Both the position numbers and the translations under genes were made by a program. Positions 1-64,000 of a DNA stretch of 64,000 nt are shown one piece after another; positions within the stretch are counted from its first letter, which is position 1; every line of letters begins with the position of its first letter. This stretch comes from Candidatus Obscuribacteraceae bacterium (lineage in GTDB: Bacteria; Cyanobacteriota; Vampirovibrionia; Obscuribacterales; Obscuribacteraceae). The DNA is taken from contig JBGAHS010000001.1 in the NCBI GenBank assembly GCA_044226015.1, positions 640,001-704,000 of the forward strand, read 5' to 3'. Below the pieces are notes generated by a model. It was not told the origin of the DNA. It worked only from the letters and a program-made list of their open reading frames with translations, and did no database searches.

Positions 1-1002
1 GCGAATTGGGGCTTGCATGCTAACACACCTGGTGATGCATTTCTTGGAATTAAATCAGGCTTTACTGGTAATGATATCGTATATAGTGGCAGCAATCTTA
101 GCTCTGATGAAATGGATTTGATGCTCTCCTGGGGAGTAAGAACGTTCAATCTGGACAGTGGCGATCAGTTGAGAAGCCTAATCCATGCATGTAACCGCAG
201 CAATGTCGATAAGATCAAGATTGGAATGCGCCTGAATCTTCCTTCGGTTACAGGAGAGTCGCGCACTGGAGTCGATGCGAGCGAGCTTCCTGCGTTGCAG
301 GCGCTGGCGCAAGAATCGGGATTCAAAGTAAGCGGTATCCATTTCTATCGTGGTACATCAACAAACGCTACTGAGAGATTTGTCGACGCTTTTGAAAAAG
401 TCGTAGATGTTTGTGAGCGTCTAGAGAATTTCGAGTATTTGGATTTTGGTGGTGGTTTTGGTTTTCCCTACCATGATAGGCGTCATTCTTTTGACTGGCG
501 CTTATTTGCAGAAGAGCTTTGTGCGTTGCTTGCTCGTCGAGGCTTAACTCCTGACCTGATTATAGAGCCTGGTCGCTCTGTCATTGCAGGTTCAGCTGTA
601 ATGCTATGCAACGTCATAAGTACAAAATGGCAGGGACAGAAGCAGTTCGTTGGAGTAAACGCAACAAGCTCGAATATAGCAGTGCTTAGTGTTCATGGTG
701 GCAGCCGTCAGGTGAGCTCATTTGTGGATTCGAGCACGCAATTCACAAGTGATGTTTGTGGAAATACAACCTACTCTCGTGATTACCTTGCACGGGGGTG
801 CGAATTGCCGGCATTGAAAGAAGGCGATGTCCTTGCAATTCATGATACTGGTGCTTACGGTTTTTCGATGTCTTCGCATTTCCTGCATCGCCCGCTTCCT
901 GCTGAGGTTCTGGTATCAGCCGAGAGTTCTCGACTTATCAGAAAACGTGAAACCTGGGACTGCTTGCTTTCAAATCAGGTGATTTCAGAGTCTGAGTGCT
1001 GA
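1..1002 (+). CDS. PLP-dependent fold-III decarboxylase, diaminopimelate decarboxylase-like paralog (5' partial)
   Basis: Frame open from base 1. DFGGGFG, IEPGRS and DTGAYG motifs are present; several active-site motifs differ from the canonical lysA at 40641. Confidence 0.8.
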   Translation, partial: ANWGLHANTPGDAFLGIKSGFTGNDIVYSGSNLSSDEMDLMLSWGVRTFNLDSGDQLRSLIHACNRSNVDKIKIGMRLNLPSVTGESRTGVDASELPALQALAQESGFKVSGIHFYRGTSTNATERFVDAFEKVVDVCERLENFEYLDFGGGFGFPYHDRRHSFDWRLFAEELCALLARRGLTPDLIIEPGRSVIAGSAVMLCNVISTKWQGQKQFVGVNATSSNIAVLSVHGGSRQVSSFVDSSTQFTSDVCGNTTYSRDYLARGCELPALKEGDVLAIHDTGAYGFSMSSHFLHRPLPAEVLVSAESSRLIRKRETWDCLLSNQVISESEC

Positions 1003-1122
1003 GGCTAAGAACTTTTCTGTTTCTTACTTGATGTTGCTATTAATCGATCCGAGAATCTTTTGTCCCCAGATGGTCAAGCTCTTGCTGTGAATGATCTGGA
1101 AGGAAACAAGAAACCAGAAAAA

Positions 1123-1743
1123 CTATGTTTTTTTCTTGAAGTGTTCGGACCATCGTCGCTCGTAATCGACGTTGGCTTTGGCTCGTTTCTTGCCGTCGTC
1201 AATTCGTTCGACTTCCATGTGTCCAGCTACGTTCTTGTACTCTTTTTGAATGTCACCGCCGAAGACTTCCAGCAACTCCGTTCGGAAGAGTCTTGCTTCA
1301 AATATGATTTCCATCGATGTAGCAAGCCTTTTACGAAAAACATGACCGTCTTCTGCTGGTGACTGTCCTGCTGGTCGGAGCAGAGGGCAGTTGCCCTCGT
1401 TTGGACGGCAATCTTTCTCAGCGCCATTACATTCTGCGCAATGAATGCAAACATGTGAGCGGTCTTGTTCTATATCAGCAAGAATCTTGAATCCAGCATC
1501 CTTGATTTGTTTAACTGAAATTTTGGCCATGCCCCGCCGCTTTTTGCTGCTTCTTAGCACTCGGTGCACCATTTCTTTGTATGTGCATTCTTGTTGTCGA
1601 TAGAAAGAAATTCCGCCTTCATGGATCTCTGGCCGGCGTTGAAAATCTGCGACAACTAACGAGTCTATAGATTCGCCTTCTCCGCGTAGAAATAGGCAAA
1701 CGAGTGTTTCATCATCCGCCAAATCAATTTCTTTGTACGCCAT
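1123..1743 (-). CDS. Hypothetical protein with ADP-ribosyltransferase-fold-like (Tse2-like) motifs and a Cys-rich insert
   Basis: 206-aa ORF with pattern DETL..F.R / EGGISFYR / GMAKISVKQIK..GF / SHVCI and CxxC..C..C. Start overlaps the upstream stop (TAATG). Confidence 0.6.
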   Translation of the reverse strand: MAYKEIDLADDETLVCLFLRGEGESIDSLVVADFQRRPEIHEGGISFYRQQECTYKEMVHRVLRSSKKRRGMAKISVKQIKDAGFKILADIEQDRSHVCIHCAECNGAEKDCRPNEGNCPLLRPAGQSPAEDGHVFRKRLATSMEIIFEARLFRTELLEVFGGDIQKEYKNVAGHMEVERIDDGKKRAKANVDYERRWSEHFKKKT

Positions 1744-2114
1744 TAGATGCGGAAGTATTTGATAACCAATTCGACGGCGCCAGTATGCTCTGACCCTGAA
1801 GAAGGACCGTTTTCAGCGTGATGGAAAAAGTAAGATAGCGTTGGCTCAAAACGTATATCCAAATTCTGTTTTTTGTTGCCGTAGCTCAAGAGTAAGTGTC
1901 CTTCGTGCGAGACAAACATTCTTGGTTCTTCGAGTTTATCTTCGCCTTTTCCGCGCAAAGTGTTAAAAAAGGTTTTCACCGCATCAAAAATTTCCTTTGT
2001 TGGTGCTTTTTCGCCCTCGCTGGGATCTTCATAATCAGCAGCGTGTTCTTCTATTACAGCTAGGTTTTTACAAGCTGCTGTGTACCATTCAGGACTAACT
2101 TTTACTGCACACAT
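1743..2114 (-). CDS. Hypothetical protein, candidate antitoxin/immunity partner
   Basis: 123-aa ORF translationally coupled to 1123..1743; helix-AP-helix followed by P..G.L.L..LDI.F beta strands. Confidence 0.6.
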   Translation of the reverse strand: MCAVKVSPEWYTAACKNLAVIEEHAADYEDPSEGEKAPTKEIFDAVKTFFNTLRGKGEDKLEEPRMFVSHEGHLLLSYGNKKQNLDIRFEPTLSYFFHHAENGPSSGSEHTGAVELVIKYFRI

Positions 2115-2555
2115 ATTCCATTCTCGTTTAATTCTTTGACGGCAATCCTTCTCTTACGGTTCCGTCATATCCTCAAAGTAGCATTGAAACCTTGATATTG
2201 CAATGGGAAATTACGTGAAATGGGTGTCTGGTACTTGCTCTGCAGTATTGGACATTACCTATTATCTGCTTTCCCTTGCATTTTAAGGACTTCTCGGATT
2301 GTTAGGGACGACAGTGTTGGCTTTCCTTCCTTGGGAAAAAAAACACCAGCTTTCTTGGGGTTACAACCTTCTAGATTTGTGCTTGCCGGTCTGCACAATT
2401 TCGTTGGTTAGGTGGCGACTCCAATCCTCGAAAGGCGCGAAGTGAATCGCGAAGATCACTTTTGCAATCGAGAATGTAGAAATTCCGTAGGCTGAAAATT
2501 TTGTCTACACAGGAGTAGAATCGAATTGCGAAATGAGAAGCTGCACTACTTCCTC

Positions 2556-2759
2556 ATGCTCCCGTTCTTTTATCGGTGTCCATTCTTTTCCAATGCTTTC
2601 TTTGATGCCGAGCAAATCCAGAAACGCATCGGTAATTCGACACATGCGCCTGCCGACGGCGAAGAGCACGAGCGCATGAGCGAGGCTGATTTTGCCTGGC
2701 TGAACGATTGCAGCAAATGCGGAAACGATGCTTACTACTTCGTCACGCCGAAAATCTAG
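2556..2759 (+). CDS. Possible small Cys-containing hypothetical protein
   Basis: ATG-started 67-aa segment of the 2526..2759 ORF containing CPF and CSKC; no clear RBS. Confidence 0.25.
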   Translation: MLPFFYRCPFFSNAFFDAEQIQKRIGNSTHAPADGEEHERMSEADFAWLNDCSKCGNDAYYFVTPKI

Positions 2760-2890
2760 CTCAGCTTTAGCCAAAAAAAACAGGCTGGAGCCCGAAAACG
2801 ACCTTATAATATTAATTCCTCTCAAATTGAGAGATTCGCTATTGCGTTATTCCTCTCGATTTGAGAGGATGGCTATAAAGGAGCCAGGTA

Positions 2891-3175
2891 TTGGAAATTT
2901 TGAATTCTCGGATCATCAAACAGTTCATTGCTGAACATGCTGACGCCGAAGCCCCGCTAACTGACTGGGTGAGCAAAACGAGAGCCGCTGAGTGGAAGAA
3001 CAACGCGGACGTGCAAAAGACCTTCAACAGTGCAGATCATTTGGGAGATCAGAAGTTCATTTTCAATATCGGCGGCAACAATTTTCGCCTGGCTGCAATG
3101 GTTTGGATCTCGCAAGACCGAGTCTATGTCCTGAAAATAATGACTCATGCGGAGTACGATAAGGAGAAATTCTAA
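2891..3175 (+). CDS. higB: HigB-family (RelE-like) mRNA interferase toxin
   Basis: Motifs W...AEW, F.SAD, FNIGGNNFRL, THAEYDK; AAGGAG RBS before the TTG start. Confidence 0.93.
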   Translation: MEILNSRIIKQFIAEHADAEAPLTDWVSKTRAAEWKNNADVQKTFNSADHLGDQKFIFNIGGNNFRLAAMVWISQDRVYVLKIMTHAEYDKEKF

Positions 3176-3603
3176 TGGTGACCGACAAATACAGAGCCCT
3201 TATTGACCGCTTTCCGCTCGTGCCCATCAAGAACGATGAGCACCTGGACGCCGCGCACGAAGTCGCTCAAAGTCTGATGCTTAGAGGCGAAGCCGTGGCA
3301 ACAGATGAAGCTGAATATCTGGAAGTTTTGCTCGACGAAATCGCGAAGTATGAAAAGAAGCATCACGCCTTAAACTTGGCGGACCTTCAACCGCATGAGC
3401 TTCTACAGTCTTTTATGAAAGACCACAGCCTGAAACAGGTTGATGTGCAAGATATTCTTAGCGTCTCCTCGGGCGTCATGAGCGAGCTTGCGTCCGGCAA
3501 GCGTGAGCTGACAAAGGAGCACTGCGTCAAACTCGGGCAATACTTCAGAGTTACACCGGCGCTCTTTTTGCCAAAGGTTCACATAAAGCAGACGAATCAC
3601 TAG
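3175..3603 (+). CDS. higA: HigA-family HTH antitoxin
   Basis: PIKNDE..., L...I.KYE, C-terminal XRE-type HTH (LKQVDV...SELASGKRELT...LGQYF); TAATG overlap with higB. Confidence 0.92.
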   Translation: MVTDKYRALIDRFPLVPIKNDEHLDAAHEVAQSLMLRGEAVATDEAEYLEVLLDEIAKYEKKHHALNLADLQPHELLQSFMKDHSLKQVDVQDILSVSSGVMSELASGKRELTKEHCVKLGQYFRVTPALFLPKVHIKQTNH

Positions 3604-3653
3604 AGGAATACATGAATATTGACGTGTTTATGAAGACCGCGCGTCAGTTAAGC

Positions 3654-5357
3654 TTAGAGATTCTCTCTTAGCCACAACTCTAGCGCAGATAAAAGCCAGA
3701 GCTTCACGCCGTATCTTGCCCAGACATCTTCCTTGTAATCAAGCCAGTCGCCGACCACTTGCATGTTCAGAAACTCGCGAATATGTGCCTTCTTGTTCAA
3801 TAAAAGTTTGCGCGCCTGTTTTTGCCAGTACTTGCGAAATCCTAGTTGCACAGGCACCATCATTCCAGACTTTGGTCGTTGCAATATTGCTTCGGGAAGT
3901 AGATCGCTCACTGCGTATTTGAGCACTGCTTTTTCTTGCGTTCCTTTAAGTTTGTGTTGCGGAGGAATTGTGAGGCTGGCGTCAACGATGCGTCGGTCGA
4001 ACAATGGTGAGCGTCCAGCCAATTGAAAGCATGATGTTATGTTGTTTACTTTGCTCAAGATCTGATCAGCGCCTTTGTACTTGGTGTTGATCAAAAAGAA
4101 TTTGTTGACGTAATGACCTTCCATCGTCAAATCATCTGCGAAAACAGATTCTTTCTCTTTGACGCTGTTCCACAATTTTGAGTTCAAGAGGCGTGAGAGA
4201 TCCGTTTTGCACTTTTGGAATGAAGACAGGTATGCGGCTTCAATTTCAGCTCTGCTGGCTGTTTTCTCGCGGTAAAGGCTATCCAGCATCATAGGCTGAT
4301 TCTTGGGACCACCGAAACAAGGGTCTCCCCCTTCACCATTCAAAATTACACTGGTCTGCATTTTCGCTTTCTGCGCCAGAATCATATTTGGAACAGTCAG
4401 TGGATCTCCAATAGGGTCGTCGAGCATTGAAATTACTTCAGGATGAAGGTTCCACATATCATCTGGAGTTATTTCAATGATGTGTTGTGTCAACCCACAA
4501 TGCTTTGCCACCATGCCTGACCATTCCAACTCATTCGGGCATTCAGAACCGAAATGAATGGAATAACAATCCACTTTTTTTGAATGCAGGTTTGCCGCTA
4601 AGGCAGCAACAGCACTTGAATCTATGCCACCTGAGAGGTAGCATCCAGCATCTTCGTTGGCAGGGAGGTATTCGTCGATGACTTCTTCCAGTAGTTTTCG
4701 AAGCCGCTCAGAATGCCATTCGAGGCTTTCCGATTCAAACTCTTGAAAGTCCTCGCGAATTTTCCAGAAGCTCTTTATCGTTTTGCCTGGTAGTTCAACT
4801 ATCTCGCCCGGGCGAACCTCTCTAATCGAGCGAAACATTGTTTGTTCGCCAGGCACGAACGCGCAGCAAAGGTAGTCGCGAAGAGCTAGCTCATCTATCT
4901 CTTTTGAAACAAAGCTAGATATGGCTTTTATTCTAGCTGCTACATAGAACGAGCTTGAGTCTTTTGCGTAGTAAAGATTTTTGGTTCCTACAGGGTCTCG
5001 AATCAATTTTAGTTTGCTGAATTCGCGCTCAAAAACAAGCAGAGCGTAAGAGCCCTGCACATGTTCAAGAGCGGTTTCTTTTAAGGTCTCCCACAGTCGA
5101 TGGAAGGCGTGTAGGTCATCTGTAGATTCATCCAAATCAAATCTTCTATTCAATTCTCGCCTGTTGCTCAGCCAGATATCACCAGCTACAATCAGCTTTT
5201 CTGAATCTGTGTAGGCTGCTTTATGAATCTCAAAGCCAGCCGCTAGCTCATTATTCTGCGGAGTTCCGTCAGACTTTAAATCGAACTTCGCATACCAGAA
5301 CAAATCATCTGGTAGTTGCTTGGTGTTTTTTTGTGGTCTGAATAAACTAGTTAGCAT
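3654..5357 (-). CDS. Asparagine synthetase B-like ATP-dependent amide ligase lacking the N-terminal Cys
   Basis: RDPVGTKNLYY, LSGGIDSS PP-loop, GEGGD, RSPLFD and RPKSG motifs. Confidence 0.85.
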   Translation of the reverse strand: MLTSLFRPQKNTKQLPDDLFWYAKFDLKSDGTPQNNELAAGFEIHKAAYTDSEKLIVAGDIWLSNRRELNRRFDLDESTDDLHAFHRLWETLKETALEHVQGSYALLVFEREFSKLKLIRDPVGTKNLYYAKDSSSFYVAARIKAISSFVSKEIDELALRDYLCCAFVPGEQTMFRSIREVRPGEIVELPGKTIKSFWKIREDFQEFESESLEWHSERLRKLLEEVIDEYLPANEDAGCYLSGGIDSSAVAALAANLHSKKVDCYSIHFGSECPNELEWSGMVAKHCGLTQHIIEITPDDMWNLHPEVISMLDDPIGDPLTVPNMILAQKAKMQTSVILNGEGGDPCFGGPKNQPMMLDSLYREKTASRAEIEAAYLSSFQKCKTDLSRLLNSKLWNSVKEKESVFADDLTMEGHYVNKFFLINTKYKGADQILSKVNNITSCFQLAGRSPLFDRRIVDASLTIPPQHKLKGTQEKAVLKYAVSDLLPEAILQRPKSGMMVPVQLGFRKYWQKQARKLLLNKKAHIREFLNMQVVGDWLDYKEDVWARYGVKLWLLSALELWLRENL

Positions 5358-5398
5358 AGGCGGCTTGAACTACAAACTAAATGACTCCCATTCAATAA

Positions 5399-7462
5399 CT
5401 ACTTGCGGTTTTCCAGTTCTTCCAGTTGGGTTTCGAGTTGAGAATGTGCATGTTGCCTGTACTCAGCTGCTTTTTGGTCTCGTTGTTTTGCCAGAGCATT
5501 CATGCGATTGTTTGCCTCTGTGATCTGATCTTCTGTTGTATCGATGATCTTTCGGTATCGCTCATTGTTGGCACCAAGAGTCTTTAAATTCTCTCTTGCT
5601 CTGGTTTGAGCTTCGATATATTGCGTTCTTAGATTCTGTTCGTTTCCAATCTTCTCATTGATGCTTAGTATTTCGTTTCTCAGAAGGAGCAACTTCTTGA
5701 GGAACTCCTTAAATTCCTGGTTGACGAAATTTTGCTTCATGAGCCAGTTCAATTGATTCTCGTCAGATTGCATGGCTTCACTGATCCATATTTGTATGAA
5801 TGCATCGGTTTGTTCTGTGACATGCAATCTTTCAAGAGATTTAGCTTCAAGTTCTTGCTTGAAGCGATAATAATGTTCGGTTGTTTCCTCTGGTGCCTGT
5901 GTGTTAATCAGCTTCCATGGGTTGTTTACTGGGTGCTCAACAAAAACAATCTTTTTCTTGTCGCTCAGGTTCTCTATTTCATAGGTTTTTACACTTACCT
6001 TGTTGCAATCGACTATTATTACTCCATTGATTGCGCGCGCTTTATAGTATGGCTTTGATGTTGTTTCCTGCCGAACGATGATGGGGCAAGATTGATCAAT
6101 TGAATACAATAAGAAGCGTTTGTCATCTGGTTTGACTGTGTCAAGCATAGCTTCACCAGCATAGATGTCGCCTTCCATCACTGTCACAGGTCCACCCTCA
6201 AGGGTCAGTCCAGTGTTATTCACAAATCGAACCGTAGCGAATGGAAATTTCGGATTCTTTTTCTCATTGTAGAGAGAGATGCGTTCTCCATTAACGTCTT
6301 GCTGTACGATAGGAATCAGCGCTGAGCTGTTGCGAGGAATGGTGACTGGCTTGTTCACGCGATATTCAAACATCTCACCAGTTTCAGCTGCCTCAATGTT
6401 GATTGGTGCTGCTGACTCCATCGATTGTGCAAGAGCTGGCGCATTCATTGAACCACCAGCAACTTCTGAGAAAGCGTCCATGCTACCGTAACTTCCCCCA
6501 CTGCCCCACCCGTTGTCCATCATTGCGGCTGCGGGCGCTGCACCGGGTGCCTGCGCTACCATTTTTGCTTTCATTAGCGCACGTTGCGTGGGCTCCTCTC
6601 GTTTTCGCTGAGACCGTTCAGCCAAAACTGGACCACTCGACACGTTGCCTTGCGCAGCTATTGTTGGTCTGAACGGTTGCACAGGATCATAGAGTGGTTG
6701 AATAAAAGAGATTGGTGAAGCTGCTACGAGTACGATCTGCACATCAGTCCAATCCTCTTCTTGTACGTTATCTACAATTGCCATGCCTTGCAAGAGAGTT
6801 TTTGATTCGTCGTGCATTACAAGTCTATAGCTCGTTTTCCAGATGGGGCAGGGGATGGAATATGCTATTAGAAGCTCATGCTTACCTTCTTCACTGATAG
6901 AGACTGTTAGCGCTTTGCGATCTTTTTTCTTGGCGTTTTGAAAGAGCAACTCAAGTTGTTGGTTTACTTCGCTTGCCATATTCTCGTCTTCTACTTTTAT
7001 CGATGAGATTGATGCAAGCGATAGTCTCTTGAAGCTGTTCGCGTTTGTGTAGAGAGTGAGTTGAGGGTCGCGAACCAGGGTCTTTTCGAAAATTTGTTCG
7101 CCTATATCGAGCCCCACGACTCGACCAGTGAATGTATCTCCAGAGACCGAAACCGTAACGGGAATACCCTTCATCTGGGTAAGCAGACCGACCAATCCTT
7201 CTGTTTCAGAAATATCGAAACCGAATTCTGCAAGTCTACTCGCCAGTGTTTTTGAGGAATCGTAAGTGATAGCATCGATTCTTCTGCCGCCGGTGCTAAG
7301 CGCCAGCAAGCTCTTCAACATGTCGTCGATTTCGGATGCTTCGCAAACAAGATTGATTTTGCATGGCGCCTCAACTGTGCCTCGGCGTTCGAAATAGCCA
7401 ATTCCGTGTTTGTAGAGAACAACCTTTGTAAGTCCGACAGAACTTGAGCTGCTATTGTCCAT
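5399..7462 (-). CDS. DUF4139/DUF4140-like protein
   Basis: VVLYKHGIGYFER, DDMLKSL, WKTSYRL, VDN..EEDW, FEYRV..PVTIPR.SSA motifs; C-terminal coiled coil. Confidence 0.8.
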   Translation of the reverse strand: MDNSSSSSVGLTKVVLYKHGIGYFERRGTVEAPCKINLVCEASEIDDMLKSLLALSTGGRRIDAITYDSSKTLASRLAEFGFDISETEGLVGLLTQMKGIPVTVSVSGDTFTGRVVGLDIGEQIFEKTLVRDPQLTLYTNANSFKRLSLASISSIKVEDENMASEVNQQLELLFQNAKKKDRKALTVSISEEGKHELLIAYSIPCPIWKTSYRLVMHDESKTLLQGMAIVDNVQEEDWTDVQIVLVAASPISFIQPLYDPVQPFRPTIAAQGNVSSGPVLAERSQRKREEPTQRALMKAKMVAQAPGAAPAAAMMDNGWGSGGSYGSMDAFSEVAGGSMNAPALAQSMESAAPINIEAAETGEMFEYRVNKPVTIPRNSSALIPIVQQDVNGERISLYNEKKNPKFPFATVRFVNNTGLTLEGGPVTVMEGDIYAGEAMLDTVKPDDKRFLLYSIDQSCPIIVRQETTSKPYYKARAINGVIIVDCNKVSVKTYEIENLSDKKKIVFVEHPVNNPWKLINTQAPEETTEHYYRFKQELEAKSLERLHVTEQTDAFIQIWISEAMQSDENQLNWLMKQNFVNQEFKEFLKKLLLLRNEILSINEKIGNEQNLRTQYIEAQTRARENLKTLGANNERYRKIIDTTEDQITEANNRMNALAKQRDQKAAEYRQHAHSQLETQLEELENRK

Positions 7463-7523
7463 GCCAATCTCCTGACTTCTAATGGAAGACAGTGCTCATT
7501 ATGGCACTCTTGACTGTTTAATG

Positions 7524-9434
7524 TTATTGGCTTAGCGTCCTTAAGGACTCGACACTCTCCTCTCTAATTCGTTGCATCTCGCCAGGAGTGTCATCGAGGG
7601 CAGCTGTTTCAATCGCTTTCTTGAAATACTCGATTGCAAGTTCTCTCAACTCAGGATACTCCTTTGCATGGTTTGCCATGGAAAACTGTGCGCCTGGAGT
7701 CTTCGGAGCATCAGCAGGTATGGAGTCTTTTGCGCGTCGGATTAAATCGCTTGCCTTTTTTTCTTTGTGGAGTTCTTTGTAGACCTTGTATTGTGTGAAA
7801 ATGCAGTTCATTCCTGCCGTAGTGCAGAGTCCCCAGCGAGTTCGCTCAAATTCTTCGATAGCTTTGTCGTTGAGCTTTTCGGCATCTATATAGTTCCGCT
7901 CTTTTTCTTCCAGATTTGCCAGAGTTGCAAGATACTCAGCGATTGACCTTGCTGGAGCATTTTCCTCAACGCATCTCTGGTTCTTCTTGAGAATGGCAAT
8001 GGCTTTCTTTATTTGTCCATGCTGCGTTAATTCATTTGCGTAGGCAATGAATATGTTGATTCTATTTGGTGCTCCCTGATCGTTGAAAAGTGTGAGAGTC
8101 TTTTCGTACTCAGCAAACGCAAGTTCAGGCTGATTATTCTGATTGTAGAGGTCTGCTAAAGTACGGTGACCTTTATAGAGGATTTTTTCTATGTCATCTC
8201 TGTCCTGTGTTTTAGAGGAGAATTCGGCTATTTGCTCTTTGTATTTTTCAATGGCTTCAGGAATTAGATTTCTTTCTCTTAGTTCTTCCGCTTCTCTGAA
8301 GGCCATCAAACCGAAGCTATGTGCTTGTTTTAGCTTTCCGAATTGCTGCAGTTTGCTTATTGGCTGTAGTCTCGACACTTCGCTTTCGCGAAGTTTTCTG
8401 TCGTTGACTTGTTTGTAGATGAAGATTCCTGATAATGCCAGAAGCAATGCAAGCCCCAGGGGAAGAACCGCAGAACGCTGTCTGATTTTGTTTGTACGTT
8501 TCTGTCTTTCATCTTTTTCTTCGAAAGCAGCAAGCAAGTCTTTTCTAAATTCGGAAATGGATTGCACTCTTTCATTGGGATTTTTATTGAGGCATTTGAT
8601 AATTGTGTTCGTCAGGCTTTCCGGAAAAAGTGAAAGTTGATCTGTCGATGTGAATTTTGGCGCTTTGTTCTGCGAACGGTTGTACATGGTTTGATAAGCC
8701 GTCTCGCCCTCAAATGGCGTCTTTCCTTCAATGGCTTGAAACATCACAGTTGCAAGTGAATAAATGTCTGAGCGGAACTCAGCAGCTTTACCTTCCGCCT
8801 GTTCTGGACTCATGTACAGTGGGCTGCCTAGTATGCCGCTTGTGAGCTTTTGCTGAGGAGCCTGTGAGACTGTTCCCTCCCCTTGTTTTGAATTGATTTC
8901 TTTTGCTATGCCAAAATCAAGCACTTTGACTTCGAATTCTTTGTCATCATCAGTGCTCTTGCTCAAATAGATGTTTGAAGGTGTGATATCTCTGTGAATC
9001 ATGCCTTTGCTGTGGGCAAACTCAATTGCCTCAAGCACGGGCACGAATACTTCCTTGAACTCTTGTGGACTGAGGCGTGATTTACTCTGCAAAAATTCTG
9101 CTAGATTTTTCCCGCTCAAAAGTTCCATCACGATATAAGGAATTGACTCCTTAATGAGTCCGAAAGACTTGATTTTAACAATATTCGGATGTTCTAACTG
9201 ACTACAGATTTTCGCTTCATTGAGAAATCTGATTCGCGATGATTCATTATTTGCGTATTCGCTGTTGAGTACTTTTATTGCTACTTCATTTGAGAGTATC
9301 AAGTTTTCTGCTTTATAGACAGTAGCCATTCCCCCCTGTCCTATCACAGAGAGGATCTTGTAATTTTTGGAGAGGGACTCTAGCAAGTCCTGGACTATTT
9401 CGTTTTTGCTCTCGTTTCGATCTGTCGAAGACAT
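7524..9434 (-). CDS. Membrane-anchored Ser/Thr protein kinase with C-terminal TPR-like domain
   Basis: GQGGMATVY, VAIK, HRDITPSN, DFG, YMSPEQ; one TM helix followed by helical repeats. Confidence 0.92.
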   Translation of the reverse strand: MSSTDRNESKNEIVQDLLESLSKNYKILSVIGQGGMATVYKAENLILSNEVAIKVLNSEYANNESSRIRFLNEAKICSQLEHPNIVKIKSFGLIKESIPYIVMELLSGKNLAEFLQSKSRLSPQEFKEVFVPVLEAIEFAHSKGMIHRDITPSNIYLSKSTDDDKEFEVKVLDFGIAKEINSKQGEGTVSQAPQQKLTSGILGSPLYMSPEQAEGKAAEFRSDIYSLATVMFQAIEGKTPFEGETAYQTMYNRSQNKAPKFTSTDQLSLFPESLTNTIIKCLNKNPNERVQSISEFRKDLLAAFEEKDERQKRTNKIRQRSAVLPLGLALLLALSGIFIYKQVNDRKLRESEVSRLQPISKLQQFGKLKQAHSFGLMAFREAEELRERNLIPEAIEKYKEQIAEFSSKTQDRDDIEKILYKGHRTLADLYNQNNQPELAFAEYEKTLTLFNDQGAPNRINIFIAYANELTQHGQIKKAIAILKKNQRCVEENAPARSIAEYLATLANLEEKERNYIDAEKLNDKAIEEFERTRWGLCTTAGMNCIFTQYKVYKELHKEKKASDLIRRAKDSIPADAPKTPGAQFSMANHAKEYPELRELAIEYFKKAIETAALDDTPGEMQRIREESVESLRTLSQ

Positions 9435-9674
9435 CTAGAACGGTCGCAACTCCAGGCGGCTTACCAGATTGCTTCGGCTTCCCGGCTTGCTTTGTTTCGG
9501 GTAGAAGGATTTGACCGGGCTCGGCCTGGCGATTTCAAAGCACGAAGTTGACGACCAGCGAGGGTTGAGCTGGTCTGGAAGAATTGCTTTCTCTTCCACG
9601 CTCTTCTGTTTGTGTCGCTTCGCTTTTTCGGCTAATTTCGTGCTTTCGATAAACTCATCATGAAAGGGGGACAT
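9435..9674 (-). CDS. Small basic hypothetical protein
   Basis: 79-aa ORF fills the gap between the LRV and kinase genes; GGAGA upstream; stop abuts the kinase ATG. Confidence 0.5.
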   Translation of the reverse strand: MSPFHDEFIESTKLAEKAKRHKQKSVEEKAILPDQLNPRWSSTSCFEIARPSPVKSFYPKQSKPGSRSNLVSRLELRPF

Positions 9675-9697
9675 GGCTTATTTCTCCGATCAGAAAT

Positions 9698-11407
9698 TTA
9701 TTCTGTGATGCTGAGTTCGTCCATAACCATTACTGAACTGATTCTCGCTCTTTTGCTCAACGTGGCTTCCGCGGCTCTTCTGACGAAGAAATCGCTGTCT
9801 GCCGCAAGATATTCGAGTGTAGATTTCAAAGCCCAACTGGTTCTTGCCACCATCAATCGAACATAAGCGTCTTTGTCTTTTGCAAGGTTGCTCAATGCTG
9901 CAAACGGCGAGTGAGGGTTTGTTACTACTGAAATTTTTACGTCTGTGTCTGAGTCGTTAGACATCAGGTGCAGGGTTGCCGGATGGGATGAAGGGTTCGC
10001 GGCAACCCGCATCCTGACTTCAGGTGACTCATCGGAAGAAAGCTTTTTGAGAAGTTCTGGTGGTGCTTCTGGGTTTGAAGCAACATAGCCCCTGACAAAG
10101 CAGCTCAAGCTGTTTGCAAATTCGTAGAGGGTGCTTTCGTCAACTGATTCTTCTTGTTCTTCAGCAGAGAGGGCTGCTCCTCTAACTATGATGTCCGAGT
10201 CTCTGAGTAGAATGTCCTTTGCTACAGTTGGACTAATTCTATTGTCCGAGACGGATTGTCGAACTCGTCTACTGATGTCGTGGCAAAGCATAACCATCAG
10301 TTCTGGGTTTATACTTTCGTTTCGTGCAAGCCAGAGTCTGACTTCATCGGAGTCGTCGAGGGCTAATTTCTTCGCGGCGTTGTCTGAGATTTTTGTCGAG
10401 CGGGCTAGTGCCAATCTCACGCTCTCTTCAGGGTCTGCTGCAAGATAGAATGAAAGTTCAGCGTCTCTGCTTTCATTTATAGCAACCAGTACGCGAGTCA
10501 AAATGTCTGTGTCTTGCGAAAGAATTGCCAGGGCTTCTGTTCCTGCACTCTTGTTGCTTGCTACTTCGCGGCGCACATAAATGTCTGGATCTGAGGCTAA
10601 CCGGCGTAGTATCACTTCAGGTGCCGAACTGTTCGATGCAACAATTCTGCGAACCGATGGCTCTGCGTCCTCAGCTAATCTGACTAGTACCACATTTGAT
10701 ACTGCAGAGTTGCGTGCAACAGATTGCCTTACCATGAGAGAACTGTCTTGAGCCAAATCAATCATCGATTGCTCAGGGCAATGTGGGTTTGATGCGGCAT
10801 GAAAGCGTGCTTCTGACTCAAGGTCGTCGGCCAGTCTGCGCAATGTGTCCGCAGATGTGTCTGGGTTTGCAGCAACTGCCATTCTAACCGCGGGATCTTT
10901 TTCATCGCTTAGCTTGTGCAGCAGATTTGCTGATGTATTTGGATTAGCTGCTGCGCTGCGACGAACTAAAATGTTTGTGTCGTTTGCTAGAACATCACAT
11001 GCGCGTGTTGGGCAATTAGGGTTTGCTGCGACAATTTGTCGTACTATTGCATCGCGATCGCGCGAGAGAAAGTCCAGGCAATCGGCTGGCGTAGTGCTGT
11101 GACTTGCGACAAATTGCCTTACGCTGTCATTTGAATGTAATGCTAGATACCAGAGACCTTCACCGGAGATTTCGTTGCTTTCCTCTGGTGTAGCAAGTTG
11201 CATCTCGGGTTCGATGATGCAAGATAGTTCTGGAAAATTTGTATTGACCCAGTGCATCTCAGCGTCAAAGCTGAACTCATCAGGAGTGCGATGCCTGTCT
11301 TTGAAGTCGAAAATAGATGTTAGAAACTGTTGAGATACACTCACAAACGAAACCCCGCCAAGCCTTAACTCGAACAATGAGTTCGAGTTCATTGAACTCG
11401 AATTCAT
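9698..11407 (-). CDS. Leucine-rich-variant (LRV)/HEAT-like repeat protein
   Basis: Many ~24-aa repeats of the form L..D....VR..VA.NP..P. Confidence 0.9.
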   Translation of the reverse strand: MNSSSMNSNSLFELRLGGVSFVSVSQQFLTSIFDFKDRHRTPDEFSFDAEMHWVNTNFPELSCIIEPEMQLATPEESNEISGEGLWYLALHSNDSVRQFVASHSTTPADCLDFLSRDRDAIVRQIVAANPNCPTRACDVLANDTNILVRRSAAANPNTSANLLHKLSDEKDPAVRMAVAANPDTSADTLRRLADDLESEARFHAASNPHCPEQSMIDLAQDSSLMVRQSVARNSAVSNVVLVRLAEDAEPSVRRIVASNSSAPEVILRRLASDPDIYVRREVASNKSAGTEALAILSQDTDILTRVLVAINESRDAELSFYLAADPEESVRLALARSTKISDNAAKKLALDDSDEVRLWLARNESINPELMVMLCHDISRRVRQSVSDNRISPTVAKDILLRDSDIIVRGAALSAEEQEESVDESTLYEFANSLSCFVRGYVASNPEAPPELLKKLSSDESPEVRMRVAANPSSHPATLHLMSNDSDTDVKISVVTNPHSPFAALSNLAKDKDAYVRLMVARTSWALKSTLEYLAADSDFFVRRAAEATLSKRARISSVMVMDELSITE

Positions 11408-11652
11408 TTCCCTGCCATGTTCAAATTGACATCAATTGGTTTGTTTCCAGAATTAATGTCAAGAACACCGTAATAATGGGCCAAGGTGCTAAAGCAGTCC
11501 ATAAAGATTTTGTTCATCTCTCGACACACATTTTCAGGTGAGAAGCCTGTAACTAAGCGCTTAATGTAGATATTGAGAAGATTGCCCGTTTTCCCTGATC
11601 CATCGGCAACGCTGAAGCATAGCTCATTTTGCAAATCTCGTTGCGACCCCAT
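11404..11652 (-). CDS. Hypothetical protein
   Basis: 82-aa ORF; stop overlaps the LRV start (ATGA). Confidence 0.5.
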   Translation of the reverse strand: MGSQRDLQNELCFSVADGSGKTGNLLNIYIKRLVTGFSPENVCREMNKIFMDCFSTLAHYYGVLDINSGNKPIDVNLNMAGK

Positions 11653-12025
11653 ACGTAAGATCCGCAGAGTTTTTCACCTAATTGTGTGATTGCTTTGTGT
11701 CCGAAGATGCACTTAGCAAGCGCTTCTTAGCTCGAACACATCTTAAGCGCGTGTAAGTTTTTGTCTTTTATGCTCAAAGAGAATAGTGGAAGAGGCTCTG
11801 TATATACAGGGATTATCCATGCGACGAAGCCCTGTTATTCAAGGAAAAGCTGTGGCGACATCTAGCCAGCGGCAGAAAAAGAGATTTCGGATTTGTATAT
11901 ATTAGTAGAGAATCTTGCTGACGAAACAACGGCTCTCGAAGAGGCCCGATGCCCCATTCATAACGGACTGCGCGAAACCCTTTATTCGATGAGCGAAATT
12001 GATGCGCTCGATTCTGATTGATATC

Positions 12026-12931
12026 TCATTCAACATGCCCTGCTTGCTCGCCTGCGTGGTAGCTGCTGCGAACAAGGGGACCAGAAAAGACATTTACGAA
12101 TCCCATTTCCATTCCGACATCATGGAAATGTTTGAAAGTATCAGGATGTACCCAACGTTCAACCTGCAGGTGCTCAAGAGTTGGCTGCATATATTGACCG
12201 ATGGTCACCAGATCGACCTGCGCCTCTTTAAGATCTTTGAGCAGCTGTATTATTTCGTCGTCCTCTTCTCCAAGTCCCAGCATGAAACCTGACTTAGTTA
12301 CGAAGCCAGCTTCCTTTGCTCGTTTCAAGAGCTCTAGGCTTCGTTCGTATTTCGCTTGAGGGCGTACCTTGTAGTAGAGGCGTTTGATTGACTCCATGTT
12401 GTGATTGAGCACGTCGGGTTTCGCTTCGAGCACGGTGTCCAGAGCTGCCCAATTTCCACAAAAGTCTGGAATTAGCACTTCTATTTTTGTATCAGGACAA
12501 CGTTCTCGTACGGCAGTGATGGTCGCCGCCCAAACGGACGCGCCGCCGTCTTTCAGTTCGTCACGATTAACAGATGTTATAACTGCGTACTTGAGTCCCA
12601 TGAGCTCAACTGCTTCGGCTACGCGCTGCGGTTCATCCAAATCTAGCTCGGTTGGCTTGCCGGTGATGATGTTGCAAAAGCCGCAACTGCGTGTGCAAAC
12701 GTTTCCGAGAATCATCAAAGTGGCAGTGCGTGATGACCAGCATTCGCCCCGGTTTGGGCAGGCAGCTGATTCGCAAACAGTGTTCAAGCGATTATCAGTA
12801 ATGATGTTTTTCAGTCGCTTGTAACCTTCGCCGGTTGGAAGACTCACTTTTAACCACTCTGGTTTCGGCTTGCGCTGCGGCTTTTCAAGCTTTACTGCTA
12901 CTGGGATTATTCCTTCGTCTTTATTGTTCAT
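12026..12931 (-). CDS. lipA: Lipoyl synthase
   Basis: CESAACPNRGEC, radical-SAM CTRSCGFC and RSSYHA motifs. Confidence 0.98.
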   Translation of the reverse strand: MNNKDEGIIPVAVKLEKPQRKPKPEWLKVSLPTGEGYKRLKNIITDNRLNTVCESAACPNRGECWSSRTATLMILGNVCTRSCGFCNIITGKPTELDLDEPQRVAEAVELMGLKYAVITSVNRDELKDGGASVWAATITAVRERCPDTKIEVLIPDFCGNWAALDTVLEAKPDVLNHNMESIKRLYYKVRPQAKYERSLELLKRAKEAGFVTKSGFMLGLGEEDDEIIQLLKDLKEAQVDLVTIGQYMQPTLEHLQVERWVHPDTFKHFHDVGMEMGFVNVFSGPLVRSSYHAGEQAGHVE

Positions 12932-13162
12932 TTAGATTTCCGCTCTACAACGCCGCTTGCTTGGATTTTTGTCATCAGAAAGAATCAATTCAGCTTTTGT
13001 GGTGCTACAGCCCCGCCGCCCTTCTTCAGGGTTTTGATCCTTCTGGAAAATTTTCGTTTTTCCTACCTATAAATATGACACAATGTTATCCATTCGTCAT
13101 AGCCAGGTCTCTATGCCGCAAATTGTAGCAGCAACGAGGATTGCCGTGACGGTGCGCTCGAT

Positions 13163-13190
13163 AAGCCTGACAAAAACTGTCAGGTTTTCT
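13163..13190 (+). promoter_or_regulatory. Inverted repeat with T-tract just upstream of the E1-alpha RBS (attenuator-like hairpin or operator)
   Basis: aagcctgaca-aaaac-tgtcaggtttt. Confidence 0.45.
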
Positions 13191-13216
13191 TCAGGTAAAT
13201 AACAGGACATAAAGCA

Positions 13217-14353
13217 ATGCCAAGAACACCGATAGAGCTTCCATACAAACTCGAGTATCTGTCGATTCTCAATGAAAACGGAGAAGTCGATAGTTCTCTC
13301 GAACCAAAATTGGATGCCAAAAAACTTAAGGACATGTACTTCTGGATGCTCTTCGCGAGACGTGTCGATGAGCGTTTGTTAAAGCTACAGCGTCAAGGAC
13401 GTATAGGCACTTTCCCTCAGTCGTCTGGTCACGAAGCCATAAGCCTGGGTTCTGTGGTGCATCTGGGGAAAGATGATTGGCATGTGCCAGCGTATCGTGA
13501 ATTGGCTGGTTTCCTCTATCGTGGTTGGACTCTGGAAAGTATTCTGACTTACTGGATGGGCTTCGAAGAAGGCGCTCAGCCTCCAGAAGGTGTTAACGAT
13601 TTGCCGATTGCAGTTCCAATTGCAAGCCAGTTGTTGCATGCTGCAGGACTCGGAATGGCGAACAACCTTCGTGGTGACAAAAATGTGGTCATAACCTATT
13701 TCGGTGACGGAGCTTCATCAGAAGGTGACTGTCACGAAGCGTTGAATTTCGCGGCTGTTTATAACGCGCCAGTCGTTTTCGTTTGTTTGAATAATCAATA
13801 CGCAATCTCAGTTCCGCTGCACAAACAGATGAAGAACGAAACAATCGCTCAACGAGCAATCGCTTATGGAATGCGTGGTATCAGAGTAGACGGAAACGAT
13901 GTACTTTCTGTTTACGAAGCTACTCGTGAAGCTGTTGAGCGTGCTCGCAAAGGCGAGGGACCGACCTTAATCGAAGCTTTGACCTACAGATATACGCCGC
14001 ACACAACTGCTGATGACCCGAGCCGTTATCGTTCAGATGAAGAGTGTGCAACATGGACAGCTAAAGAGCCTCTCATTCGCTTCCAAAAGTACTTGGTGAA
14101 CAAGAAGATTCTTACAGATGCTGAAGTGGCTGCAATCGAAGCAGACATCGAAAACCGCATCAACACCGCAATCACTAATGCTGAAGAAGCATGCAAGCAC
14201 CCACCACTGTCAGATCCGTTGGTGATGTTTGATTATCTCTATGCAGATTTGCCACCACATCTGCAAGAGCAACGTGATGAACTTGCGAAGCATTTAGGTT
14301 TAGATTCCAAAGAAAAAAAAACTGAGGCAAGCGCCGTAGGAAGGGGTAGTTAA
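13217..14353 (+). CDS. pdhA: Pyruvate/2-oxoacid dehydrogenase E1 alpha subunit
   Basis: LQRQGRIG, TPP motif GDGASSEG...NN, HTTADDP. Confidence 0.93.
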   Translation: MPRTPIELPYKLEYLSILNENGEVDSSLEPKLDAKKLKDMYFWMLFARRVDERLLKLQRQGRIGTFPQSSGHEAISLGSVVHLGKDDWHVPAYRELAGFLYRGWTLESILTYWMGFEEGAQPPEGVNDLPIAVPIASQLLHAAGLGMANNLRGDKNVVITYFGDGASSEGDCHEALNFAAVYNAPVVFVCLNNQYAISVPLHKQMKNETIAQRAIAYGMRGIRVDGNDVLSVYEATREAVERARKGEGPTLIEALTYRYTPHTTADDPSRYRSDEECATWTAKEPLIRFQKYLVNKKILTDAEVAAIEADIENRINTAITNAEEACKHPPLSDPLVMFDYLYADLPPHLQEQRDELAKHLGLDSKEKKTEASAVGRGS

Positions 14354-14355
14354 TC

Positions 14356-15336
14356 ATGGCTGAAATGAATATGGCTAAGGCGATCAACCTCGCCATTAAC
14401 GAAGCAATGGATCGCGATAATCGCGTAGTGGTCATGGGCGAAGACGTTGGACCAGACGAAGGCGTTTTCCGTATTACCGAAGGTTTGCACGCAAAGTACG
14501 GCGACAAGAGAGTCATTGACACTCCGCTTGCAGAATCTGGAATCGTGGGTACGGCTATCGGAATGGCTCTTTATGGGCTTCGTCCAATTGCTGAAATACA
14601 GTTCAGCGGATTCGAGTACTATGCATATCATCAAATTGAAATGCACGCTGCTCGCTTCCGTAACAGAACGCGCGGACGTCACACAGTGCCGATGGTTTTG
14701 CGTTGTCCTTCAGGTGGTGGCATTCGTGCTATCGAACACCACAGTGAAAGCCGTGAAGCAATCTACGTACACTCACCAGGTCTGAAAGTGGTGATGCCAT
14801 CTGGACCACGCAGTGCACGTGCTCTCTTGCATGCTGCAATTCAAGATCCAGATCCAGTAATCTTCTATGAACCAAAAGCACTTTACAGATTGTTCCGCGA
14901 AGATGTTCCTGAAGCAATTGAAACTCTTCCAATCGGTCGTGCTCAGATTGTTCAGGAAGGAAAAGAAATTACATTGATTTCTTACGGTGCCACCGTCAGA
15001 GCCACCATTGATGCAGCAGAAATACTTGAGGAAGAGGACGGCGTTAAGCCCGAAATTATCGACCTCCTGAGTGTGGCTCCGATGGATACAGACGCAATAA
15101 TCAATTCAATTAAGAAGACTGGACGTTGCGTAGTCATTCATGAAGGACCACGCAGCTGTGGCATCGGTTCAGAAGTAATCGCTCGCATCAACGAACATGC
15201 GTTGATGTATCTTGAAGCTCCAATCAAGCGAGTCACCGGATACGATATTCCGATTCCGTATTTCGCTCGTGAGAAAGCTTATCTGCCTGATTCTGAAAGA
15301 ATAGTCAGTGCAGCAAGAGAAGTTCTATCGTTCTAG
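14356..15336 (+). CDS. pdhB: 2-oxoacid dehydrogenase E1 beta subunit
   Basis: GEDVG..GVFR.T.GL, DTPLAESGI, EHHSES. Confidence 0.93.
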   Translation: MAEMNMAKAINLAINEAMDRDNRVVVMGEDVGPDEGVFRITEGLHAKYGDKRVIDTPLAESGIVGTAIGMALYGLRPIAEIQFSGFEYYAYHQIEMHAARFRNRTRGRHTVPMVLRCPSGGGIRAIEHHSESREAIYVHSPGLKVVMPSGPRSARALLHAAIQDPDPVIFYEPKALYRLFREDVPEAIETLPIGRAQIVQEGKEITLISYGATVRATIDAAEILEEEDGVKPEIIDLLSVAPMDTDAIINSIKKTGRCVVIHEGPRSCGIGSEVIARINEHALMYLEAPIKRVTGYDIPIPYFAREKAYLPDSERIVSAAREVLSF

Positions 15337-15343
15337 GACCGAC

Positions 15344-15365
15344 AGGGGCGCTTTAGAGCGCCCCT
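15344..15365. promoter_or_regulatory. Intercistronic hairpin between E1 beta and E2
   Basis: Perfect 9-bp stem aggggcgct/agcgcccct with a 4-nt loop. Confidence 0.55.
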
Positions 15366-15403
15366 TCTGGTTTCATAACGCATTTATCGAGGAGTAAAAA
15401 GGG

Positions 15404-16807
15404 ATGTCGTTCGAATTCAAACTTCCAGACGTTGGTGAAGGAATCCACGAAGCGGAAGTTCTTGCCATTAAAGTCAAAGTTGGTGATACCGTTAAAGAGT
15501 ATCAACCTATATTTGATGTGGAAACAGACAAAGCCGTTGTAGAAATCACTTCTCCCACCGCTGGAGTTGTGGAAAAGATTCTCGTCAAAGTTGGCGAAAT
15601 GGCTAAAGTCGGAAACACAATGATCACTTTCAATACAAGTGGTCAGGCTGCTCCTGCCGCTGCTGCAGAAAAAGTTGCTGAACCGGCAGCTAAGGCTGCG
15701 GCCCCAGCTGCTCGTGCTGCTGAAGCTGTCGCTGGAGGCAATGGACGCTCGGCTGCAGCTGTGGCTGAAGCTCCTGCGTTGCGAGCCGAAGGTCCAGTAC
15801 CGGCAGCCCCCGCAACTCGTCGGCTCGCACGTGAAATGGGCGTTGACTTGCGCCTTGTGAAAGGTTCGGGTCCTGCTGGACGAGTGGTCAAAGAAGATAT
15901 TCGTGCATTTGCTGAAGGTGTTCCATCTAGTGTGAGAACTGCCAGCTCTGCGGGAGCATCTGTGCCTCCTACACATCGTCATTCACCGGCTGCTCGCTCG
16001 GGCAGTACAGGTGGACGTGAAAGTGGTGGCGAAGCTGATGCCAACTTGTCTCGTGAGCCCTTGACTCTTTCTCCGTTTGATATGCCAGATTTCACCAAGT
16101 TTGGTCCGGTAGATAGAGTGCCTCTGCGCTCATTGCGTCGTCGAATAGCAATCAACATGACTCAGTCTTGGACTCATGTTCCGCATGTGGCGCACTTCGA
16201 CCAGATCGATATAACAGATCTAGAAAAATACAGACAAAAGCACGAAGCATCAGTTGCACAAAAGGGCGGAAAGCTGACTCTCACTGTTCTAACGTTGAAA
16301 GCAATAGTTTCTGCGTTGAAGAAGTTTCCTCAATTCAACTCAAGTCTGGATGAGAAGACTAGCGAAATCATTTACAAGCGCTACTACAACATCGGCGTCG
16401 CTGTTGCTACAGAGCGCGGTTTGATTGTTCCTGTGATTAAAGATGTGGATAAGAAGAGCATCGTTGATCTCTCTGTGGAACTTGCAGACCTCGCAACCAA
16501 AACGCGTGATGGCAAAGTTGAGTTAGACAAGCTGCAAGGCGGCACATTCACCATTACAAACATTGGTGCAATCGGTGGAACCGGCATGATGCCGATGGTG
16601 AATTATCCTGAAGTTGGCATCTTTGGAATGGCAAAATCCAAGTTGCAACCAGTAGTTAATAAGCAGGGTGAAATTGTAGTTCGGAATATTTTGAATTGCA
16701 CACTCTCTTTCGACCACCGAGTTGCTGACGGAGCTGAGGCTGCTTATTTCGTCAGACATGTGTCTGAGTGTCTTGAGGATCCCTTTAAACTTTTGCTGGA
16801 GGCGTAA
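15404..16807 (+). CDS. pdhC: Dihydrolipoamide acyltransferase (E2)
   Basis: Single lipoyl domain (ETDKA), E3-binding [13 protein letters not shown], catalytic DHRVADG. Confidence 0.93.
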
Positions 16808-16810
16808 GCA

Positions 16811-18250
16811 ATGGTAGTAGGTGAAATGGTGCAAGAAACCCAGCTAGTCGTTATCGGCGCTGGACCAGGTGGATACACTGCTGCGTTGCGTGCTGCTGAG
16901 TTGGGCATCAAATGTATGCTTGTTGAAGCATCTCCCAAGCCGGGCGGAACCTGCCTTCACGTTGGTTGTATTCCATCGAAAGCGCTTTTGCACGCTGCGG
17001 AAGTCGTCGAGGAAGCTAAGGTCGCTGAAACATTCGGTTTGACTTTTGGCAAGCCAAAAATCGAAGTGGATAAATTGCGCGGCTGGAAAGAAAGCATTCT
17101 CGATAAGCTCGCTAGTGGCATTGCAGGCAAATGCAAGAGCGCTGGCGTGGAAATTATACGCGGCAACGCACTTTTCAAAGACAATAGAAGTGTGCGTGTT
17201 GAAGCTGACGGTGAATCTGCCGTTCGCATCAAATTCAAACAGTGCATCATTGCTACTGGCTCACGTCCAGTAATGCCTAAAATGTTCGATATCGGCTCGC
17301 CCCGAGTGATGGATTCTACCGGAGCGCTAGCGCTTCAAGACATTCCCAAAACTCTTCTTATAGTTGGCGGTGGTTACATCGGGCTTGAGATGGGCACTGT
17401 TTACGCAGCGCTAGGCAGCGAAGTAACCGTTGTTGAAATGACAGATGGCTTGTTGCCTGGTGTCGATCGCGACCTCGTTCGTCCCTTGCAAAATCATTTG
17501 CAGTCAGCGTTTAAGAACATCTATTTGAACACTAAAGTTGCAAAAGTTGAAGACACCGGCAGTGGTGTCAAAGCTAGTCTCGAAGGAAAAGATGTTCCAG
17601 CAGAGATGACATTTGACCGTGTGCTTGTTTCTGTTGGCAGAAGACCTAATACCGATAACCTGGGTCTAGAGTCCTGCGGAGTGAAGACCGACGATCATGG
17701 ATTCATCATTGTTGATGAAGAATGTCGCACATCTGAAAAGCGCATCTGGGCAATCGGCGATTGTTCAGGGCAGCCGATGCTTGCTCATAGAGCAATTCGT
17801 CAGGCGATGGTGGCAGCAGAGGTGATAGCTGGTAAGAAGTCGGCTTTCGACAATCGTTGCATTCCAGCTGTTGTGTTTACTCAGCCAGAAATTGCGTATG
17901 TCGGACTGACGGACACCGAAGCAAAAGCAAAGGGAATTGAAGTCGCTTCCAGCAAAATGCCGTGGTCGGCTAATGGTCGCGCGCATACACTGGCTGAACC
18001 CACCGGTCAGACCAAAGTGCTTTACGATCCCCAAACTGGAAGAGTTTTAGGAGTCGGCCTCGTCGGACCTCGCGCCGGTGAATTGATTTCTGAGGCTGCT
18101 GTGGCTATAGAGATGGGCGCCGTTTTGGAAGACCTGGCTGTGTCGATACACACACATCCAACGCTTTCCGAAACAATTATGGAGTCAGCTCAATCGGCTC
18201 TCGCTCGCATCGAACGACAAGCCAAGCGTGAAACCAGCAATGTGGGCTAA
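16811..18250 (+). CDS. lpdA: Dihydrolipoamide dehydrogenase (E3)
   Basis: GAGPGG, GGTCLHVGCIPSK, HTHPTLSE. Confidence 0.97.
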   Translation: MVVGEMVQETQLVVIGAGPGGYTAALRAAELGIKCMLVEASPKPGGTCLHVGCIPSKALLHAAEVVEEAKVAETFGLTFGKPKIEVDKLRGWKESILDKLASGIAGKCKSAGVEIIRGNALFKDNRSVRVEADGESAVRIKFKQCIIATGSRPVMPKMFDIGSPRVMDSTGALALQDIPKTLLIVGGGYIGLEMGTVYAALGSEVTVVEMTDGLLPGVDRDLVRPLQNHLQSAFKNIYLNTKVAKVEDTGSGVKASLEGKDVPAEMTFDRVLVSVGRRPNTDNLGLESCGVKTDDHGFIIVDEECRTSEKRIWAIGDCSGQPMLAHRAIRQAMVAAEVIAGKKSAFDNRCIPAVVFTQPEIAYVGLTDTEAKAKGIEVASSKMPWSANGRAHTLAEPTGQTKVLYDPQTGRVLGVGLVGPRAGELISEAAVAIEMGAVLEDLAVSIHTHPTLSETIMESAQSALARIERQAKRETSNVG

Positions 18251-18289
18251 GGTGTCGAAGGGTTGAACCTTCGTTCCAAGAACAAATTT

Positions 18290-18323
18290 AAAGCGCTCGC
18301 CACAATTGGCGGGCGCTTTTTTT
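18290..18323 (+). terminator. Rho-independent terminator after lpdA
   Basis: aaagcgctcgcca-caat-tggcgggcgcttt followed by a T run. Confidence 0.9.
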
Positions 18324-18418
18324 GTGTGCAGGAAGAGGGTGGAAGTGTTTCTTTTGTCTGTCTGAGATTTGCACCGTATATGGTGTCGAAAGATTTTGGA
18401 GGTGGCGTGGCTTCGAAC

Positions 18419-18745
18419 TCAGGCGCAAAACTTTTTCTTTGAATCTACTCTCAGTTCTTGCTTTATCAGCTCAAGTGCCGCGGAGTTCTTTTTCAGGTAT
18501 GTGACTCCAAAAAGTACTCCAGCCGCGCTAAATAGAAGTGTTAGCAGCGAGGCTTGGGTCGGAGAACATGATGCTTGTGTTTCTTGATAGGCTCGAAGCT
18601 GGCTGCCAAATGTAGAGAAGTACATTTCTTTCTGATGCGCAAGAAACGAGTTCTCAACGTTCACTGCTGCTTTTCCGAAACCAAAGCCCGCCATAGTACA
18701 AGTACTCAAAATGCCAACCTTTATTGCCGTTGCTTTTATGTTCAT
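18419..18745 (-). CDS. Small two-TM hypothetical membrane protein
   Basis: 108-aa ORF with two hydrophobic segments. Confidence 0.6.
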   Translation of the reverse strand: MNIKATAIKVGILSTCTMAGFGFGKAAVNVENSFLAHQKEMYFSTFGSQLRAYQETQASCSPTQASLLTLLFSAAGVLFGVTYLKKNSAALELIKQELRVDSKKKFCA

Positions 18746-18797
18746 CAGGCTCTGACCAATATCACCACTACAATATCGATTCTAGAGCCTCCGAAAT

Positions 18798-18824
18798 TTG
18801 TCGGCATCTGGCTCAAGTCATTAA
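18798..18824 (-). promoter_or_regulatory. Possible sigma28 (FliA)-like promoter
   Basis: TTAA-N15-GCCGACAA on the minus strand, about 50 bp upstream of 18745. Confidence 0.3.
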
Positions 18825-18884
18825 CGGGCATGACCTGAGTCATTTTTCTTGTAGAATTAGTCCATATCCTTTCTGGGTGCAACA

Positions 18885-20393
18885 ATGAAAAGCCTTTGCA
18901 GGCAGCTCATTTCAATGATTTTTCTGTCTGCACTCTGCCAGGCATGTGTCGTTGTGCCTGAATCGACTGACGATATATTGCATGACTGGAAGTCTCACGT
19001 AAACAACGCACGCGAATTAGCCAAGAAAGGCAATACCAAACAAGCTGAGTCAGAATATGCTGCAGCAAACAAGGCTCTTGGTAGTGAATCAGATTTGATC
19101 ATTTATCATGCGCTGACCTTGAGGGAATTGGGACATTTGTACCTTTCTGAGAAGAGAAATGTTGATGCCAAAAGTTCTTTTATCAAAGCAGCTGATTTGT
19201 TCCAAGCGCAAAGAAAGAAGGATGCTGAGATTTATAGCATTTATGCCAGGCAGCATTTTGATGCGCTCTATCAACTGGGGTTGATGGAACTTGCCGCTAA
19301 GCAGAAGGTAAAAGCAATAGAGTTCTTTCGGCAGGCTCTCTGGGCTGACACCACGAATGAGTTAGCAGAAAAGTGTAAGGAGCAATTGCTTTTTCTTGAA
19401 GGTGATGTCGGTATGCGACCACAAATTTCAGAGTCTGTTTTCAAAACAGTAAGAGGCCTTGCTGAAATAAGTGAGTCACATCGGCTGCAGACCACAAGTT
19501 TGCTGATGCTAGCGCGCAAAGAGCAAGCGAATGGAAATGTTGAACTTGCGCTTCAGTACCTGAATGCGCTCTATGACTTGGGTAAACAGCGGAATGATTG
19601 GGCTTGCCAGGCTCAACTTCGTTTTGAATTAATCAGGCACCAGTACTTCTGTGGAAATCTTGATGATGCGCGAAAGCTATGCGACGACGCTCTCCGCTTG
19701 TCTTCAGAAAACGAAGAATATGCTCGTCTGAAGTTTGCCTATCTGATTTGCATGTTCAAAATCGAAGATAGGTTGAAGCATTTTCAGGACGCGGATAGTT
19801 TTTGGAAGCAAGCCGTAGAACTCGAGAAAGCTGATAAGACGGGGAAATTGAGAGGACGCGAAATTGCCATTCTTGAGCAAATCGCACAACTAGATGTCGA
19901 TACAAGGCACAATGTTGAGGCCATAAGAGGTTTCAAACGGCTCTTTGAACTCATTCACTCGGGGCCAGCTATCAGACCTGTAATCTATTCCCATTACCAG
20001 AGTTTGTATGGAACAGCTCTTTTGAACAATGGTGATTTTGAAGAGTCTCGCAAAATCTTTCTTGAATCTCTTTCACCTGAAATGAGAAAAGATGACAGAT
20101 ATCGTTCTCTCACTGGCTTGACCAGCGTCTATCTTGCACAACATCGCCCGGTTGAGGCCAAAAAATGTGCTCTTGAAGCCAAATCTCTAGCTGTCGATAG
20201 TTCCGGGCAAGTTATGGTGCTGATGTTGCTTGCCAAGTGTGCTCGCGAAGCGGCTAACTCAAAGGAAGGGCTGCTTCTAATCGATAAGGCGCTTGCCGAG
20301 TCCGAAAAGCTTAAAGGAACCCAATCTCCTCAGTTCATCGAAGCCGTGAAGGCTAACTGTAGTGTTCTTAAGAAACAATTTGAAGGTCGCTAG
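18885..20393 (+). CDS. TPR-repeat protein, probable lipoprotein
   Basis: Signal-like N-terminus with lipobox-like LCQAC; helical TPR-like repeats. Confidence 0.8.
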   Translation: MKSLCRQLISMIFLSALCQACVVVPESTDDILHDWKSHVNNARELAKKGNTKQAESEYAAANKALGSESDLIIYHALTLRELGHLYLSEKRNVDAKSSFIKAADLFQAQRKKDAEIYSIYARQHFDALYQLGLMELAAKQKVKAIEFFRQALWADTTNELAEKCKEQLLFLEGDVGMRPQISESVFKTVRGLAEISESHRLQTTSLLMLARKEQANGNVELALQYLNALYDLGKQRNDWACQAQLRFELIRHQYFCGNLDDARKLCDDALRLSSENEEYARLKFAYLICMFKIEDRLKHFQDADSFWKQAVELEKADKTGKLRGREIAILEQIAQLDVDTRHNVEAIRGFKRLFELIHSGPAIRPVIYSHYQSLYGTALLNNGDFEESRKIFLESLSPEMRKDDRYRSLTGLTSVYLAQHRPVEAKKCALEAKSLAVDSSGQVMVLMLLAKCAREAANSKEGLLLIDKALAESEKLKGTQSPQFIEAVKANCSVLKKQFEGR

Positions 20394-20499
20394 CACCTTG
20401 TTATTCCTCAACTAACGGTATATGCTGTGTAGGCCTTTTGACGGTTCGTTGGAACCGTAGGCGATATGTGCTTTTGCTTCTCTTGACGGAGGATACAAG

Positions 20500-22023
20500 A
20501 TGGCAGTTACGCAGAGTGCTGTGAAAACGTGCGACCTTTTCGTGGGCGGTAAATGGGTGGCTTCAAAAGCCCAAGATTTCACGAATGTTTGGAATCCTTC
20601 CACTGGCGAAGTGATAGCTAAGGTTCCTGTGTGCAAGGCTGATGAAGTTGATCTTGCTGTGCAGGAAGCCCAAAAGGCTTTTCCAGCATGGAATGACACA
20701 CCAATTGTTGAGCGTACAAGAGTTATGTACCGCTTCAAAGGGTTGCTGGAAAAAAATTATGATGCTATCGCTAGAGAAGTTTGCAGAGAGCATGGTAAGA
20801 CTTTCGCCGAGGCAAGAGCCTCCCTGTTGCGCGGCATGGAAGTAGTCGAATTCACGCTCGGCATTCCAAGCCTCATTATGGGTGAGTGCATGGAGAATAT
20901 CGCAACCAATGTTGATTGTGAAACCATGCGGCATCCACTTGGTGTTTGCGCTGGTATCACACCTTTCAATTTCCCGGCGATGGTGCCATTGTGGATGTAC
21001 CCAATCGCTATCACCTGCGGAAATACTTTCGTGTTGAAACCTTCAGAAAAGGTTCCGCTGACCAGCATGATGATTGCTGAGCTTTTGAAGGAAGCTGGTC
21101 TGCCCGATGGTGTTTTCAATATTGTGCATGGCGGCAAAGAGGCTGTTGATGCGATTCTCACGCATCCTTTAGTGAAAGCTGTTTCGTTTGTCGGTTCAAC
21201 CCACATCGCTAAGTACATCTATGAAGTTGGATGCAAAAATGGTAAGCGAGTGCAAGCAGCTGGTGGAGCTAAGAACCACATCATCATCATGCCAGATGCT
21301 GATATGGACTACACCGTGCAAGCTTTGCAGTCGTCAGCTTTCGGTTGCGCTGGCGAGCGTTGCATGGCAGGCAGCCTTGCAATTCCAGTTGGCGAAGCTG
21401 CGGAAGAACTGATTCCGAAGCTCGTTGAATCATCCGCCAAAATGAAGGTGGGACGCACCGATGGTGATACCAGCCCTGATATGGGACCAGTAATCTCTTC
21501 AGAGCATTTGAAGAAAGTCAAATCTCTCATCGACATGGGAGAAAAAGAAGGTGCGGAAGTGGCACTCGATGGACGTGCTCTCAAGGTGAGTGATGCTCCA
21601 GACGGGTTCTTCCTCGGACCAACAATTCTCGACAAGACTACCTCTCAAATGAGTGTAGTGAAAGAAGAAATTTTTGGACCAGTGTTGAGCGTTTGCAGAG
21701 TCAATACAATTGAAGATGCAATCAAGCTTGGACAAGAGTGCCCATACGGTAATGGCGCTGTCATCTACACAAACAGCGGAAAAGCAGCAAGAGAATTTAA
21801 ACGCTACTTCAATGCTGGAATGATTGGCATCAACGTTGGCGTACCAGCGCCGATGGCTTGGTTCCCATTCACAGGATGGAATGCGTCATTCTACGGTGAT
21901 TTGCACATCCAGGGACGCGAGGGCATCTCATTCTACACACAACAAAAGATGACGATGACCAGATGGTTTGATGGAAAGCCGAGCAAGAAATTCCTCGACC
22001 CAATCTGGAAGGGCAAGAGCTAG
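20500..22023 (+). CDS. mmsA: CoA-acylating (methyl)malonate-semialdehyde dehydrogenase
   Basis: ITPFNFPAMVPLW, FVGST, AKNH, GCAGERCMA, EEIFGPV, GINVGVPAP. Confidence 0.95.
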   Translation: MAVTQSAVKTCDLFVGGKWVASKAQDFTNVWNPSTGEVIAKVPVCKADEVDLAVQEAQKAFPAWNDTPIVERTRVMYRFKGLLEKNYDAIAREVCREHGKTFAEARASLLRGMEVVEFTLGIPSLIMGECMENIATNVDCETMRHPLGVCAGITPFNFPAMVPLWMYPIAITCGNTFVLKPSEKVPLTSMMIAELLKEAGLPDGVFNIVHGGKEAVDAILTHPLVKAVSFVGSTHIAKYIYEVGCKNGKRVQAAGGAKNHIIIMPDADMDYTVQALQSSAFGCAGERCMAGSLAIPVGEAAEELIPKLVESSAKMKVGRTDGDTSPDMGPVISSEHLKKVKSLIDMGEKEGAEVALDGRALKVSDAPDGFFLGPTILDKTTSQMSVVKEEIFGPVLSVCRVNTIEDAIKLGQECPYGNGAVIYTNSGKAAREFKRYFNAGMIGINVGVPAPMAWFPFTGWNASFYGDLHIQGREGISFYTQQKMTMTRWFDGKPSKKFLDPIWKGKS

Positions 22024-22112
22024 CTGCGGACTCACGCTGGGCGCCAGCATCGTGCTGGCTGCTAAAATTCCCAGCGATTAGAATACGCTTTCGCTCATGA
22101 ATACGAGACTAT

Positions 22113-22148
22113 AAAAAGAGGTGACAGTGTGAACTGTCACCTTTTTTG
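22113..22148. terminator. Bidirectional terminator between convergent mmsA and the 22152 gene
   Basis: aaaaagaggtgacagt-gtga-actgtcacctttttt. Confidence 0.88.
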
Positions 22149-22151
22149 CAG

Positions 22152-23336
22152 CTATTGCTTTTTCTTACCGTTTTCGTCGCAGTCGTCACCGTTCTGCGGC
22201 GGTTTATCATTTTTTTCGCGGTCGTTTTTGCCAGCATCGTCATTTCTGTCGCCGCCATCTCTCTTGCCGCGATCGCTACGATAGTTGTCCCAATTATCGC
22301 GTTCGTATCGGTTGCGCTCAGAGTCATACTCAGAATCCTGGCGATGTCTTTCGTCACGATCCAAATCAGGCATGCGCGACAAGCGTGGACCATACTTAAC
22401 ATCCAATTGCCATCCTCCATTGTAGCGGTCGCCATAGCGATCGTACGTTCCCGCTGGAGGCATGATTGAAAGGTACATGCTTGTAGTTGCCAGACGTGGG
22501 TTAAATGGTGGTGGCGTATTTGGTACTATTGGTGGAATCTTCAATACTGTCAGCAGCCACTCGCCTAACTTAGGGTTCTTATACCCAATGTAGCCGGAAG
22601 CCAGTGAGAGACTGGTGTCAAAGGTATAGTTGCCTAGCGTGTTTCTCACGATATGCAAGTTCTTCCATGTATGTTCATCGCTATGCCATGTATCTTTGAC
22701 TGCATCGCTGAATTTTTCCCAGCGGCGATGATCATGCAAAGTATCGAGGACAAATCGGCTTGTGAAATAGGTTCCAATAACTAGCGATGTTGCAGCGCCA
22801 AGTTTGCCAGCTTTGGACATTGCAGCTAGCGTTCCACCGATTACAATCGATGAGGCAATCTGCGGAATATGGTCAGGTAAGTTCGCTATTCCATAGAAGA
22901 AACTCTGTCCTACACCGCCGCCAATTACGAATGCTTCGCGTTTCAGCTTGGTGGAAAAGTTCTCACAGCTTCCTCCTTTTAGAACATCACCCGGATTAGG
23001 CAATGGTGGCGGACCGTCATGGTCGCCTTTTCCTGGTGGAGCCGGAAACGGATTGGGATGTGGTGAATCTTTCGGAGGTCCCGGAAACGGATTAGGGTGT
23101 GGTGAATCCTTCGGTGGCCCCGCTGGAGGAATTTTCCAGGGGCTCGGCCTATCGTAGAAGGAATTGAGCGGCTGCTGTTGTTGTGTGTCGAAAGGGGCTT
23201 TTGAGATACTACTTAAAGCCTGTTCTTTTGCTTTTTCAAACGCTTCCGCGCTGAGACGTGAGTCACCAGAGGCAGTGCCAGTGCCATCTCGCGGGGAGAT
23301 GTCTCTGGAAAAAGCTAGTCGGTCATCACCGCTCAT
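22152..23336 (-). CDS. Hypothetical protein: Pro-rich N-region, Gly-rich hydrophobic core, D/R/N-rich tail
   Basis: Long ORF; ATG at 23336 has a GAGGG RBS and is preferred over 23420. Confidence 0.75.
   Translation of the reverse strand: MSGDDRLAFSRDISPRDGTGTASGDSRLSAEAFEKAKEQALSSISKAPFDTQQQQPLNSFYDRPSPWKIPPAGPPKDSPHPNPFPGPPKDSPHPNPFPAPPGKGDHDGPPPLPNPGDVLKGGSCENFSTKLKREAFVIGGGVGQSFFYGIANLPDHIPQIASSIVIGGTLAAMSKAGKLGAATSLVIGTYFTSRFVLDTLHDHRRWEKFSDAVKDTWHSDEHTWKNLHIVRNTLGNYTFDTSLSLASGYIGYKNPKLGEWLLTVLKIPPIVPNTPPPFNPRLATTSMYLSIMPPAGTYDRYGDRYNGGWQLDVKYGPRLSRMPDLDRDERHRQDSEYDSERNRYERDNWDNYRSDRGKRDGGDRNDDAGKNDREKNDKPPQNGDDCDENGKKKQ
23042..23119 (-). repeat. Two tandem 39-bp units encoding GPPKDSPHPNPFP
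   Basis: Direct repeat visible in both DNA and protein. Confidence 0.85.
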
Positions 23337-23571
23337 GGTTCCCTCTGTTGCCCAAACGCTCTCAAGCCCATTTTGAGACCGCTTGATAACAAGACTACGG
23401 GGATATATATCCACTGTCATCTAATAAAACGTTAGGCTATACGGTCTGCTTGGGGAAAACCCGTAGTAAAAAGCAGCAGTTTTCGCAATTATGTGATGGA
23501 ATTTATTTGCCAGGTTGGCGTTTGCTTTCGCTTCCAGACTTTTAGTTGATGTTCTACAAGTAGAGAAAACG

Positions 23572-23617
23572 AAAATAGGGAAAGCCCTTCACGTCCATTC
23601 GGTTGGGTGGGGCTTTC
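23572..23617 (-). terminator. Probable terminator downstream of the 23671 gene
   Basis: gaaagccc...gggctttc stem with an A-run on the left (T-tract on the minus strand). Confidence 0.5.
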
Positions 23618-23670
23618 AGTGAGTGTAGAGATGCGAGAATACAAAATCGGTTCCCCAGGAGATCAGCTAA

Positions 23671-24258
23671 TCAATTTTGCTTCTCTTTATCTGGCGCCGA
23701 GTCGGGTCTCTTCTCTGCAAGTGATGTGTGGTCATGCATGATTCGCCAGCCATCCTTTGTATTTACGAAGACCAGGCTAAATACGCCATCCAAACTTGTG
23801 GTGGCTAAATCAAGATGCCAACGTCCAATCATCAGTTCGTTCTTCGGACCCAGGTCGTAAGTTTTCAAATCAGAAAACTCAAGCTTGCCCATGGTCTCTT
23901 TGCTTTCGCCGTACTTTTTCTGATAACGGGCTCGTAGGGCTTCATACCCCCAAACGATGTTACCTGCAGACGTGAACGACAATTTTTCTGAGTGCAAATA
24001 TCCACTCATAAAATTGTCCAAGTCGCCCTTATTCCATGCCTCCTTTTGAGAGACGAGCAAGTTCGTAACTGCCTCACCGGCAGCAGACCTGGGTTCTTTC
24101 GTGCTGGTATCGGACGCACTGCTTTTAGTAGATTTTGCGATTTTCAGAGAAGTCGCCTCATCTGCTATTGCGGCAGTTCCGAAGGTCGGTAGAAAAAGCG
24201 CAAGCGCCACCGGGAAGGTTAGCGCTTGCAAGGATATTTGTTTTGTTCTTTGGTTCAC
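23671..24258 (-). CDS. Exported SnoaL/NTF2-like (DUF4440/YybH) protein
   Basis: Signal peptide; AWNKGDLDNFMSGY, GVFSLVF..GWRIMHDHTS. Confidence 0.88.
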   Translation of the reverse strand: MNQRTKQISLQALTFPVALALFLPTFGTAAIADEATSLKIAKSTKSSASDTSTKEPRSAAGEAVTNLLVSQKEAWNKGDLDNFMSGYLHSEKLSFTSAGNIVWGYEALRARYQKKYGESKETMGKLEFSDLKTYDLGPKNELMIGRWHLDLATTSLDGVFSLVFVNTKDGWRIMHDHTSLAEKRPDSAPDKEKQN

Positions 24259-24305
24259 AACCGGTCACTTTCGTATCTTAGTTGCACCATATGCAGTGCA
24301 ACGGG

Positions 24306-25241
24306 TTATTTCGCACTTCCAGCAGTGGCAGCTGCTTGCTGTTGCTGAGCATGAGTTCCGACTCCGACCAGCATTGTCTCGTTGTAGTCTTCCATTTCTG
24401 CTGGCAGGGCTGACGGGACGTTTGTGTGGTAGAGGGTAATATTATGTGGAACGGGGGCTAATCTCTTAGCGTTTGCAACTGTTGGGTTCGGTCTGATGAC
24501 GGCTTTAGCAAGACCCATTTTTTCCAGGATCCAAATGTAGCACCAGGTGACATCGAACTCTTTCCAGGTCATTCCATGGCGTGCTGATTTCGGCATGGCG
24601 TGGTGATTGTTGTGCCAGCCTTCGCCACAAGCGAGAATGCCTACCCACCAAACGTTGCGGCTATCTTCACGCGTGTTGAATGTGCGATAACCGTGGTTCT
24701 CCATATGGCAGAAAGTGTTGACAAACTGTGTTGCCCAGAACACCGTGACTGTGGCGAGTACGTTTGCAACGAGCGCTTGCCAGCCGAAGAAAACGAGTAT
24801 TGGAATACGGAAAATAACGTTGATTGCGAGGCAGAGCAATGCTTGTCCTGCGGTATGACCTCTTCCGAGGTGCTTATAGATCGGGTCTTCATACATATCA
24901 GGAGTGACGCGCTTCACTTCTTCATCACTCTGATATTGCGGCATCTGGAACATCCACTCATAAAGTGCATGTTTGAATCCATCGCGGGGGCTATGTGGAT
25001 CTCCAGGTTGATCTGATTTCAAATGGTGCAATCTATGAACAGCTACCCATACGATGGGTGAACCCATCAAACAGAAGTAACCACCTGATACGATCAGGTA
25101 TTCGAGCCACTTTGGCACTGTCAAAGATTTATGTGTTAGCAGTCTGTGATAGCCAAGCGTTATTCCGCAACCAACATATAGGTAGGTCACGAAAAACGAA
25201 ACGACCGCAGCGGTTAACGGCGATTGAAAAATAGAGTCCAA
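24306..25241 (-). CDS. Delta-9 type fatty acyl desaturase
   Basis: His boxes HRLLTH, HRLHH, HNNHH; TTG start at 25241 with a GGGGGA RBS. Confidence 0.93.
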   Translation of the reverse strand: MDSIFQSPLTAAVVSFFVTYLYVGCGITLGYHRLLTHKSLTVPKWLEYLIVSGGYFCLMGSPIVWVAVHRLHHLKSDQPGDPHSPRDGFKHALYEWMFQMPQYQSDEEVKRVTPDMYEDPIYKHLGRGHTAGQALLCLAINVIFRIPILVFFGWQALVANVLATVTVFWATQFVNTFCHMENHGYRTFNTREDSRNVWWVGILACGEGWHNNHHAMPKSARHGMTWKEFDVTWCYIWILEKMGLAKAVIRPNPTVANAKRLAPVPHNITLYHTNVPSALPAEMEDYNETMLVGVGTHAQQQQAAATAGSAK

Positions 25242-25476
25242 AGTGATTCCCCCGGTGCACAAAAAACTTGAGCCATAGTACCACGTGACAGCCTCACAGC
25301 CTTGACTCGTAGACTGATCAATAAGCTAATCTCGATGCCACTTGATAAGTAGTATCTCATAATAAATCTTGCATTCGCGAAAGTATTACGAAATTGGTGC
25401 TCTTCCGTATGACTCTTTGTTCATGCGCTTCCTCTAGCCGCCTGCATTTAACGCGTTTAAGATACATCTCTTATTC

Positions 25477-26778
25477 TTGTTATCAAGTTTTTTGACGTTT
25501 ATCATTTTGGCGATTACCTTGCTAGGAGTACGCGCATCGCGAACTTCTATTGACTGTCTGGAACTTATTGTGGACTTTCGTTCTTTCCCTCACGCATTTA
25601 AAGGATCAGTTTGCAAACTGTTGGGGCTTCTCCTGCTTTTGCATAATTTGACGATGCCAGTTTTTGCGAAGCAGACGAAAAAGCTGGAAGGACAGAATTA
25701 TCTCTTGTCTCAGTCCGCCGAAAAGCCTGATGATTCAGAGCCAGAGAAGCCAGATGCGAGCTCTGGGAATACTATTAAAGGCAAAAATACGAGCAGCGTC
25801 GACTCTACGAGTTTAGCCGACTCTGCAAATAATAGTATGGGCACGCCGACCGATTTTGCCAACTTTTTCGCAAGTACTGAGCGCCCGAAAGTCGGTTTGG
25901 CTTTGGCTGGAGGCGGCACTCGCGGGTGCGCGCATATTGGCGTTATACGCGTGCTCGAAAAGGAAGGGATTCCCATCGATGCAATTTCCGGCACCAGTAT
26001 TGGTGCCATAGTTGGTGGACTATATGCATCAGGAACAAGTTTGAAAACTATTGAAGACCTTGTCTGTTCCAAGCGACTCATGAGAGCCTATCAGACTGTG
26101 CCGATTCCAGTGAGGCTGGGGTTGGTTCCAGTCTTTTTCGTGCCACACATGTTCGGGTGGCATCCTTACGATGGACTTTACAGAGGCAATTTGTTTGCGA
26201 AGTTCATTTCAAAATCAGCGCCTCCTGGACACAGCGATATAAGTACATTCAAAATTCCATTTAGTGCAGTGGCAGCAAATTTGCTGGATGGCAAAGCCTA
26301 CTCCATAACTAGTGGCGATTTGGGGCGGGCTGTGCAGGCTTCTTCAGCAATTCCACTCTTGCGGCGCCCGGTTGAAATTGGAGACAAGTTGTTTGTTGAT
26401 GGCGGGGTTGTGCAGAATTTGCCTTGCGATAAAGTTCGTGAGCTCGGAGCTGACTTCGTTATCGCTGTAGACATAGATGATGACTTGAAGTTGTTGGAGA
26501 AAAAAGACTTCAGAAAAATTGGCAGCGTATCTCGCCGGGCAGTAAATATGCAGTTGTCTTCGATAGATTCATTCCAACAAGATAAGGCAGACTTTTTAAT
26601 TCATCCTGATGTCACCGGCATTGACCTGCTGGATGGTAACCCAAAAGATGCTCGCCGGGCAATCAAGTCTGGGGAGGAAATCGCTAAGCAGTTAGTGCCT
26701 GAGCTAAAACGCAAATTGCTAGAATATGCCGCTACGTTCTCTAAGACCAGCGCTGCAAGCAAATCTAGTGGCAACTAG
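25477..26778 (+). CDS. Patatin-like phospholipase (start uncertain, probably downstream)
   Basis: GGGTRG, GTSIG nucleophile elbow, DGG motif. Confidence 0.9.
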   Translation: MLSSFLTFIILAITLLGVRASRTSIDCLELIVDFRSFPHAFKGSVCKLLGLLLLLHNLTMPVFAKQTKKLEGQNYLLSQSAEKPDDSEPEKPDASSGNTIKGKNTSSVDSTSLADSANNSMGTPTDFANFFASTERPKVGLALAGGGTRGCAHIGVIRVLEKEGIPIDAISGTSIGAIVGGLYASGTSLKTIEDLVCSKRLMRAYQTVPIPVRLGLVPVFFVPHMFGWHPYDGLYRGNLFAKFISKSAPPGHSDISTFKIPFSAVAANLLDGKAYSITSGDLGRAVQASSAIPLLRRPVEIGDKLFVDGGVVQNLPCDKVRELGADFVIAVDIDDDLKLLEKKDFRKIGSVSRRAVNMQLSSIDSFQQDKADFLIHPDVTGIDLLDGNPKDARRAIKSGEEIAKQLVPELKRKLLEYAATFSKTSAASKSSGN

Positions 26779-26850
26779 CTGCAAGCTATACGAATAACAA
26801 AGACTTCAGGCAGACAGAAATCAGAACACAAGGACAGCGAGTAAGCGCCC

Positions 26851-28869
26851 ATGAGCCAAAACGAAGATGCCAAATCGGAGCAGCCAGCTGCATCAGTTCC
26901 GGAATCCTCAGAGCACCACGTCATGACCCATGAACAGGCGATGGGACCAGACGACCATTTAGACAAGCAAACTGCCTCTGATGTTGCCGAGATCATTTCT
27001 CACGAGCGAAAGGATGAGGAACTGACCCCCGAAGAACTTCATTTGAAGTGGTACAAGGAGACTTACCAGGGCGACAACGTTCCTCAGTTTACGTTTAGAG
27101 CTGTCATCATGGGCGGTATCATTGGCGCATTGATGTCAGTCTCAAATCTCTATACCGCTATAAAAGTTGGTTGGCTCTTCGGAGTCGCCATTACTGCTTG
27201 TGTTCTTTCCTTTGTCATATGGAAAGTCTTTCGCTTTGCAAATCCGAACTTGTCTCAAATGTCCATTCTTGAAAATAACTGCATGCAATCCACAGCCTCT
27301 GCTGCCGGGTATTCAACTGGTTCTACCATTGCCACCGCTTTCGGTGCATACCTTCTGATCACTGGGCATCATGTTGATTGGAAAATTACTGCAGTTTGGA
27401 CTTTGATTACGGCACTGCTTGGTGTGTTGTTGGCTGTGCCTATGAAGAAGCAGATGATCAATCGCGAGCGATTGCCTTTCCCCAGCGGTATTGCCGCTGC
27501 CGAAACCCTCAAGAGTCTTTATGGTGGAGCTAAGGAGTCAATCTATCAGGCTTATTCACTTGTTGCAGCTATGGTTTCAGGCGTGGTTATCGGTGTTCTT
27601 GGGAAAGGTGATTATGCGTGGCAAAAGGTAACTGGTCTTAAGTTGCCAGAACTCATTCCCTTTAACATCACTTACAGTGGCATGGATATGTCCAAGTTCG
27701 CGGGGTTTGGATTCGAGCCCAGCTTGATGTTAATCAGTGCCGGCATGATTGTTGGTCTGCGAAATTCTTTCTCGATGCTTCTTAGCTCATGTATTTTGTA
27801 TTTTTGTCTGGGTCCGTGGCTTGTTAGTCACAACGTCATCGATGCTCCCAGCCATATTGTGTCTCGTTGGGCTCTGTGGACTGGAGCCGCCATCATGGTA
27901 AGTTCTGGTCTGACCTCATTCGCACTTCAATGGAAGACCATATTTCGAGCTGTGGGAAGCATCAAGCAGAGTGGCGGCGCCTCTGGAGTCGACGAGAAGA
28001 CACAAGCTGAGATTGATGCTATTGAAGTGCCAAATAAATGGTTTCTGATTGGATTCATTCCTCTGGGAATCATTTTCTCTATCGTAATGAATCTCGCTTT
28101 TGGCGTAGAAATCTGGAAAGGACTTATCGCTGTCGTCCTCAGCTTCTTCCTAGCTTTAGTTGCGTGCCGAGCAACCGGCGAAACAGACATAACTCCAATC
28201 GGGGCTATGGGAAAAATTTCGCAGCTTACCTTTGCTGTTCTGAGCCCTGGAAACATGACGCAGAATTTGATGGCCGCTAGTGTTACCGCCAACACATCCT
28301 CTGCATCAGCAGACTTGCTTACAGATTTGAAGAGCGGCTACTTGCTTGGTGCCAATGCGCGCAGGCAATTTCTTGCACAGCTTACAGGAGTCTTTTTCGG
28401 CACCGTTGCCATTATTCCTGCCTGGTTTCTGATGATTCCCGATAGGGCAACGCTTGAGGCTTATAATCCGCCTTCTACGCTGATCTACAAAGCTGTTGCT
28501 GAGGCACTTTCCAAAGGTATTGACAGTCTGCACCCTTCGGCGGTTCAGGGAATTATCATTGGAAGCATTCTAGGGCTGGTCATTTCCGTTATTGAGACGA
28601 ACTTTCCCAAGTTGAAAAAATTTGTTCCGTCTTCAATGGGCTTGGGCCTTGCTTGGATTATGCCTTTCCAGAACGCATTCGCGTTTTTCATTGGTGCCGC
28701 TATCGCGTGGATCTGGAAAAAGGCTCATCCAAAAACAGCTGATGTCTTCACGATTCCCATAGCATCGGGAGCCATCGCAGGAGAGTCGCTTGCATGTGCT
28801 TTCATTGCTATCTTCGATGCTCTGCCGAAGGTTCTTCCACAGGTACTGAAGGCAGTTAGCGGGAAATAA
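26851..28869 (+). CDS. OPT-family oligopeptide transporter
   Basis: Multi-TM; LENN.MQS.AS, LPFPSGIA.AE, GETDITP, DLKSGYLLGA. Confidence 0.93.
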   Translation: MSQNEDAKSEQPAASVPESSEHHVMTHEQAMGPDDHLDKQTASDVAEIISHERKDEELTPEELHLKWYKETYQGDNVPQFTFRAVIMGGIIGALMSVSNLYTAIKVGWLFGVAITACVLSFVIWKVFRFANPNLSQMSILENNCMQSTASAAGYSTGSTIATAFGAYLLITGHHVDWKITAVWTLITALLGVLLAVPMKKQMINRERLPFPSGIAAAETLKSLYGGAKESIYQAYSLVAAMVSGVVIGVLGKGDYAWQKVTGLKLPELIPFNITYSGMDMSKFAGFGFEPSLMLISAGMIVGLRNSFSMLLSSCILYFCLGPWLVSHNVIDAPSHIVSRWALWTGAAIMVSSGLTSFALQWKTIFRAVGSIKQSGGASGVDEKTQAEIDAIEVPNKWFLIGFIPLGIIFSIVMNLAFGVEIWKGLIAVVLSFFLALVACRATGETDITPIGAMGKISQLTFAVLSPGNMTQNLMAASVTANTSSASADLLTDLKSGYLLGANARRQFLAQLTGVFFGTVAIIPAWFLMIPDRATLEAYNPPSTLIYKAVAEALSKGIDSLHPSAVQGIIIGSILGLVISVIETNFPKLKKFVPSSMGLGLAWIMPFQNAFAFFIGAAIAWIWKKAHPKTADVFTIPIASGAIAGESLACAFIAIFDALPKVLPQVLKAVSGK

Positions 28870-28966
28870 CCGCTAGATTGGAGTTTCTCGCGGTTTGAGC
28901 TCGCGAAGACTTTGTTGCTATATAATCAATATCTATTGCTTCCGAAGTGCTCGTAAGGCGTAATCG

Positions 28967-30277
28967 ATGCTCCAGCTTGCCGAGAAGAAGAGGGTCACAA
29001 AGTCAATTGGCGAGCTTGGTCGTCGTGTGACTGCTGCCGACGTGTCGACTAAAACTGGGCTTCCTGTGCTTGTCGTATCGCAGGCATTGAATCAAATAGC
29101 TGCAGAAACTGATGGACATATTGCGGTCAGCCAGAGCGGAGATGTCGTTTACTCTTTTAGACCTGGCTTTGCAAATCGCTATCTTACAAAAGGGGTTCAG
29201 CAGCTAATTGAAAGAGTGGGTGAGCGCTTTTTCAAAGTTCTTTTCTTTTTGCTAAAGATCTCTTTCGGAATAATGCTCATTCTCTCCTTCTTCATTATCG
29301 TCATCACAATTTTCATTCTCTTCTATGCGGATCGCAGTCAGTCAGGACGAGGGAAAAACAGCTCGCAAACAGAAGAAACAAATCGATTCTCTTTCCTGGA
29401 TTATTTGATATTGCAAGACGTGTTTAAGTATTTCTTGCAACCGGCTTCTCCCGTCAAGTACGTCTATGATAAGCCGACTGTAAGAAGACGAGAGCATCCC
29501 AATTTCTTGTTGGATTGTTTCTCATTTCTCTTTGGAGACGGTGACCCCAACGAGGGAATCGAAGAGAAAAAATGGCAGCTTATTGCTCAAGTCATCAAGA
29601 AACATGACTATGTTATTACAGCAGAGCAGTTAGCCCCTTATACGGGAGCAGACCCTCATCGAGAAGATGCGGTTCTGCCTGTTTTGGTACGCTTTGATGG
29701 CAAACCTGAAGTGACTGAATCCGGTAACATTGTTTATAGGTTCGAGTCACTAGCGGTAACCAGCGGAACAGACTTGCACGAAAATATTCCCGATCATCTG
29801 CACGAGTTTTACTGGAAGTTTACAGAGGTAGAACCAGCTGCGATGCGCCCTGTGTATTTTATAGCAGGCTTGAACTTCGCCGGAGCTTGGTTCCTCTATA
29901 TACTTTTGCATTCTTCTAAAGCCGCATCTATTACGGTGCTTTTCACCACATTGGTGGTCTATGCCACATTGTTTTTGGTTGTTCCGATGTTGCGAAATCT
30001 GTCGATTAATTTCATTAATCAAGCAATTGATAAACGAAATAATGCGCGCGAGCGAAATGCAGATGCGCTTGAGTCACCCGATGCAGGCTTGAAAAAGAAG
30101 CTCGCTGAAGCCCGAGAATTCCGAGTTCGTGACCATCTAATCAGCAAGAAAAATGTAGTTTATACAACTGAGAAAAACTCTCTTGAGCAAGATGATGATC
30201 TGTCGCGAAAGTTTGCTGCTGGCGAAGTGTTCGATGCTAAGCCTGAAGAAACCTTCGATGCCTCGCCGACTGATTAA
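28967..30277 (+). CDS. Conserved cyanobacterial/plastid membrane protein (At5g03900-like)
   Basis: RVT.ADV..KTGL, G.I.VS.SGDVVYSF, FSFLFGDGDPN, LAPY, RFDGKPEV..GNIVY.F. Confidence 0.75.
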   Translation: MLQLAEKKRVTKSIGELGRRVTAADVSTKTGLPVLVVSQALNQIAAETDGHIAVSQSGDVVYSFRPGFANRYLTKGVQQLIERVGERFFKVLFFLLKISFGIMLILSFFIIVITIFILFYADRSQSGRGKNSSQTEETNRFSFLDYLILQDVFKYFLQPASPVKYVYDKPTVRRREHPNFLLDCFSFLFGDGDPNEGIEEKKWQLIAQVIKKHDYVITAEQLAPYTGADPHREDAVLPVLVRFDGKPEVTESGNIVYRFESLAVTSGTDLHENIPDHLHEFYWKFTEVEPAAMRPVYFIAGLNFAGAWFLYILLHSSKAASITVLFTTLVVYATLFLVVPMLRNLSINFINQAIDKRNNARERNADALESPDAGLKKKLAEAREFRVRDHLISKKNVVYTTEKNSLEQDDDLSRKFAAGEVFDAKPEETFDASPTD

Positions 30278-30281
30278 TGGT

Positions 30282-33200
30282 TTAGTTTTCCGATTTAGCG
30301 TTTTCAGTCAGAAAGTCCTTCAGCTTTCTCATCGCCATTTCGAATGACTTCTCCTCAATTCCGAAACATGCCCTTGCCCAATCATCGCTTCTTGACCATT
30401 TATCTGGGTTCATGAGAATCGCTTTTCTGGTGGCTAGCGTGTCTGTTTTTCCGCCGAGCTTTGCAAGCAAAAACATGCCACCGCGTCGTGCATATTTGAG
30501 TCCGTCGGCAAGCTCATGTTTTTGAAGCAAGTCTAGTAGACTCTTGCGATGATCACTCAAAATCGCTCTTGCCCCGTCTAAATATTCTTGCACCTCGGCG
30601 AATTCGCTTTTACCATCTATGAGTTGGTGGGGAGATTCAGGCAGGAATGCCGAGTAGAGCCTGTCCCAGGCACGCAGGACGACCTGCGGAACCTTGGTGC
30701 CGTGATTTCTGAGATAGTTTGCCCAGATTTCGTCAGGGCAGAGCATGAACCCGCAGCGAATTCCTCCTGCGGCGAAAGCCTTTGCCAGACCATCTGCCAC
30801 GAAAAGATACTTGCGTTCTTCTGCGCTTGCATTGTAAGCGAAGCTCAGTTCGGCTGGGGTCCATCGTCCTAATGAGGCGTCACTGAGTAGAAAGAAGATC
30901 TCATCGGCGAATAAATATATTTGACGTTCGGCACAAACTTTGAGGATCTTCTTTATGTTTTCCGGCTCTAGAAAAATTCCAGACGGATTGGCTGGTTGGC
31001 TGATGTAAATCAGGTCTGGCTTTCTATTCAGTAAAGCTATGTCCTCTGCCAGAGGGAAGAATCCATTTGCTAGTTTTGTGTCAAAGGTAATTACTTCAGC
31101 TGCGTGATATTGCAACATTGGAAAAATGGGACCATAGCTGCCTTTTGGCACAGCCACTAGAGCTGGTCTGCCCAGCTTTTTGTTTAGTGCCTGAATGAGT
31201 GAGCTGCTCAGAGGGAAGACACCTTGCCCTAAGACTATGTTGGCTGGGTTGACCTTTGCATGTCTGGTTTTTTGAACATAAGCAGCCACTCGTTCTTGTA
31301 GTGTTTCCGTTAGAGAATCTGAACGCCCTTCAAGGAAGCCCTTTAGCAGACCCTTTATTAGCAGGTTAGGAACCGGATATTCGAATTCGCCATAATCAAG
31401 GCGCACCAACTCAGCGGTTTCAAGAGGAATGGGTTTGTCTTCGAAAACAGGGTCTGCAGAGATTTGTTCGAATTCATCCGAAAGTTCAATTCCCGTTTTT
31501 GCCACATTGTTTCTTGTTCGCTGGCCCGATTCCACAAAGGGAAATGAGAGCAACTCGTCGAAAAGCCATTCATAGTAAAGTTGCACTATGAACGAAATGC
31601 GTGAATAACTCAGCTCAGCGCAGTATTCCAGCCCGTGAATCCAATCATCGGGAGCATTAATCAAAAAGCTCAATTCGAAATCGGGGCAAACCGTATTCTT
31701 GATTAAGCCGTAGAGGAAGATCAGGTTGCTAGGCACTTTCCTCTGTCCGAGTAATCTCAGGAGCAAATTACTTTGAATTTGTGAACCAATTTCGAAATGC
31801 TCTGAGTCATCGATTATGTAGCATCTATCGGGGTTTGCCTCAGCCTGTTGAATTAAGGTATCGAGAATAAGTGGAGAGGGGTCCTTCAACTGATATGGTG
31901 CAATGACGCAAATGCGTGCAGCAAAAACAGCGTCCATACTCAGCAGTTCGCTCAAGTCGTTGTTGCCCAGAATTGGCTCAAGACCTTGCTGTCGACACAA
32001 TTCTCCGTAGAGTGGATCAAGCGATGATGACAGTAGCACTCCGTCGCCAGGTTTCGCCACCATTTTTAGTATCATCGATAGGAGTTGTGGTCTATCGGGT
32101 CCAACAAAAAGGTGCTCAGGGTTTGCGTTGTAGTGACAGTAAAAAGATAGGAACTGTGCCAGCTTCTCTCGAAAATGCGCATCGCCCTTCTCATGGGGAT
32201 AGGGTATGGTGCGACGTTGCAGTAGTTCGTTGGAAAGCCGTTCAAGAAAACCAATTTGTTCTTCGCTTAGACGAGAAAGGTCGAGCTCTCTGCGAAGACC
32301 ATCAAGAGAGAGCTGGTGGAGGTTTCTTAGAAAACCTAATGTAGGTTTCTCAAACTGTGTCTCAGCCTGGTAAACGAGTAAATCATGGAAAATACTCTCG
32401 CCTCGTTTCTTCAACTGAACAGCGGTTGATGCTGGAATCGATTGCCGAGACTCTTGCGAAATGAAGAAATGAAATTTGATACCGTAGGCTTCCTCAAGAT
32501 TCACAAGTTGCACCAGGTCGGTGTCATCTGCTTGCTGAATTCTTCTAACCCAGGTCAGCGAAGGAGAGTAACCGCGTCTTTTGAACATTTCTTCTATGGC
32601 TTGTTGCCCGGGTCTTCCACCAAGAATTAGCGTCAGCGAGCCCTGCAGGTTCAAGCAAAGTTGTGCTTCCTCAAGTGCTCGAGCGATGAGTGGCAATCCA
32701 AATCTGTCTTCTAAAATACCCTGGTTAAAGCAGTAATTGCTCAAATCATATAGGTCTTGATACGACAAGTCTTGCAATGATTCAGCATTTTTTTCGGGAA
32801 CCGGGTGAAGGACTTGAGGAATGCAGCCTATGATGCGGTCAAACTTCTCATCTCGCGATAGTGGCGTTTGCAAAAGATCAGATTGTTCTGCGCGAAATGC
32901 TTTGACTATAGGAACCCCAGATAGCGCCATTCTAAGGGAACCATCTTCATTACTGCCATTCAGCCATTTGTTTATATTTGCCAGCGTCACTGCAACGGGG
33001 TTGATATCCAAGCCCAGCACTTCCACCACAGGGCTGCGTTGCAGCAAGAGCAGGCTTATCCAGCCGGATCCGGTGCCAAGTTCAACGATCTTTTTTCCAC
33101 GAAAGTGCTCAGTGTTTTTCAAGAGCCCTTCAGCGAAAGTACGCCCCCAGAACTCGGGAGAAAACACCGCCGGGTTCAGGATGAGTCGAATAGGCTCGGC

Positions 33201-33413
33201 GACACCGGGCACCTTTAAATTCTTGAAGGTCAAATGACCCGAATTCTCTCCCAGCTTGTCTAATTTTGCAGCTAGTTTATGAAGCACGCCACATGCATCA
33301 GCTGAAGTTTGTTCGTTCTCCAGCATGTTCAGTAGTTTTTCCAGAAACGCAAGTATTTCGGCTGGGCTGCTGCTGACTATCTCGTCAACTGACGGCAACA
33401 GTTTTGGTGACAT
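30282..33413 (-). CDS. Plant-type methionine S-methyltransferase (SAM MTase fused to PLP-aminotransferase-like domains)
   Basis: FSPEFW.RTF.EGL, ELGTGSGWIS, GLDINP, DRIIGCIPQVL, LSNYC..QG..ED.FGL.LIARA, GGRPGQ, QA.DTD; C-terminal DEIF and GLAK...RCG. ATG at 33413 preferred. Confidence 0.85.
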   Translation of the reverse strand: MSPKLLPSVDEIVSSSPAEILAFLEKLLNMLENEQTSADACGVLHKLAAKLDKLGENSGHLTFKNLKVPGVAEPIRLILNPAVFSPEFWGRTFAEGLLKNTEHFRGKKIVELGTGSGWISLLLLQRSPVVEVLGLDINPVAVTLANINKWLNGSNEDGSLRMALSGVPIVKAFRAEQSDLLQTPLSRDEKFDRIIGCIPQVLHPVPEKNAESLQDLSYQDLYDLSNYCFNQGILEDRFGLPLIARALEEAQLCLNLQGSLTLILGGRPGQQAIEEMFKRRGYSPSLTWVRRIQQADDTDLVQLVNLEEAYGIKFHFFISQESRQSIPASTAVQLKKRGESIFHDLLVYQAETQFEKPTLGFLRNLHQLSLDGLRRELDLSRLSEEQIGFLERLSNELLQRRTIPYPHEKGDAHFREKLAQFLSFYCHYNANPEHLFVGPDRPQLLSMILKMVAKPGDGVLLSSSLDPLYGELCRQQGLEPILGNNDLSELLSMDAVFAARICVIAPYQLKDPSPLILDTLIQQAEANPDRCYIIDDSEHFEIGSQIQSNLLLRLLGQRKVPSNLIFLYGLIKNTVCPDFELSFLINAPDDWIHGLEYCAELSYSRISFIVQLYYEWLFDELLSFPFVESGQRTRNNVAKTGIELSDEFEQISADPVFEDKPIPLETAELVRLDYGEFEYPVPNLLIKGLLKGFLEGRSDSLTETLQERVAAYVQKTRHAKVNPANIVLGQGVFPLSSSLIQALNKKLGRPALVAVPKGSYGPIFPMLQYHAAEVITFDTKLANGFFPLAEDIALLNRKPDLIYISQPANPSGIFLEPENIKKILKVCAERQIYLFADEIFFLLSDASLGRWTPAELSFAYNASAEERKYLFVADGLAKAFAAGGIRCGFMLCPDEIWANYLRNHGTKVPQVVLRAWDRLYSAFLPESPHQLIDGKSEFAEVQEYLDGARAILSDHRKSLLDLLQKHELADGLKYARRGGMFLLAKLGGKTDTLATRKAILMNPDKWSRSDDWARACFGIEEKSFEMAMRKLKDFLTENAKSEN

Positions 33414-33576
33414 GGAAGCTCTCAAAATGTAGTAATAAACGAGCAAATACTACAAGATTTCCCGGACGGGCGTGTGATTTCCGGTTCACCCTGTTTTATT
33501 GCTTGGAACAAAAGTGACTGGACATCGATCATTCTCGTTTATTTCTGTGGAATAAACGCAGCTCTCTTGGATAGAT

Positions 33577-33762
33577 TTATTGCAGAAAAGGCGCATGGAA
33601 ACAGGCTCTTGCTCGGAAAGTGCGCTGCTTGTTAATCAACTCTTTAGCTTCCATTTTCATTTTGTATTCGCTTACCTCCTTTGGTTCGGTCACTGGCGCC
33701 TTCGCTGCAGCTTTAGCAGCGGTCTTGAACTTGATGGATTGTGAGTCAACGCTTCGTTTCAT
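33577..33762 (-). CDS. Small basic hypothetical protein
   Basis: 61 aa from ATG 33762 (MKRSVDSQ...), K/A-rich; fills the intergenic gap. Confidence 0.4.
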   Translation of the reverse strand: MKRSVDSQSIKFKTAAKAAAKAPVTEPKEVSEYKMKMEAKELINKQRTFRARACFHAPFLQ

Positions 33763-33851
33763 ACATGCATTTTCTGAATCGTAGATTTTTGTCTCTATAG
33801 ACCAGAATTTGCGTATAATGAAACTACCTGCTGTCGTAAGCAAGTTCGGAG

Positions 33852-35804
33852 GTGCGTTTGGATTCAATAATCGGATCCACCATCGATGAAAAATTCCTGG
33901 TCCAAGCTCGTCTTGGTGTTGGTGGCTTGGGTACGGTTTTTAGAGCTGAGCAGGTTGATTTAGACCGAGCTGTTGCGCTCAAGGTTCTTCATCCTAACAT
34001 TATCGATGATAACGAGTTGACGACTCGCTTTCTGCAAGAAGCAAAAATTCTTGCGGAATTAAGCCATCCGAACATCGTTAAGGTATACAGCTTCGGCGTC
34101 ACGCAAGATTCGCTTCCCTATATGGCGATGGAGCTTCTTGACGGAAGAACGCTGGATTATTTCATTCGAAATAAGCTTTTGAGCTGGCAAGAGGTTCTTG
34201 ATGTTGCTATCCAAATATGCGATGCGGTCCATTACGCCCATCGAAATAGCATAGTTCATCGAGATATCAAGCCAGCCAATGTCATGGTCAAGAATGCAAG
34301 TGGGCAAAATTCGGTGAAGGTTTTGGATTTTGGTTTATCCAAAATCATACACAATAGCGACACACTAAACAGATTGACACAAACTGGAACTCTCATTGGC
34401 AGCGTCAACTATATGAGCCCTGAGCTTTGCGCCGGTGGCAAGGCTGATGAGCGTTCTGACATTTATTCTTTTGCGTGTTTGCTTTATGAGTGTATAGCAG
34501 GTGAACCGCCCCTGGTATCAGATAATCCGCTATCAACGGTGAACCTGCAAATCAATCAAATGCCTGTTCGCCTATCAAAGCGTAAGACCCAAGTCGAAGG
34601 CTTTCCTGAAGAGCTAGAGAAAATAATATTTAAGGCTCTTCAGAAGAAACCAGAAAAAAGATTTGCCAGTATGAAAGAGTTGTTCGATGCTTTGTGTAAC
34701 TTGAGAGATGGTCGCGCAGCTGAATTGGATTTCTCCTCGATTGAGTATAGTTCAGGCGGCTGGACAGTTGCTAAGCCTTCCGTTTCTATTTGTGTTGGAA
34801 TTATCATCGTTTCAATGTTGGGCTTCTATTTTTCTCAAGCAAATTTGGCTCCCAGAAAAACATCTAAGAAGCTACTAGCGCTTCCTGTGGATGATAGGAC
34901 ACGGCATCAGTTCAAGGCTCGTGCCCTTCTGAAGGATGCCGATACCATGATCAAAGAGAAACGCTTCAAGGCTGCACTGGCGCTGGTCAAGCGAGCTGCT
35001 GGTGAAGTTGCGCTTCGTTGCCCCGCTAGCCGTGGGCGCACCCAATCACTACAAGACCTGTATATATCCCGAGAGCTGGCAAAAGACCTTATCGCAATCG
35101 GACCCACAAGCGGCTTTCCAAACGATATGGATGAGTTGAAAATGAATAACACTCCAGAACTTTCTGGTTCGGACTATGGGGACCTTTTATCTTCGGTTGC
35201 AATAATTCAAGCTTATCTAGGGGTGATTTTACCCTCGGAGTTTAGCCTTCTTGAGGCTGTTTCTACGAATTACAGAATTGGACGAAAAGAAGAAATCAAA
35301 AAGCTGATAGAGCAAATCGCTATTCCGCAGAAGAGTTTCGAATTGGGCGCTGACACATTGGTGCTTTATTGGACCATTCAGCGTATCGTGCACTGTTATG
35401 CTCTGGCTTGTACTGATATCAGTGCCGCAAGAAAGGAAGTGGTCGAGATTGAAAAAGAATTACGAAAGAAATCTGCAGACCTGACGCCTCGCTGGCGCCG
35501 TGACTCTTATAATCCTCTGGCACAACTCTATCTGGATTTAGGCTTTGAAGAAGATTACCAGCGAATTGCATTGGAGCTCATTCCTATCGGGAAGCAATTG
35601 GAGTCTGGTTATCCCGGAAGCCTGATGATGCTTGCCGGACCGCTTGGCACTAGTTTGGATAAAAGCAATAAGAAAGCACAGAGGCTTGCTATGTTTAAGG
35701 ACTTGAGAGCCTTTTATGAAAAACTGATTCCAACGGCAAAAAATGACTACACCCTGGGTATTCTCAAAAGCTCTGAAAAGCAATGTAGAGAAAAGATGCG
35801 CTGA
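33852..35804 (+). CDS. Membrane-anchored Ser/Thr protein kinase with helical C-terminal domain
   Basis: GVGGLGTVF, VALK, HRDIKPAN, DFG, YMSPE; one TM helix. Confidence 0.92.
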   Translation: MRLDSIIGSTIDEKFLVQARLGVGGLGTVFRAEQVDLDRAVALKVLHPNIIDDNELTTRFLQEAKILAELSHPNIVKVYSFGVTQDSLPYMAMELLDGRTLDYFIRNKLLSWQEVLDVAIQICDAVHYAHRNSIVHRDIKPANVMVKNASGQNSVKVLDFGLSKIIHNSDTLNRLTQTGTLIGSVNYMSPELCAGGKADERSDIYSFACLLYECIAGEPPLVSDNPLSTVNLQINQMPVRLSKRKTQVEGFPEELEKIIFKALQKKPEKRFASMKELFDALCNLRDGRAAELDFSSIEYSSGGWTVAKPSVSICVGIIIVSMLGFYFSQANLAPRKTSKKLLALPVDDRTRHQFKARALLKDADTMIKEKRFKAALALVKRAAGEVALRCPASRGRTQSLQDLYISRELAKDLIAIGPTSGFPNDMDELKMNNTPELSGSDYGDLLSSVAIIQAYLGVILPSEFSLLEAVSTNYRIGRKEEIKKLIEQIAIPQKSFELGADTLVLYWTIQRIVHCYALACTDISAARKEVVEIEKELRKKSADLTPRWRRDSYNPLAQLYLDLGFEEDYQRIALELIPIGKQLESGYPGSLMMLAGPLGTSLDKSNKKAQRLAMFKDLRAFYEKLIPTAKNDYTLGILKSSEKQCREKMR

Positions 35805-35829
35805 GCTGAGCCTTCGGAATGTTTCTTGC

Positions 35830-37188
35830 TCAGTCAGTGCCAACTGGCATTGTGTGTTCAAGAATGAATGCTGATGCATTTTGCGTTCCATTTATGGCTC
35901 GGGCAATATGCTCGAATAAATCAACGCCGCTCTCCAGGCAATCTTCGTGAATAGAGAAATGAGATGAGTGCGCATTGTCTTTGCCGAGGTTGTCTTTGGC
36001 AATGCCCAAGCCGAAATAGGCTGAGGGAAGGCTCGCAGTGTAAAAGGAAAAATCTTCTGCGAACATGCCTTTCTCTTCCGGCAATATCTTCATTCCTTCC
36101 GCTTCTAACGCGGCGGCAAGTCTCTTGCACAAACTAGAATTATTGACGGTGACTGGTACCGAGTTCGTTATTGTTGCTTTTGCTTCGACACCATATGCGG
36201 AGGCAAGCCCACTCACAAGCTGCTGCACAAGTTCGCGATATGATTTGCCACGAAAGAGCTTTTCGTCCATGCCGAAGAAGGCACGAATGGTGCCCCCTAT
36301 AGTGATTGTTTCTGGAGCAACATTAGATTGCGAGCTCGACCAATCAGACGTGGTAATCGCGCAGACTGCCGGTGTGTAGATGGGGTCAGTGCATCTGCCT
36401 GGCAGCTTTTCCAATTCTAGAGTTATTAGCGATGCAAGAGAAGCAAGGTCATCACGTGCGGATGGAACCGCAGCGTGGCCACCGATGCCATTTATCTCGA
36501 CTTTTATGAAACTACTACCAGCAAGTATTGGACCGCCTGATAGCATGTGGTTGCCTACTGGAGAACCATTTGCACAGTGCTGAGCAAATATTGCCTGAAC
36601 TCCCAATCGTTTCAAAATGCCGTCTGCAACTATTTCGTCGGCTCCGCCCGGGCATTCTTCCGCGGGTTGAAAGAGAAGCACGATTTTTCCTTTGAACTTG
36701 CTCTTGTTTTGAATTAGCCGATGCGCTGTCTCCAAAAGAATCGCGGCATGGGCATCATGTCCGCAATTGTGCATCACTCCAGGAATTTTGCTGGCAAACT
36801 CAAGTCCGGTTTTTTCCAGGCATTTTCTTGCATCCATTTCCGAGCGCAAGCAAATAACAGGACCTTCCTCGCCCGTATCCAACACTGCCACAACGGTCGT
36901 AGGAGCTGACTCAACGCTGAGCAAATTGCTGTATCCGAACTTCGTTAACTCTGCCCTGATAAATGCTGCAGTCTTGTTTTCTTCTTTTCCCAGTTCTGGG
37001 TACTGGTGGAACTGATGATAATACGACTGAACTGGAGCATCCTTTTTTGATTCGGAAATTCTTTCTGCGCCTGCTAAAGCGGCGCCTGTGTGGGACGCCT
37101 GGCTTAGAAAGATACCCAAGATAAGCAGTCTAGGAACTAACTTTGACCATTTGGTTTCAGTCAAAATCTTCTTTGGGACTGCAATCAT
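35830..37188 (-). CDS. M20D-family amidohydrolase with N-terminal signal-like sequence
   Basis: HQYPELG.EE, RSEMDA, MHNCGHD.H, FQPAEE, AEDF, HS. Confidence 0.9.
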   Translation of the reverse strand: MIAVPKKILTETKWSKLVPRLLILGIFLSQASHTGAALAGAERISESKKDAPVQSYYHQFHQYPELGKEENKTAAFIRAELTKFGYSNLLSVESAPTTVVAVLDTGEEGPVICLRSEMDARKCLEKTGLEFASKIPGVMHNCGHDAHAAILLETAHRLIQNKSKFKGKIVLLFQPAEECPGGADEIVADGILKRLGVQAIFAQHCANGSPVGNHMLSGGPILAGSSFIKVEINGIGGHAAVPSARDDLASLASLITLELEKLPGRCTDPIYTPAVCAITTSDWSSSQSNVAPETITIGGTIRAFFGMDEKLFRGKSYRELVQQLVSGLASAYGVEAKATITNSVPVTVNNSSLCKRLAAALEAEGMKILPEEKGMFAEDFSFYTASLPSAYFGLGIAKDNLGKDNAHSSHFSIHEDCLESGVDLFEHIARAINGTQNASAFILEHTMPVGTD

Positions 37189-37249
37189 GGGCTATTCCTT
37201 TTCTTATTTTGCAGAAATACTAGGACTAGAACCTGTAGCCTGGTTCAAG

Positions 37250-38551
37250 CTATCGTGCAGAAGCTGTTGTAGCCTGTTCTTTTCCTGGCTTGAGATAAGT
37301 CACGCCGCCCAAGTATGACACGAGGACGCCTGGTACTTTGACTGAGCCATCGGCTTGCTGATAGTTTTCCAGGATAGCTGCTAGTGTGCGACCTATAGCT
37401 AGCCCTGAGCCATTGAGTGTGTGCATGTATCTCGGCTTGCCACCATCGGCGGGGCGATAGCGCAGGTTCGCTCTTCTGGCTTGAAATTCACCAAAATTAC
37501 TGCATGAGCTGATTTCTCTGTACTTGTTTTGTGCAGGGAACCAGACTTCGAGGTCATAACACTTGCGAGCTGAAAATCCCATGTCTCCTGCACAGAGAAG
37601 CATTCTGCGATAAGGCAGTTCAAGAGCCTCAAGTATTGCTTCCGCGTCACTGGTCATTTTCTCATGCTCTTCTTCAGAGCTTTCGGGCAAGGCAAATTTC
37701 ACGAGTTCAACTTTATTGAACTGGTGCATGCGAATGTAACCGCGCGTGTCCTTTCCTGCTGCACCAGCTTCTTTTCGGAAGTTTGGCGTATAGGCAGTGT
37801 GATAAATCGGAAGCGCACTTTCTTCGAGAATCTCATCGCGATAGAGATTGGTTACCGGTACTTCTGCGGTCGGAACGAGGTAGAGTTCTTCGCCGTCAAT
37901 TTTGTAAAAGTCACCGTCAAATTTCGGCAGCTGTCCTGTTCCTACCATGCATTCTCTGTTGACCATGATTGGTGGAAACACTTCGCGATAGCCTTTGGCT
38001 CCGTGAAGGTCAAGCATGAAGTTCATGAGCGCCCGCTCCATTTTTGCACCCATGTCCATGAGCGCGACAAAGCGAGATTCTGCAAGTTTTACGCCACGTT
38101 CAAAATCGAGAATCTGCAAGTCGGCTCCGAGTTCGTAGTGGGCTTTTGGATTCTCAATCTTTGGAATTTCGCCCCAGACCTTAACTTCGACGTTGTCGTT
38201 TTCGTCTTTGCCGCAAGGTACGTCGGCTGCTGGCACATTCGGTATTGATAGAATTTGTGTATCGCGTAATTTTTCAGCCTCTTTCAAGGCTGGTTCTACT
38301 GCTTCTTGCTTTTTCTTGAGCTCTTTCACTTCAGCTCTGAGACTTTCCATCTCTTCTTTGGCAAGTTTTCCAGACTTGAATTGCTCGGAAATTTCATTTG
38401 ATCGCCGTCTAAGAGCTTCTGCTTCTGCCAGAAGTTCTCTGACTTGCTTGTCGGTGGACAGCAATTCAGAAATGCTCCAGCCACCGTTGCGGTGGTCGAG
38501 ACCCTTTTGCACTTCATCAGCATTATCGCGAACAAATTTTATGTCGAGCAT
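37250..38551 (-). CDS. serS: Serine--tRNA ligase
   Basis: [41 protein letters not shown]. Confidence 0.98.
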
Positions 38552-38622
38552 TTTTTTTTCTTCTCTTTGAACTTTGACAACTGTTTTTACGTTTTAAGTA
38601 CAGAAGCCCTTCCTCTGGAGGA

Positions 38623-39066
38623 ATGACAATGTACGCGAAAAAGAGATTATACCTTAGTCAAGTGGAATGGCGAAAGGCTAGAGACCGTAACGCGAAGCGA
38701 ATTGCAACAAGGGGTGAGAATCTGGCATGCGAATATCTTGAAGACAAGTGCTACAAGATTCTGGCTAGAAACTACCGTGCTGGGCGAATTGGAGAGATTG
38801 ACATCATTGCTCGTGACAGAGATGGAGTCATAATTTTTGTCGAAGTTAAAACGCGGACCATAGAAGCTCCTGTCTCCGGTATCCCAGAATTGGGATTTGA
38901 TGCGGTTGACTATCGCAAACAGAGAAAAATCCTCAGTGCTTCACAAGAATTTTTGAAGTCATGCGACTTAAGCCATTTGCGTTGGTCCTACGATGTTGTC
39001 GTGGTAATAATTCCGCGTCATCCGCCAAGCCTCATTGAAATCGCTCACGTGGTTAATGCCTTTTAG
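38623..39066 (+). CDS. yraN: YraN-family (UPF0102) endonuclease-like protein
   Basis: GE..A..YL, ARNYR, GEIDII, FVEVKTR, AV..KQRK, DVV. Confidence 0.9.
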   Translation: MTMYAKKRLYLSQVEWRKARDRNAKRIATRGENLACEYLEDKCYKILARNYRAGRIGEIDIIARDRDGVIIFVEVKTRTIEAPVSGIPELGFDAVDYRKQRKILSASQEFLKSCDLSHLRWSYDVVVVIIPRHPPSLIEIAHVVNAF

Positions 39067-39100
39067 TCTGAAGTTCAACGGACGGTGCCAACATGAGTTA

Positions 39101-39486
39101 TAGAGGGAGTTTGCTCTGTCCATTGCTGGAAAATTCCCGATGGGAGTAATACCGAATATGGTGCTTTGTCATGCCGCTGAAGATTAAAGCAAATTCCCGC
39201 TTTAGTTCTTGATTGTTCACAATGAGCAGATATTCAACAAGGCTCGTATCCCTGCTTTGTCTGGTCAGCGGGATCAGATTTAACTGAGTATTGGCGCATC
39301 TCTCAGCACTCAGTGTATGGGCTGAGCTCGGGGATAGAAGATGAGCCGGCGCTAGTTCTGATGCACACTAGATATACAGTGTACGTAATTCCCCCAGTGA
39401 CTCTGCTGGTGCGTTCTGATAGCCTAAAATTCGTCCGCGAAATAATGGTCTAGCGGTTTCAGAGTAAATTCAGCAGACCGAGTCAC
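39101..39486 (+). ncRNA. Candidate structured RNA or long 5' leader, family not recognised
   Basis: Several long-range stems: 39105-15/39188-98; 39241-52/39331-47; 39283-93/39304-14; 39397-408/39471-86. Confidence 0.35.
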
Positions 39487-39509
39487 CGATTTTAATCAAG
39501 GAAGAGCCT

Positions 39510-40415
39510 GTGTTTAAGTACTTTTTCCGCAAAAAAACAGAGGAAGCTCTCAGAAAAGGTTCAGCGAAAAAGCCACAAGCTGTCGCGTCTGACGTTTGCA
39601 AGCGTGCGATCGGTATGTTTCCTGACTCGGTCAGTCGCGAACCCGACTTTAAAGACACTGTCACGCTCAGATTTCATCACTTGCTCATCAGCCTCGAAGG
39701 CGCAGAGCGCACTGGATGCCTGAAAATTTCATCTCACTTAGCCCGTTCAAGATCAGCGCTCCTTCTCTTTAGAGGACGGGTGGTCGGCGCTGTCTACGGC
39801 AGGAAATACATGCGCGGTCAGTACTTACATCAGGACGCCCACCGTTGTGCGCTCGCTGATTTGGCAACACCAGGTAACCTTCTAGATGCTTACGAACTTC
39901 CAGAAGACCTTGTGCTGGCAGCGGCTTCCCTCTTCTACGGCGAGACATTGCAATTAAACATGGGACAGCCGGTTGAAGCCATTTTCGACTCAGCGCTTGG
40001 CTCATTGATTCGGTCTGGAATGCCTGGCTGCGTCATCGTCAACAGCTATACCGAAGAAACAGTTTGTATTGTCTATGTATCAAATGGGCGAGTAGTTGGC
40101 ATGTTCAGCGCTACTGAAGGTTGGACCCGTGGCACCCCAGATGTCTTGAAACGGCAGATCGCTGGACGTCAGTGCAAAGTGCATGCAGCAATTCTCCCTC
40201 TTACAGACGCTCGCTCGGTCGGCTTTAGCCTCTCGGGCATTGGAGATTTAGCTCCGAACGCCTCATTTGATGCCACGCCATATATGGATTTCACACCTGC
40301 ACCTTCTGCGACAGTCATGACGCCGTCTCGCGAGGCTGTAGCGCAAGCGGTGAGGCAACACCGGAATACCAGAGGTCATGTTAGAGCCGCAAGAGCATAC
40401 GCTCAAGTGTCCTAA
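39510..40415 (+). CDS. Hypothetical protein with two DUF4388/PATAN-like modules
   Basis: Duplicated motif GCLKI...LLFRGRVVGA / GCVIV...YVSNGRVVGM; AAGGAAG RBS before GTG. Confidence 0.7.
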   Translation: MFKYFFRKKTEEALRKGSAKKPQAVASDVCKRAIGMFPDSVSREPDFKDTVTLRFHHLLISLEGAERTGCLKISSHLARSRSALLLFRGRVVGAVYGRKYMRGQYLHQDAHRCALADLATPGNLLDAYELPEDLVLAAASLFYGETLQLNMGQPVEAIFDSALGSLIRSGMPGCVIVNSYTEETVCIVYVSNGRVVGMFSATEGWTRGTPDVLKRQIAGRQCKVHAAILPLTDARSVGFSLSGIGDLAPNASFDATPYMDFTPAPSATVMTPSREAVAQAVRQHRNTRGHVRAARAYAQVS

Positions 40416-40640
40416 CAACAGGGCTTCCACCTAATTAGTCTTAAAAAGAAAGCTGAGAGCGCATTATTGGCTCATTTCAATAGAATGCCAAATTTCAGCA
40501 GCATGAATCTGCTCGCCTGACAACTTTCGCTGCTGCTTTCTTTCATATAAGTTTTAAGCTTGCTCATGAATTTGCGCTTTAATCTCTCCGCATAGACGAT
40601 AATGAAGGCTTCTTCCTTTAATTCGTGACGGAGTCTTCGT

Positions 40641-41987
40641 ATGAGTTCGCCGGTAAATTCAGTCATTACACCGAACATGCAAATTCGTCCCCGCACTTGC
40701 ACGGTCAATGAGCAGGGGCATCTCGAAATTGGCGCCTGTGACTCAGTTCAGCTCGCCGAACAATTCGGTACGCCACTGTGGATAATTGATGAACAAACGG
40801 TGCAAGACAGCGTTCAATCATATAAGGATGGCTTGATTGAATATCCTGACTCACAGGTATTTTATGCCGGTAAAGCTTTTCTATGTCTGGCTATGTGCCA
40901 GCTACTAAAGCAAATGAATCTCGGTCTAGATGTAGTTTCGGAAGGCGAGCTATTTACGGCGTCTCAGGCTGGTTTGCCTGCCGAAAAAATTTGCATGCAT
41001 GGCAATAATAAGTCAGAGTCTGAACTGCGTGCGGGTTTGACTTACGGCGATGTCCTCATCGTAGTAGACAGTCTTCCAGAGCTTGAACTGCTTAATAAGA
41101 TTGCGTCTTCGCTGGCAAAGAAAGCTCGTGTATTGTTTCGCGTGATACCAGGGGTAGAGCCAGATACGCACCAACATATTAAAACCGGACAACACGACAG
41201 TAAGTTTGGAATTCCTCTTTCTGAGATTCCTGAGGCGATTAGAAAGGCTAGAACACTGAGTTCTATCAATCTGCTTGGACTTCATGCGCACATAGGAAGC
41301 CAGGCGCAAGAGCTGCAGCCGTTCCTCGATAACGTCGATGTATTCGCCGAACTTGCTTCGAAACTGAAGCAAGAGCTGAATTTTGAAATAAACATTCTCG
41401 ACCTGGGTGGTGGACTCGGTATCAAATATTCCGAAAAAGACTCTCCCGTGAGCAGTTTTGAGTGGGCGCAATCAATCGTCAGAAGATTGAAGACCTCATT
41501 TACAAATCGCTCTCTCAAGTTGCCTCATTTAATGATTGAGCCCGGACGTTCTATTATCGGAACTGCTGGGGTAACTCTTTATCGGGTGGGTCATTGCAAA
41601 GACAACCCGGCTGGACGCAGGTTTATCGCAGTTGACGGTGGAATGGCTGATAATCCCCGACCCATTACTTATCAGTCAATTTATACGGCATGTTTAGCAA
41701 ATAGAGCGAATGACCCTCCGAGTGTGGATCCGCAGACCATAGTGGGTAAATATTGTGAGTCAGGAGATATAATCATAAAAGAAGCCTTCCTGGCAGCAGA
41801 CTCGGGCGATTTGATAGCCATTTTCGGCACTGGTGCCTACAATTTCAGCATGGCGTCAAATTACAATCGCAGCCCGCGCCCGGCGTGTGTACTCGTGTCT
41901 CATGGCACGGCAGAACTTATTATTGAGCGGGAGAGCAACGAAGATTTAATTCGTAAGGATAGAGTTCCGAACCGTCTGTCTCGCTAA
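40641..41987 (+). CDS. lysA: Diaminopimelate decarboxylase
   Basis: YAGKA (PLP Lys), HGNNKS, HIGSQ, EPGRS, CESGD, GAY..SMASNYN. Confidence 0.96.
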   Translation: MSSPVNSVITPNMQIRPRTCTVNEQGHLEIGACDSVQLAEQFGTPLWIIDEQTVQDSVQSYKDGLIEYPDSQVFYAGKAFLCLAMCQLLKQMNLGLDVVSEGELFTASQAGLPAEKICMHGNNKSESELRAGLTYGDVLIVVDSLPELELLNKIASSLAKKARVLFRVIPGVEPDTHQHIKTGQHDSKFGIPLSEIPEAIRKARTLSSINLLGLHAHIGSQAQELQPFLDNVDVFAELASKLKQELNFEINILDLGGGLGIKYSEKDSPVSSFEWAQSIVRRLKTSFTNRSLKLPHLMIEPGRSIIGTAGVTLYRVGHCKDNPAGRRFIAVDGGMADNPRPITYQSIYTACLANRANDPPSVDPQTIVGKYCESGDIIIKEAFLAADSGDLIAIFGTGAYNFSMASNYNRSPRPACVLVSHGTAELIIERESNEDLIRKDRVPNRLSR

Positions 41988-42019
41988 AACCACAAATCGA
42001 CGCCCTTTCCGAGGAATAA

Positions 42020-43054
42020 ATGGACGACACCTGGCACCAGCTGATGAATAACCTGCAGCTTGCCGGGCATGTTGATGTCTGGGATACAGCGAAAGTCGCT
42101 ATCCAAATTGTCATCATTTTATACGCAATAGTATGGACATGGCGGCGCATTCGTGCGACGCAGGCCGAGCGTCTTGTTAAAGGCATTATGTTGCTGGTCA
42201 CCTTCTGGTTCGCATGCCAGTGGATGGGGCTGACCATCATCACGGCCATTTTGCGTGAGATGATACCAGTTCTTTTAATCGGAGTCGTAATCGTGTTTCA
42301 GCCCGAATTGCGACGGGGGCTTGGTTATCTCGGACGCACTCGCTTCAGGGTTGATTTCTCACTTTCCGACACTCAAAACGAAAAGACCAAAGAAGTTATC
42401 GAGCAGATTATCAAAGCCGTTCGCGAGCTTTCGCGCAACAAAATTGGTGCACTAATTGTGGTGGAACCTCCAGAGGGAGAGCGTGATTACATCAGCCCAG
42501 GCACCACTCTAAATGCCGAAGTTACATCGAGCCTTTTGCTCAGTATTTTTCACACCAGCTCTCCATTGCATGACGGTGCGGTAGTTATAAGACAAACAAA
42601 AATTATCGCTGCTGGTGTTATATTGCCAATGACAGATAGTTTGAAACTTAGTCAGAGGTACGGCACTCGTCATAGGGCCGCACTGGGACTTTCCGAAAAA
42701 TATGATGGACTTTGCATTGTGGCATCGGAAGAGACCGGCGCTATCTCAGCAGCTAACCGCGGCATGCTGGTTCGCTACAATTCAGCCGATGAGCTAGCAG
42801 ATGCGCTTAACTACATGTATCATCAAGTACCTGATGAAAAGCCAGGGGCAACGCAGACCCCGCTGCAATCTTTTCTGCAGTTATTCAATAGAACAAAAAC
42901 GGTTGTACCAAAACCAGCCCCAATTGTTGATCATCCCAGGCGGCGTGCGGGCGATTTCCCACGGGACGATGAACTTGATTCATCCTCGACGGAGCTTGAA
43001 CGCATCAAAACTAATGATGAGTATCTGTCTGAAGGGCACGCAGAAACAGTTTGA
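42020..43054 (+). CDS. cdaA: Diadenylate cyclase
   Basis: Three TM helices, FQPELRR, LHDGA, GTRHRAA, SEETG. Confidence 0.95.
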   Translation: MDDTWHQLMNNLQLAGHVDVWDTAKVAIQIVIILYAIVWTWRRIRATQAERLVKGIMLLVTFWFACQWMGLTIITAILREMIPVLLIGVVIVFQPELRRGLGYLGRTRFRVDFSLSDTQNEKTKEVIEQIIKAVRELSRNKIGALIVVEPPEGERDYISPGTTLNAEVTSSLLLSIFHTSSPLHDGAVVIRQTKIIAAGVILPMTDSLKLSQRYGTRHRAALGLSEKYDGLCIVASEETGAISAANRGMLVRYNSADELADALNYMYHQVPDEKPGATQTPLQSFLQLFNRTKTVVPKPAPIVDHPRRRAGDFPRDDELDSSSTELERIKTNDEYLSEGHAETV

Positions 43055-43057
43055 TTC

Positions 43058-45076
43058 ATGAGCGAACCTCTTGCCGATAATGAGCATCAGAACTCGACTC
43101 CATCTGCCAATCATGCTGACCTGGGCGTAGAGCTTGAAGCTGATTCTTGCCAGCAGGATCCTTCCGCCAAGCTCAACTCCGAGAGTCCGTCAGAATCTAG
43201 ATTTATTCAGCGGGAAATAAAGTCTTTTAGCGATGTCGTTGAGATGACATTGAAAATTCCGCGCGTCATTGCGCTGGTTTGGGAAGCGCACCCTCATCTT
43301 GCCTTGGTTTTTGTAGTTGACCAGATAATTTCTGGTTTGGCACCTCTGGCTTCTGTTTGGGTGCTTAAAACTCTGGTCGATACAGTTCCCTTGTTTGTAA
43401 AAATACATGGAGTTTCTAATGGTGTCGCATTTGGTGCAGTGCCAGGGAATTTAATCCTAGCTTTGCTTGTGCTCGCATTGTCCTGGCTTGCCCAAGAAGT
43501 TTCCAGACCCATCACGCATTATTGTCAGGAACAAATCAATGACGAACTGACAAAACGAATCAATTTCAAGATTATGGATAAGGTAAACAGTCTAATTGAT
43601 ATCAGTATTCTTGAAAATCCGAAATTTTACGACAAGCTTCAATACCTACAGAATGACTTAGCTTATAGACCTATTCAACTGCTTTCTGTGATGTCTCAAT
43701 TTATCAGAGTGATTATTATAGTTCTTACTTTGGGGACTCTTCTTGCAGCACTAAGCCCCTGGCTTGTTCTAGTGTTAGTCGTTTTTATCGCACCTAAGGT
43801 AGTTTGGTCTCTCAAGCACCTCTACGAATTCTGGGAAGTTTTGAACGGTGATGTTCCAGACCTTCGAAAAATGCGCTACTACATGAGTGTGGTCACCAAC
43901 AATCTTGATGGTAAAGAAGTGCGGCTGCTTGGGCTTGGCGAGTACTTCAAAAAGCTTTATGACGAGACCTTTAGCGAATTTCAGCACCGACGCAGTTCTA
44001 TGCGTAAGAGGCATCTTCGGCGAGATTTTTTTCTGGGCATCTGTGCCGCGTTCGGCTCGATGATTGGTTATGGTTATACCGTGTTTTGCGCGTTAGCTGG
44101 ACAGATTTCTGTTGGCAGCATGGCTATGTATTTGGGCACTATAGTCCAGATGGAGCAGCAGTTGATGGAGCTAGCCTTTGTTGTGGCTGAGCTTTACAGG
44201 CACACGCTATACGTGAGCGAGCTTTTCGATTTCCTTGATTTGGAACCTGTGATACCAGTTCCGGTGGCTGAGAATTGTGTTCCGGTACCTGAGAAAATCA
44301 CTAGCGGAATTGAATTCAAAGATGTCTACTTTAAATATCCGGGCTGCGAACGATATGTGCTTGAGGGCGTTTCATTCACTATTGCTCCCAGTCAGACTGT
44401 TGCGATAGTAGGCGAAAACGGCGCAGGCAAAACAACTATAGTCAAATTACTTTCACGATTATACGACCCGACTGCGGGCGCGATTCTTGTTGACGGCATC
44501 GATATTCGCAAGTTGAACCCAGCGGAATGGAGAAGCCGAATGGCTGTGGTATTCCAAGATTACTGCAAATATCAAATGACGCTGCAGCAAAACATAGGGG
44601 TAGGCCAGGTTGAAAAATCCAATGACTTACTTGCTATAGAACATTCCGCTGAGAGAGGAGGGGCTGCAAGTATTGCTAAAAAGTTTGAGCAAGGCTATAG
44701 CACTATGCTTGGAAAAGCCTTTGAGAAGGAGTCTGTGGGTGTTGAACTTTCTGGAGGCGAATGGCAACGCGTTGCTTTGTCTCGTGCGTTTATGCGAACG
44801 GCTGGACCCGATCGTGCTCATCTACTGATTCTTGATGAGCCGTCAGCATCGCTTGATGTTCAATCGGAAACGCAAACTTACTTGCGCTTCCATGAGCTGA
44901 TTGCAGATACTATGGGCATACTCATAACGCATCGTTTCTCTACAATAAAAATCGCCGACAAAATTATTGTTTTAGAGAATGGTAAGGTCATCGAAGAAGG
45001 TACGCACAATGAACTTACTGCCAGCGATACTCATTATGCAAGGCTCTTTGATATGCAAGCGAAGCACTATCGTTAG
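43058..45076 (+). CDS. ABC exporter, fused permease/ATPase
   Basis: TM domain; GENGAGKTT, LSGGEWQR, LILDEP, THR. Confidence 0.93.
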   Translation: MSEPLADNEHQNSTPSANHADLGVELEADSCQQDPSAKLNSESPSESRFIQREIKSFSDVVEMTLKIPRVIALVWEAHPHLALVFVVDQIISGLAPLASVWVLKTLVDTVPLFVKIHGVSNGVAFGAVPGNLILALLVLALSWLAQEVSRPITHYCQEQINDELTKRINFKIMDKVNSLIDISILENPKFYDKLQYLQNDLAYRPIQLLSVMSQFIRVIIIVLTLGTLLAALSPWLVLVLVVFIAPKVVWSLKHLYEFWEVLNGDVPDLRKMRYYMSVVTNNLDGKEVRLLGLGEYFKKLYDETFSEFQHRRSSMRKRHLRRDFFLGICAAFGSMIGYGYTVFCALAGQISVGSMAMYLGTIVQMEQQLMELAFVVAELYRHTLYVSELFDFLDLEPVIPVPVAENCVPVPEKITSGIEFKDVYFKYPGCERYVLEGVSFTIAPSQTVAIVGENGAGKTTIVKLLSRLYDPTAGAILVDGIDIRKLNPAEWRSRMAVVFQDYCKYQMTLQQNIGVGQVEKSNDLLAIEHSAERGGAASIAKKFEQGYSTMLGKAFEKESVGVELSGGEWQRVALSRAFMRTAGPDRAHLLILDEPSASLDVQSETQTYLRFHELIADTMGILITHRFSTIKIADKIIVLENGKVIEEGTHNELTASDTHYARLFDMQAKHYR

Positions 45077-45297
45077 AGCTTGCCGCCTGCCATTTATTTT
45101 GCCTATTAGCTTCTCCCGTCGAACGCCTGATTGAAAATGATGAGAGCGGCTCTTCGACCTGAAAGCTCACTTGCAATCAATATAAATGTATCGATGTGAA
45201 TTCTTGTTCGTTCTTTGTCTGTTTACATTCTTAAGACAAGCAACCGAGTAATAGTGCAGCAAAGCGGCTCTTGATAAGCCTTTTCGGTGCTAGTGCG

Positions 45298-45323
45298 GGA
45301 ACCAGTCTGGGGTCGTTCCGTCA
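45298..45323 (+). promoter_or_regulatory. ECF-type promoter P1 (GGAAC-N17-GTCA)
   Basis: Exact spacing; about 90 bp upstream of the 45412 ATG. Confidence 0.65.
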
Positions 45324-45411
45324 GACTTTCCATTCGTACAAAAATGCCGTTGCCTGAACTGAAAAAAAACTGGTTCGCACGTGCTCAGATCCCTGTTACG
45401 AAGGAGGTTTT

Positions 45412-45798
45412 ATGATCGAAGTCGAAAAAGAACGTGTTGAACAGCCAATCGTTGTGCAACCAGATAGCAGTTCCGCTGTGGGTGTCGTAGTCTTTTTAGT
45501 CCTTGCAATTGTCCTCTCGCTGGTGATTGCATTTTCGCTCGGTAGTAACAACTCGTCTACAGTTGTAGCGCCTACACCGACAACACAATACGTGCCAATT
45601 CAGGGACCAGCCGGACCACCAGGACCTCAGGGTCCAAGTGGACCTCAGGGCACGTCCACAACTTTTAGCGCACCGGCTCCAGTAAGTACACCGACACCAG
45701 CGCCGGTGGCTTCGCCTGCACCAAGCCCTGTTGATAATTCAGTAAACACGGATTCGAGTGGTTCAACTACAACCACAACCGAAACCACACAACAGTAA
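45412..45798 (+). CDS. Small single-TM protein with short collagen-like GXY run and Pro/Thr/Ser-rich tail
   Basis: AAGGAGG RBS; TM helix; GPAGPPGPQGPSGPQG. Confidence 0.85.
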   Translation: MIEVEKERVEQPIVVQPDSSSAVGVVVFLVLAIVLSLVIAFSLGSNNSSTVVAPTPTTQYVPIQGPAGPPGPQGPSGPQGTSTTFSAPAPVSTPTPAPVASPAPSPVDNSVNTDSSGSTTTTTETTQQ

Positions 45799-45808
45799 GT
45801 TTTCTTTG

Positions 45809-45834
45809 GGAACCAAAATTGATTTCCTCAGTCT
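45809..45834 (+). promoter_or_regulatory. ECF-type promoter P2 (GGAAC-N17-GTCT)
   Basis: gggaaccaaaattgatttcctcagtcttgt. Confidence 0.65.
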
Positions 45835-45839
45835 TGTTT

Positions 45840-45920
45840 CCCAGATGATGAAACCTGGCAGATCATCAAATGTTTTGGAAAGAAAGGAGCAGCCGTCGAA
45901 AGCGGCTGCTCTATATATTT
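45840..45920 (+). ncRNA. Candidate small RNA 1 (P2 to GC-rich hairpin)
   Basis: About 75 nt between P2 and the hairpin gagcagccg/cggctgctc (45887-45911); no RBS-led ORF. Confidence 0.4.
45887..45920. terminator. GC-rich hairpin terminator, possibly bidirectional
   Basis: 9-bp stem gagcagccg/cggctgctc; A-rich left flank, AT-rich right flank. Confidence 0.7.
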
Positions 45921-46009
45921 GAGTTTGTGAATCTTCTTGCAGACACATACTTGCTCACAAAGATCCAAGATACCGAAGAAGTAGTTTGTCTCTGTTGGGA
46001 ATTGTTCTG

Positions 46010-46035
46010 GGAACCAAATCCATCCGGTTCAGTCT
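46010..46035 (+). promoter_or_regulatory. ECF-type promoter P3 (GGAAC-N17-GTCT)
   Basis: gggaaccaaatccatccggttcagtcttgt; flanks shared with P2. Confidence 0.65.
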
Positions 46036-46040
46036 TGTCT

Positions 46041-46114
46041 TTCGGAAGAAGGACAAGTAAAAAGTAGTGAACTGAGAGAGCGCGTTGAATCATGGATTCA
46101 CGCGCTCTTTTGTT
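46041..46114 (+). ncRNA. Candidate small RNA 2 (P3 to terminator)
   Basis: About 70 nt; A/G-rich 5' part followed by a terminator. Confidence 0.45.
46077..46114 (+). terminator. Rho-independent terminator
   Basis: agagcgcg-t-tgaatc-atg-gattca-cgcgctct followed by tttgtt. Confidence 0.8.
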
Positions 46115-46194
46115 GCCTATTTGTTGCTCAAATGGCGAACCTTCATGCACAGTTATCTGTCGGCAACTATATGGTGGCAGCCCTATATTTTGAT

Positions 46195-46220
46195 GGAACA
46201 CACGAATTCATTGCCAGTCT
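46195..46220 (+). promoter_or_regulatory. ECF-type promoter P4 (GGAAC-N17-GTCT)
   Basis: ggaacacacgaattcattgccagtct, 28 bp upstream of the 46248 ATG. Confidence 0.65.
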
Positions 46221-46247
46221 CACGTTGCAGGAAAAAGAGAATATGCA

Positions 46248-46451
46248 ATGAAAGAAGTAATCCTAACGCTATTATTTATGGTTCTGCTTGCGGGCATTTA
46301 TTTGGGTGGACCGGTCTCACAATCGATGTTTCATTTTCTTGTGGTTATGACCTTGATTCAGATATTTACGGGAGGCTCAAATCTAAAGCCTGACTCAGGT
46401 TCTGTTCACACCGGTCACGTTCATCCTGCTCACGTTCACCCCAGCTCGTAA
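46248..46451 (+). CDS. Small two-TM protein with His-rich tail
   Basis: 67 aa; two hydrophobic helices; HTGHVHPAHVHP; lies directly behind P4. Confidence 0.65.
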   Translation: MKEVILTLLFMVLLAGIYLGGPVSQSMFHFLVVMTLIQIFTGGSNLKPDSGSVHTGHVHPAHVHPSS

Positions 46452-46472
46452 TTCTGTGAGAATGCCGCAGAA

Positions 46473-47642
46473 TCAGGATATTGAGTCCGAGTTTCTGCAC
46501 AATTGCAAAATTGTGTCTGCGATCGAGTAGACGGCGTCGACACGATCCAAATTATGATCCGAAGGCAGCGGTTTACTTAGTCGATCGCTGACCAATTCCA
46601 GATTCTCAACAATATGTACAATGTCCGATGGCTTGCGGATGCCTTGCGCGAGCCCAGTTTCGATAAGCATGGTGGCTGTGCCCGACTCTTGCGGCATTGG
46701 TTTGGTTACTAGATCAATAGCCATAGGCATTCGTCGCGCGATGGCTTCAAACGTTGTAAGCCCACCTGCTTTTGTGACCAAGAGATCGCAGGCTGTCATT
46801 ACTTCAGGCATAGAACTTACATACTTCAAAACCACTGTTTTGAAAGGGGATTTGAGCTTTTCCTGATCCATTTTTTGCTTCAATTTCATGTTCTTGCCGC
46901 AAATAAACAGAACCTGAAATTCTCTCTTGCATTCTGCCAACGATTTGTAAATCTTCAGCATATTGCCACCACCGGCAGAACCAGCACTTACAACAACCGT
47001 TGGTAGGTCGGGGTTCAACCGGTATTCACGCAAGAAATCGCGTTTCGATACAACTGGTTCTTTTATGAATGCTGGCTGAATAGGCATTCCAATTACTTGA
47101 ATTTTCTCTGGACTCAAGCCTAGTGAAACCAGCTTGTTGAATGTTATATCGTTCGGCGCTATTGTCAGATCGGCATCAGGACAGGCCCAGCCAGTCCACA
47201 AATTTGCGTTGGGATCGGTTAGAACCGTGAGAAGTTTAACCCGTCGACTCATGCCCAGTTCTTTCATGGCTCGAGCAAGAAAGTGATTAACCATAGGATG
47301 CACTGAAACAACAATGGTTGGTTCTATCGAACTCAACTTCTTTTTCATGTAAGAAGCTGCCAGTTTGTAAGCTATGGCGTTTTCATTTGGCTTTACAAGT
47401 TCGATCAGGGTGATGTAGTACTTCATCCATTCTTGCTTGTTTTTGAGCAGACCATTATAGACCTTTGCAAACAGTCGATTAATTGAGTTGCTCTCCTCGA
47501 CCAGATCTTCGAGGATGATATCTGGCACAAGTTCATTGCGCTCTTCGCAAATTTCGTGAATAGCGCGACGGAGTGCTTCTGCAGCACTGCGATGACCTGC
47601 ACCAGTATCTGAGAAAACTAAAAGTACTTTCGCTTTTTCCAT
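46473..47642 (-). CDS. GT28 glycosyltransferase, MGDG synthase/UgtP-like
   Basis: DTGAGHRSAAEA, SVHP, LTD, GMPI, CGKN, TKAGGLT..EA, QE.G. Confidence 0.9.
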   Translation of the reverse strand: MEKAKVLLVFSDTGAGHRSAAEALRRAIHEICEERNELVPDIILEDLVEESNSINRLFAKVYNGLLKNKQEWMKYYITLIELVKPNENAIAYKLAASYMKKKLSSIEPTIVVSVHPMVNHFLARAMKELGMSRRVKLLTVLTDPNANLWTGWACPDADLTIAPNDITFNKLVSLGLSPEKIQVIGMPIQPAFIKEPVVSKRDFLREYRLNPDLPTVVVSAGSAGGGNMLKIYKSLAECKREFQVLFICGKNMKLKQKMDQEKLKSPFKTVVLKYVSSMPEVMTACDLLVTKAGGLTTFEAIARRMPMAIDLVTKPMPQESGTATMLIETGLAQGIRKPSDIVHIVENLELVSDRLSKPLPSDHNLDRVDAVYSIADTILQLCRNSDSIS

Positions 47643-47737
47643 AAGCTATTCTTCTCACAATTCAATGCAAGAATATCATGGTCTGAAACTTCGCGGAACT
47701 TTTCTTTTTGCTCATGATCGCCACTGGAGGCTGCTCG

Positions 47738-48508
47738 ATGTCAATTCTAAATCTGGTCGGTGTACAGCTCGATATTGCCTGGGAAAATAAAGAGCAAAAC
47801 AGAAAGAGGCTAGTTGAACTTCTTGTAGCAGCAAAGCCTGCAGCGGATAGCTTGATCGTCCTGCCTGAACTCTTCGAAACCGGCTTCAGCATGAATTCGC
47901 TGTTGGCTTCGTCAGAGCTTAGTATGTCCAAAAAGTTTCTCTGCGAAACATCGAAGCGATTTTCTTGTTCAATTCTTGCTGGGCTTGCTGTGCGCGATAT
48001 AGACGGGCGGGTGGAGAACTCTGCGATCCTATTTGATGAAATGGGCGTAGAAAAAGGAAGCTATAGCAAAATGCATTTGTTTTCATTTGCAACTGAGAAT
48101 GAGCATTACATCCCGGGGGCAAAGCTAGTTAATTTCAATGTTTCTGGCTTCGAGCTTGCTCCTTCCATCTGCTACGATCTGCGCTTTCCTGAACTTTATC
48201 GTAAGCAAGTAGCGGCGGGTGCTGAATTATTTGTAGTGATTGCAAACTGGCCGACCCAGCGGGTCGAGCATTGGAAGGCACTTTTGAAGGCTCGAGCCAT
48301 TGAGAATCAAGCATTCGTATTTGCTGTAAATCGTGCTGGCAAAGATCCCGCAAATAGTTATCCCGGCAGCAGCATGCTCCTTGACCCCTACGGAAATATT
48401 CTGATAGACGCGGGCTCCGAAGAATGCGTTATCCAACATTCTATCGACAGAAGTAAGCTAGTTGAATATAGAAAATCTTTTCCAGTTCTAAATGATTTGC
48501 GCCTTTAG
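47738..48508 (+). CDS. Carbon-nitrogen (nitrilase-family) hydrolase
   Basis: LPELF, YSKMHLF, ICYDLRFPE catalytic triad, ARAIEN; ATG 47738 with GGAGG RBS. Confidence 0.93.
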   Translation: MSILNLVGVQLDIAWENKEQNRKRLVELLVAAKPAADSLIVLPELFETGFSMNSLLASSELSMSKKFLCETSKRFSCSILAGLAVRDIDGRVENSAILFDEMGVEKGSYSKMHLFSFATENEHYIPGAKLVNFNVSGFELAPSICYDLRFPELYRKQVAAGAELFVVIANWPTQRVEHWKALLKARAIENQAFVFAVNRAGKDPANSYPGSSMLLDPYGNILIDAGSEECVIQHSIDRSKLVEYRKSFPVLNDLRL

Positions 48509-48510
48509 TG

Positions 48511-48538
48511 GAAACTTTTCGTAGAAAGGTTCGCCTAA
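48511..48538 (+). promoter_or_regulatory. Degenerate ECF-type promoter (GAAAC-N17-GCCTAA)
   Basis: Same spacing as P1-P4 with two mismatches; upstream of the exported TPR gene. Confidence 0.35.
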
Positions 48539-48588
48539 GCCAGCACACAAATGTTCTGTGCTGCACGCACTAAATTGGAGGGATAGTC

Positions 48589-49647
48589 ATGAAAGGGAAT
48601 CAATTCGCGAAGTACGCTCGCGTGTTCTGCCAGGCATTAGCCGTCGGCGTAGTGCTGCAAGCGTTATCTTTGCCAATCGCAAATGCACAGGCAATTGAAG
48701 TGCATAAGGCTTATATCAGCTCAGTGCCAAATCCTATTCGTTTTGCGGGTGACGAAGTTTTCGCCATTCGCACTCCTGCTGGTGAGTTTACCGCAGAAGA
48801 GCGCACCATGATTGTAGAGAGAAATCTCAACAACGCCCTGCTTGGTGCAAAGGATCGGTCGCCCAATGCCGTTTCCGTCGAAATTGTGAATAGCTTGCCA
48901 GTAATAAGATTGGATGGCAAGCATGTTGTCACTATTGATACAGTTCTGGCTTCGGTAAACAATACAACTTGCGACAACCTTGCGTTTAAGTGGGCAGACA
49001 ATCTTCGTCACGTGCTTGCTGACACAGCTAAGGTAGACAATTATATTGCCCAAATGGATGGTGACTTCCTGGCAGCACCGTATACGCCACCAGCGTGGCG
49101 CGAACAATGGCAGGCTGCTCGATTGAATCATGCAGCCAATGCTTATCGTCGCGATATGCCACGGAATGGTTTCGTTTCCCAACTGGCGCTGAAAGACGAA
49201 GGCTTCCGTCTATTGATGAAGCGCGACCCTATCGGAGCCGAAGCTTTCTTCAAGACAGCGCTAAGCACAAACGGTGACAACGAACGTGCACGTTATGGAT
49301 TGGGTCTTGCTTTATTGAAGCAAGGAAAACCCCAGACAGCTTTGATGCATTTGCAAATGGCCAGTTACCTTGAGCCAGATGATGCGCAAGTTCACATGGC
49401 CATGGGTGAAGCTTTTGAAGCCCTTGGTCATGATCAAGATGCCATTGTTGCATATAAAAAAGCAAGCGAATTGAGCCCAGAAAATCCTGAGCCGGCTTTG
49501 TACGTAGCCGATATGAGAGAAGAACGTGATCAGATCAAGCGATCATCAATTGAGCTTTCCCGTGCACAACTTGAGTGCGCAGACAGCCATTACCTGAAAA
49601 TTCGCAAGAAAGACCAGGTAGCATGGCGCTTGTCTAAACCATATTAA
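48589..49647 (+). CDS. Exported TPR-repeat protein
   Basis: GGAGG RBS; signal peptide ending ANA-Q; C-terminal TPRs. Confidence 0.85.
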   Translation: MKGNQFAKYARVFCQALAVGVVLQALSLPIANAQAIEVHKAYISSVPNPIRFAGDEVFAIRTPAGEFTAEERTMIVERNLNNALLGAKDRSPNAVSVEIVNSLPVIRLDGKHVVTIDTVLASVNNTTCDNLAFKWADNLRHVLADTAKVDNYIAQMDGDFLAAPYTPPAWREQWQAARLNHAANAYRRDMPRNGFVSQLALKDEGFRLLMKRDPIGAEAFFKTALSTNGDNERARYGLGLALLKQGKPQTALMHLQMASYLEPDDAQVHMAMGEAFEALGHDQDAIVAYKKASELSPENPEPALYVADMREERDQIKRSSIELSRAQLECADSHYLKIRKKDQVAWRLSKPY

Positions 49648-49661
49648 CGGCGCAGAACATA

Positions 49662-49692
49662 GTAGCTTCACCGACCAGTTCTGTGAAGCTAC
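49662..49692. terminator. Hairpin downstream of the TPR gene
   Basis: Perfect 10-bp stem gtagcttcac/gtgaagctac. Confidence 0.55.
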
Positions 49693-49710
49693 GAAAATTG
49701 TTCCCCAGTG

Positions 49711-49781
49711 GTCGAAAATTACAATACTTAGCCCCTGGAAGCTCTGGGAAGAGCTTCCACTCGCTGAGTATTGCTTTCGAC
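49711..49781 (+). other. Long interrupted hairpin with a GNRA loop
   Basis: gtcgaaa/tttcgac, caatacttagc/gctgagtattg, tggaagctct-ggga-agagcttcca. Confidence 0.7.
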
Positions 49782-49874
49782 ATTTTAAATGCCAAGGTGC
49801 CGTGCAAATAATTGTTCTCCTAATTTTCTGGCAATGGCAGTAACAATTACTATCACCATAGAACTGAGGGCCCA

Positions 49875-50474
49875 ATGTCTAAAGAGAAAGATGCATCAAA
49901 AGAAATTGCCGAGCCAAAGGCTGTGTCGGAGAGTTCAGCTCTTCACAACGAAGCATTTTCTGAGATGAAAATGAATGCAGTGCAAAACAAAGCATCTACC
50001 AACTCGTCCGAGCGAGCACAATTTCTCGACTGCCCACCAGTGCCTGGCTATGGACATACTCAAGATGACATCTTTCAGCATAATACACGGACTCCAAATG
50101 GACTAAATCATAACCCCATGGAGATGACCATTAACTCCGGACATAGCGTTGATAATGAAATGACAGTTTTTGCAAATCCATCGCTGCGAGAAAATTGGCT
50201 TGCTCATGATGAGCTTCGTGCAATTCCGCACCCTCAAGAATCGCGACATCATAGTCATCGGCATGCTATCGCACCGGCAGAAGGCGGGGGGCGGCCACTA
50301 CCGCAAGATCAGGTTGTTATTCCAAATGTATTATCACCTGGAAGTTTGAGACTACCTGATTTGCCCAGGTTAAACCCAATTGCATCAGCACCGCTAGACA
50401 TAGACCACGAGCGCAACGCCGAACGAGCCCGGCAAGCTGCGCAGAGCGCTCCTTTCCGTCATGTTCGCCATTAG
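49875..50474 (+). CDS. Low-complexity hypothetical protein
   Basis: 199-aa ORF, GAGGG RBS, predicted disordered; LHNEAF motif. Confidence 0.7.
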   Translation: MSKEKDASKEIAEPKAVSESSALHNEAFSEMKMNAVQNKASTNSSERAQFLDCPPVPGYGHTQDDIFQHNTRTPNGLNHNPMEMTINSGHSVDNEMTVFANPSLRENWLAHDELRAIPHPQESRHHSHRHAIAPAEGGGRPLPQDQVVIPNVLSPGSLRLPDLPRLNPIASAPLDIDHERNAERARQAAQSAPFRHVRH

Positions 50475-50484
50475 GTGTGGAACT

Positions 50485-51657
50485 TCAACCCTCTAACGCA
50501 TTGCGCAATGCATTAGGAAATTCACGTGCTTCTCTTTCTGAGAAATAGTGCAATGATGCTCTAATACAGCTTGGGCTCGGTATAGTTCTAACGATTGTCT
50601 TGTTCTTTTCCATATGCTTCACCAAATCTGAATGTGACGCATCAGCAAGCTTGAATGAAACAAGGCTCGACTTTCCATCATTGTCCAGGAAACTAACGCC
50701 TGGTATTTTTGCTAATTCTTCGCGGAGAAGTTTGACGTTGTTGTTTATGAGTTCATATCGCAACTGTGAATTGCCAAAATTCTGATGCTCTTTTATTGCT
50801 GCACGCAATCCCGACAGTAATGGAAACGGTGCAGTAGCTACTTCAAATCGCGATGCGTCGGGTAGCCATCCCGTTGGCTTGCCACCGGCGTCAAACTGGC
50901 TTCCTCTCCATCCAGAGAAGGTGGGTTCGATGAGCTCCAGTGAGCCAGGCGAAACGTAGAGACCTCCGAGCCCCTCCGGACCCCCGAGCCATTTATGTCC
51001 TGTTATCGCATAAAAATCTGCATTGAGATTGGCAAGATCCAGCGGCAGCACTCCGGCAGATTGTGCACCATCCACCAGAACCAGTACGCCATGGCTGCGG
51101 CAGAGTTCAACGATTTCTTTGCATGGAAGCACTCTGCCGGTGTTCCACAGAACATGGCTGAACATGAAGAGCCTTGGCTTCAATTTCAAAGCTCTCTCTG
51201 TTTCCTGCAGAATTTCCTGGTCAGATTGCAGGTTCGCAAAATTGCAGATTTGCAGATTCAACTTTCTTCTTTTACATAGTTGATTGACTGCGGTCATCAC
51301 GCCGTTGTGCTCGGAGTCGGTTGTAAGAACAGTCTCTCCTTCTTTCCAATCGACGCCCCAGAGCGCTATGTTGCAGCCCTCAGTTGCATTTTGTGTCATG
51401 GCCCAATCAGCGGCTCTTCCGCCGAACTCTGACGCTAGCGCTTCCTTTGTTTGATGAATGAGTTCCAGCATCCATCCCCATATAAAGCTGCTAAAGGGAC
51501 CATGCTCTTGCACATAACTGTAGGCTGAGTTGATTGCCTCTAAAGCCGCAATCGACATCACTCCCTGTCCACCGAAGTTCAAGTAATTCTTGTTCTTCAG
51601 TCCTGGAAATCTTTCACGCTGCTTGTTGATGCGGTCTTCTTCAATTTGAACTTTCAA
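50485..51657 (-). CDS. Class V PLP aminotransferase (cysteine/cystine lyase C-DES or CefD-like)
   Basis: YLNFGGQG, NATEG, SHVLWNTG, DGAQS, TGHKWLGGPEG; TTG at 51657 with GGAGA RBS overlapping the pyrF end. Confidence 0.9.
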   Translation of the reverse strand: MKVQIEEDRINKQRERFPGLKNKNYLNFGGQGVMSIAALEAINSAYSYVQEHGPFSSFIWGWMLELIHQTKEALASEFGGRAADWAMTQNATEGCNIALWGVDWKEGETVLTTDSEHNGVMTAVNQLCKRRKLNLQICNFANLQSDQEILQETERALKLKPRLFMFSHVLWNTGRVLPCKEIVELCRSHGVLVLVDGAQSAGVLPLDLANLNADFYAITGHKWLGGPEGLGGLYVSPGSLELIEPTFSGWRGSQFDAGGKPTGWLPDASRFEVATAPFPLLSGLRAAIKEHQNFGNSQLRYELINNNVKLLREELAKIPGVSFLDNDGKSSLVSFKLADASHSDLVKHMEKNKTIVRTIPSPSCIRASLHYFSEREAREFPNALRNALEG

Positions 51658-52396
51658 GTGCTTCTCCGATTTCTTCAACTATTTTCTTAGCCGCCGATTT
51701 CGGGTCTTTCGCACTAGTTATTGGTCTGCCAACTACCAGGTAGTCAGACCCGCGCTTAATAGCTTCAAATGGTGTAGTGAAACGGCTCTGGTCGTTCGCC
51801 TCAGCCCAAGTCGGGCGTACACCAGGTGTGACTATTACCATGCTTGAGCCAAGTTCTTTGCGAAGTGGAGCTACTTCTTCTGGAGAGGCAACCAGTCCGG
51901 TTATGCCATTCTCTTTGCACTGTCTTGCTAGCCTCAGTACGTGCTCTTCAATGCTTCCATTTACTGCAAGTTCGCGACTGAGGGTGTCCTGGCTGATGCT
52001 GGTCAAAACGGTGACCGCAAGCACCACCGGTGGTGTTATGTTGTTCTTCTCTGCTCGAGTTCTAACAGCATCAGCCGCTGCTTTTAACATGCTTGAGCCA
52101 CCACCTGCATGGATGGTGAACATGTGCACCCCATGGTTGGTAGCTTCTTCGGCAGCCTTAGCTACCGTATTTGGAATGTCCAAAAATTTGCAGTCCAGAA
52201 ATATCTTGCAGTTGGCTGATTGAAAGATCTTTAATATTTCGGGTCCGTAATGTGTAAACAGTTGGAGTCCAATTTTGAAAACTCCCACATGCTCATGAAG
52301 CTCGTCGAGATATCGACGAGCTTCTTCAATATTCGAGGTATCTACCGCCAGAATTAAGCGGTCGCGAGCCTTAATGCTTGTAGCTGACGCTTGCAA
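51641..52396 (-). CDS. pyrF: Orotidine-5'-phosphate decarboxylase
   Basis: LAVD, FKIG, DCKFLDIPNTV, VTVLTS, TPGVRP, VVGRPIT. Confidence 0.97.
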   Translation of the reverse strand: MQASATSIKARDRLILAVDTSNIEEARRYLDELHEHVGVFKIGLQLFTHYGPEILKIFQSANCKIFLDCKFLDIPNTVAKAAEEATNHGVHMFTIHAGGGSSMLKAAADAVRTRAEKNNITPPVVLAVTVLTSISQDTLSRELAVNGSIEEHVLRLARQCKENGITGLVASPEEVAPLRKELGSSMVIVTPGVRPTWAEANDQSRFTTPFEAIKRGSDYLVVGRPITSAKDPKSAAKKIVEEIGEALESSN

Positions 52397-52446
52397 TGCT
52401 TAGCCCCTTTAATGGGAGTGACCTTGCGAACCCTTAGCTAACTGAT

Positions 52447-52668
52447 TTATTTCTCAGCGCCTGCTTTTTCAAGCTTCTTATAGCGCTTGACGAAGCGGTC
52501 TACACGCCCTTCTGTGTCAACAATCTTCTGCTGACCGGTGTAATAGGGGTGGCAGCTGCTGCAAATTTCAACTCTTATCTGATTTTTGGTTGATCCGAGT
52601 TCAACCTTGTTGCCGCAAACGCAGACTGCGACAACTTCACCGTACTTCGGATGAATACCTTCCTTCAT
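52447..52668 (-). CDS. rpmE: 50S ribosomal protein L31 (Zn-binding type)
   Basis: [28 protein letters not shown]. Confidence 0.97.
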
Positions 52669-52913
52669 CTCAAACCTTCAATGTATAAGGAAACGAAAAT
52701 AGCGCCTGAAGGACGCCAGAGCATGATCTTAGCAGATATATGCCAGGAGTAAAGCAAAGTATTAACGCAGAAGTTACCACTTCGGCGGCTTGGACGCTTT
52801 ACCAGTGTCGATAGTAAGGATAGTAAACCTTCCCCTGATCGCTGGCATCTCCCACTGGGCATGGATACAAATCAGGACTCAAGGTAGGCTCCTGCCAGCG
52901 CTCCGGCGATGGA

Positions 52914-53480
52914 TCACTGGTTAATTGGTTGGTGAACTTCAAGCCCTTCGCCAGGTGTCATGGTCAGTCTCTGCCCTTCAACATTCAAATAGACCGGTTC
53001 TTTGCTTTCGATTGATTTCACCGTGCGGGCGATTTGTTCAACTCTGGTTTGAATTGAGTCACCACTGCCATTGGCCGAAAAGCGGTGAGATAGGTTCAGT
53101 TCGATTGCACCATTTGCTTCGTTCATACCGAGCAGAATGGTTCCGCGCGGTATTTCACTTCCCAAACCAGTAGCGCATTCTTCTGCCGTTGGTCCATCAA
53201 GCAGTGCGCGAACCGCTGTTTCAAGTTTGTTCTTCCTGAGAATTCCTGCTTTGCGTTTGATTTGTACCAGGTCTAAGTTACCGTTATCGGACTTCACAAA
53301 GCACAAGTTGAAGACGCTATCTGATGCCGATTCCTCCAACGTATGAACCGGGTCTTGAAGTATCGTATGAGTGAAGCTGCATGAGCTAACAAATGCGATA
53401 CTGCTCAAAATCGAGACTACGGATGCCACAGCTTTGTGCTTGCCGGGGGGGAAGTGCCCCGCTAAAGTGTGTTTTGTCAT
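52914..53480 (-). CDS. GerMN-domain protein
   Basis: AVRALLDGPT..E...GL.SEIP.GT, LNLS..F...G, QIART, VEGQ. Confidence 0.85.
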   Translation of the reverse strand: MTKHTLAGHFPPGKHKAVASVVSILSSIAFVSSCSFTHTILQDPVHTLEESASDSVFNLCFVKSDNGNLDLVQIKRKAGILRKNKLETAVRALLDGPTAEECATGLGSEIPRGTILLGMNEANGAIELNLSHRFSANGSGDSIQTRVEQIARTVKSIESKEPVYLNVEGQRLTMTPGEGLEVHQPINQ

Positions 53481-53503
53481 CGAATTTTCTTTCTAGTTGC
53501 AGT

Positions 53504-54676
53504 TTATCTGCTGGCGTTTTCTGCAGGTTTTTGTTCCGCAGGCACCGGCTTTGGTACCAGTAATAGCTTACCTGCAAATTGCACATTTTGCTCACCAAGT
53601 TGAAATTTCGTAAGTCGAAATGCATGAGTCTTTCGGTCGAACTTTCCAACGTCCAATAAAGGATTCAGTAGGTCTTCGCTAAATTTGGAGAACTCAGCCG
53701 GGTTCATTATGTCCTTCGAATCGACCGTTGTCTCCTTCAAGAAAATGAACCGTTCACCATCCAGGTATGGCTTGGCGACTATATCGAGAGTGATACCTGT
53801 TTCTTTTGGAGCATTAGCTGTTATCAGCCAGGTGTTGATTTTGACTTTGCCGTTTTCAATTTTGACCTTGGGTTCTAAGACCTGCAAATGCTGGTCGCCC
53901 AGACCTGGAAGTTGCAAGCGCAAAAAGTTTAGTTGCGATGAAATCTCAGGGCTTTGCAGTGCTCTTGAAACATCCTTTTCATCTACCTGTCCAGAGACTG
54001 CCACCATGACCGGTGCCCCGACTCCTGCTGCCCCCTTTGAGGTCCTAAACAAACGGACCTGTAAAGGTGTGGTGGTTTCTAGTTTCAGGTCTGCAATTGG
54101 GATCTTCCGGTAAGAGCAATGATTCAGGTCAATCGAAACTGACTTGAATTTGCCGGCGAGGCAGTCGCTCATCGCATATATTTTGAAACGTACCTTCGGA
54201 CGACCATGCAGAAAAAGTTTGGCGCTTATTGAACTGCCCAGGTTCAAGCTTGTTTCTGTTAGCCAATTTAGTCCAGAATACTTTTGGACGTTGCGGCTGA
54301 TTTTTCCTGATACATGAAATGGTGGTGCTAGCTCAGCGCTGGGGGCTGCCTTCTGCTCTGAGGAACTGGATTGCACGCCAGGCTCGGAAGCTAACAGCAT
54401 GCTTTGGTCATCTTCAAGAGAAAATGTGGACTTTGAATCGCAGATTGATGAGAAATTTCGCTCTGTCTTTTCTCTGCAAAAGCAGTCTATATGAGAATTC
54501 ACGGCGAGCTGCGTTACGCTATGTGAATGATTGCTGCTCTCTTCGACTAATTTAATTGTTGACTCATAAGCTGTTGTCGAGGAGAGCCCGGAAGCTTCTC
54601 CTGCAGTAGTGCTAGTGCTGGCTAAAACACCCAGCACCACTTGTGATATCAACAATGAAACGAGGAATTCGTGCAT
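53504..54676 (-). CDS. Exported DUF2993/LmeA-like protein
   Basis: Signal-like N-terminus; L.GKFKSVSI, elongated beta-rich pattern, NPLLD. Confidence 0.65.
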   Translation of the reverse strand: MHEFLVSLLISQVVLGVLASTSTTAGEASGLSSTTAYESTIKLVEESSNHSHSVTQLAVNSHIDCFCREKTERNFSSICDSKSTFSLEDDQSMLLASEPGVQSSSSEQKAAPSAELAPPFHVSGKISRNVQKYSGLNWLTETSLNLGSSISAKLFLHGRPKVRFKIYAMSDCLAGKFKSVSIDLNHCSYRKIPIADLKLETTTPLQVRLFRTSKGAAGVGAPVMVAVSGQVDEKDVSRALQSPEISSQLNFLRLQLPGLGDQHLQVLEPKVKIENGKVKINTWLITANAPKETGITLDIVAKPYLDGERFIFLKETTVDSKDIMNPAEFSKFSEDLLNPLLDVGKFDRKTHAFRLTKFQLGEQNVQFAGKLLLVPKPVPAEQKPAENASR

Positions 54677-54764
54677 AACGCTTGCTTCTTGACTTGATTG
54701 AGCATAGCAGAATTATGTCTTTGCATAAAAGGAAAGACAAGCCAAAATCTCATTTGTAAAGCGC

Positions 54765-55679
54765 TTACTTGCCTTCGGTTGAAGGACCCTTCATCTTTTC
54801 GTTGAGCGCTTCCTTGAGCAGCTCGTTCTGCTTCAACAAAGCCTTTAAGTGCTCATTGGCAATGGCTAATTCCGCCTGCAACTCAGCTACGGTTTGCTCA
54901 TAGGTCACGCCAGTTACAGGGTCTCTTCCTGGCATCTTAGGCAGGAGGACGTAGCCAAGTTGAACGGCCTTCAAAGCTGCAGCCGTTCTTGTTGGAACTT
55001 TCAATTTAGCAAGAATACACTCGATATGCTTTTCAACTGTTCTCAGTTTCATATCTAATTCTTCGGCGATCTCTTTATTACGCAAGTCAAGACGAATCAA
55101 GACCTCGATTTCTCGATCGGTCAGATTCGTGTTGGGCATCGCGTTGGCTGGCGTTTGCTTCACCAATTGAGTGATTTTGGGGTCACAATAAGGCAAGCCC
55201 CTCGTTACCTGATCAATCGCGTCAAAAAGAGTTCTGGGACCAGAACTCTTCAAGCAGAATCCGCGTACACCAGCCCTTATCAGCTGATTGTGGTACTTGG
55301 TCGCGTGATATGAGTCGGTCAGAATTAGTAAATTAGTTTGTGGCATTTCAGTCGTAATGCGACGAGCCACTTCGACCCCATTCAGGATATCTAAATCGAC
55401 ATCCAGTATTACGAATTGTGGGTTGAGTCGTCTGATAATTTCGGTCGCAGCCATACCGTCGGAAGCTTCACCGATAATTTCAAGAACTTCGGAGACAACT
55501 CTTTTCAACCCGAAACGGATGAGCTCATGACGCTCGCAGACTACTGTCTTGGGGCGGAAACTTGAACCACGAGAAGGTAAACCGGATTCCAACGAAAACT
55601 CCAATTTTTTGTACTCTACAAGTAGAACTTCTGAAATGATCTCAGCTTGACAAAGTTTTGTCCGCGCTAATTCTATCAA
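54765..55679 (-). CDS. NarL/FixJ-family response regulator (REC + LuxR HTH) with terminal extensions; start uncertain
   Basis: ILDVDL..LNG, LILT, CLK; LTDREIEVL...NKEIAEEL..RTVEKH...KL. Confidence 0.9.
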   Translation of the reverse strand: MIELARTKLCQAEIISEVLLVEYKKLEFSLESGLPSRGSSFRPKTVVCERHELIRFGLKRVVSEVLEIIGEASDGMAATEIIRRLNPQFVILDVDLDILNGVEVARRITTEMPQTNLLILTDSYHATKYHNQLIRAGVRGFCLKSSGPRTLFDAIDQVTRGLPYCDPKITQLVKQTPANAMPNTNLTDREIEVLIRLDLRNKEIAEELDMKLRTVEKHIECILAKLKVPTRTAAALKAVQLGYVLLPKMPGRDPVTGVTYEQTVAELQAELAIANEHLKALLKQNELLKEALNEKMKGPSTEGK

Positions 55680-56039
55680 TTCTTGAAGCGCAGTGTAACG
55701 GTTCTGAAAGTCCGCATGAGAGCAAACTTACGCAATTGCGTTCTGTTCGTCAAGAGTTGAGCTGTTTCTTGCTGTCTAAAATCGCGTTGTCAGGTGATCT
55801 TGCCCTATGTTTTCAAGTGTAATTGTAAGCTTGGGTCATCCTTATCCATCATAAGTTTTGAGAGTTCTCACCATGATTTCAAGGTGTTGCCTGTCATGAC
55901 TTGCCGGGGTACTATGGGTGGTGCTTACTAACTTGTAGCGATTTGTCTAAACAATGATTTCGCTAGCAAGCGGTGTACTAAAAGACGCCATCACCTTTAC
56001 TAACTTTCTCGGCCTTAGTGCCGCTGGAGACGGAGTACG

Positions 56040-57485
56040 ATGAAGACCACGTTGCTGCAAAAGGCTCAAAGGGCGAGTTCGCTTATGTTCGCTCTCTCTC
56101 TGCTAATGCAACCAGCCTTAGCACAGTCAACCCCTTCACTCGCTCCGAGAGCGACTAACATTCCGACCGTCAGCCCATCGGTGGCTCCGCAGAGTACCAT
56201 TCTGCCGACTGACACTCTGCCACTACCGGCAGTGCAGAACCGCATGACCTTCGCAGAGAATTTGCAGCTTCGCATTTTGCAAAAATTACCAGCCCGATTT
56301 TATTTCAATGCCACTTGCGAAACTTCGGTTCGTGATGAAACGAACCCATTTCAGTTTCCTAAAAAAGCATCTCTGATGCGTCAGCTTCCTCCTCCCACTA
56401 TCTGGCGATTACTCAGCTACACACAGCAGCAGCAGCTGTATGATACTGTCGGATTGGTAGCAAGAAATGACGCTGTGTTCCGTGTACTACCTAACATCAC
56501 GGCGGGGTGGACTCTGACCCCACGCACGCGTTTGTATGGTAACTACTTCATGATTCGCGACCAATTGGCTCACGAAATCAGAATCAACACAGTAATTCAC
56601 TCAATAGGTGTTGGTATTCAGCAAGACATTCCCGTGACATCACGAGGAAATTTGCAAGCTGAATTTCAGTTCCGTGAACTTTATTCATTGCACCAACAGT
56701 CAGTTTTCGACTTCTTGCCTGGTCTGACCTTGTCTTATGTGCTGACACCACGCATAGTGCTATTCACTAATGCCCTCATGCAGATGCGCGGTAAGGCCTT
56801 TTTCCAGGCTCCAACAAAAGAGTTAGACCCCTTCTTCACATGGGGCGGACTCTATCAGAAAAATGGTTGGACTTTCTCTGCGTCCACTACCTTTGTGCAG
56901 AACTTCCGGGAGCCTTTCGTTCATAATTCAACAATTCCAGTAAACAACTATTCCTTCATTTCTGACTTTGAAATTGCCAGACGCGTAATTAAGCAGTTGC
57001 CTGGTTTGCAAGCCTTCGTCAGAGCTGAGCCAATTTGGAACTTCCACGGAAAGAACAAGCCAGGCTTGTCCGGTATGGACTTTCGTGTTTTCTTTGGCAT
57101 GAGAATGTCTATGGCTAAGCCTGCCTTGACAGGGGCTCTTGAGCAGCTCAAGCAGCAGCTTGAAGAACAAGAACTCGAGCAACCAGATCCAGGTCAAAAG
57201 AAACCAGGCAGCGAAACTAAGCCATCTGCTCTTATACCGGCTCATGAGCTCATTGCATCAAGCCCTCAACCAATGCATGGTTTCTTGAATGCTCAGGGCA
57301 AGGAAGATGCCGAAGGCCCAATGCAGGAGTTTGCAAATCAGAGTGAGGACCCTCTAGCTGGTCCAGCCACCAATCAATTTGCAGATCAAATTGGTCAAAG
57401 CGCACCAGTTGATCCAGCCAATGAAACTGCAGCACTGATACCAGATCAGACTTCTGTTGGAGCAATGCCAGTTAGCCTGCACTAA
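56040..57485 (+). CDS. Exported hypothetical protein, possible outer-membrane beta-barrel
   Basis: Signal peptide ending ALA-Q; many amphipathic aromatic-ended strands; acidic disordered tail. Confidence 0.7.
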   Translation: MKTTLLQKAQRASSLMFALSLLMQPALAQSTPSLAPRATNIPTVSPSVAPQSTILPTDTLPLPAVQNRMTFAENLQLRILQKLPARFYFNATCETSVRDETNPFQFPKKASLMRQLPPPTIWRLLSYTQQQQLYDTVGLVARNDAVFRVLPNITAGWTLTPRTRLYGNYFMIRDQLAHEIRINTVIHSIGVGIQQDIPVTSRGNLQAEFQFRELYSLHQQSVFDFLPGLTLSYVLTPRIVLFTNALMQMRGKAFFQAPTKELDPFFTWGGLYQKNGWTFSASTTFVQNFREPFVHNSTIPVNNYSFISDFEIARRVIKQLPGLQAFVRAEPIWNFHGKNKPGLSGMDFRVFFGMRMSMAKPALTGALEQLKQQLEEQELEQPDPGQKKPGSETKPSALIPAHELIASSPQPMHGFLNAQGKEDAEGPMQEFANQSEDPLAGPATNQFADQIGQSAPVDPANETAALIPDQTSVGAMPVSLH

Positions 57486-57528
57486 ACAAGTACAAGTTAA
57501 ACTCAGTTTTGTCTTTTATTTGGAGCAA

Positions 57529-60500
57529 CTAAACTGGGCGCAGCTTGTTTGAGATTGGTCTCTTAACAAGTCTTCCGATTTTGCTTGAAAGGTCTTTGAC
57601 CACTCCAGTGATTCCGGCCTTTATAGGCATGTCCTGGTGGTTTGCGCGTGTCGGAACGCCAGCTGCAACAGGCATGTCTTGATGGTTGTTGCGAGCAGGA
57701 ATTCCTACTGCCAGCGGAATATCTTGCTGATTTGCTCTCAACGGAGCACCGGCTGCGATAGGCATATCTTGTTGATTTGCGCGTACTCTTGCCGCTGCAG
57801 AACTTGGGATGTCCTGCTGATTGTTGCGTATGCGTGATGCGTTTGCAACTGGCATGTCTTGATGATTTCCGAAAAGACCGCCGATGATGAGTTCTGGAAG
57901 TCTCATCTTTTCAGGCTTATGAGCTTTCGCAGGCTTTTGTGTGGATGAATTTGTGCTCGACTGTTCGGCTTCTGTGCCACCGCTGACGGTGCCCAAATAG
58001 CTGTCGAGTAATTCGCGATCAATGGTTGTTTCACTCACAACTGTCACGAGATTGTCTATGTTGAAATCTCTTTGGAGAGTGTTGAGGAAAGTGGTGATTT
58101 CTTCAGCTTCTGGAAGCTCGAGAACCTGTCTGCTCTTAAGTTCAACGATTCTCTTGCCGTCAATATTCTCTTCACGAATGTTGGCGCCGTTCAGGTCTGC
58201 AATCAGCCAGGCTATTGCCTGGTTTTGATAAAGCGATTCTGCAATTGATTGCAGTGTTTCGCCTTCGCTGACCATGTGTGTGCGGCGATGAAGAATTTTG
58301 TGAGCATCGAGATTTGGAGCAACGGTTCCGATTTGTTCGCCGGTTTCCGGGTCAACAAGCATGAGTTCATTTCTTACTTTTGCTGCGCCGCCCATGGCTA
58401 TAACTGCCGCTATGGTGAGTTCGACACCCGTTAAATATCTCTTGTTTTTGTCAGCGCCGAATTCTCTGATGCGGCGAATGGGGAGTCCGTTTTCATCGAC
58501 GCCATCTTCATATTCAAGTTGAGCTAACTCAGCATTGCTGATACCAACAACTCCTTGTGTGTCTACCTTGTTTGTCAGAACTTGACCATGGATGTCGACC
58601 GGGCGTCCCTTTGCGTCAACCAGAACCCCATCGACCTTTTCGATATTCATTTTGCCAGCAGGCAATTCATTGCTTTTGTGATTAGCCAGCAAGGTGTCAG
58701 CTAGATGCTTGCCACCATTTACGGTGTCAAGGTTGAACTGCGTTTTGCCATTGACCAACTCAGAGGAAACTATGCCTTTTTCTGTGAGCGTTGCCATGCT
58801 GGCATCTTTTCTGGCGATAATGGTGCCATCTTCTGCTCTAACAATAACTTTGCCAGCTTCAATATTGAGCTGTCCGTTTAGATTGCCACGCTCTTGTAGT
58901 CCCGCTGCTGTGACTGCTGCCGTTTTTTCTCCAACTAGCAAAACGCGATCTGAAAGTCCTGCTACTGATGTTGAGGTGACTGCCAGTTTGTCAGCCATGA
59001 TTGATGTGGCTAGCGGCTTTTCCGAGAGTGAAAAGGCGGTTCTTTCCGTGTTGCTTATGCCTAGCATGGCAGCAATATTCTTTTCCACAGCGATCAAGTT
59101 AACCTTGTCTGTAGCAGCCAAGGTGTTAAGTGCAATTGCTTTGCCAGTTGTGGGGTCAATTTCGCTTCCCGTTGAAATTCTGGCAAACGATGGCAATGTG
59201 AGTTCTCTGCCTGCGCCGATGACGTTTTGCACTGATTTGTCAGCGCTTGCAACGTTTTGCAATGGAATACTCAGATCTACTGGTCTGGCTCGGTGGTCAT
59301 CTGTGTCAAGCGCCACTTTTCCTGCCTCGCTGCGAACAAGCTGCGACGGCTCAACGGAAGCAACCCGCGCAGGTTCCTGCGCTGATTGTGCTTTGCCTAA
59401 ATCTATGGTGTTAAACGATGTTCGTTCGACGTTGTTGGAAGCTGCAATTGTTCTGTCACTCTGTCGCACGTCTGCGAAATCTCGCACGTCACGGCTTGAA
59501 CCAGCCAGTGTGCTTGATTCTCTTTCTCGCCCAGCACTTTGTTCTCTGGAAAAATCGCGGCTAGAGGAAGCTTGCTCGGTTCTTGAAGCCGAATTCAGCG
59601 CTGCGTTATTCTCGGTTCTAGCTGCCAGGTCTACTCTGCCACCGGCAGTGGTGTCGCGGAAGCCGAGATCTCTTGTTGCCACATCTTTGCCTGGGTCGGC
59701 AGTTTTGAACTGCGGCAACTCCACCTTAGCTGCTTGGTCAGAGCCAACTTGCGGCCTGAAATCGGCAACCGCTGGTCTTCCGTCAGGTGCTTTCGTGCTG
59801 AAATCAGCGAGGTGCGGACCTTCCGAATTCTTTGAGTCAGAGCTCTTGAAATCTGCTCTAATCTCAGGTGCTTTCAGTTCTGATGATTTGAAATCGACTC
59901 TGGCAGGTTCGTTTGATTTAGCCGCAAAGTCAACTCGTCCTGTCGGAAGTGAGCCATTTTGCTTGGCTTCATCAATTGAACACGCGCCCGGTTTTCCATT
60001 GTAGCCATTCAGTTGATCGAGAAGTCCGGTCGATTTCTCTGTCTGGTTGTTAGAGCGCATGTCTGCAGCTGCAACATTTTTTTGTACTTCGCTTGTTCTC
60101 AATCCCAAGTCAGTACGAATGGCTGGGTCGAGTTTCGATGAGTCAATTTTGAAAGATGGTTCCACCCGCAATCCGTCAAAACGATCTTGCAGTTTCTGCC
60201 CGTCTTCTGGTTTTACTTCTGTATTGCGCGAGCCGATCTGAAAGCCATTTTGTCTGGCTTCTTCAACGGTGCACGGTCCTACTTTTGAATTGCCACTTTG
60301 AAGTTGTTCAATGAGTGACGGTCCATTTGAACCGGTCGAACGTTCTACTTTGGATGACTCGTCTTTTGGAACGTTCAACGCATCGCTTTTAGATGCTCTG
60401 TTGATTTGATCGTTGGTTGAAACTTGAACTGCTGCATCAATCTTGAAACCATTTTGTTTGGCTTCTTCTATGGTGCAAGGACCAACTTTGTTGTTTCCCT

Positions 60501-61221
60501 GGCTCAGTTGCTCGATCAATGATGGTGTTTCTGATTTGCGTACTTGCTGCTCAGCTGCGGCAGTTTGACTAGCTGTTTTCATGCTTTCGATGTTGAAACC
60601 ATTTTGTTTGGCTTCTTCCACGGTGCAAGCGCCGCGTTTTACTTCGCAATTGTTCAACTGGTCGAGCAGTGAAGGAGAGGTGTTGGTTTGTGTTTGCGTC
60701 ACCTGCACATCGCTTCTGCCGGCTGCGATCAAGCTGCGCTCGTCGACAGGAGCCTTGGCTGGCGTTTCTGCTTTCGCCATCGCCATTGCTCCTGCTGAAG
60801 CTGTCGCTGTTACTTCTATTGTTCCAGATTTACCTGGAACTTCTGTATTTTTGTTTGAGTCAGTCTTAACCGCGTTGAACAGCGCTTGTTGTCCTTCTGA
60901 AGGACGTGTACCCAATCTATCAGCGAAGGTCGGAATCGTGGTGGTCACTTCGCCACTGTTGGAAAGCCTGTGCTCATCGGAATTGTGAATGAATGCTGAG
61001 CTGACACCATTTTCAGTGCCTGGACGCTTGAGTCCTGCATTCTTTAATTCGCTAGTGATTAGATCGTCTTTTGTCCCGCCAGTCAGCCGATTGAGAACAG
61101 AGGACGCGAACGCTTCAGCGGTCATTCTCAAACTGGCTTCTGTGCCGACAGCCTTATCTGTGCTCTGAGGTCTTTCGCCCTCAGTAGCTTCAGTTTTTGC
61201 TTTGTGTTTGCTGTCGTCCAT
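57529..61221 (-). CDS. 1230-aa repeat-rich protein with a LysM-like domain
   Basis: THMVSEGETLQSIAESLY...IADLN; one hydrophobic segment; two internal repeat families. Confidence 0.85.
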   Translation of the reverse strand: MDDSKHKAKTEATEGERPQSTDKAVGTEASLRMTAEAFASSVLNRLTGGTKDDLITSELKNAGLKRPGTENGVSSAFIHNSDEHRLSNSGEVTTTIPTFADRLGTRPSEGQQALFNAVKTDSNKNTEVPGKSGTIEVTATASAGAMAMAKAETPAKAPVDERSLIAAGRSDVQVTQTQTNTSPSLLDQLNNCEVKRGACTVEEAKQNGFNIESMKTASQTAAAEQQVRKSETPSLIEQLSQGNNKVGPCTIEEAKQNGFKIDAAVQVSTNDQINRASKSDALNVPKDESSKVERSTGSNGPSLIEQLQSGNSKVGPCTVEEARQNGFQIGSRNTEVKPEDGQKLQDRFDGLRVEPSFKIDSSKLDPAIRTDLGLRTSEVQKNVAAADMRSNNQTEKSTGLLDQLNGYNGKPGACSIDEAKQNGSLPTGRVDFAAKSNEPARVDFKSSELKAPEIRADFKSSDSKNSEGPHLADFSTKAPDGRPAVADFRPQVGSDQAAKVELPQFKTADPGKDVATRDLGFRDTTAGGRVDLAARTENNAALNSASRTEQASSSRDFSREQSAGRERESSTLAGSSRDVRDFADVRQSDRTIAASNNVERTSFNTIDLGKAQSAQEPARVASVEPSQLVRSEAGKVALDTDDHRARPVDLSIPLQNVASADKSVQNVIGAGRELTLPSFARISTGSEIDPTTGKAIALNTLAATDKVNLIAVEKNIAAMLGISNTERTAFSLSEKPLATSIMADKLAVTSTSVAGLSDRVLLVGEKTAAVTAAGLQERGNLNGQLNIEAGKVIVRAEDGTIIARKDASMATLTEKGIVSSELVNGKTQFNLDTVNGGKHLADTLLANHKSNELPAGKMNIEKVDGVLVDAKGRPVDIHGQVLTNKVDTQGVVGISNAELAQLEYEDGVDENGLPIRRIREFGADKNKRYLTGVELTIAAVIAMGGAAKVRNELMLVDPETGEQIGTVAPNLDAHKILHRRTHMVSEGETLQSIAESLYQNQAIAWLIADLNGANIREENIDGKRIVELKSRQVLELPEAEEITTFLNTLQRDFNIDNLVTVVSETTIDRELLDSYLGTVSGGTEAEQSSTNSSTQKPAKAHKPEKMRLPELIIGGLFGNHQDMPVANASRIRNNQQDIPSSAAARVRANQQDMPIAAGAPLRANQQDIPLAVGIPARNNHQDMPVAAGVPTRANHQDMPIKAGITGVVKDLSSKIGRLVKRPISNKLRPV
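57620..57872 (-). repeat. Six ~45-bp units encoding N[HQ]QD[MI]P 15-mers
   Basis: NHQDMP, NQQDIP, NQQDMP, NQQDIP, NHQDMP, NHQDMP at 15-aa spacing. Confidence 0.85.
59950..60677 (-). repeat. Four dispersed ~29-aa repeats L[LI][DE]QL..G[AP]C[TS].[ED]EA[KR]QNG
   Basis: Visible in the translation of 57529..61221. Confidence 0.85.
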
Positions 61222-61490
61222 AAAAAATATTGGCTCAAATCAGGACGGAATCTAATTGTGTTTGCTACTTACGAATCTGATAACTCTTCAATCAAATAAA
61301 CCTATTCACTGGTAGTTTATGCGGTCTATTAACGTGGGTTAAGGGTTTTATCGACAGTAAGAAGTGCACAAATCTGCAGTTGTATTTCTAGTGGCCCAGC
61401 GCGAAACTAATCAATAATTCTTTTGCTGGACCACAACTGCAGTCTATTGATATTGGGTAAAATTTTTGTGGAACGCTATGGGCAAAATAC

Positions 61491-62156
61491 ATGGACAAGG
61501 TTAAATCTGCGCTGAGCCCTCAATTTTTATTTTGGCGAGGTTCTGCTGGCTGTTTTTCGAGCCGAAGCAATTTAATCTGCCTTGTATCACTTTCGTTCTT
61601 CTTATCTATAGGAAGCTGCCTGGCCGAGAACTCAAATGAAAGTGTTCCAGCTAAGGGCGAGATTAATTCTCTGGCTTCATCTAATACTGAGACTGTTGAT
61701 GCAGCCATCAGCTCGTCGGCAGAGCCAAGAGCCGTTGAAGTGGAAAAATGGGACTTTGGAGTCGTGACAGATAGAAGTGGAGCAACGAAAGATTGGAAGT
61801 TGCACCCTGTTGTTCTAATTCCCAACCTGGCAGGCGTTCAGTATGGATGGAAAATAAAGACCAATTCTCAGCTGCCAATTTTCGTTCGTGAGGAATTTAC
61901 CTTGCCAGAACCACCGAGCACCTGGAAGTTGCGGCAAGGTGGAACCAGCGAATTAAAAAATGGCGGAGAGCAGTGTATTCTTGAGAGTTTTCAGTCAACA
62001 GATGATGGCTGGATCGGTCACGCATGGACAGCATCGCATGGTGACCCTCCGGGCAAGTATGAAATTAAGGTCTGGGTGAACGGAAAACTAGCCCACGATT
62101 TTCTATTCAATGTGGGGGAGCCGCCACAGCTGGAAAACAGCTCTAGAGATTGGTGA
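61491..62156 (+). CDS. Exported hypothetical protein (Ig-like beta domain)
   Basis: Signal-like hydrophobic segment; YGW, EEFTLP..P.TW, GDPPGKYEIKVWVNG. Confidence 0.7.
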   Translation: MDKVKSALSPQFLFWRGSAGCFSSRSNLICLVSLSFFLSIGSCLAENSNESVPAKGEINSLASSNTETVDAAISSSAEPRAVEVEKWDFGVVTDRSGATKDWKLHPVVLIPNLAGVQYGWKIKTNSQLPIFVREEFTLPEPPSTWKLRQGGTSELKNGGEQCILESFQSTDDGWIGHAWTASHGDPPGKYEIKVWVNGKLAHDFLFNVGEPPQLENSSRDW

Positions 62157-62291
62157 TCAAGCCCTGTTAGCAGAATTTAGCTTTTTCATGGGAAAATTAC
62201 GAAACCGATGGGACAAACCCCAATTGTCCCACGCGTGTATATAACTTAAGCTGTGCTCATTCTTCCGGATTTCTCTCGTCCGAGTTGGCAA

Positions 62292-64000
62292 ATGAGCAAA
62301 ATGAATCGCCGTTTCTTAATAGTTACAAGTTGTCTAATCTCCCTCGTCGCAGCAAGTGCGTCAAACTCAGCTAACGCAACAAAGCTGAATGCGCGTCCAC
62401 TGCCTTCAGAGCGAGAATTGAAAGATTTCGAAAATAGCCAGACTAGCGCGCCGACAGTGAGCCGCTTCTCTCGTCGCATGGACTATCGCGACGAAGAAAA
62501 GGCGAAGCAAGAAGCCGCTGAGCAGGCAAAGAAAGAAGCAGTCGAAAAGGCTGCTATGGCTGAAAAAGAGCACTTCGCTGCCGGCAAGAAAGCCCAGCAA
62601 GCTGCTTTGGAAGCTAACAATAACGGAGTCGCGATGGGTAAGGCCGGTCGTTGGACCGAGGCTATCCAGGCTCATGAGAAGGCTGTTCAGCTTGACCCAC
62701 AGAACAAGCAATACAGAATCAATCTGTCAGCTTGTCGCACAACATTCGGTCAAGCACGTTTGAACGCGAAAGATTTTGATGCAGCTTCTGGACTTTTCCG
62801 CAAAGCTCTTGCAGCGGCACCAGACAATGGTTTAGCGACCAAGCTTCTGAACGATACCTTGAAGAAGCAAGGCAAAGACCCGAGCTCAGTTGAAGAAAGA
62901 GTTTCTATAGGTGACCAGCTCATGGCTGTTCGTGATGTAGAAGCTGCACTTGTTGAATACCAAACAGCGCTTCAACTTGAATCATCCGCTCGCACTTTCA
63001 CAAAAATGGGTGATGTTGCTCTTCACTGTGGTCAACTTTCAACAGCAGCTAACTGGTATCGTCAAGCTCTGAACAAAGATGCTAACTTCAGCTCAGCGCA
63101 CAGACAATTGGGCATGCTTCAACTGCAAGCTCAAGACAACACTGGTGCCGCAGCTTCACTTCGCAAGGCAGTTATTCTAGATTCAAAAGACAACGTTGCA
63201 GGTCAAGCTCTCGTTGAAATCTGGCGCCGTCAAGTCGCGACAAATCCACTTCTTGCTGAAAATCATCTTGGTCTAGCAGGCGCACTGCAGTTGACCGGCG
63301 ACTTCCATGGTGCTGAAGATGAATACAACAAGCTCGCAACTCTAGAGCCAGGAAATCCTGGATTGCAAGCTGGACGTGCATCACTTCAACGCGCTAGACA
63401 GCATGCAGCTGCCGAAAAGCACAGAGCGGCTGCCGAAACTTTGTTCAACCAGGGACTGAAGCGTGAAGCTCTCGCTGAAATTGGTCAAGCAGTCATGATT
63501 GAACCAAAGAATGCTCGTTATCAATTCCTTTTGGGTGAATGCCTCGAAGCAAATGGTGACCTCCGTGGTGCTCACCAGGCTTACATGACTTGTGTACTCA
63601 TCGACCCAGAAAAGAACCAGGAAGCTGCTTACCGCATGAAGGAAATGCAGCGTGGTTCTGGAAACAACATGCCTGTGCAACAAGCTCGCATGCCACAAGC
63701 ACCGATGCAAATGCAACAAGCTCCAATGCAGATGCAGCAAGCTCCAGTGCAAATGCAACAAGCACCGATGCAAATGCAACAAGCTCCAATGCAAATGCAA
63801 CAAGCTCAGGCTCCACAAGTTCAAAAGAATATGTTTGAAGGTGGCAATGGCATCGCCAATGTAGCTAACACTCAAATGGGTTTTAGCACTCACGGTGATG
63901 AATCGCGTATGCCAGCTCCGCAACAGCTTGCAGCTGTTCCGCAAATGCAGCAGGCAGCTCCAGTTCAAGCTCCAGTACAAGCTCCAGTTCAAGCAGCAGC
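62292..64000 (+). CDS. Exported TPR-repeat protein with Q/M/P-rich tail (3' partial; absent from the ORF track)
   Basis: Open frame from ATG 62292/62301 (MNRRFLIVTSCLISLVAASASNSANA...) to the window end; TPRs such as NNGVAMGKAGRWTEAIQAHEKAVQLDP. Confidence 0.9.
   Translation, partial: MSKMNRRFLIVTSCLISLVAASASNSANATKLNARPLPSERELKDFENSQTSAPTVSRFSRRMDYRDEEKAKQEAAEQAKKEAVEKAAMAEKEHFAAGKKAQQAALEANNNGVAMGKAGRWTEAIQAHEKAVQLDPQNKQYRINLSACRTTFGQARLNAKDFDAASGLFRKALAAAPDNGLATKLLNDTLKKQGKDPSSVEERVSIGDQLMAVRDVEAALVEYQTALQLESSARTFTKMGDVALHCGQLSTAANWYRQALNKDANFSSAHRQLGMLQLQAQDNTGAAASLRKAVILDSKDNVAGQALVEIWRRQVATNPLLAENHLGLAGALQLTGDFHGAEDEYNKLATLEPGNPGLQAGRASLQRARQHAAAEKHRAAAETLFNQGLKREALAEIGQAVMIEPKNARYQFLLGECLEANGDLRGAHQAYMTCVLIDPEKNQEAAYRMKEMQRGSGNNMPVQQARMPQAPMQMQQAPMQMQQAPVQMQQAPMQMQQAPMQMQQAQAPQVQKNMFEGGNGIANVANTQMGFSTHGDESRMPAPQQLAAVPQMQQAAPVQAPVQAPVQAA
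63696..63800 (+). repeat. Five tandem 21-bp units encoding QAP[MV]QMQ
   Basis: caagcaccgatgcaaatgcaa and variants; further 12-bp APVQ repeats at 63957-63992. Confidence 0.9.

Follow-up and report, generated by a model that had tools for sequence, protein, structure and literature searches.

A short N-terminal motif carried by approximately 100 of the 5,583 proteins of this genome, from an uncultured cyanobacterial relative (~2% of the proteome), is likely a lineage-specific export or targeting tag, and from computational evidence we infer both the export and the machinery that reads it. The first-pass annotation had proposed such a tag; this part of its proposal is upheld by the positional enrichment of the motif, the lack of signal peptides in its carriers, cargo suited to acting beyond the cytoplasm or within a target cell and a leader on protealysin-type M4 proteases found in this lineage only, whereas its type III, flagellar and contractile analogies for the reader are not supported. 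The explanation that we favour, to which we give about an even chance, is that the N-terminal tag and a basic C-terminal tail together form an export label, most likely read by a chromosomal T4SS.

The tag in three proteins and across the proteome

The window, meaning the whole stretch of 64,000 nucleotides that was analysed, contains the following features:

22152..23336 (-), tagged protein 1 (394 aa, start ATG at 23336), with a leader and tag, repeats rich in Pro, another tag joined to a helical module, and a charged tail of low complexity
23238..23267 (-), tag GDSRLSAEAF of protein 1, residues 24-33 (EAF 31-33), held-out score 15.2
22929..22955 (-), internal second tag STKLKREAF of protein 1, residues 128-136, beginning the helical module
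22539..22967 (-), Gly/Ala-rich all-helical module of ~140 aa in protein 1
49875..50474 (+), tagged protein 2, an orphan of 199 aa
49929..49958 (+), tag ESSALHNEAF of protein 2, residues 19-28 (EAF 26-28), held-out score 12.5
57529..61221 (-), tagged protein 3 (1230 aa), with a long repeat region of low complexity and a conserved C-terminal domain
61108..61137 (-), tag ASLRMTAEAF of protein 3, residues 29-38 (EAF 36-38), held-out score 9.5
57994..58305 (-), conserved domain of protein 3, ~100 aa, LysM/tail-X-like as a weak lead

The three EAF motifs are in frame at the residues first reported; for GDSRLSAEAF the reported start at 23238 is right, and the reported end at 23264 is one codon short of the correct 23267. 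Start codons of all three genes were found upstream of their motifs, not downstream, and all three leaders are coding by score. GAGGG lies directly 5′ of the ATG in both shorter genes (proteins 1 and 2); the 1230-aa gene is without an RBS and has a second Met at residue 33, and its leader is shared by homologues. In all six protein 3 homologues fetched (from five same-genus genomes), a polar leader about as long is present and carries, by eye, a motif variant at residues 35-38, although only one of the six reaches a score of 12, and none of 14 out-of-genus homologues reaches 10. For protein 2, neither its own genome nor seven others of the genus yielded a homologue, and the ~100-aa domain of protein 3 has matches in 67 of 81 order genomes, with six copies in its own. 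Pfam assigned no family to any of these three proteins, and the LysM that had been read into their effector-like bodies is reduced to a low-scoring lead for the protein 3 domain (ESM 0.80, LysM on 42% of that cluster).

The pattern originally put forward, [LM]-x-[AN]-E-A-F, finds four matches in the residue range 21-40 of 5,918 self-called genes, three of them in the window; its EAF form is therefore a local coincidence and the exact pattern overfitted, but a broader tag is indeed shared. This motif, [AS]-[SA]-x-x-[LF]-x-x-[ED]-A-hydrophobic, lies downstream of a polar leader with a peak at residues 25-34, and emerged from a gapped-pattern search after restriction to polar leaders. Unrestricted gapped patterns over all N-termini yielded only signal-peptide and kinase patterns, and a profile built from just the three window proteins drifted to 25 mixed matches. 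The held-out profile was seeded on 24 proteins outside the window, and the three proteins fall at internal-window tail fractions of 0.0004 (score 15.2), 0.0014 (12.5) and 0.007 (9.5). A core-only profile that had been trained on other contigs gave shuffle P values of 0.0025, 0.0005 and 0.024 for proteins 1, 2 and 3; it placed the best site of protein 3, the lowest-scoring of the three and variable among same-genus homologues, at 41 rather than 36.

Across the 5,583 proteins, 108 N-terminal matches reach a score of at least 12 compared with 10.8 in scaled internal controls, the counts being approximate since genes were called with our own hexamer model and some starts are wrong; this is the positional enrichment expected of a tag. 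A core-only, split-half analysis at threshold 10 gave 88 real matches, compared with 18.4 in shuffled sequences and 27.4 with column-permuted profiles and, elsewhere in the proteins at the same threshold, 17 C-terminal and 16.7 mid-protein matches, although the training sites came from iteration over all contigs and the test is not fully independent. These controls bear on the possibility that the motif is a functionless compositional by-product of acidic, S/A-rich N-terminal extensions, as its degeneracy, the rarity of the exact pattern and the ~10% of matches that are false positives (e.g., LysRS, heme oxygenase) might suggest. However, an excess of 3- to 5-fold over composition-preserving shuffles and column-permuted profiles, a sharp positional peak (the E of the motif at 25-34 in 69 of 116 matches) and retention of the motif in homologues with otherwise diverged leaders largely refute this account, which keeps only a very slim chance. 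Four of 115 widely conserved genes score at least 12 with ~2 expected, a housekeeping comparison of low power in which all four are tagged M4s.

Pro makes up 1.2% of the motif core and 3.8% and 6.3% of its flanks, and its helical periodicity is ambiguous (moment 3.44 at 100 degrees, 3.19 at 180); the low Pro content and an AlphaFold model of a fused copy suggest that the core would form a helix. LPxLxL is present in 15 of 83 carriers and 201 of 4,914 other proteins. Carrier-carrier neighbours number 20, against 7.9 on average and at most 22 at random, no more than suggestive of clustering, and no upstream DNA motif common to carriers survives correction (best P ~1e-6 over 81,920 patterns).

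Cargo, basic tails and the helical module

A signal-peptide-like stretch occurs in none of 91 carriers and in 20% of other proteins, in agreement with the earlier view that tagged proteins have no Sec signal. Sec/Tat or accessory Sec substrates were rejected as an identity for the carriers (0/91 with a hydrophobic h-region; a single SecA), as were PCAT substrates with double-glycine leaders: GG is found in one of 91 carriers, and of the three C39 matches one is a small protein and two are giant, none with a Walker A match.

Pfam searches of the top 80 carriers returned no family for 51 and a family for 29, comprising 22 hydrolase/effector-type proteins, two generic repeats and five apparent false positives. 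The 22 are M4 (four), S53 (three), C11, S9, PepSY, GH73, GH25, phage lysozyme, DPBB, LysM, RHS, ChaN/HopBA1-like (three), macro, EEP and endonuclease NS, and so include peptidoglycan hydrolases, proteases and nucleases, with GH73 and one ChaN match falling below the curated cut-off. As many carriers are hydrolases needing restraint in the producer, and immunity-like neighbours are not enriched (small linked downstream genes at 6 of 91 carriers vs. 12% background), the helix might be an inhibitory, pro-peptide or self-association element instead of a sorting signal. Such a role is improbable, however, for one short motif placed before unrelated folds (the bodies of the 116 matches form 97 clusters), and after the tag the M4 and S53 carriers still have the prodomains native to them.

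Among the carriers listed, the C-termini are mutually unrelated; those of proteins 1, 2 and 3 end in KKKQ, RHVRH and KLRPV. Genome-wide, tail charge is 0.98 in tagged proteins, 0.79 in sub-threshold paralogues and 1.30 in module proteins, compared with 0.29-0.34 in three control sets (P ~1e-5 to 1e-6), and 30% of carriers have a net tail charge of at least +2. The basic C-terminus is a statistical bias, not a per-protein rule, and agrees with the basic signal of VirB/D4 substrates. Among protealysin-type M4 proteases, those outside the order start at the PP prodomain motif, whereas one Obscuribacterales clade has a leader of ~50 aa with motif variants. The mean net charge of the last five residues is +1.67 in 21 leader-bearing M4s vs. 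-0.29 in 17 leaderless ones, a pairing explicable by only one or two evolutionary changes; the single leaderless M4 within the clade is also without a basic tail.

Protealysin itself is said to stay inside the cell without being secreted, and delivery by vesicles or a T6SS has been proposed (PMC9505478, in part). This, together with the failure of the analysis to identify a channel partner for the tag, would fit a tag that directs proteins to a structure or storage site (vesicles, a membrane adaptor or a chaperone-held pool) for release by vesiculation or lysis with no dedicated channel. The fixed N-terminal distance and paired basic C-termini, which we take as typical of threading signals, and cargo of up to 5,065 aa, the length of the longest carrier, argue against this, and we consider it rather unlikely.

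The helical module of protein 1 occurs in 23 proteins of this genome, joined to diverse cargo (S53, M4, trypsin-like, NADAR, DJ-1, PHP, M13, HD and S9), and in several of these the sole tag sits where protein 1 has STKLKREAF. It has no Pfam or PDB match, and fold searches returned nothing at E<=0.001 (best Z 5.8), which does not show a new fold; PT-TG is an ESM lead of 0.84. The module was found in 51 of 58 order genomes and in none of 143 others.

A chromosomal T4SS as candidate reader

Chromosomal VirB3-like, VirB4, VirB8-fold and VirD4 genes are present, thus including both VirB4 and VirD4, and this system is the best candidate reader of the tag. A VirB4 orthologue is found in 76 of 81 order genomes (E=0, at least 71% identity), the T4CP in 25 of 26 order genomes and, with this query, in none of 95 others of the class, and the operon is syntenic in eight relatives. 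The model of a small operon gene matches IcmL/DotI, TraM, CagV and VirB8, and also unrelated NTF2-like proteins such as ARC6. The VirB3-like and multi-TM VirB6-like genes were assigned from position and hydropathy alone; no TrbL/VirB6 Pfam match was found, and for the outer-membrane core there are five TrbI-like matches, all below cut-off and unlinked. Carriers show no tendency to lie close to T4SS genes (2 vs. 4.2 expected), and complex predictions of the T4CP cytoplasmic domain with the tag scored 0.49, 0 and 0, evidence neither way. Across 400 kb of two other genera with the T4SS, one of 314 genes scores at least 12 and looks spurious, against ~5.4 expected (P ~0.03); none of 309 outgroup genes does so, a result that is non-discriminating since these two in-order genera also have practically none. 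In four genus-g2 genomes the T4CP is present and the module was not found, and co-distribution among kin genomes is not independent.

The readers suggested by the first-pass annotation find no counterpart: FlhA/SctV was not found in this genome (92% complete) or in 80 of 81 order genomes, with no FliI/SctN-like paralogue in this genome, and neither TssC nor a phage or tail sheath was found in it, so that T6SS or eCIS cargo was rejected. T7SS substrates were likewise rejected, as no WXG100 was found and the two FtsK-profile matches fall within a VirB4 gene and an unrelated ORF.

A relaxase-like gene (Replic_Relax) is also core, in 77 of 81 order genomes and near the T4CP, and therefore the T4SS may move DNA only. 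The export label would then be read by another machine, an expanded Tad, a type IVa pilus or an unrecognised one, and the genome has two Tad loci, one T4aP locus and two secretins, with RcpC/Tad in 26 of 26 order genomes, often in 2-4 copies. However, Tad is not confined to the order (33 of the 95 other class genomes have it), while the module was not found beyond it, and the basic tails better match VirB/D4. Pilus and T2SS cargo is taken from the periplasm after Sec or Tat, and the carriers are without such signals. We regard another machine as somewhat unlikely, though the least improbable of these rivals.

Under the favoured T4SS reading, the acidic, likely disordered leader would keep the tag exposed, and the Pro-poor core, [AS]xxxLxx[ED]A-hydrophobic, would form a short helix that packs against an adaptor or chaperone, with a downstream LPxLxL strand aiding this in about a fifth of carriers. 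The VirD4 coupling protein would then receive the substrate, whose basic tail would serve in the manner of VirB/D4 translocation signals, and the helical module would help some cargo to cross or anchor in a membrane. The site of action of the lysozyme-type enzymes, proteases and nucleases would be the cell's surroundings or the bacteria next to it, a pattern that points to antagonism or predation. A broader reading, which we offer only tentatively, is that Obscuribacterales are unrecognised contact-dependent predators whose T4SS injects 100-200 polymorphic enzymes and also moves chromosomal DNA. It includes a domesticated T4SS that has two VirB4 and many VirB6-like genes, cargo selection by the N-terminal helix tag and basic tail, and a new helical translocation module serving a subset.

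Relation to known systems and biological meaning

T4SS effector signals are usually C-terminal, and basic C-terminal and bipartite signals are known, the second element of the latter being a BID domain or the CagA N-terminal region (PMC10025392, in part). As in Agrobacterium VirB/D4 and the bipartite signals of Bartonella and Helicobacter (PMC10025392, in part), basic C-termini are found here on unrelated cargo, together with a putative second recognition element, a VirD4 coupling protein, VirB4 and a VirB8-fold subunit. Unlike in those systems, the second element is ~10 residues in an N-terminal acidic leader instead of a folded domain, the bias of the tails is mild, no VirB9/10/11 is among the genes identified and the targets are likely bacteria. 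The bacteria-killing T4SS of Xanthomonadales is likewise chromosomal, with antibacterial-type enzymes bearing one recognition element, the XVIPCD, a C-terminal domain of ~120 aa that has a Gln-rich tail and binds to the all-alpha domain of VirD4 (PMC8740702, in part). Compared with XVIPCD effectors as presented there, the tag is short and N-terminal, immunity genes are not enriched and a relaxase-like gene is core.

Type III and flagellar signals share with the tag an N-terminal, non-cleaved, likely disordered leader on unrelated cargo, but here the leader is acidic and has a defined helical motif at residues 25-35. The T6SS marker domains MIX and FIX, and PT-TG, resemble the module in lying N-terminal to interchangeable enzyme domains, whereas no TssC or sheath was found in this genome and the module is without a Pfam match. 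The chromosomal T4SS of Patescibacteria is also lineage-wide, with the relaxase mostly absent there (PMC12102498, in part) and kept in Obscuribacterales. Vampirovibrio, of the same class, has a plasmid-borne T-type T4SS proposed to deliver hydrolases in predation (PMC4451040, in part), whereas the T4CP described here was not found, with this query, in other orders of the class. The accessible parts of these last two papers describe no substrate tag, and no description of the tag, the module or the order-wide T4SS was found in a literature search covering mostly papers outside subscription and main texts without supplements.

Obscuribacterales are a large-genome, non-photosynthetic sister group of cyanobacteria whose lifestyle is poorly known. 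If usable, the tag turns ~2% of an orphan-rich proteome into a list of candidate effectors. It suggests interbacterial attack, and offers a testable example of a short N-terminal signal on putative T4SS substrates, where known signals are mostly C-terminal.

A degenerate N-terminal tag behind polar leaders

The first-pass annotation had described a shared N-terminal motif in three window proteins, and both proteins and motifs are as it described, none of the three matching a family in a Pfam search:

22152..23336, minus strand: protein 1
49875..50474, plus strand: protein 2
57529..61221, minus strand: protein 3

The spelling proposed, [LM]x[AN]EAF, is present in all three but is as such a local coincidence, since three of its four genome-wide matches at residues 21-40 lie in the window (5,918 genes called with a hexamer model; source genome G000, 8.19 Mb and 92% complete). 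A broader motif takes its place. L-x-x-E-A is the top L/F-containing gapped pattern among 593 polar-leader proteins (34 vs 12.8 expected), and a tag profile seeded with 24 proteins from outside the window, iterated with leave-one-out scoring, bears out the suggested N-terminal enrichment in this generalised form, with 108 N-terminal matches scoring at least 12 compared with 10.8 scaled internal controls (5,583 proteins). Held out, proteins 1, 2 and 3 score 15.2, 12.5 and 9.5.

Counted from the acidic position 0 in 91 carriers, the tag shows A/S at -7 (47/22%), L/F at -3 (86/11%), E/D at 0 (63/24%), A at +1 (58%) and, in most, a hydrophobic residue at +2. The E position peaks at residues 25-34 (69 of 116 matches), and the bodies behind these 116 matches form 97 clusters. 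In a split-half test of the core only (threshold 10), 88 real N-termini were found compared with 18.4 shuffled, 27.4 permuted-column, 17 C-terminal and 16.7 mid-protein controls. Carrier leaders are abundant in D, E, N, H, K and S (median net charge -2), and signal peptides are missing as had been claimed, a hydrophobic signal stretch occurring in 0/91 carriers and 20% of other proteins. Beyond these, 57 proteins paralogous to tagged bodies miss either the score threshold or the position window. Signal peptides are absent from all 57, the leader is polar in 37 and many carry degenerate variants by eye, and the true tagged set is therefore probably 100-200 proteins. A patatin gene (25477-26778, plus strand) scores 12.8 at residue 57 from a shorter start; it probably has a longer hydrophobic N-terminus, making the match a likely false positive.

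Tagged proteins, their cargo and their tails

Pfam assignments for the top 80 of 94 selected carriers comprise 51 proteins without a family, 22 of hydrolase or effector type, two generic repeats and five apparent false positives. The 22 include GH25, GH73, phage-lysozyme, DPBB and LysM proteins, which have peptidoglycan, an extracytoplasmic polymer, as their substrate. Others are proteases of the M4, S53 and C11 families, two families of nuclease type, a macro domain and, as the largest named cargo, an RHS/FHA protein of 5,065 aa. Mean net charge over the last five residues is 0.98 in 91 carriers, 0.79 in the 57 paralogues and 1.30 in 23 proteins with the module described below, compared with 0.29-0.34 in signal-peptide, polar-leader-untagged and cytoplasmic-like sets. 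LPxLxL follows the tag in 15/83 carriers and occurs in 201/4,914 other proteins.

Protein 1 carries a second tag (residues 128-136) at the start of a Gly/Ala-rich module (22539..22967) found in 23 G000 proteins, elsewhere placed near the N-terminus ahead of varied enzymes and modelled as six helices (predicted structure, pLDDT 90.7). Among the best 150 of 707 representatives at 50% identity, 146 begin with Met and 36 of those score at least 10 for the tag, although the first columns of the profile overlap the fused tag; on 89 of these 150, Pfam extended the cargo to M13, HD and S9. The module occurs in 51/58 Obscuribacterales genomes and 0/143 others in the class. Protein 2 is an orphan. The protein 3 family is present in 67/81 order genomes; six fetched same-genus homologues retain a motif variant at residues 35-38, whereas in 14 homologues outside the genus the leader is polar but the tag score stays below 10.

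Within 57529-60700 (minus strand), protein 3 contains four S-L-[LI]-[DE]-Q-L...C-[TS]-x-[DE]-E-A-x-Q-N-G repeats and, in its C-terminal part, about six N-[HQ]-Q-D-[MI]-P repeats. Convergent with it is a signal-peptide-bearing protein without a Pfam family (56040-57485, plus strand), which has 3-8 matches in each of five same-genus genomes and is found near protein 3 homologues in at least four relatives. At 30282-33446 (minus strand), a methyltransferase-like region is fused to a class I/II aminotransferase in a protein of 1,043 aa.

The M4 proteases offer a natural experiment. In protealysin-type M4s of other phyla the protein starts with the PP prodomain motif, which mostly falls in the first 20 residues (a handful of mis-called starts were judged by eye), and one Obscuribacterales clade has an extra leader of ~50 aa bearing the tag motif. 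The family has 13 copies in G000; of six other genomes of the genus, five have 5-13, and counts elsewhere are 0-3. A passage of PMC9505478 presents protealysin as intracellular and in need of a delivery system. Among 38 tails, the 21 of leader-bearing M4s have a mean charge of +1.67, often ending KKA[SG], and the 17 leaderless ones -0.29; the single leaderless M4 nested in the leader clade also lacks a basic tail. Because the tree requires just 1-2 changes, this pairing does not represent many independent events. Several of the 13 M4 and 11 S53 paralogues of G000 lie in tandem (e.g., C11:336233-343116; C numbers denote G000 contigs), protealysin-type and sedolisin-type proteases being strongly expanded at genus level, and a crude search for emfourin-sized ORFs immediately downstream came up empty at all 13 M4s.

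Secretion machinery and the candidate reader

The annotation's analogy with type III/flagellar or contractile injection substrates is not supported by the machinery: searches of G000 found no T3SS/flagellum, T7SS, T6SS/eCIS, PCAT or accessory Sec markers, and FlhA/SctV was likewise missing from 80 of 81 order genomes. Pilus-type systems comprise type IVa pili, two Tad loci and two secretins. A chromosomal T4SS-like set includes DUF2225-VirB3-like-VirB4-VirB8-fold-T4CP (the last a VirD4-type coupling protein) and a second VirB3-like-VirB4 module; both modules are syntenic in eight relatives each and core in Obscuribacterales. The set also takes in nine large multi-membrane-segment genes of two families, read as VirB6-like.

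T4SS-like loci in G000 (one of the two VirB4 modules includes a T4CP and a Replic_Relax gene; L numbers denote loci cut from the contigs)
C10:63035-71720 (L002:5036-13721): VirB3-like/VirB4 module
C1:182285-186376 (L001:10286-14377): VirB3-like/VirB4 module
C1:195010-201171, C6:530291-535876, C7:801266-812863, C10:82065-86231, C1:171194, C4:238902: VirB6-like membrane proteins

The VirB4 orthologue is found in 76/81 order genomes at E=0, the T4CP in 25/26 compared with 0/95 outside, and the TraG/VirB4 profile in 26/26 compared with 10/95. DUF2225 genes lie 5' of both VirB4 modules in most relatives, their products being possible adaptors. In G000 the second VirB4 occurs as two pieces. The VirB6-like proteins have long variable C-terminal regions; the tagged protein at C1:378592-379521 is similar to one of these regions.

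The type IVa pilus locus encodes a PilM-PilN-thioredoxin fusion (C13:24553-26643; L010:2554-4644), and two giant proteins (C11:93221-100069 and C2:19681-28332) contain a C39 peptidase domain with no Walker A match. Dozens of giant proteins of 2,000-14,000 aa are spread over many contigs (e.g., C12:174215, 14,391 aa; C12:468004; C10:380530), sharing by eye an N-terminal RPG...NLDL...LTPAE pattern, many with signal-peptide-like starts; these read as a separate, putatively exported large family without the tag.

The T4SS is the best candidate reader because the basic tails of carriers resemble VirB/D4 signals and bipartite T4SS signals are known, as part of PMC10025392 describes. Against protein export by this system, conservation of a relaxase-like gene (77/81 order genomes) equals that of the T4SS, and for the outer-membrane channel the G000 searches gave no TrbL/VirB6 Pfam match and only sub-threshold TrbI matches; Tad, universal in the order, also counts against the T4SS as reader. 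In G000, carriers are linked neither with genes of the T4SS nor with small genes downstream. In two other T4SS-bearing genera the trained profile finds one doubtful match in 314 genes (~5.4 expected). A few motif-like leaders are visible by eye in these genera, so that outside this genus the tag is either divergent or much rarer. Co-distribution is weak evidence because kin genomes are not independent.

Taken together, an export or targeting function for the tag is considered quite probable, and the chances that the T4SS is its reader about even; tagged proteins are candidate T4SS effectors. No description of the tag, the module or this order's T4SS was found in the literature searched. Under the T4SS reading, the exposed tag helix would most likely dock on an adaptor or chaperone, and the substrate would be passed to VirD4 and threaded out with the help of its basic tail, the exported cargo then acting on neighbouring bacteria. 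By analogy, tag and basic tail would most likely mark a polymorphic set of effectors in the manner of a bipartite secretion signal.

What the first reader, a model, noticed from the sequence alone, without database searches (positions are those of the whole stretch)
45298..46220. Four exact ECF-sigma promoters (GGAAC-N17-GTC) in 930 bp: a compact stress-regulon island
Seen: GGAAC at 45298, 45809, 46010 and 46195, each followed after exactly 17 nt by GTC[AT], all on the + strand and all intergenic. P2 and P3 also share flanks (tgggaaccaaa...tcagtcttgt). Established: this is the -35/-10 geometry of RpoE/AlgU-type ECF promoters. Inference: one ECF sigma, not encoded in this window, drives four separate small units here: a collagen-like membrane protein, two non-coding transcripts and a His-tailed membrane peptide. 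A degenerate fifth copy at 48511 precedes an exported TPR gene.
Basis: partly seen in the sequence, partly recalled or inferred. Interest (0 to 1): 0.8.

Follow-up and report, generated by a model that had tools for sequence, protein, structure and literature searches.

The report
Stress-sigma promoter cluster, two candidate RNAs
Four copies of a DNA signal that marks about 75 places in the genome of a non-photosynthetic relative of cyanobacteria sit within 930 bases; they are likely promoters for a SigG-type stress sigma factor, a known kind of switch, and two of them would start short RNAs found only in this genome so far.

Summary
Confirmed: four exact GGAAC-N17-GTC sites (4 vs 1.1 by chance), the only four-in-1-kb cluster in this Obscuribacterales genome. 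They belong to a genome-wide motif: 90 intergenic copies against 9-26 at other spacings. The likely reader is the SigG/ECF25 family, published motif GGAAC/GTC. The motif precedes sigG in 24 of 25 other-class cyanobacterial loci. It also lies inside sigG, before the anti-sigma gene, in 80 of 80 relatives, with codons frozen. It precedes a group-2 sigma gene in 18 of 19 relatives. The genome has one SigG with an anti-sigma and two paralogues without one. Targets mix envelope and general-stress genes. Locally, P1 and P4 precede two small membrane-protein genes. P2 and P3 precede 78- and 70-nt hairpin-ended units, possibly duplicated small RNAs, but these are unconserved in 106 genomes and unproven. 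The predicted start is +10 after GTC, not +6-8. No transcription data. This scan already reported the motif and regulon in two other genomes. Verdict: real promoters, new member of a known kind.

The parts
45298..45322 (+). P1: GGAAC-N17-GTC, likely SigG-family promoter; predicted start A45332
   Evidence: C|A at +9/+10; flank score at the median of intergenic sites
45412..45798 (+). 128-aa single-pass membrane protein with Pro/Thr/Ser-rich tail and a short Gly-Pro-X run; GAAGGAGG ribosome site upstream
   Evidence: hydrophobic stretch at residues 23-41; no homologue found; collagen hit below cut-off
45809..45833 (+). P2: GGAAC-N17-GTC in the 3' flank of the 128-aa gene; predicted start A45843
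45843..45920 (+). Candidate 78-nt RNA: 5' hairpin, purine-rich linker, terminator-like hairpin 45886-45912 that also reads as a terminator on the minus strand and would also end the P1 mRNA
   Evidence: fold z -3.7 for 45838-45920; terminator scan hits on both strands; structure; no credible Rfam hit; not conserved
46010..46034 (+). P3: GGAAC-N17-GTC, 201 nt after P2 and its closest look-alike; predicted start G46044
46044..46113 (+). Candidate 70-nt RNA: 30-nt single-stranded purine-rich 5' part, strong hairpin about 46074-46111 ending in TTTTGTT
   Evidence: fold z -6.0 for 46039-46122; strongest downstream hairpin of 91 sites; not listed by the terminator pattern scan; not conserved
46195..46219 (+). 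P4: GGAAC-N17-GTC, weakest of the four; predicted start A46229, 19-nt leader
46248..46451 (+). 67-aa hydrophobic peptide with His-Pro tail; likely a real gene
   Evidence: one homologue, P0001, 54 aa, 71% identity, E 3.7e-11, lacking the His tail; none in 106 genomes of the order
48511..48535 (+). Fifth, two-mismatch site (GAAAC-N17-GCC) 53 nt before the exported TPR gene; plausible weak promoter
   Evidence: GGAAAC-N16-CG[CT]C recurs before the homologue in L306 and L307, not in L305 or L308; exact motif before six further homologue loci; GAAAC..GCC not enriched genome-wide
48589..49647 (+). 352-aa TPR protein with a signal-peptide-like N-terminus; its paralogue in the C1 stress island has an exact promoter

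Best explanation
The four sites are likely promoters read by RNA polymerase carrying a SigG (ECF25)-family sigma factor, and are 4 of about 75 members of a genome-wide envelope and general-stress regulon. GGAAC is the -35 element and (C/A)GTC the -10, with the start predicted 10 nt after GTC. Inferred circuit: canonical SigG (C7:19045-19674) is held by a membrane zinc-finger anti-sigma and, once freed, re-makes it from a promoter inside its own gene (negative feedback). Two paralogues without an anti-sigma (C11:1011766, C5:136041) would widen the response and may be controlled by proteolysis. A group-2 sigma gene forms a second tier. Here, P1 and P4 would induce two small membrane proteins, and P2 and P3 would each make a short terminated RNA of no known function, likely from a local duplication.
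For: Shown: intergenic N17 90 vs 9-26 at 15 other spacers, no excess in coding DNA. No single change in the -35 is enriched; only ATC and GCC at -10 are mildly so. Purine at +10 in 62 of 87 intergenic vs 74 of 165 coding sites; all four local sites have C then purine at +9/+10. N17 exceeds N20 in 21 of 25 family genomes, 3550 vs 2663. Link to SigG: the motif lies just upstream of the sigG orthologue in 24 of 25 same-phylum, other-class loci and within 300 nt upstream in 24 of 80 Obscuribacterales loci vs 4 for ten other spacers. It lies inside sigG in 80 of 80 loci, where codons P148 CCG, E149 GAA and V156 GTC are invariant in 81 of 81 sequences while other four-fold sites have a median of about 0.42. 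It sits a median 158 nt before a zf-HC2 ORF found in 73 of 80 loci. It precedes a group-2 sigma orthologue in 18 of 19 relatives and 0 of 10 lower-scoring sigma loci. Published: ECF25s1/s2 predicted motif is GGAAC/GTC, similar to that of N. punctiforme SigG (PMC7826278 supplement passages; also PMC8155712 passage). Targets by Pfam: OmpH, peptidase M48, two PBPs, AsmA, MlaE, lytic transglycosylase, aquaporin, DUF2383, CBS, hemerythrin, GH65/HAD, nitroreductase.
Against: No transcription or binding data. The 1.4-kb cluster is not conserved: only short, weak matches in 40 and 106 genomes, and 0 of 9 closest loci of the neighbouring glycosyltransferase carry the motif. About 14 of 90 intergenic sites are expected by chance. 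G000's own sigG lacks an upstream site. Which paralogue reads these sites is untested. Relatives are kin, not independent. Ku, LigD, ferritin, trehalose synthase, a second CBS gene and a debranching enzyme in the C1 island have no motif within 300 nt, and YtxH only a GCC variant. P3's hairpin is not picked up by the terminator scan. The gene caller was a crude longest-ORF script.
Confidence: 0.82

Rival explanations
1. P2 and P3 are true promoters, and their products are functional regulatory small RNAs, the repressive arm of the SigG response as MicA, RybB and MicL are for E. coli sigma-E. This is a sub-case of the best explanation.
For: Their downstream hairpins rank 1 and 4 of 91 sites; fold z -6.0 and -3.7; no credible ORF in the units; shared 5' start RGAWGAWG; P2 overlaps a 3' flank like a 3'-end-derived sRNA; a weak Hfq-like match exists in the genome, below cut-off.
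Against: No conservation in 106 genomes of the order; no credible Rfam hit; best predicted pairing with start-codon regions is no better than shuffles (-23.3 vs -22.4 to -27.7; -15.4 vs -15.5 to -19.1); no CsrA found in this 92%-complete genome, so a GGA-sponge role lacks a partner.
Confidence: 0.3
2. P2 and P3 are relics: promoter-plus-leader stubs of regulon genes that were deleted, left next to ordinary terminators. Any short RNA is a by-product.
For: Both units contain ribosome-site-like AAGGA(G) after the predicted start but no good reading frame; the P2 hairpin would also end the 128-aa gene's mRNA and reads as a terminator on both strands; the stretch is lineage-specific and its neighbours are not syntenic.
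Against: Both promoters are perfect matches with good flanks (64th percentile), which decay would erode; P3's hairpin has no upstream gene to terminate.
Confidence: 0.3
3. The motif is read by one of the other ECF sigmas in the genome (C1:118313, C10:281187, C2:65747), not by the SigG family.
For: Many ECF groups use a GGAAC -35, e.g. EcfG GGAAC-N17-20-GTT (PMC6599016 passages); G000's sigG has no upstream copy.
Against: None of those three has GGAAC-N17-GTC upstream; C1:118313 has GAAC..CGTT instead. The internal site is fixed in canonical sigG. The N17 excess is larger in genomes with two or more SigG copies (median 51, n=16) than with one or none (median 2, n=9) (kin not independent, small or incomplete genomes among the latter).
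Confidence: 0.07
4. The local cluster is a chance pile-up of a short 8-base pattern.
For: About 180 matches per spacer arise genome-wide by chance; P4 overlaps short ORFs and scores weakest.
Against: 4 vs 1.11 expected; 0 of 2000 random placements; all four share the C|purine start signature.
Confidence: 0.03

Closest known systems
SigG-SapG of Nostoc punctiforme, group ECF25 (PMC7826278 supplement passages; PMC13712970 passages; Bell et al. 2017 itself not held)
   Same: Same -35 GGAAC and -10 GTC; 51-56% identity of the C7 sigma to the other-class cyanobacterial orthologues held as loci; single-membrane-pass anti-sigma encoded next to it (zf-HC2, hydrophobic stretch 243-261); envelope-related targets.
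   Different: Non-photosynthetic host; two extra paralogues without anti-sigma that end in CA or AA (10 of 10 such loci); a promoter inside sigG that the 14 other-class cyanobacterial genes printed lack; many general-stress targets; a group-2 sigma downstream; upstream self-promoter kept in only 24 of 80 relatives and not in G000.
E. coli sigma-E system: rseAP3 and the sRNAs MicA, RybB, MicL (PMC8595263 passages; PMC4102768 search listing and start of abstract)
   Same: A sigma-dependent promoter inside the sigma gene drives the anti-sigma; promoters that yield short RNAs; OmpH-type envelope targets. AlgU and RpoE are the closest solved structures.
   Different: Different -10 (TCAAA, recalled); the C7 sigma scores far below the RpoE equivalog cut-off (144 vs 236 bits); the E. 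coli sRNAs are conserved and have targets, these candidates have neither.
EcfG (ECF15) general stress response of alphaproteobacteria (PMC6599016 passages)
   Same: GGAAC -35; regulon rich in small secreted proteins, Ku, trehalose and glycogen enzymes, like the C1 island.
   Different: -10 is GTT there; GGAAC-N17-GTT is not enriched here (19 vs 14-33); PhyR/NepR control was not looked for.

Membership tests
SigG / ECF25 regulon | Target promoter GGAAC (-35) and GTC (-10) | tested here: met
   motif as given in PMC7826278 supplement
SigG / ECF25 regulon | Genome encodes a SigG orthologue | tested here: met
SigG / ECF25 regulon | Membrane anti-sigma factor encoded at +1 | tested here: met
   zf-HC2 E 1.3e-21 and one hydrophobic stretch; 73 of 80 relatives. 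Not met for the two paralogues
SigG / ECF25 regulon | Autoregulation through the motif at the sigma locus | tested here: inconclusive
   Upstream site absent in G000, present in 24 of 80 relatives; internal site in 80 of 80 and in G000
SigG / ECF25 regulon | Score against the ECF25 group HMM | not testable with these tools
   ECF Hub models not available
SigG / ECF25 regulon | Sigma-dependent transcription from these sites | not testable with these tools
   needs reporters or dRNA-seq
RpoE/AlgU (ECF02) | RpoE equivalog score | tested here: not met
   TIGR02939 144.3 bits vs cut-off 236.15
EcfG (ECF15) general stress response | -10 element GTT | tested here: not met
   GGAAC-N17-GTT not enriched
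EcfG (ECF15) general stress response | PhyR-NepR partner switch | not tested
   not searched
Sigma-E-type base-pairing sRNA (P2, P3 units) | Own promoter and intrinsic terminator | tested here: met
   by sequence only:
Sigma-E-type base-pairing sRNA (P2, P3 units) | Conserved seed with targets better than chance | tested here: not met
Csr/Rsm sponge RNA | CsrA/RsmA protein in the genome | tested here: not met
   PF02599 not found in G000, 92% complete

The most novel reading that the evidence does not exclude
Obscuribacteraceae have turned cyanobacterial SigG into a tiered general-stress master switch: a self-limiting SigG with a promoter for its anti-sigma hidden in its own codons, anti-sigma-free paralogues timed by C-terminal degradation tags, a dedicated group-2 sigma as second tier, and a small-RNA arm, of which the tandem P2 and P3 units would be the first SigG-dependent small RNAs.
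Probability: 0.25. Interest if true: 0.65.

Novelty: new member of a known kind. Interest (0 to 1): 0.4.

Why it matters
It gives a strict, testable promoter signature and a list of about 75 likely stress-induced units in an uncultured lineage with almost no regulatory data. My searches found no paper holding 'Vampirovibrionia', 'sigma factor' and 'promoter' together, and none of the eight listed for Melainabacteria or Obscuribacterales with sigma factor or stress is about regulation by its title. The shared motif suggests the SigG switch predates the split from photosynthetic cyanobacteria (inference). The internal promoter and the SigG-to-group-2-sigma link are conserved and can be tested by heterologous reporters. 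The local cluster itself matters mainly as two candidate small RNAs.

Tried and rejected
Rfam: two weak chance-level hits only. DNA search of 40 relatives and 106 genomes of the order: collagen-like repeats and short matches only. Synteny through the neighbouring glycosyltransferase: motif in 1 of 29 relative loci, none among the 9 closest. 128-aa protein: no homologue among proteins of 70-224 aa, no Atlas hit, not in the cluster collection. 67-aa peptide in metagenomes: 15 loci; the 6 I translated are an unrelated longer protein sharing GGPVSQSM (YqgE/AlgH-like, name recalled), the other 9 were not read. Sequencing runs: no RNA holder listed. Target scan: no better than 4 shuffles each. CsrA sponge: no CsrA found. 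The reversed-pattern control differs in composition and was replaced by an N20 spacer control. The 'anti-sigma next' column is unreliable (it misses ORFs with earlier starts) and was not used. I first rejected the fifth site on genome-wide counts, then revised this to plausible on conservation. GGAAC-N17-ATC at 47695 before the nitrilase: the predicted start falls in the ribosome site, so it was not accepted. Bell et al. 2017 could not be read; its content is taken second-hand.

Full report
Observation. The window lies on contig C11 of an 8.19-Mb, 92%-complete genome. Most of the 80 closest relatives of its main ECF sigma are titled Obscuribacterales or Melainabacteria, so the host is a non-photosynthetic member of the Cyanobacteriota. 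The cluster sits between an ABC exporter gene (ends 45076) and a convergent MGDG-synthase-like glycosyltransferase (46473-47642, minus).

The motif is a genome-wide promoter signal. With a crude longest-ORF gene caller (5964 genes, 89% coding), intergenic matches number 90 at a 17-nt spacer, 26 at 18 nt and 9-21 at the other 14 spacers; coding DNA shows no peak (166 vs 142-207). About 75 sites are therefore real. 65 of 90 have a same-strand gene starting within 250 nt, against 2 of 11, 9 of 18 and 11 of 21 at control spacers. The motif is strict: none of 15 single changes in GGAAC is clearly enriched, and at the -10 only ATC (35 vs 20) and GCC (27 vs 15.5) rise slightly, uncorrected. The base before GTC is C or A in 72 of 87 other sites. 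A purine 10 nt after the C occurs in 62 of 87 intergenic and 74 of 165 coding sites, and all four local sites read C then purine at +9/+10. This predicts starts at 45332, 45843, 46044 and 46229 (inference). In relatives, N17 exceeds N20 in 21 of 25 genomes of the family (3550 vs 2663) but barely in 13 genomes of other orders (262 vs 236).

Which sigma. The genome has 17 sigma-70 region-2 matches: nine long group 1/2 proteins, two group-3-like and six ECF-like by length and sequence. One ECF (C7:19045-19674) is 51-56% identical to one strong match per genome in the other-class Cyanobacteriota loci. It is followed by a zf-HC2 protein with one membrane stretch, the SigG-SapG layout. Supplement passages of PMC7826278 place N. 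punctiforme SigG in ECF25 and give GGAAC/GTC as the predicted motif; a passage of PMC8155712 says the same for Synechocystis SigG. The primary paper (Bell et al. 2017) was not held, so its figures and supplements may bear on spacing and start site. My own tests agree. GGAAC-N17/18-GTC lies just upstream of the orthologue in 24 of 25 other-class loci and 0 of 4 small-genome same-class loci, and within 300 nt upstream in 24 of 80 Obscuribacterales loci, against 4 for ten other spacers. G000's own copy has no upstream site.

A hidden copy inside sigG. All 80 Obscuribacterales loci and G000 carry an exact motif about 440 nt into sigG. The codons spelling it are invariant (P148 CCG, E149 GAA, V156 GTC in 81 of 81; Q150 CAG in 80 of 80), while the other 39 conserved four-fold sites have a top-codon share of 0.31-0.87, median about 0.42. 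It lies a median 158 nt before the anti-sigma ORF, found in 73 of 80 loci. Many loci are close kin, but the contrast with neighbouring codons in the same sequences shows selection on the DNA. This is the layout of E. coli rseAP3, a sigma-E promoter inside rpoE (PMC8595263 passages), and it is the strongest link between motif and SigG.

Paralogues and second tier. Two further SigG-like genes (C11:1011766, C5:136041; 83% identical to each other, 52-55% to C7) have no anti-sigma neighbour and no internal site. Ten such loci, G000's and nine from relatives, all end in CA or AA and lack the internal site, while 19 of 20 canonical loci have it. Family genomes with two or more SigG matches show a median N17 excess of 51 (n=16) vs 2 (n=9) (kin, and several of the nine are small or incomplete). 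Three of nine group 1/2 sigma genes have the exact motif upstream. For one of them (C11:1374560) the orthologue has it in 18 of 19 relatives, and 0 of 10 lower-scoring sigma loci do.

Targets. First genes include OmpH, peptidase M48, two penicillin-binding proteins, AsmA, MlaE, a lytic transglycosylase, HlyD, aquaporin, a holin-like protein, patatins, DUF2383, CBS, hemerythrin, nitroreductase and a GH65/HAD enzyme. Many others are short proteins with signal-peptide-like starts and no Pfam family (40 regions fetched outside the C1 island, not all 66 genes scanned). Twenty of 87 sites lie in C1:1010-1090 kb, which also holds Ku, LigD, ferritin, YtxH and trehalose synthase. Of those only Ku is linked, as the next gene behind a motif-led ORF; the others have no exact motif within 300 nt. 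The set resembles the EcfG general-stress regulon (PMC6599016 passages) but uses GTC, not GTT.

The local units. P1 leads to a 128-aa one-helix membrane protein with a Pro/Thr-rich tail and no homologue found. P4 leads to a 67-aa hydrophobic peptide with one 54-aa homologue at 71% identity lacking the His tail. P2 and P3 are 201 nt apart, the most alike pair among 4005, and are followed by the 4th and 1st strongest hairpins of 91 sites (z -3.7 and -6.0). They would give RNAs of 78 and 70 nt. Against a regulatory role: no Rfam family, no conservation in 106 genomes, no target pairing above shuffles, no CsrA, only a below-cut-off Hfq match. The P2 hairpin would also end the P1 mRNA and reads as a terminator on both strands, and the scan did not list P3's hairpin. 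Functional sRNA and gene-loss relic are about equally likely. The fifth site has two mismatches and that combination is not enriched. However, GGAAAC-N16-CG[CT]C recurs before 2 of the 4 closest homologues of the TPR gene, and six further homologue loci (two identical) carry the exact motif. It is plausibly a weak member.

Comparison and verdict. The system works like, and by the testable features belongs to, the SigG/ECF25 family. Two earlier notes of this scan (e1-9827104, e1-7333174) describe the same motif and regulon in other genomes; they are unchecked AI notes and not independent support. My searches listed no paper on this regulon in Vampirovibrionia or on SigG-dependent sRNAs, judged from listings only. 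Shown: motif, enrichment, conservation, gene layout. Inferred: promoter activity, cognate sigma, feedback, cascade, RNA products. New member of a known kind; interest 0.4.

Noticed in passing
G000 C7:19045-19674 (L048); L058-L137: Exact GGAAC-N17-GTC inside the sigG coding sequence with invariant synonymous codons, about 158 nt before the anti-sigma gene; likely an internal feedback promoter like E. coli rseAP3.
   Followed up: yes
G000 C11:1374560-1375693 (L208); L209-L227: A group-2 sigma gene keeps the motif upstream in 18 of 19 relatives, with an unusually conserved start of the spacer (ATTTTAAT); two more group-2 sigma genes (C9:101651, C1:1069029) also have the motif upstream.
   Followed up: partly
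G000 C11:1011766 and C5:136041 (L049, L050); L259-L267, L269: SigG paralogues without anti-sigma, all ending in CA or AA.
   Followed up: partly
G000 C1:1010000-1090000 (L054-L057): 80-kb stress island with 20 motif sites, several divergent pairs, two group-2 sigma genes, Ku, LigD, ferritin, YtxH, trehalose enzymes and a multi-HAMP hybrid kinase.
   Followed up: partly
G000 C10:4956-4980, minus strand: Another motif followed after about 80 nt by a strong hairpin and T-run: a third candidate short RNA of about 110 nt.
   Followed up: no
L058-L137, upstream of sigG: A conserved GTG(T/A/C)TA(C/A/G)(C/G)ATAT box lies 40-110 nt upstream of sigG in many loci and in G000; it may be a housekeeping-sigma extended -10.
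   Followed up: no
window 47695-47719, +: GGAAC-N17-ATC one-mismatch site before the nitrilase-family gene; geometry fits poorly with its ribosome site.
   Followed up: partly
G000 whole genome: Nine group 1/2 sigma factors; GGAAAC-N18/19-CGCC is also somewhat raised in intergenic DNA (7 and 5 vs 0-2), unexplained.
   Followed up: no
window 43058-45076, +: ABC exporter gene starts 3 nt after the diadenylate cyclase gene cdaA (42020-43054), behind lysA.
   Followed up: no
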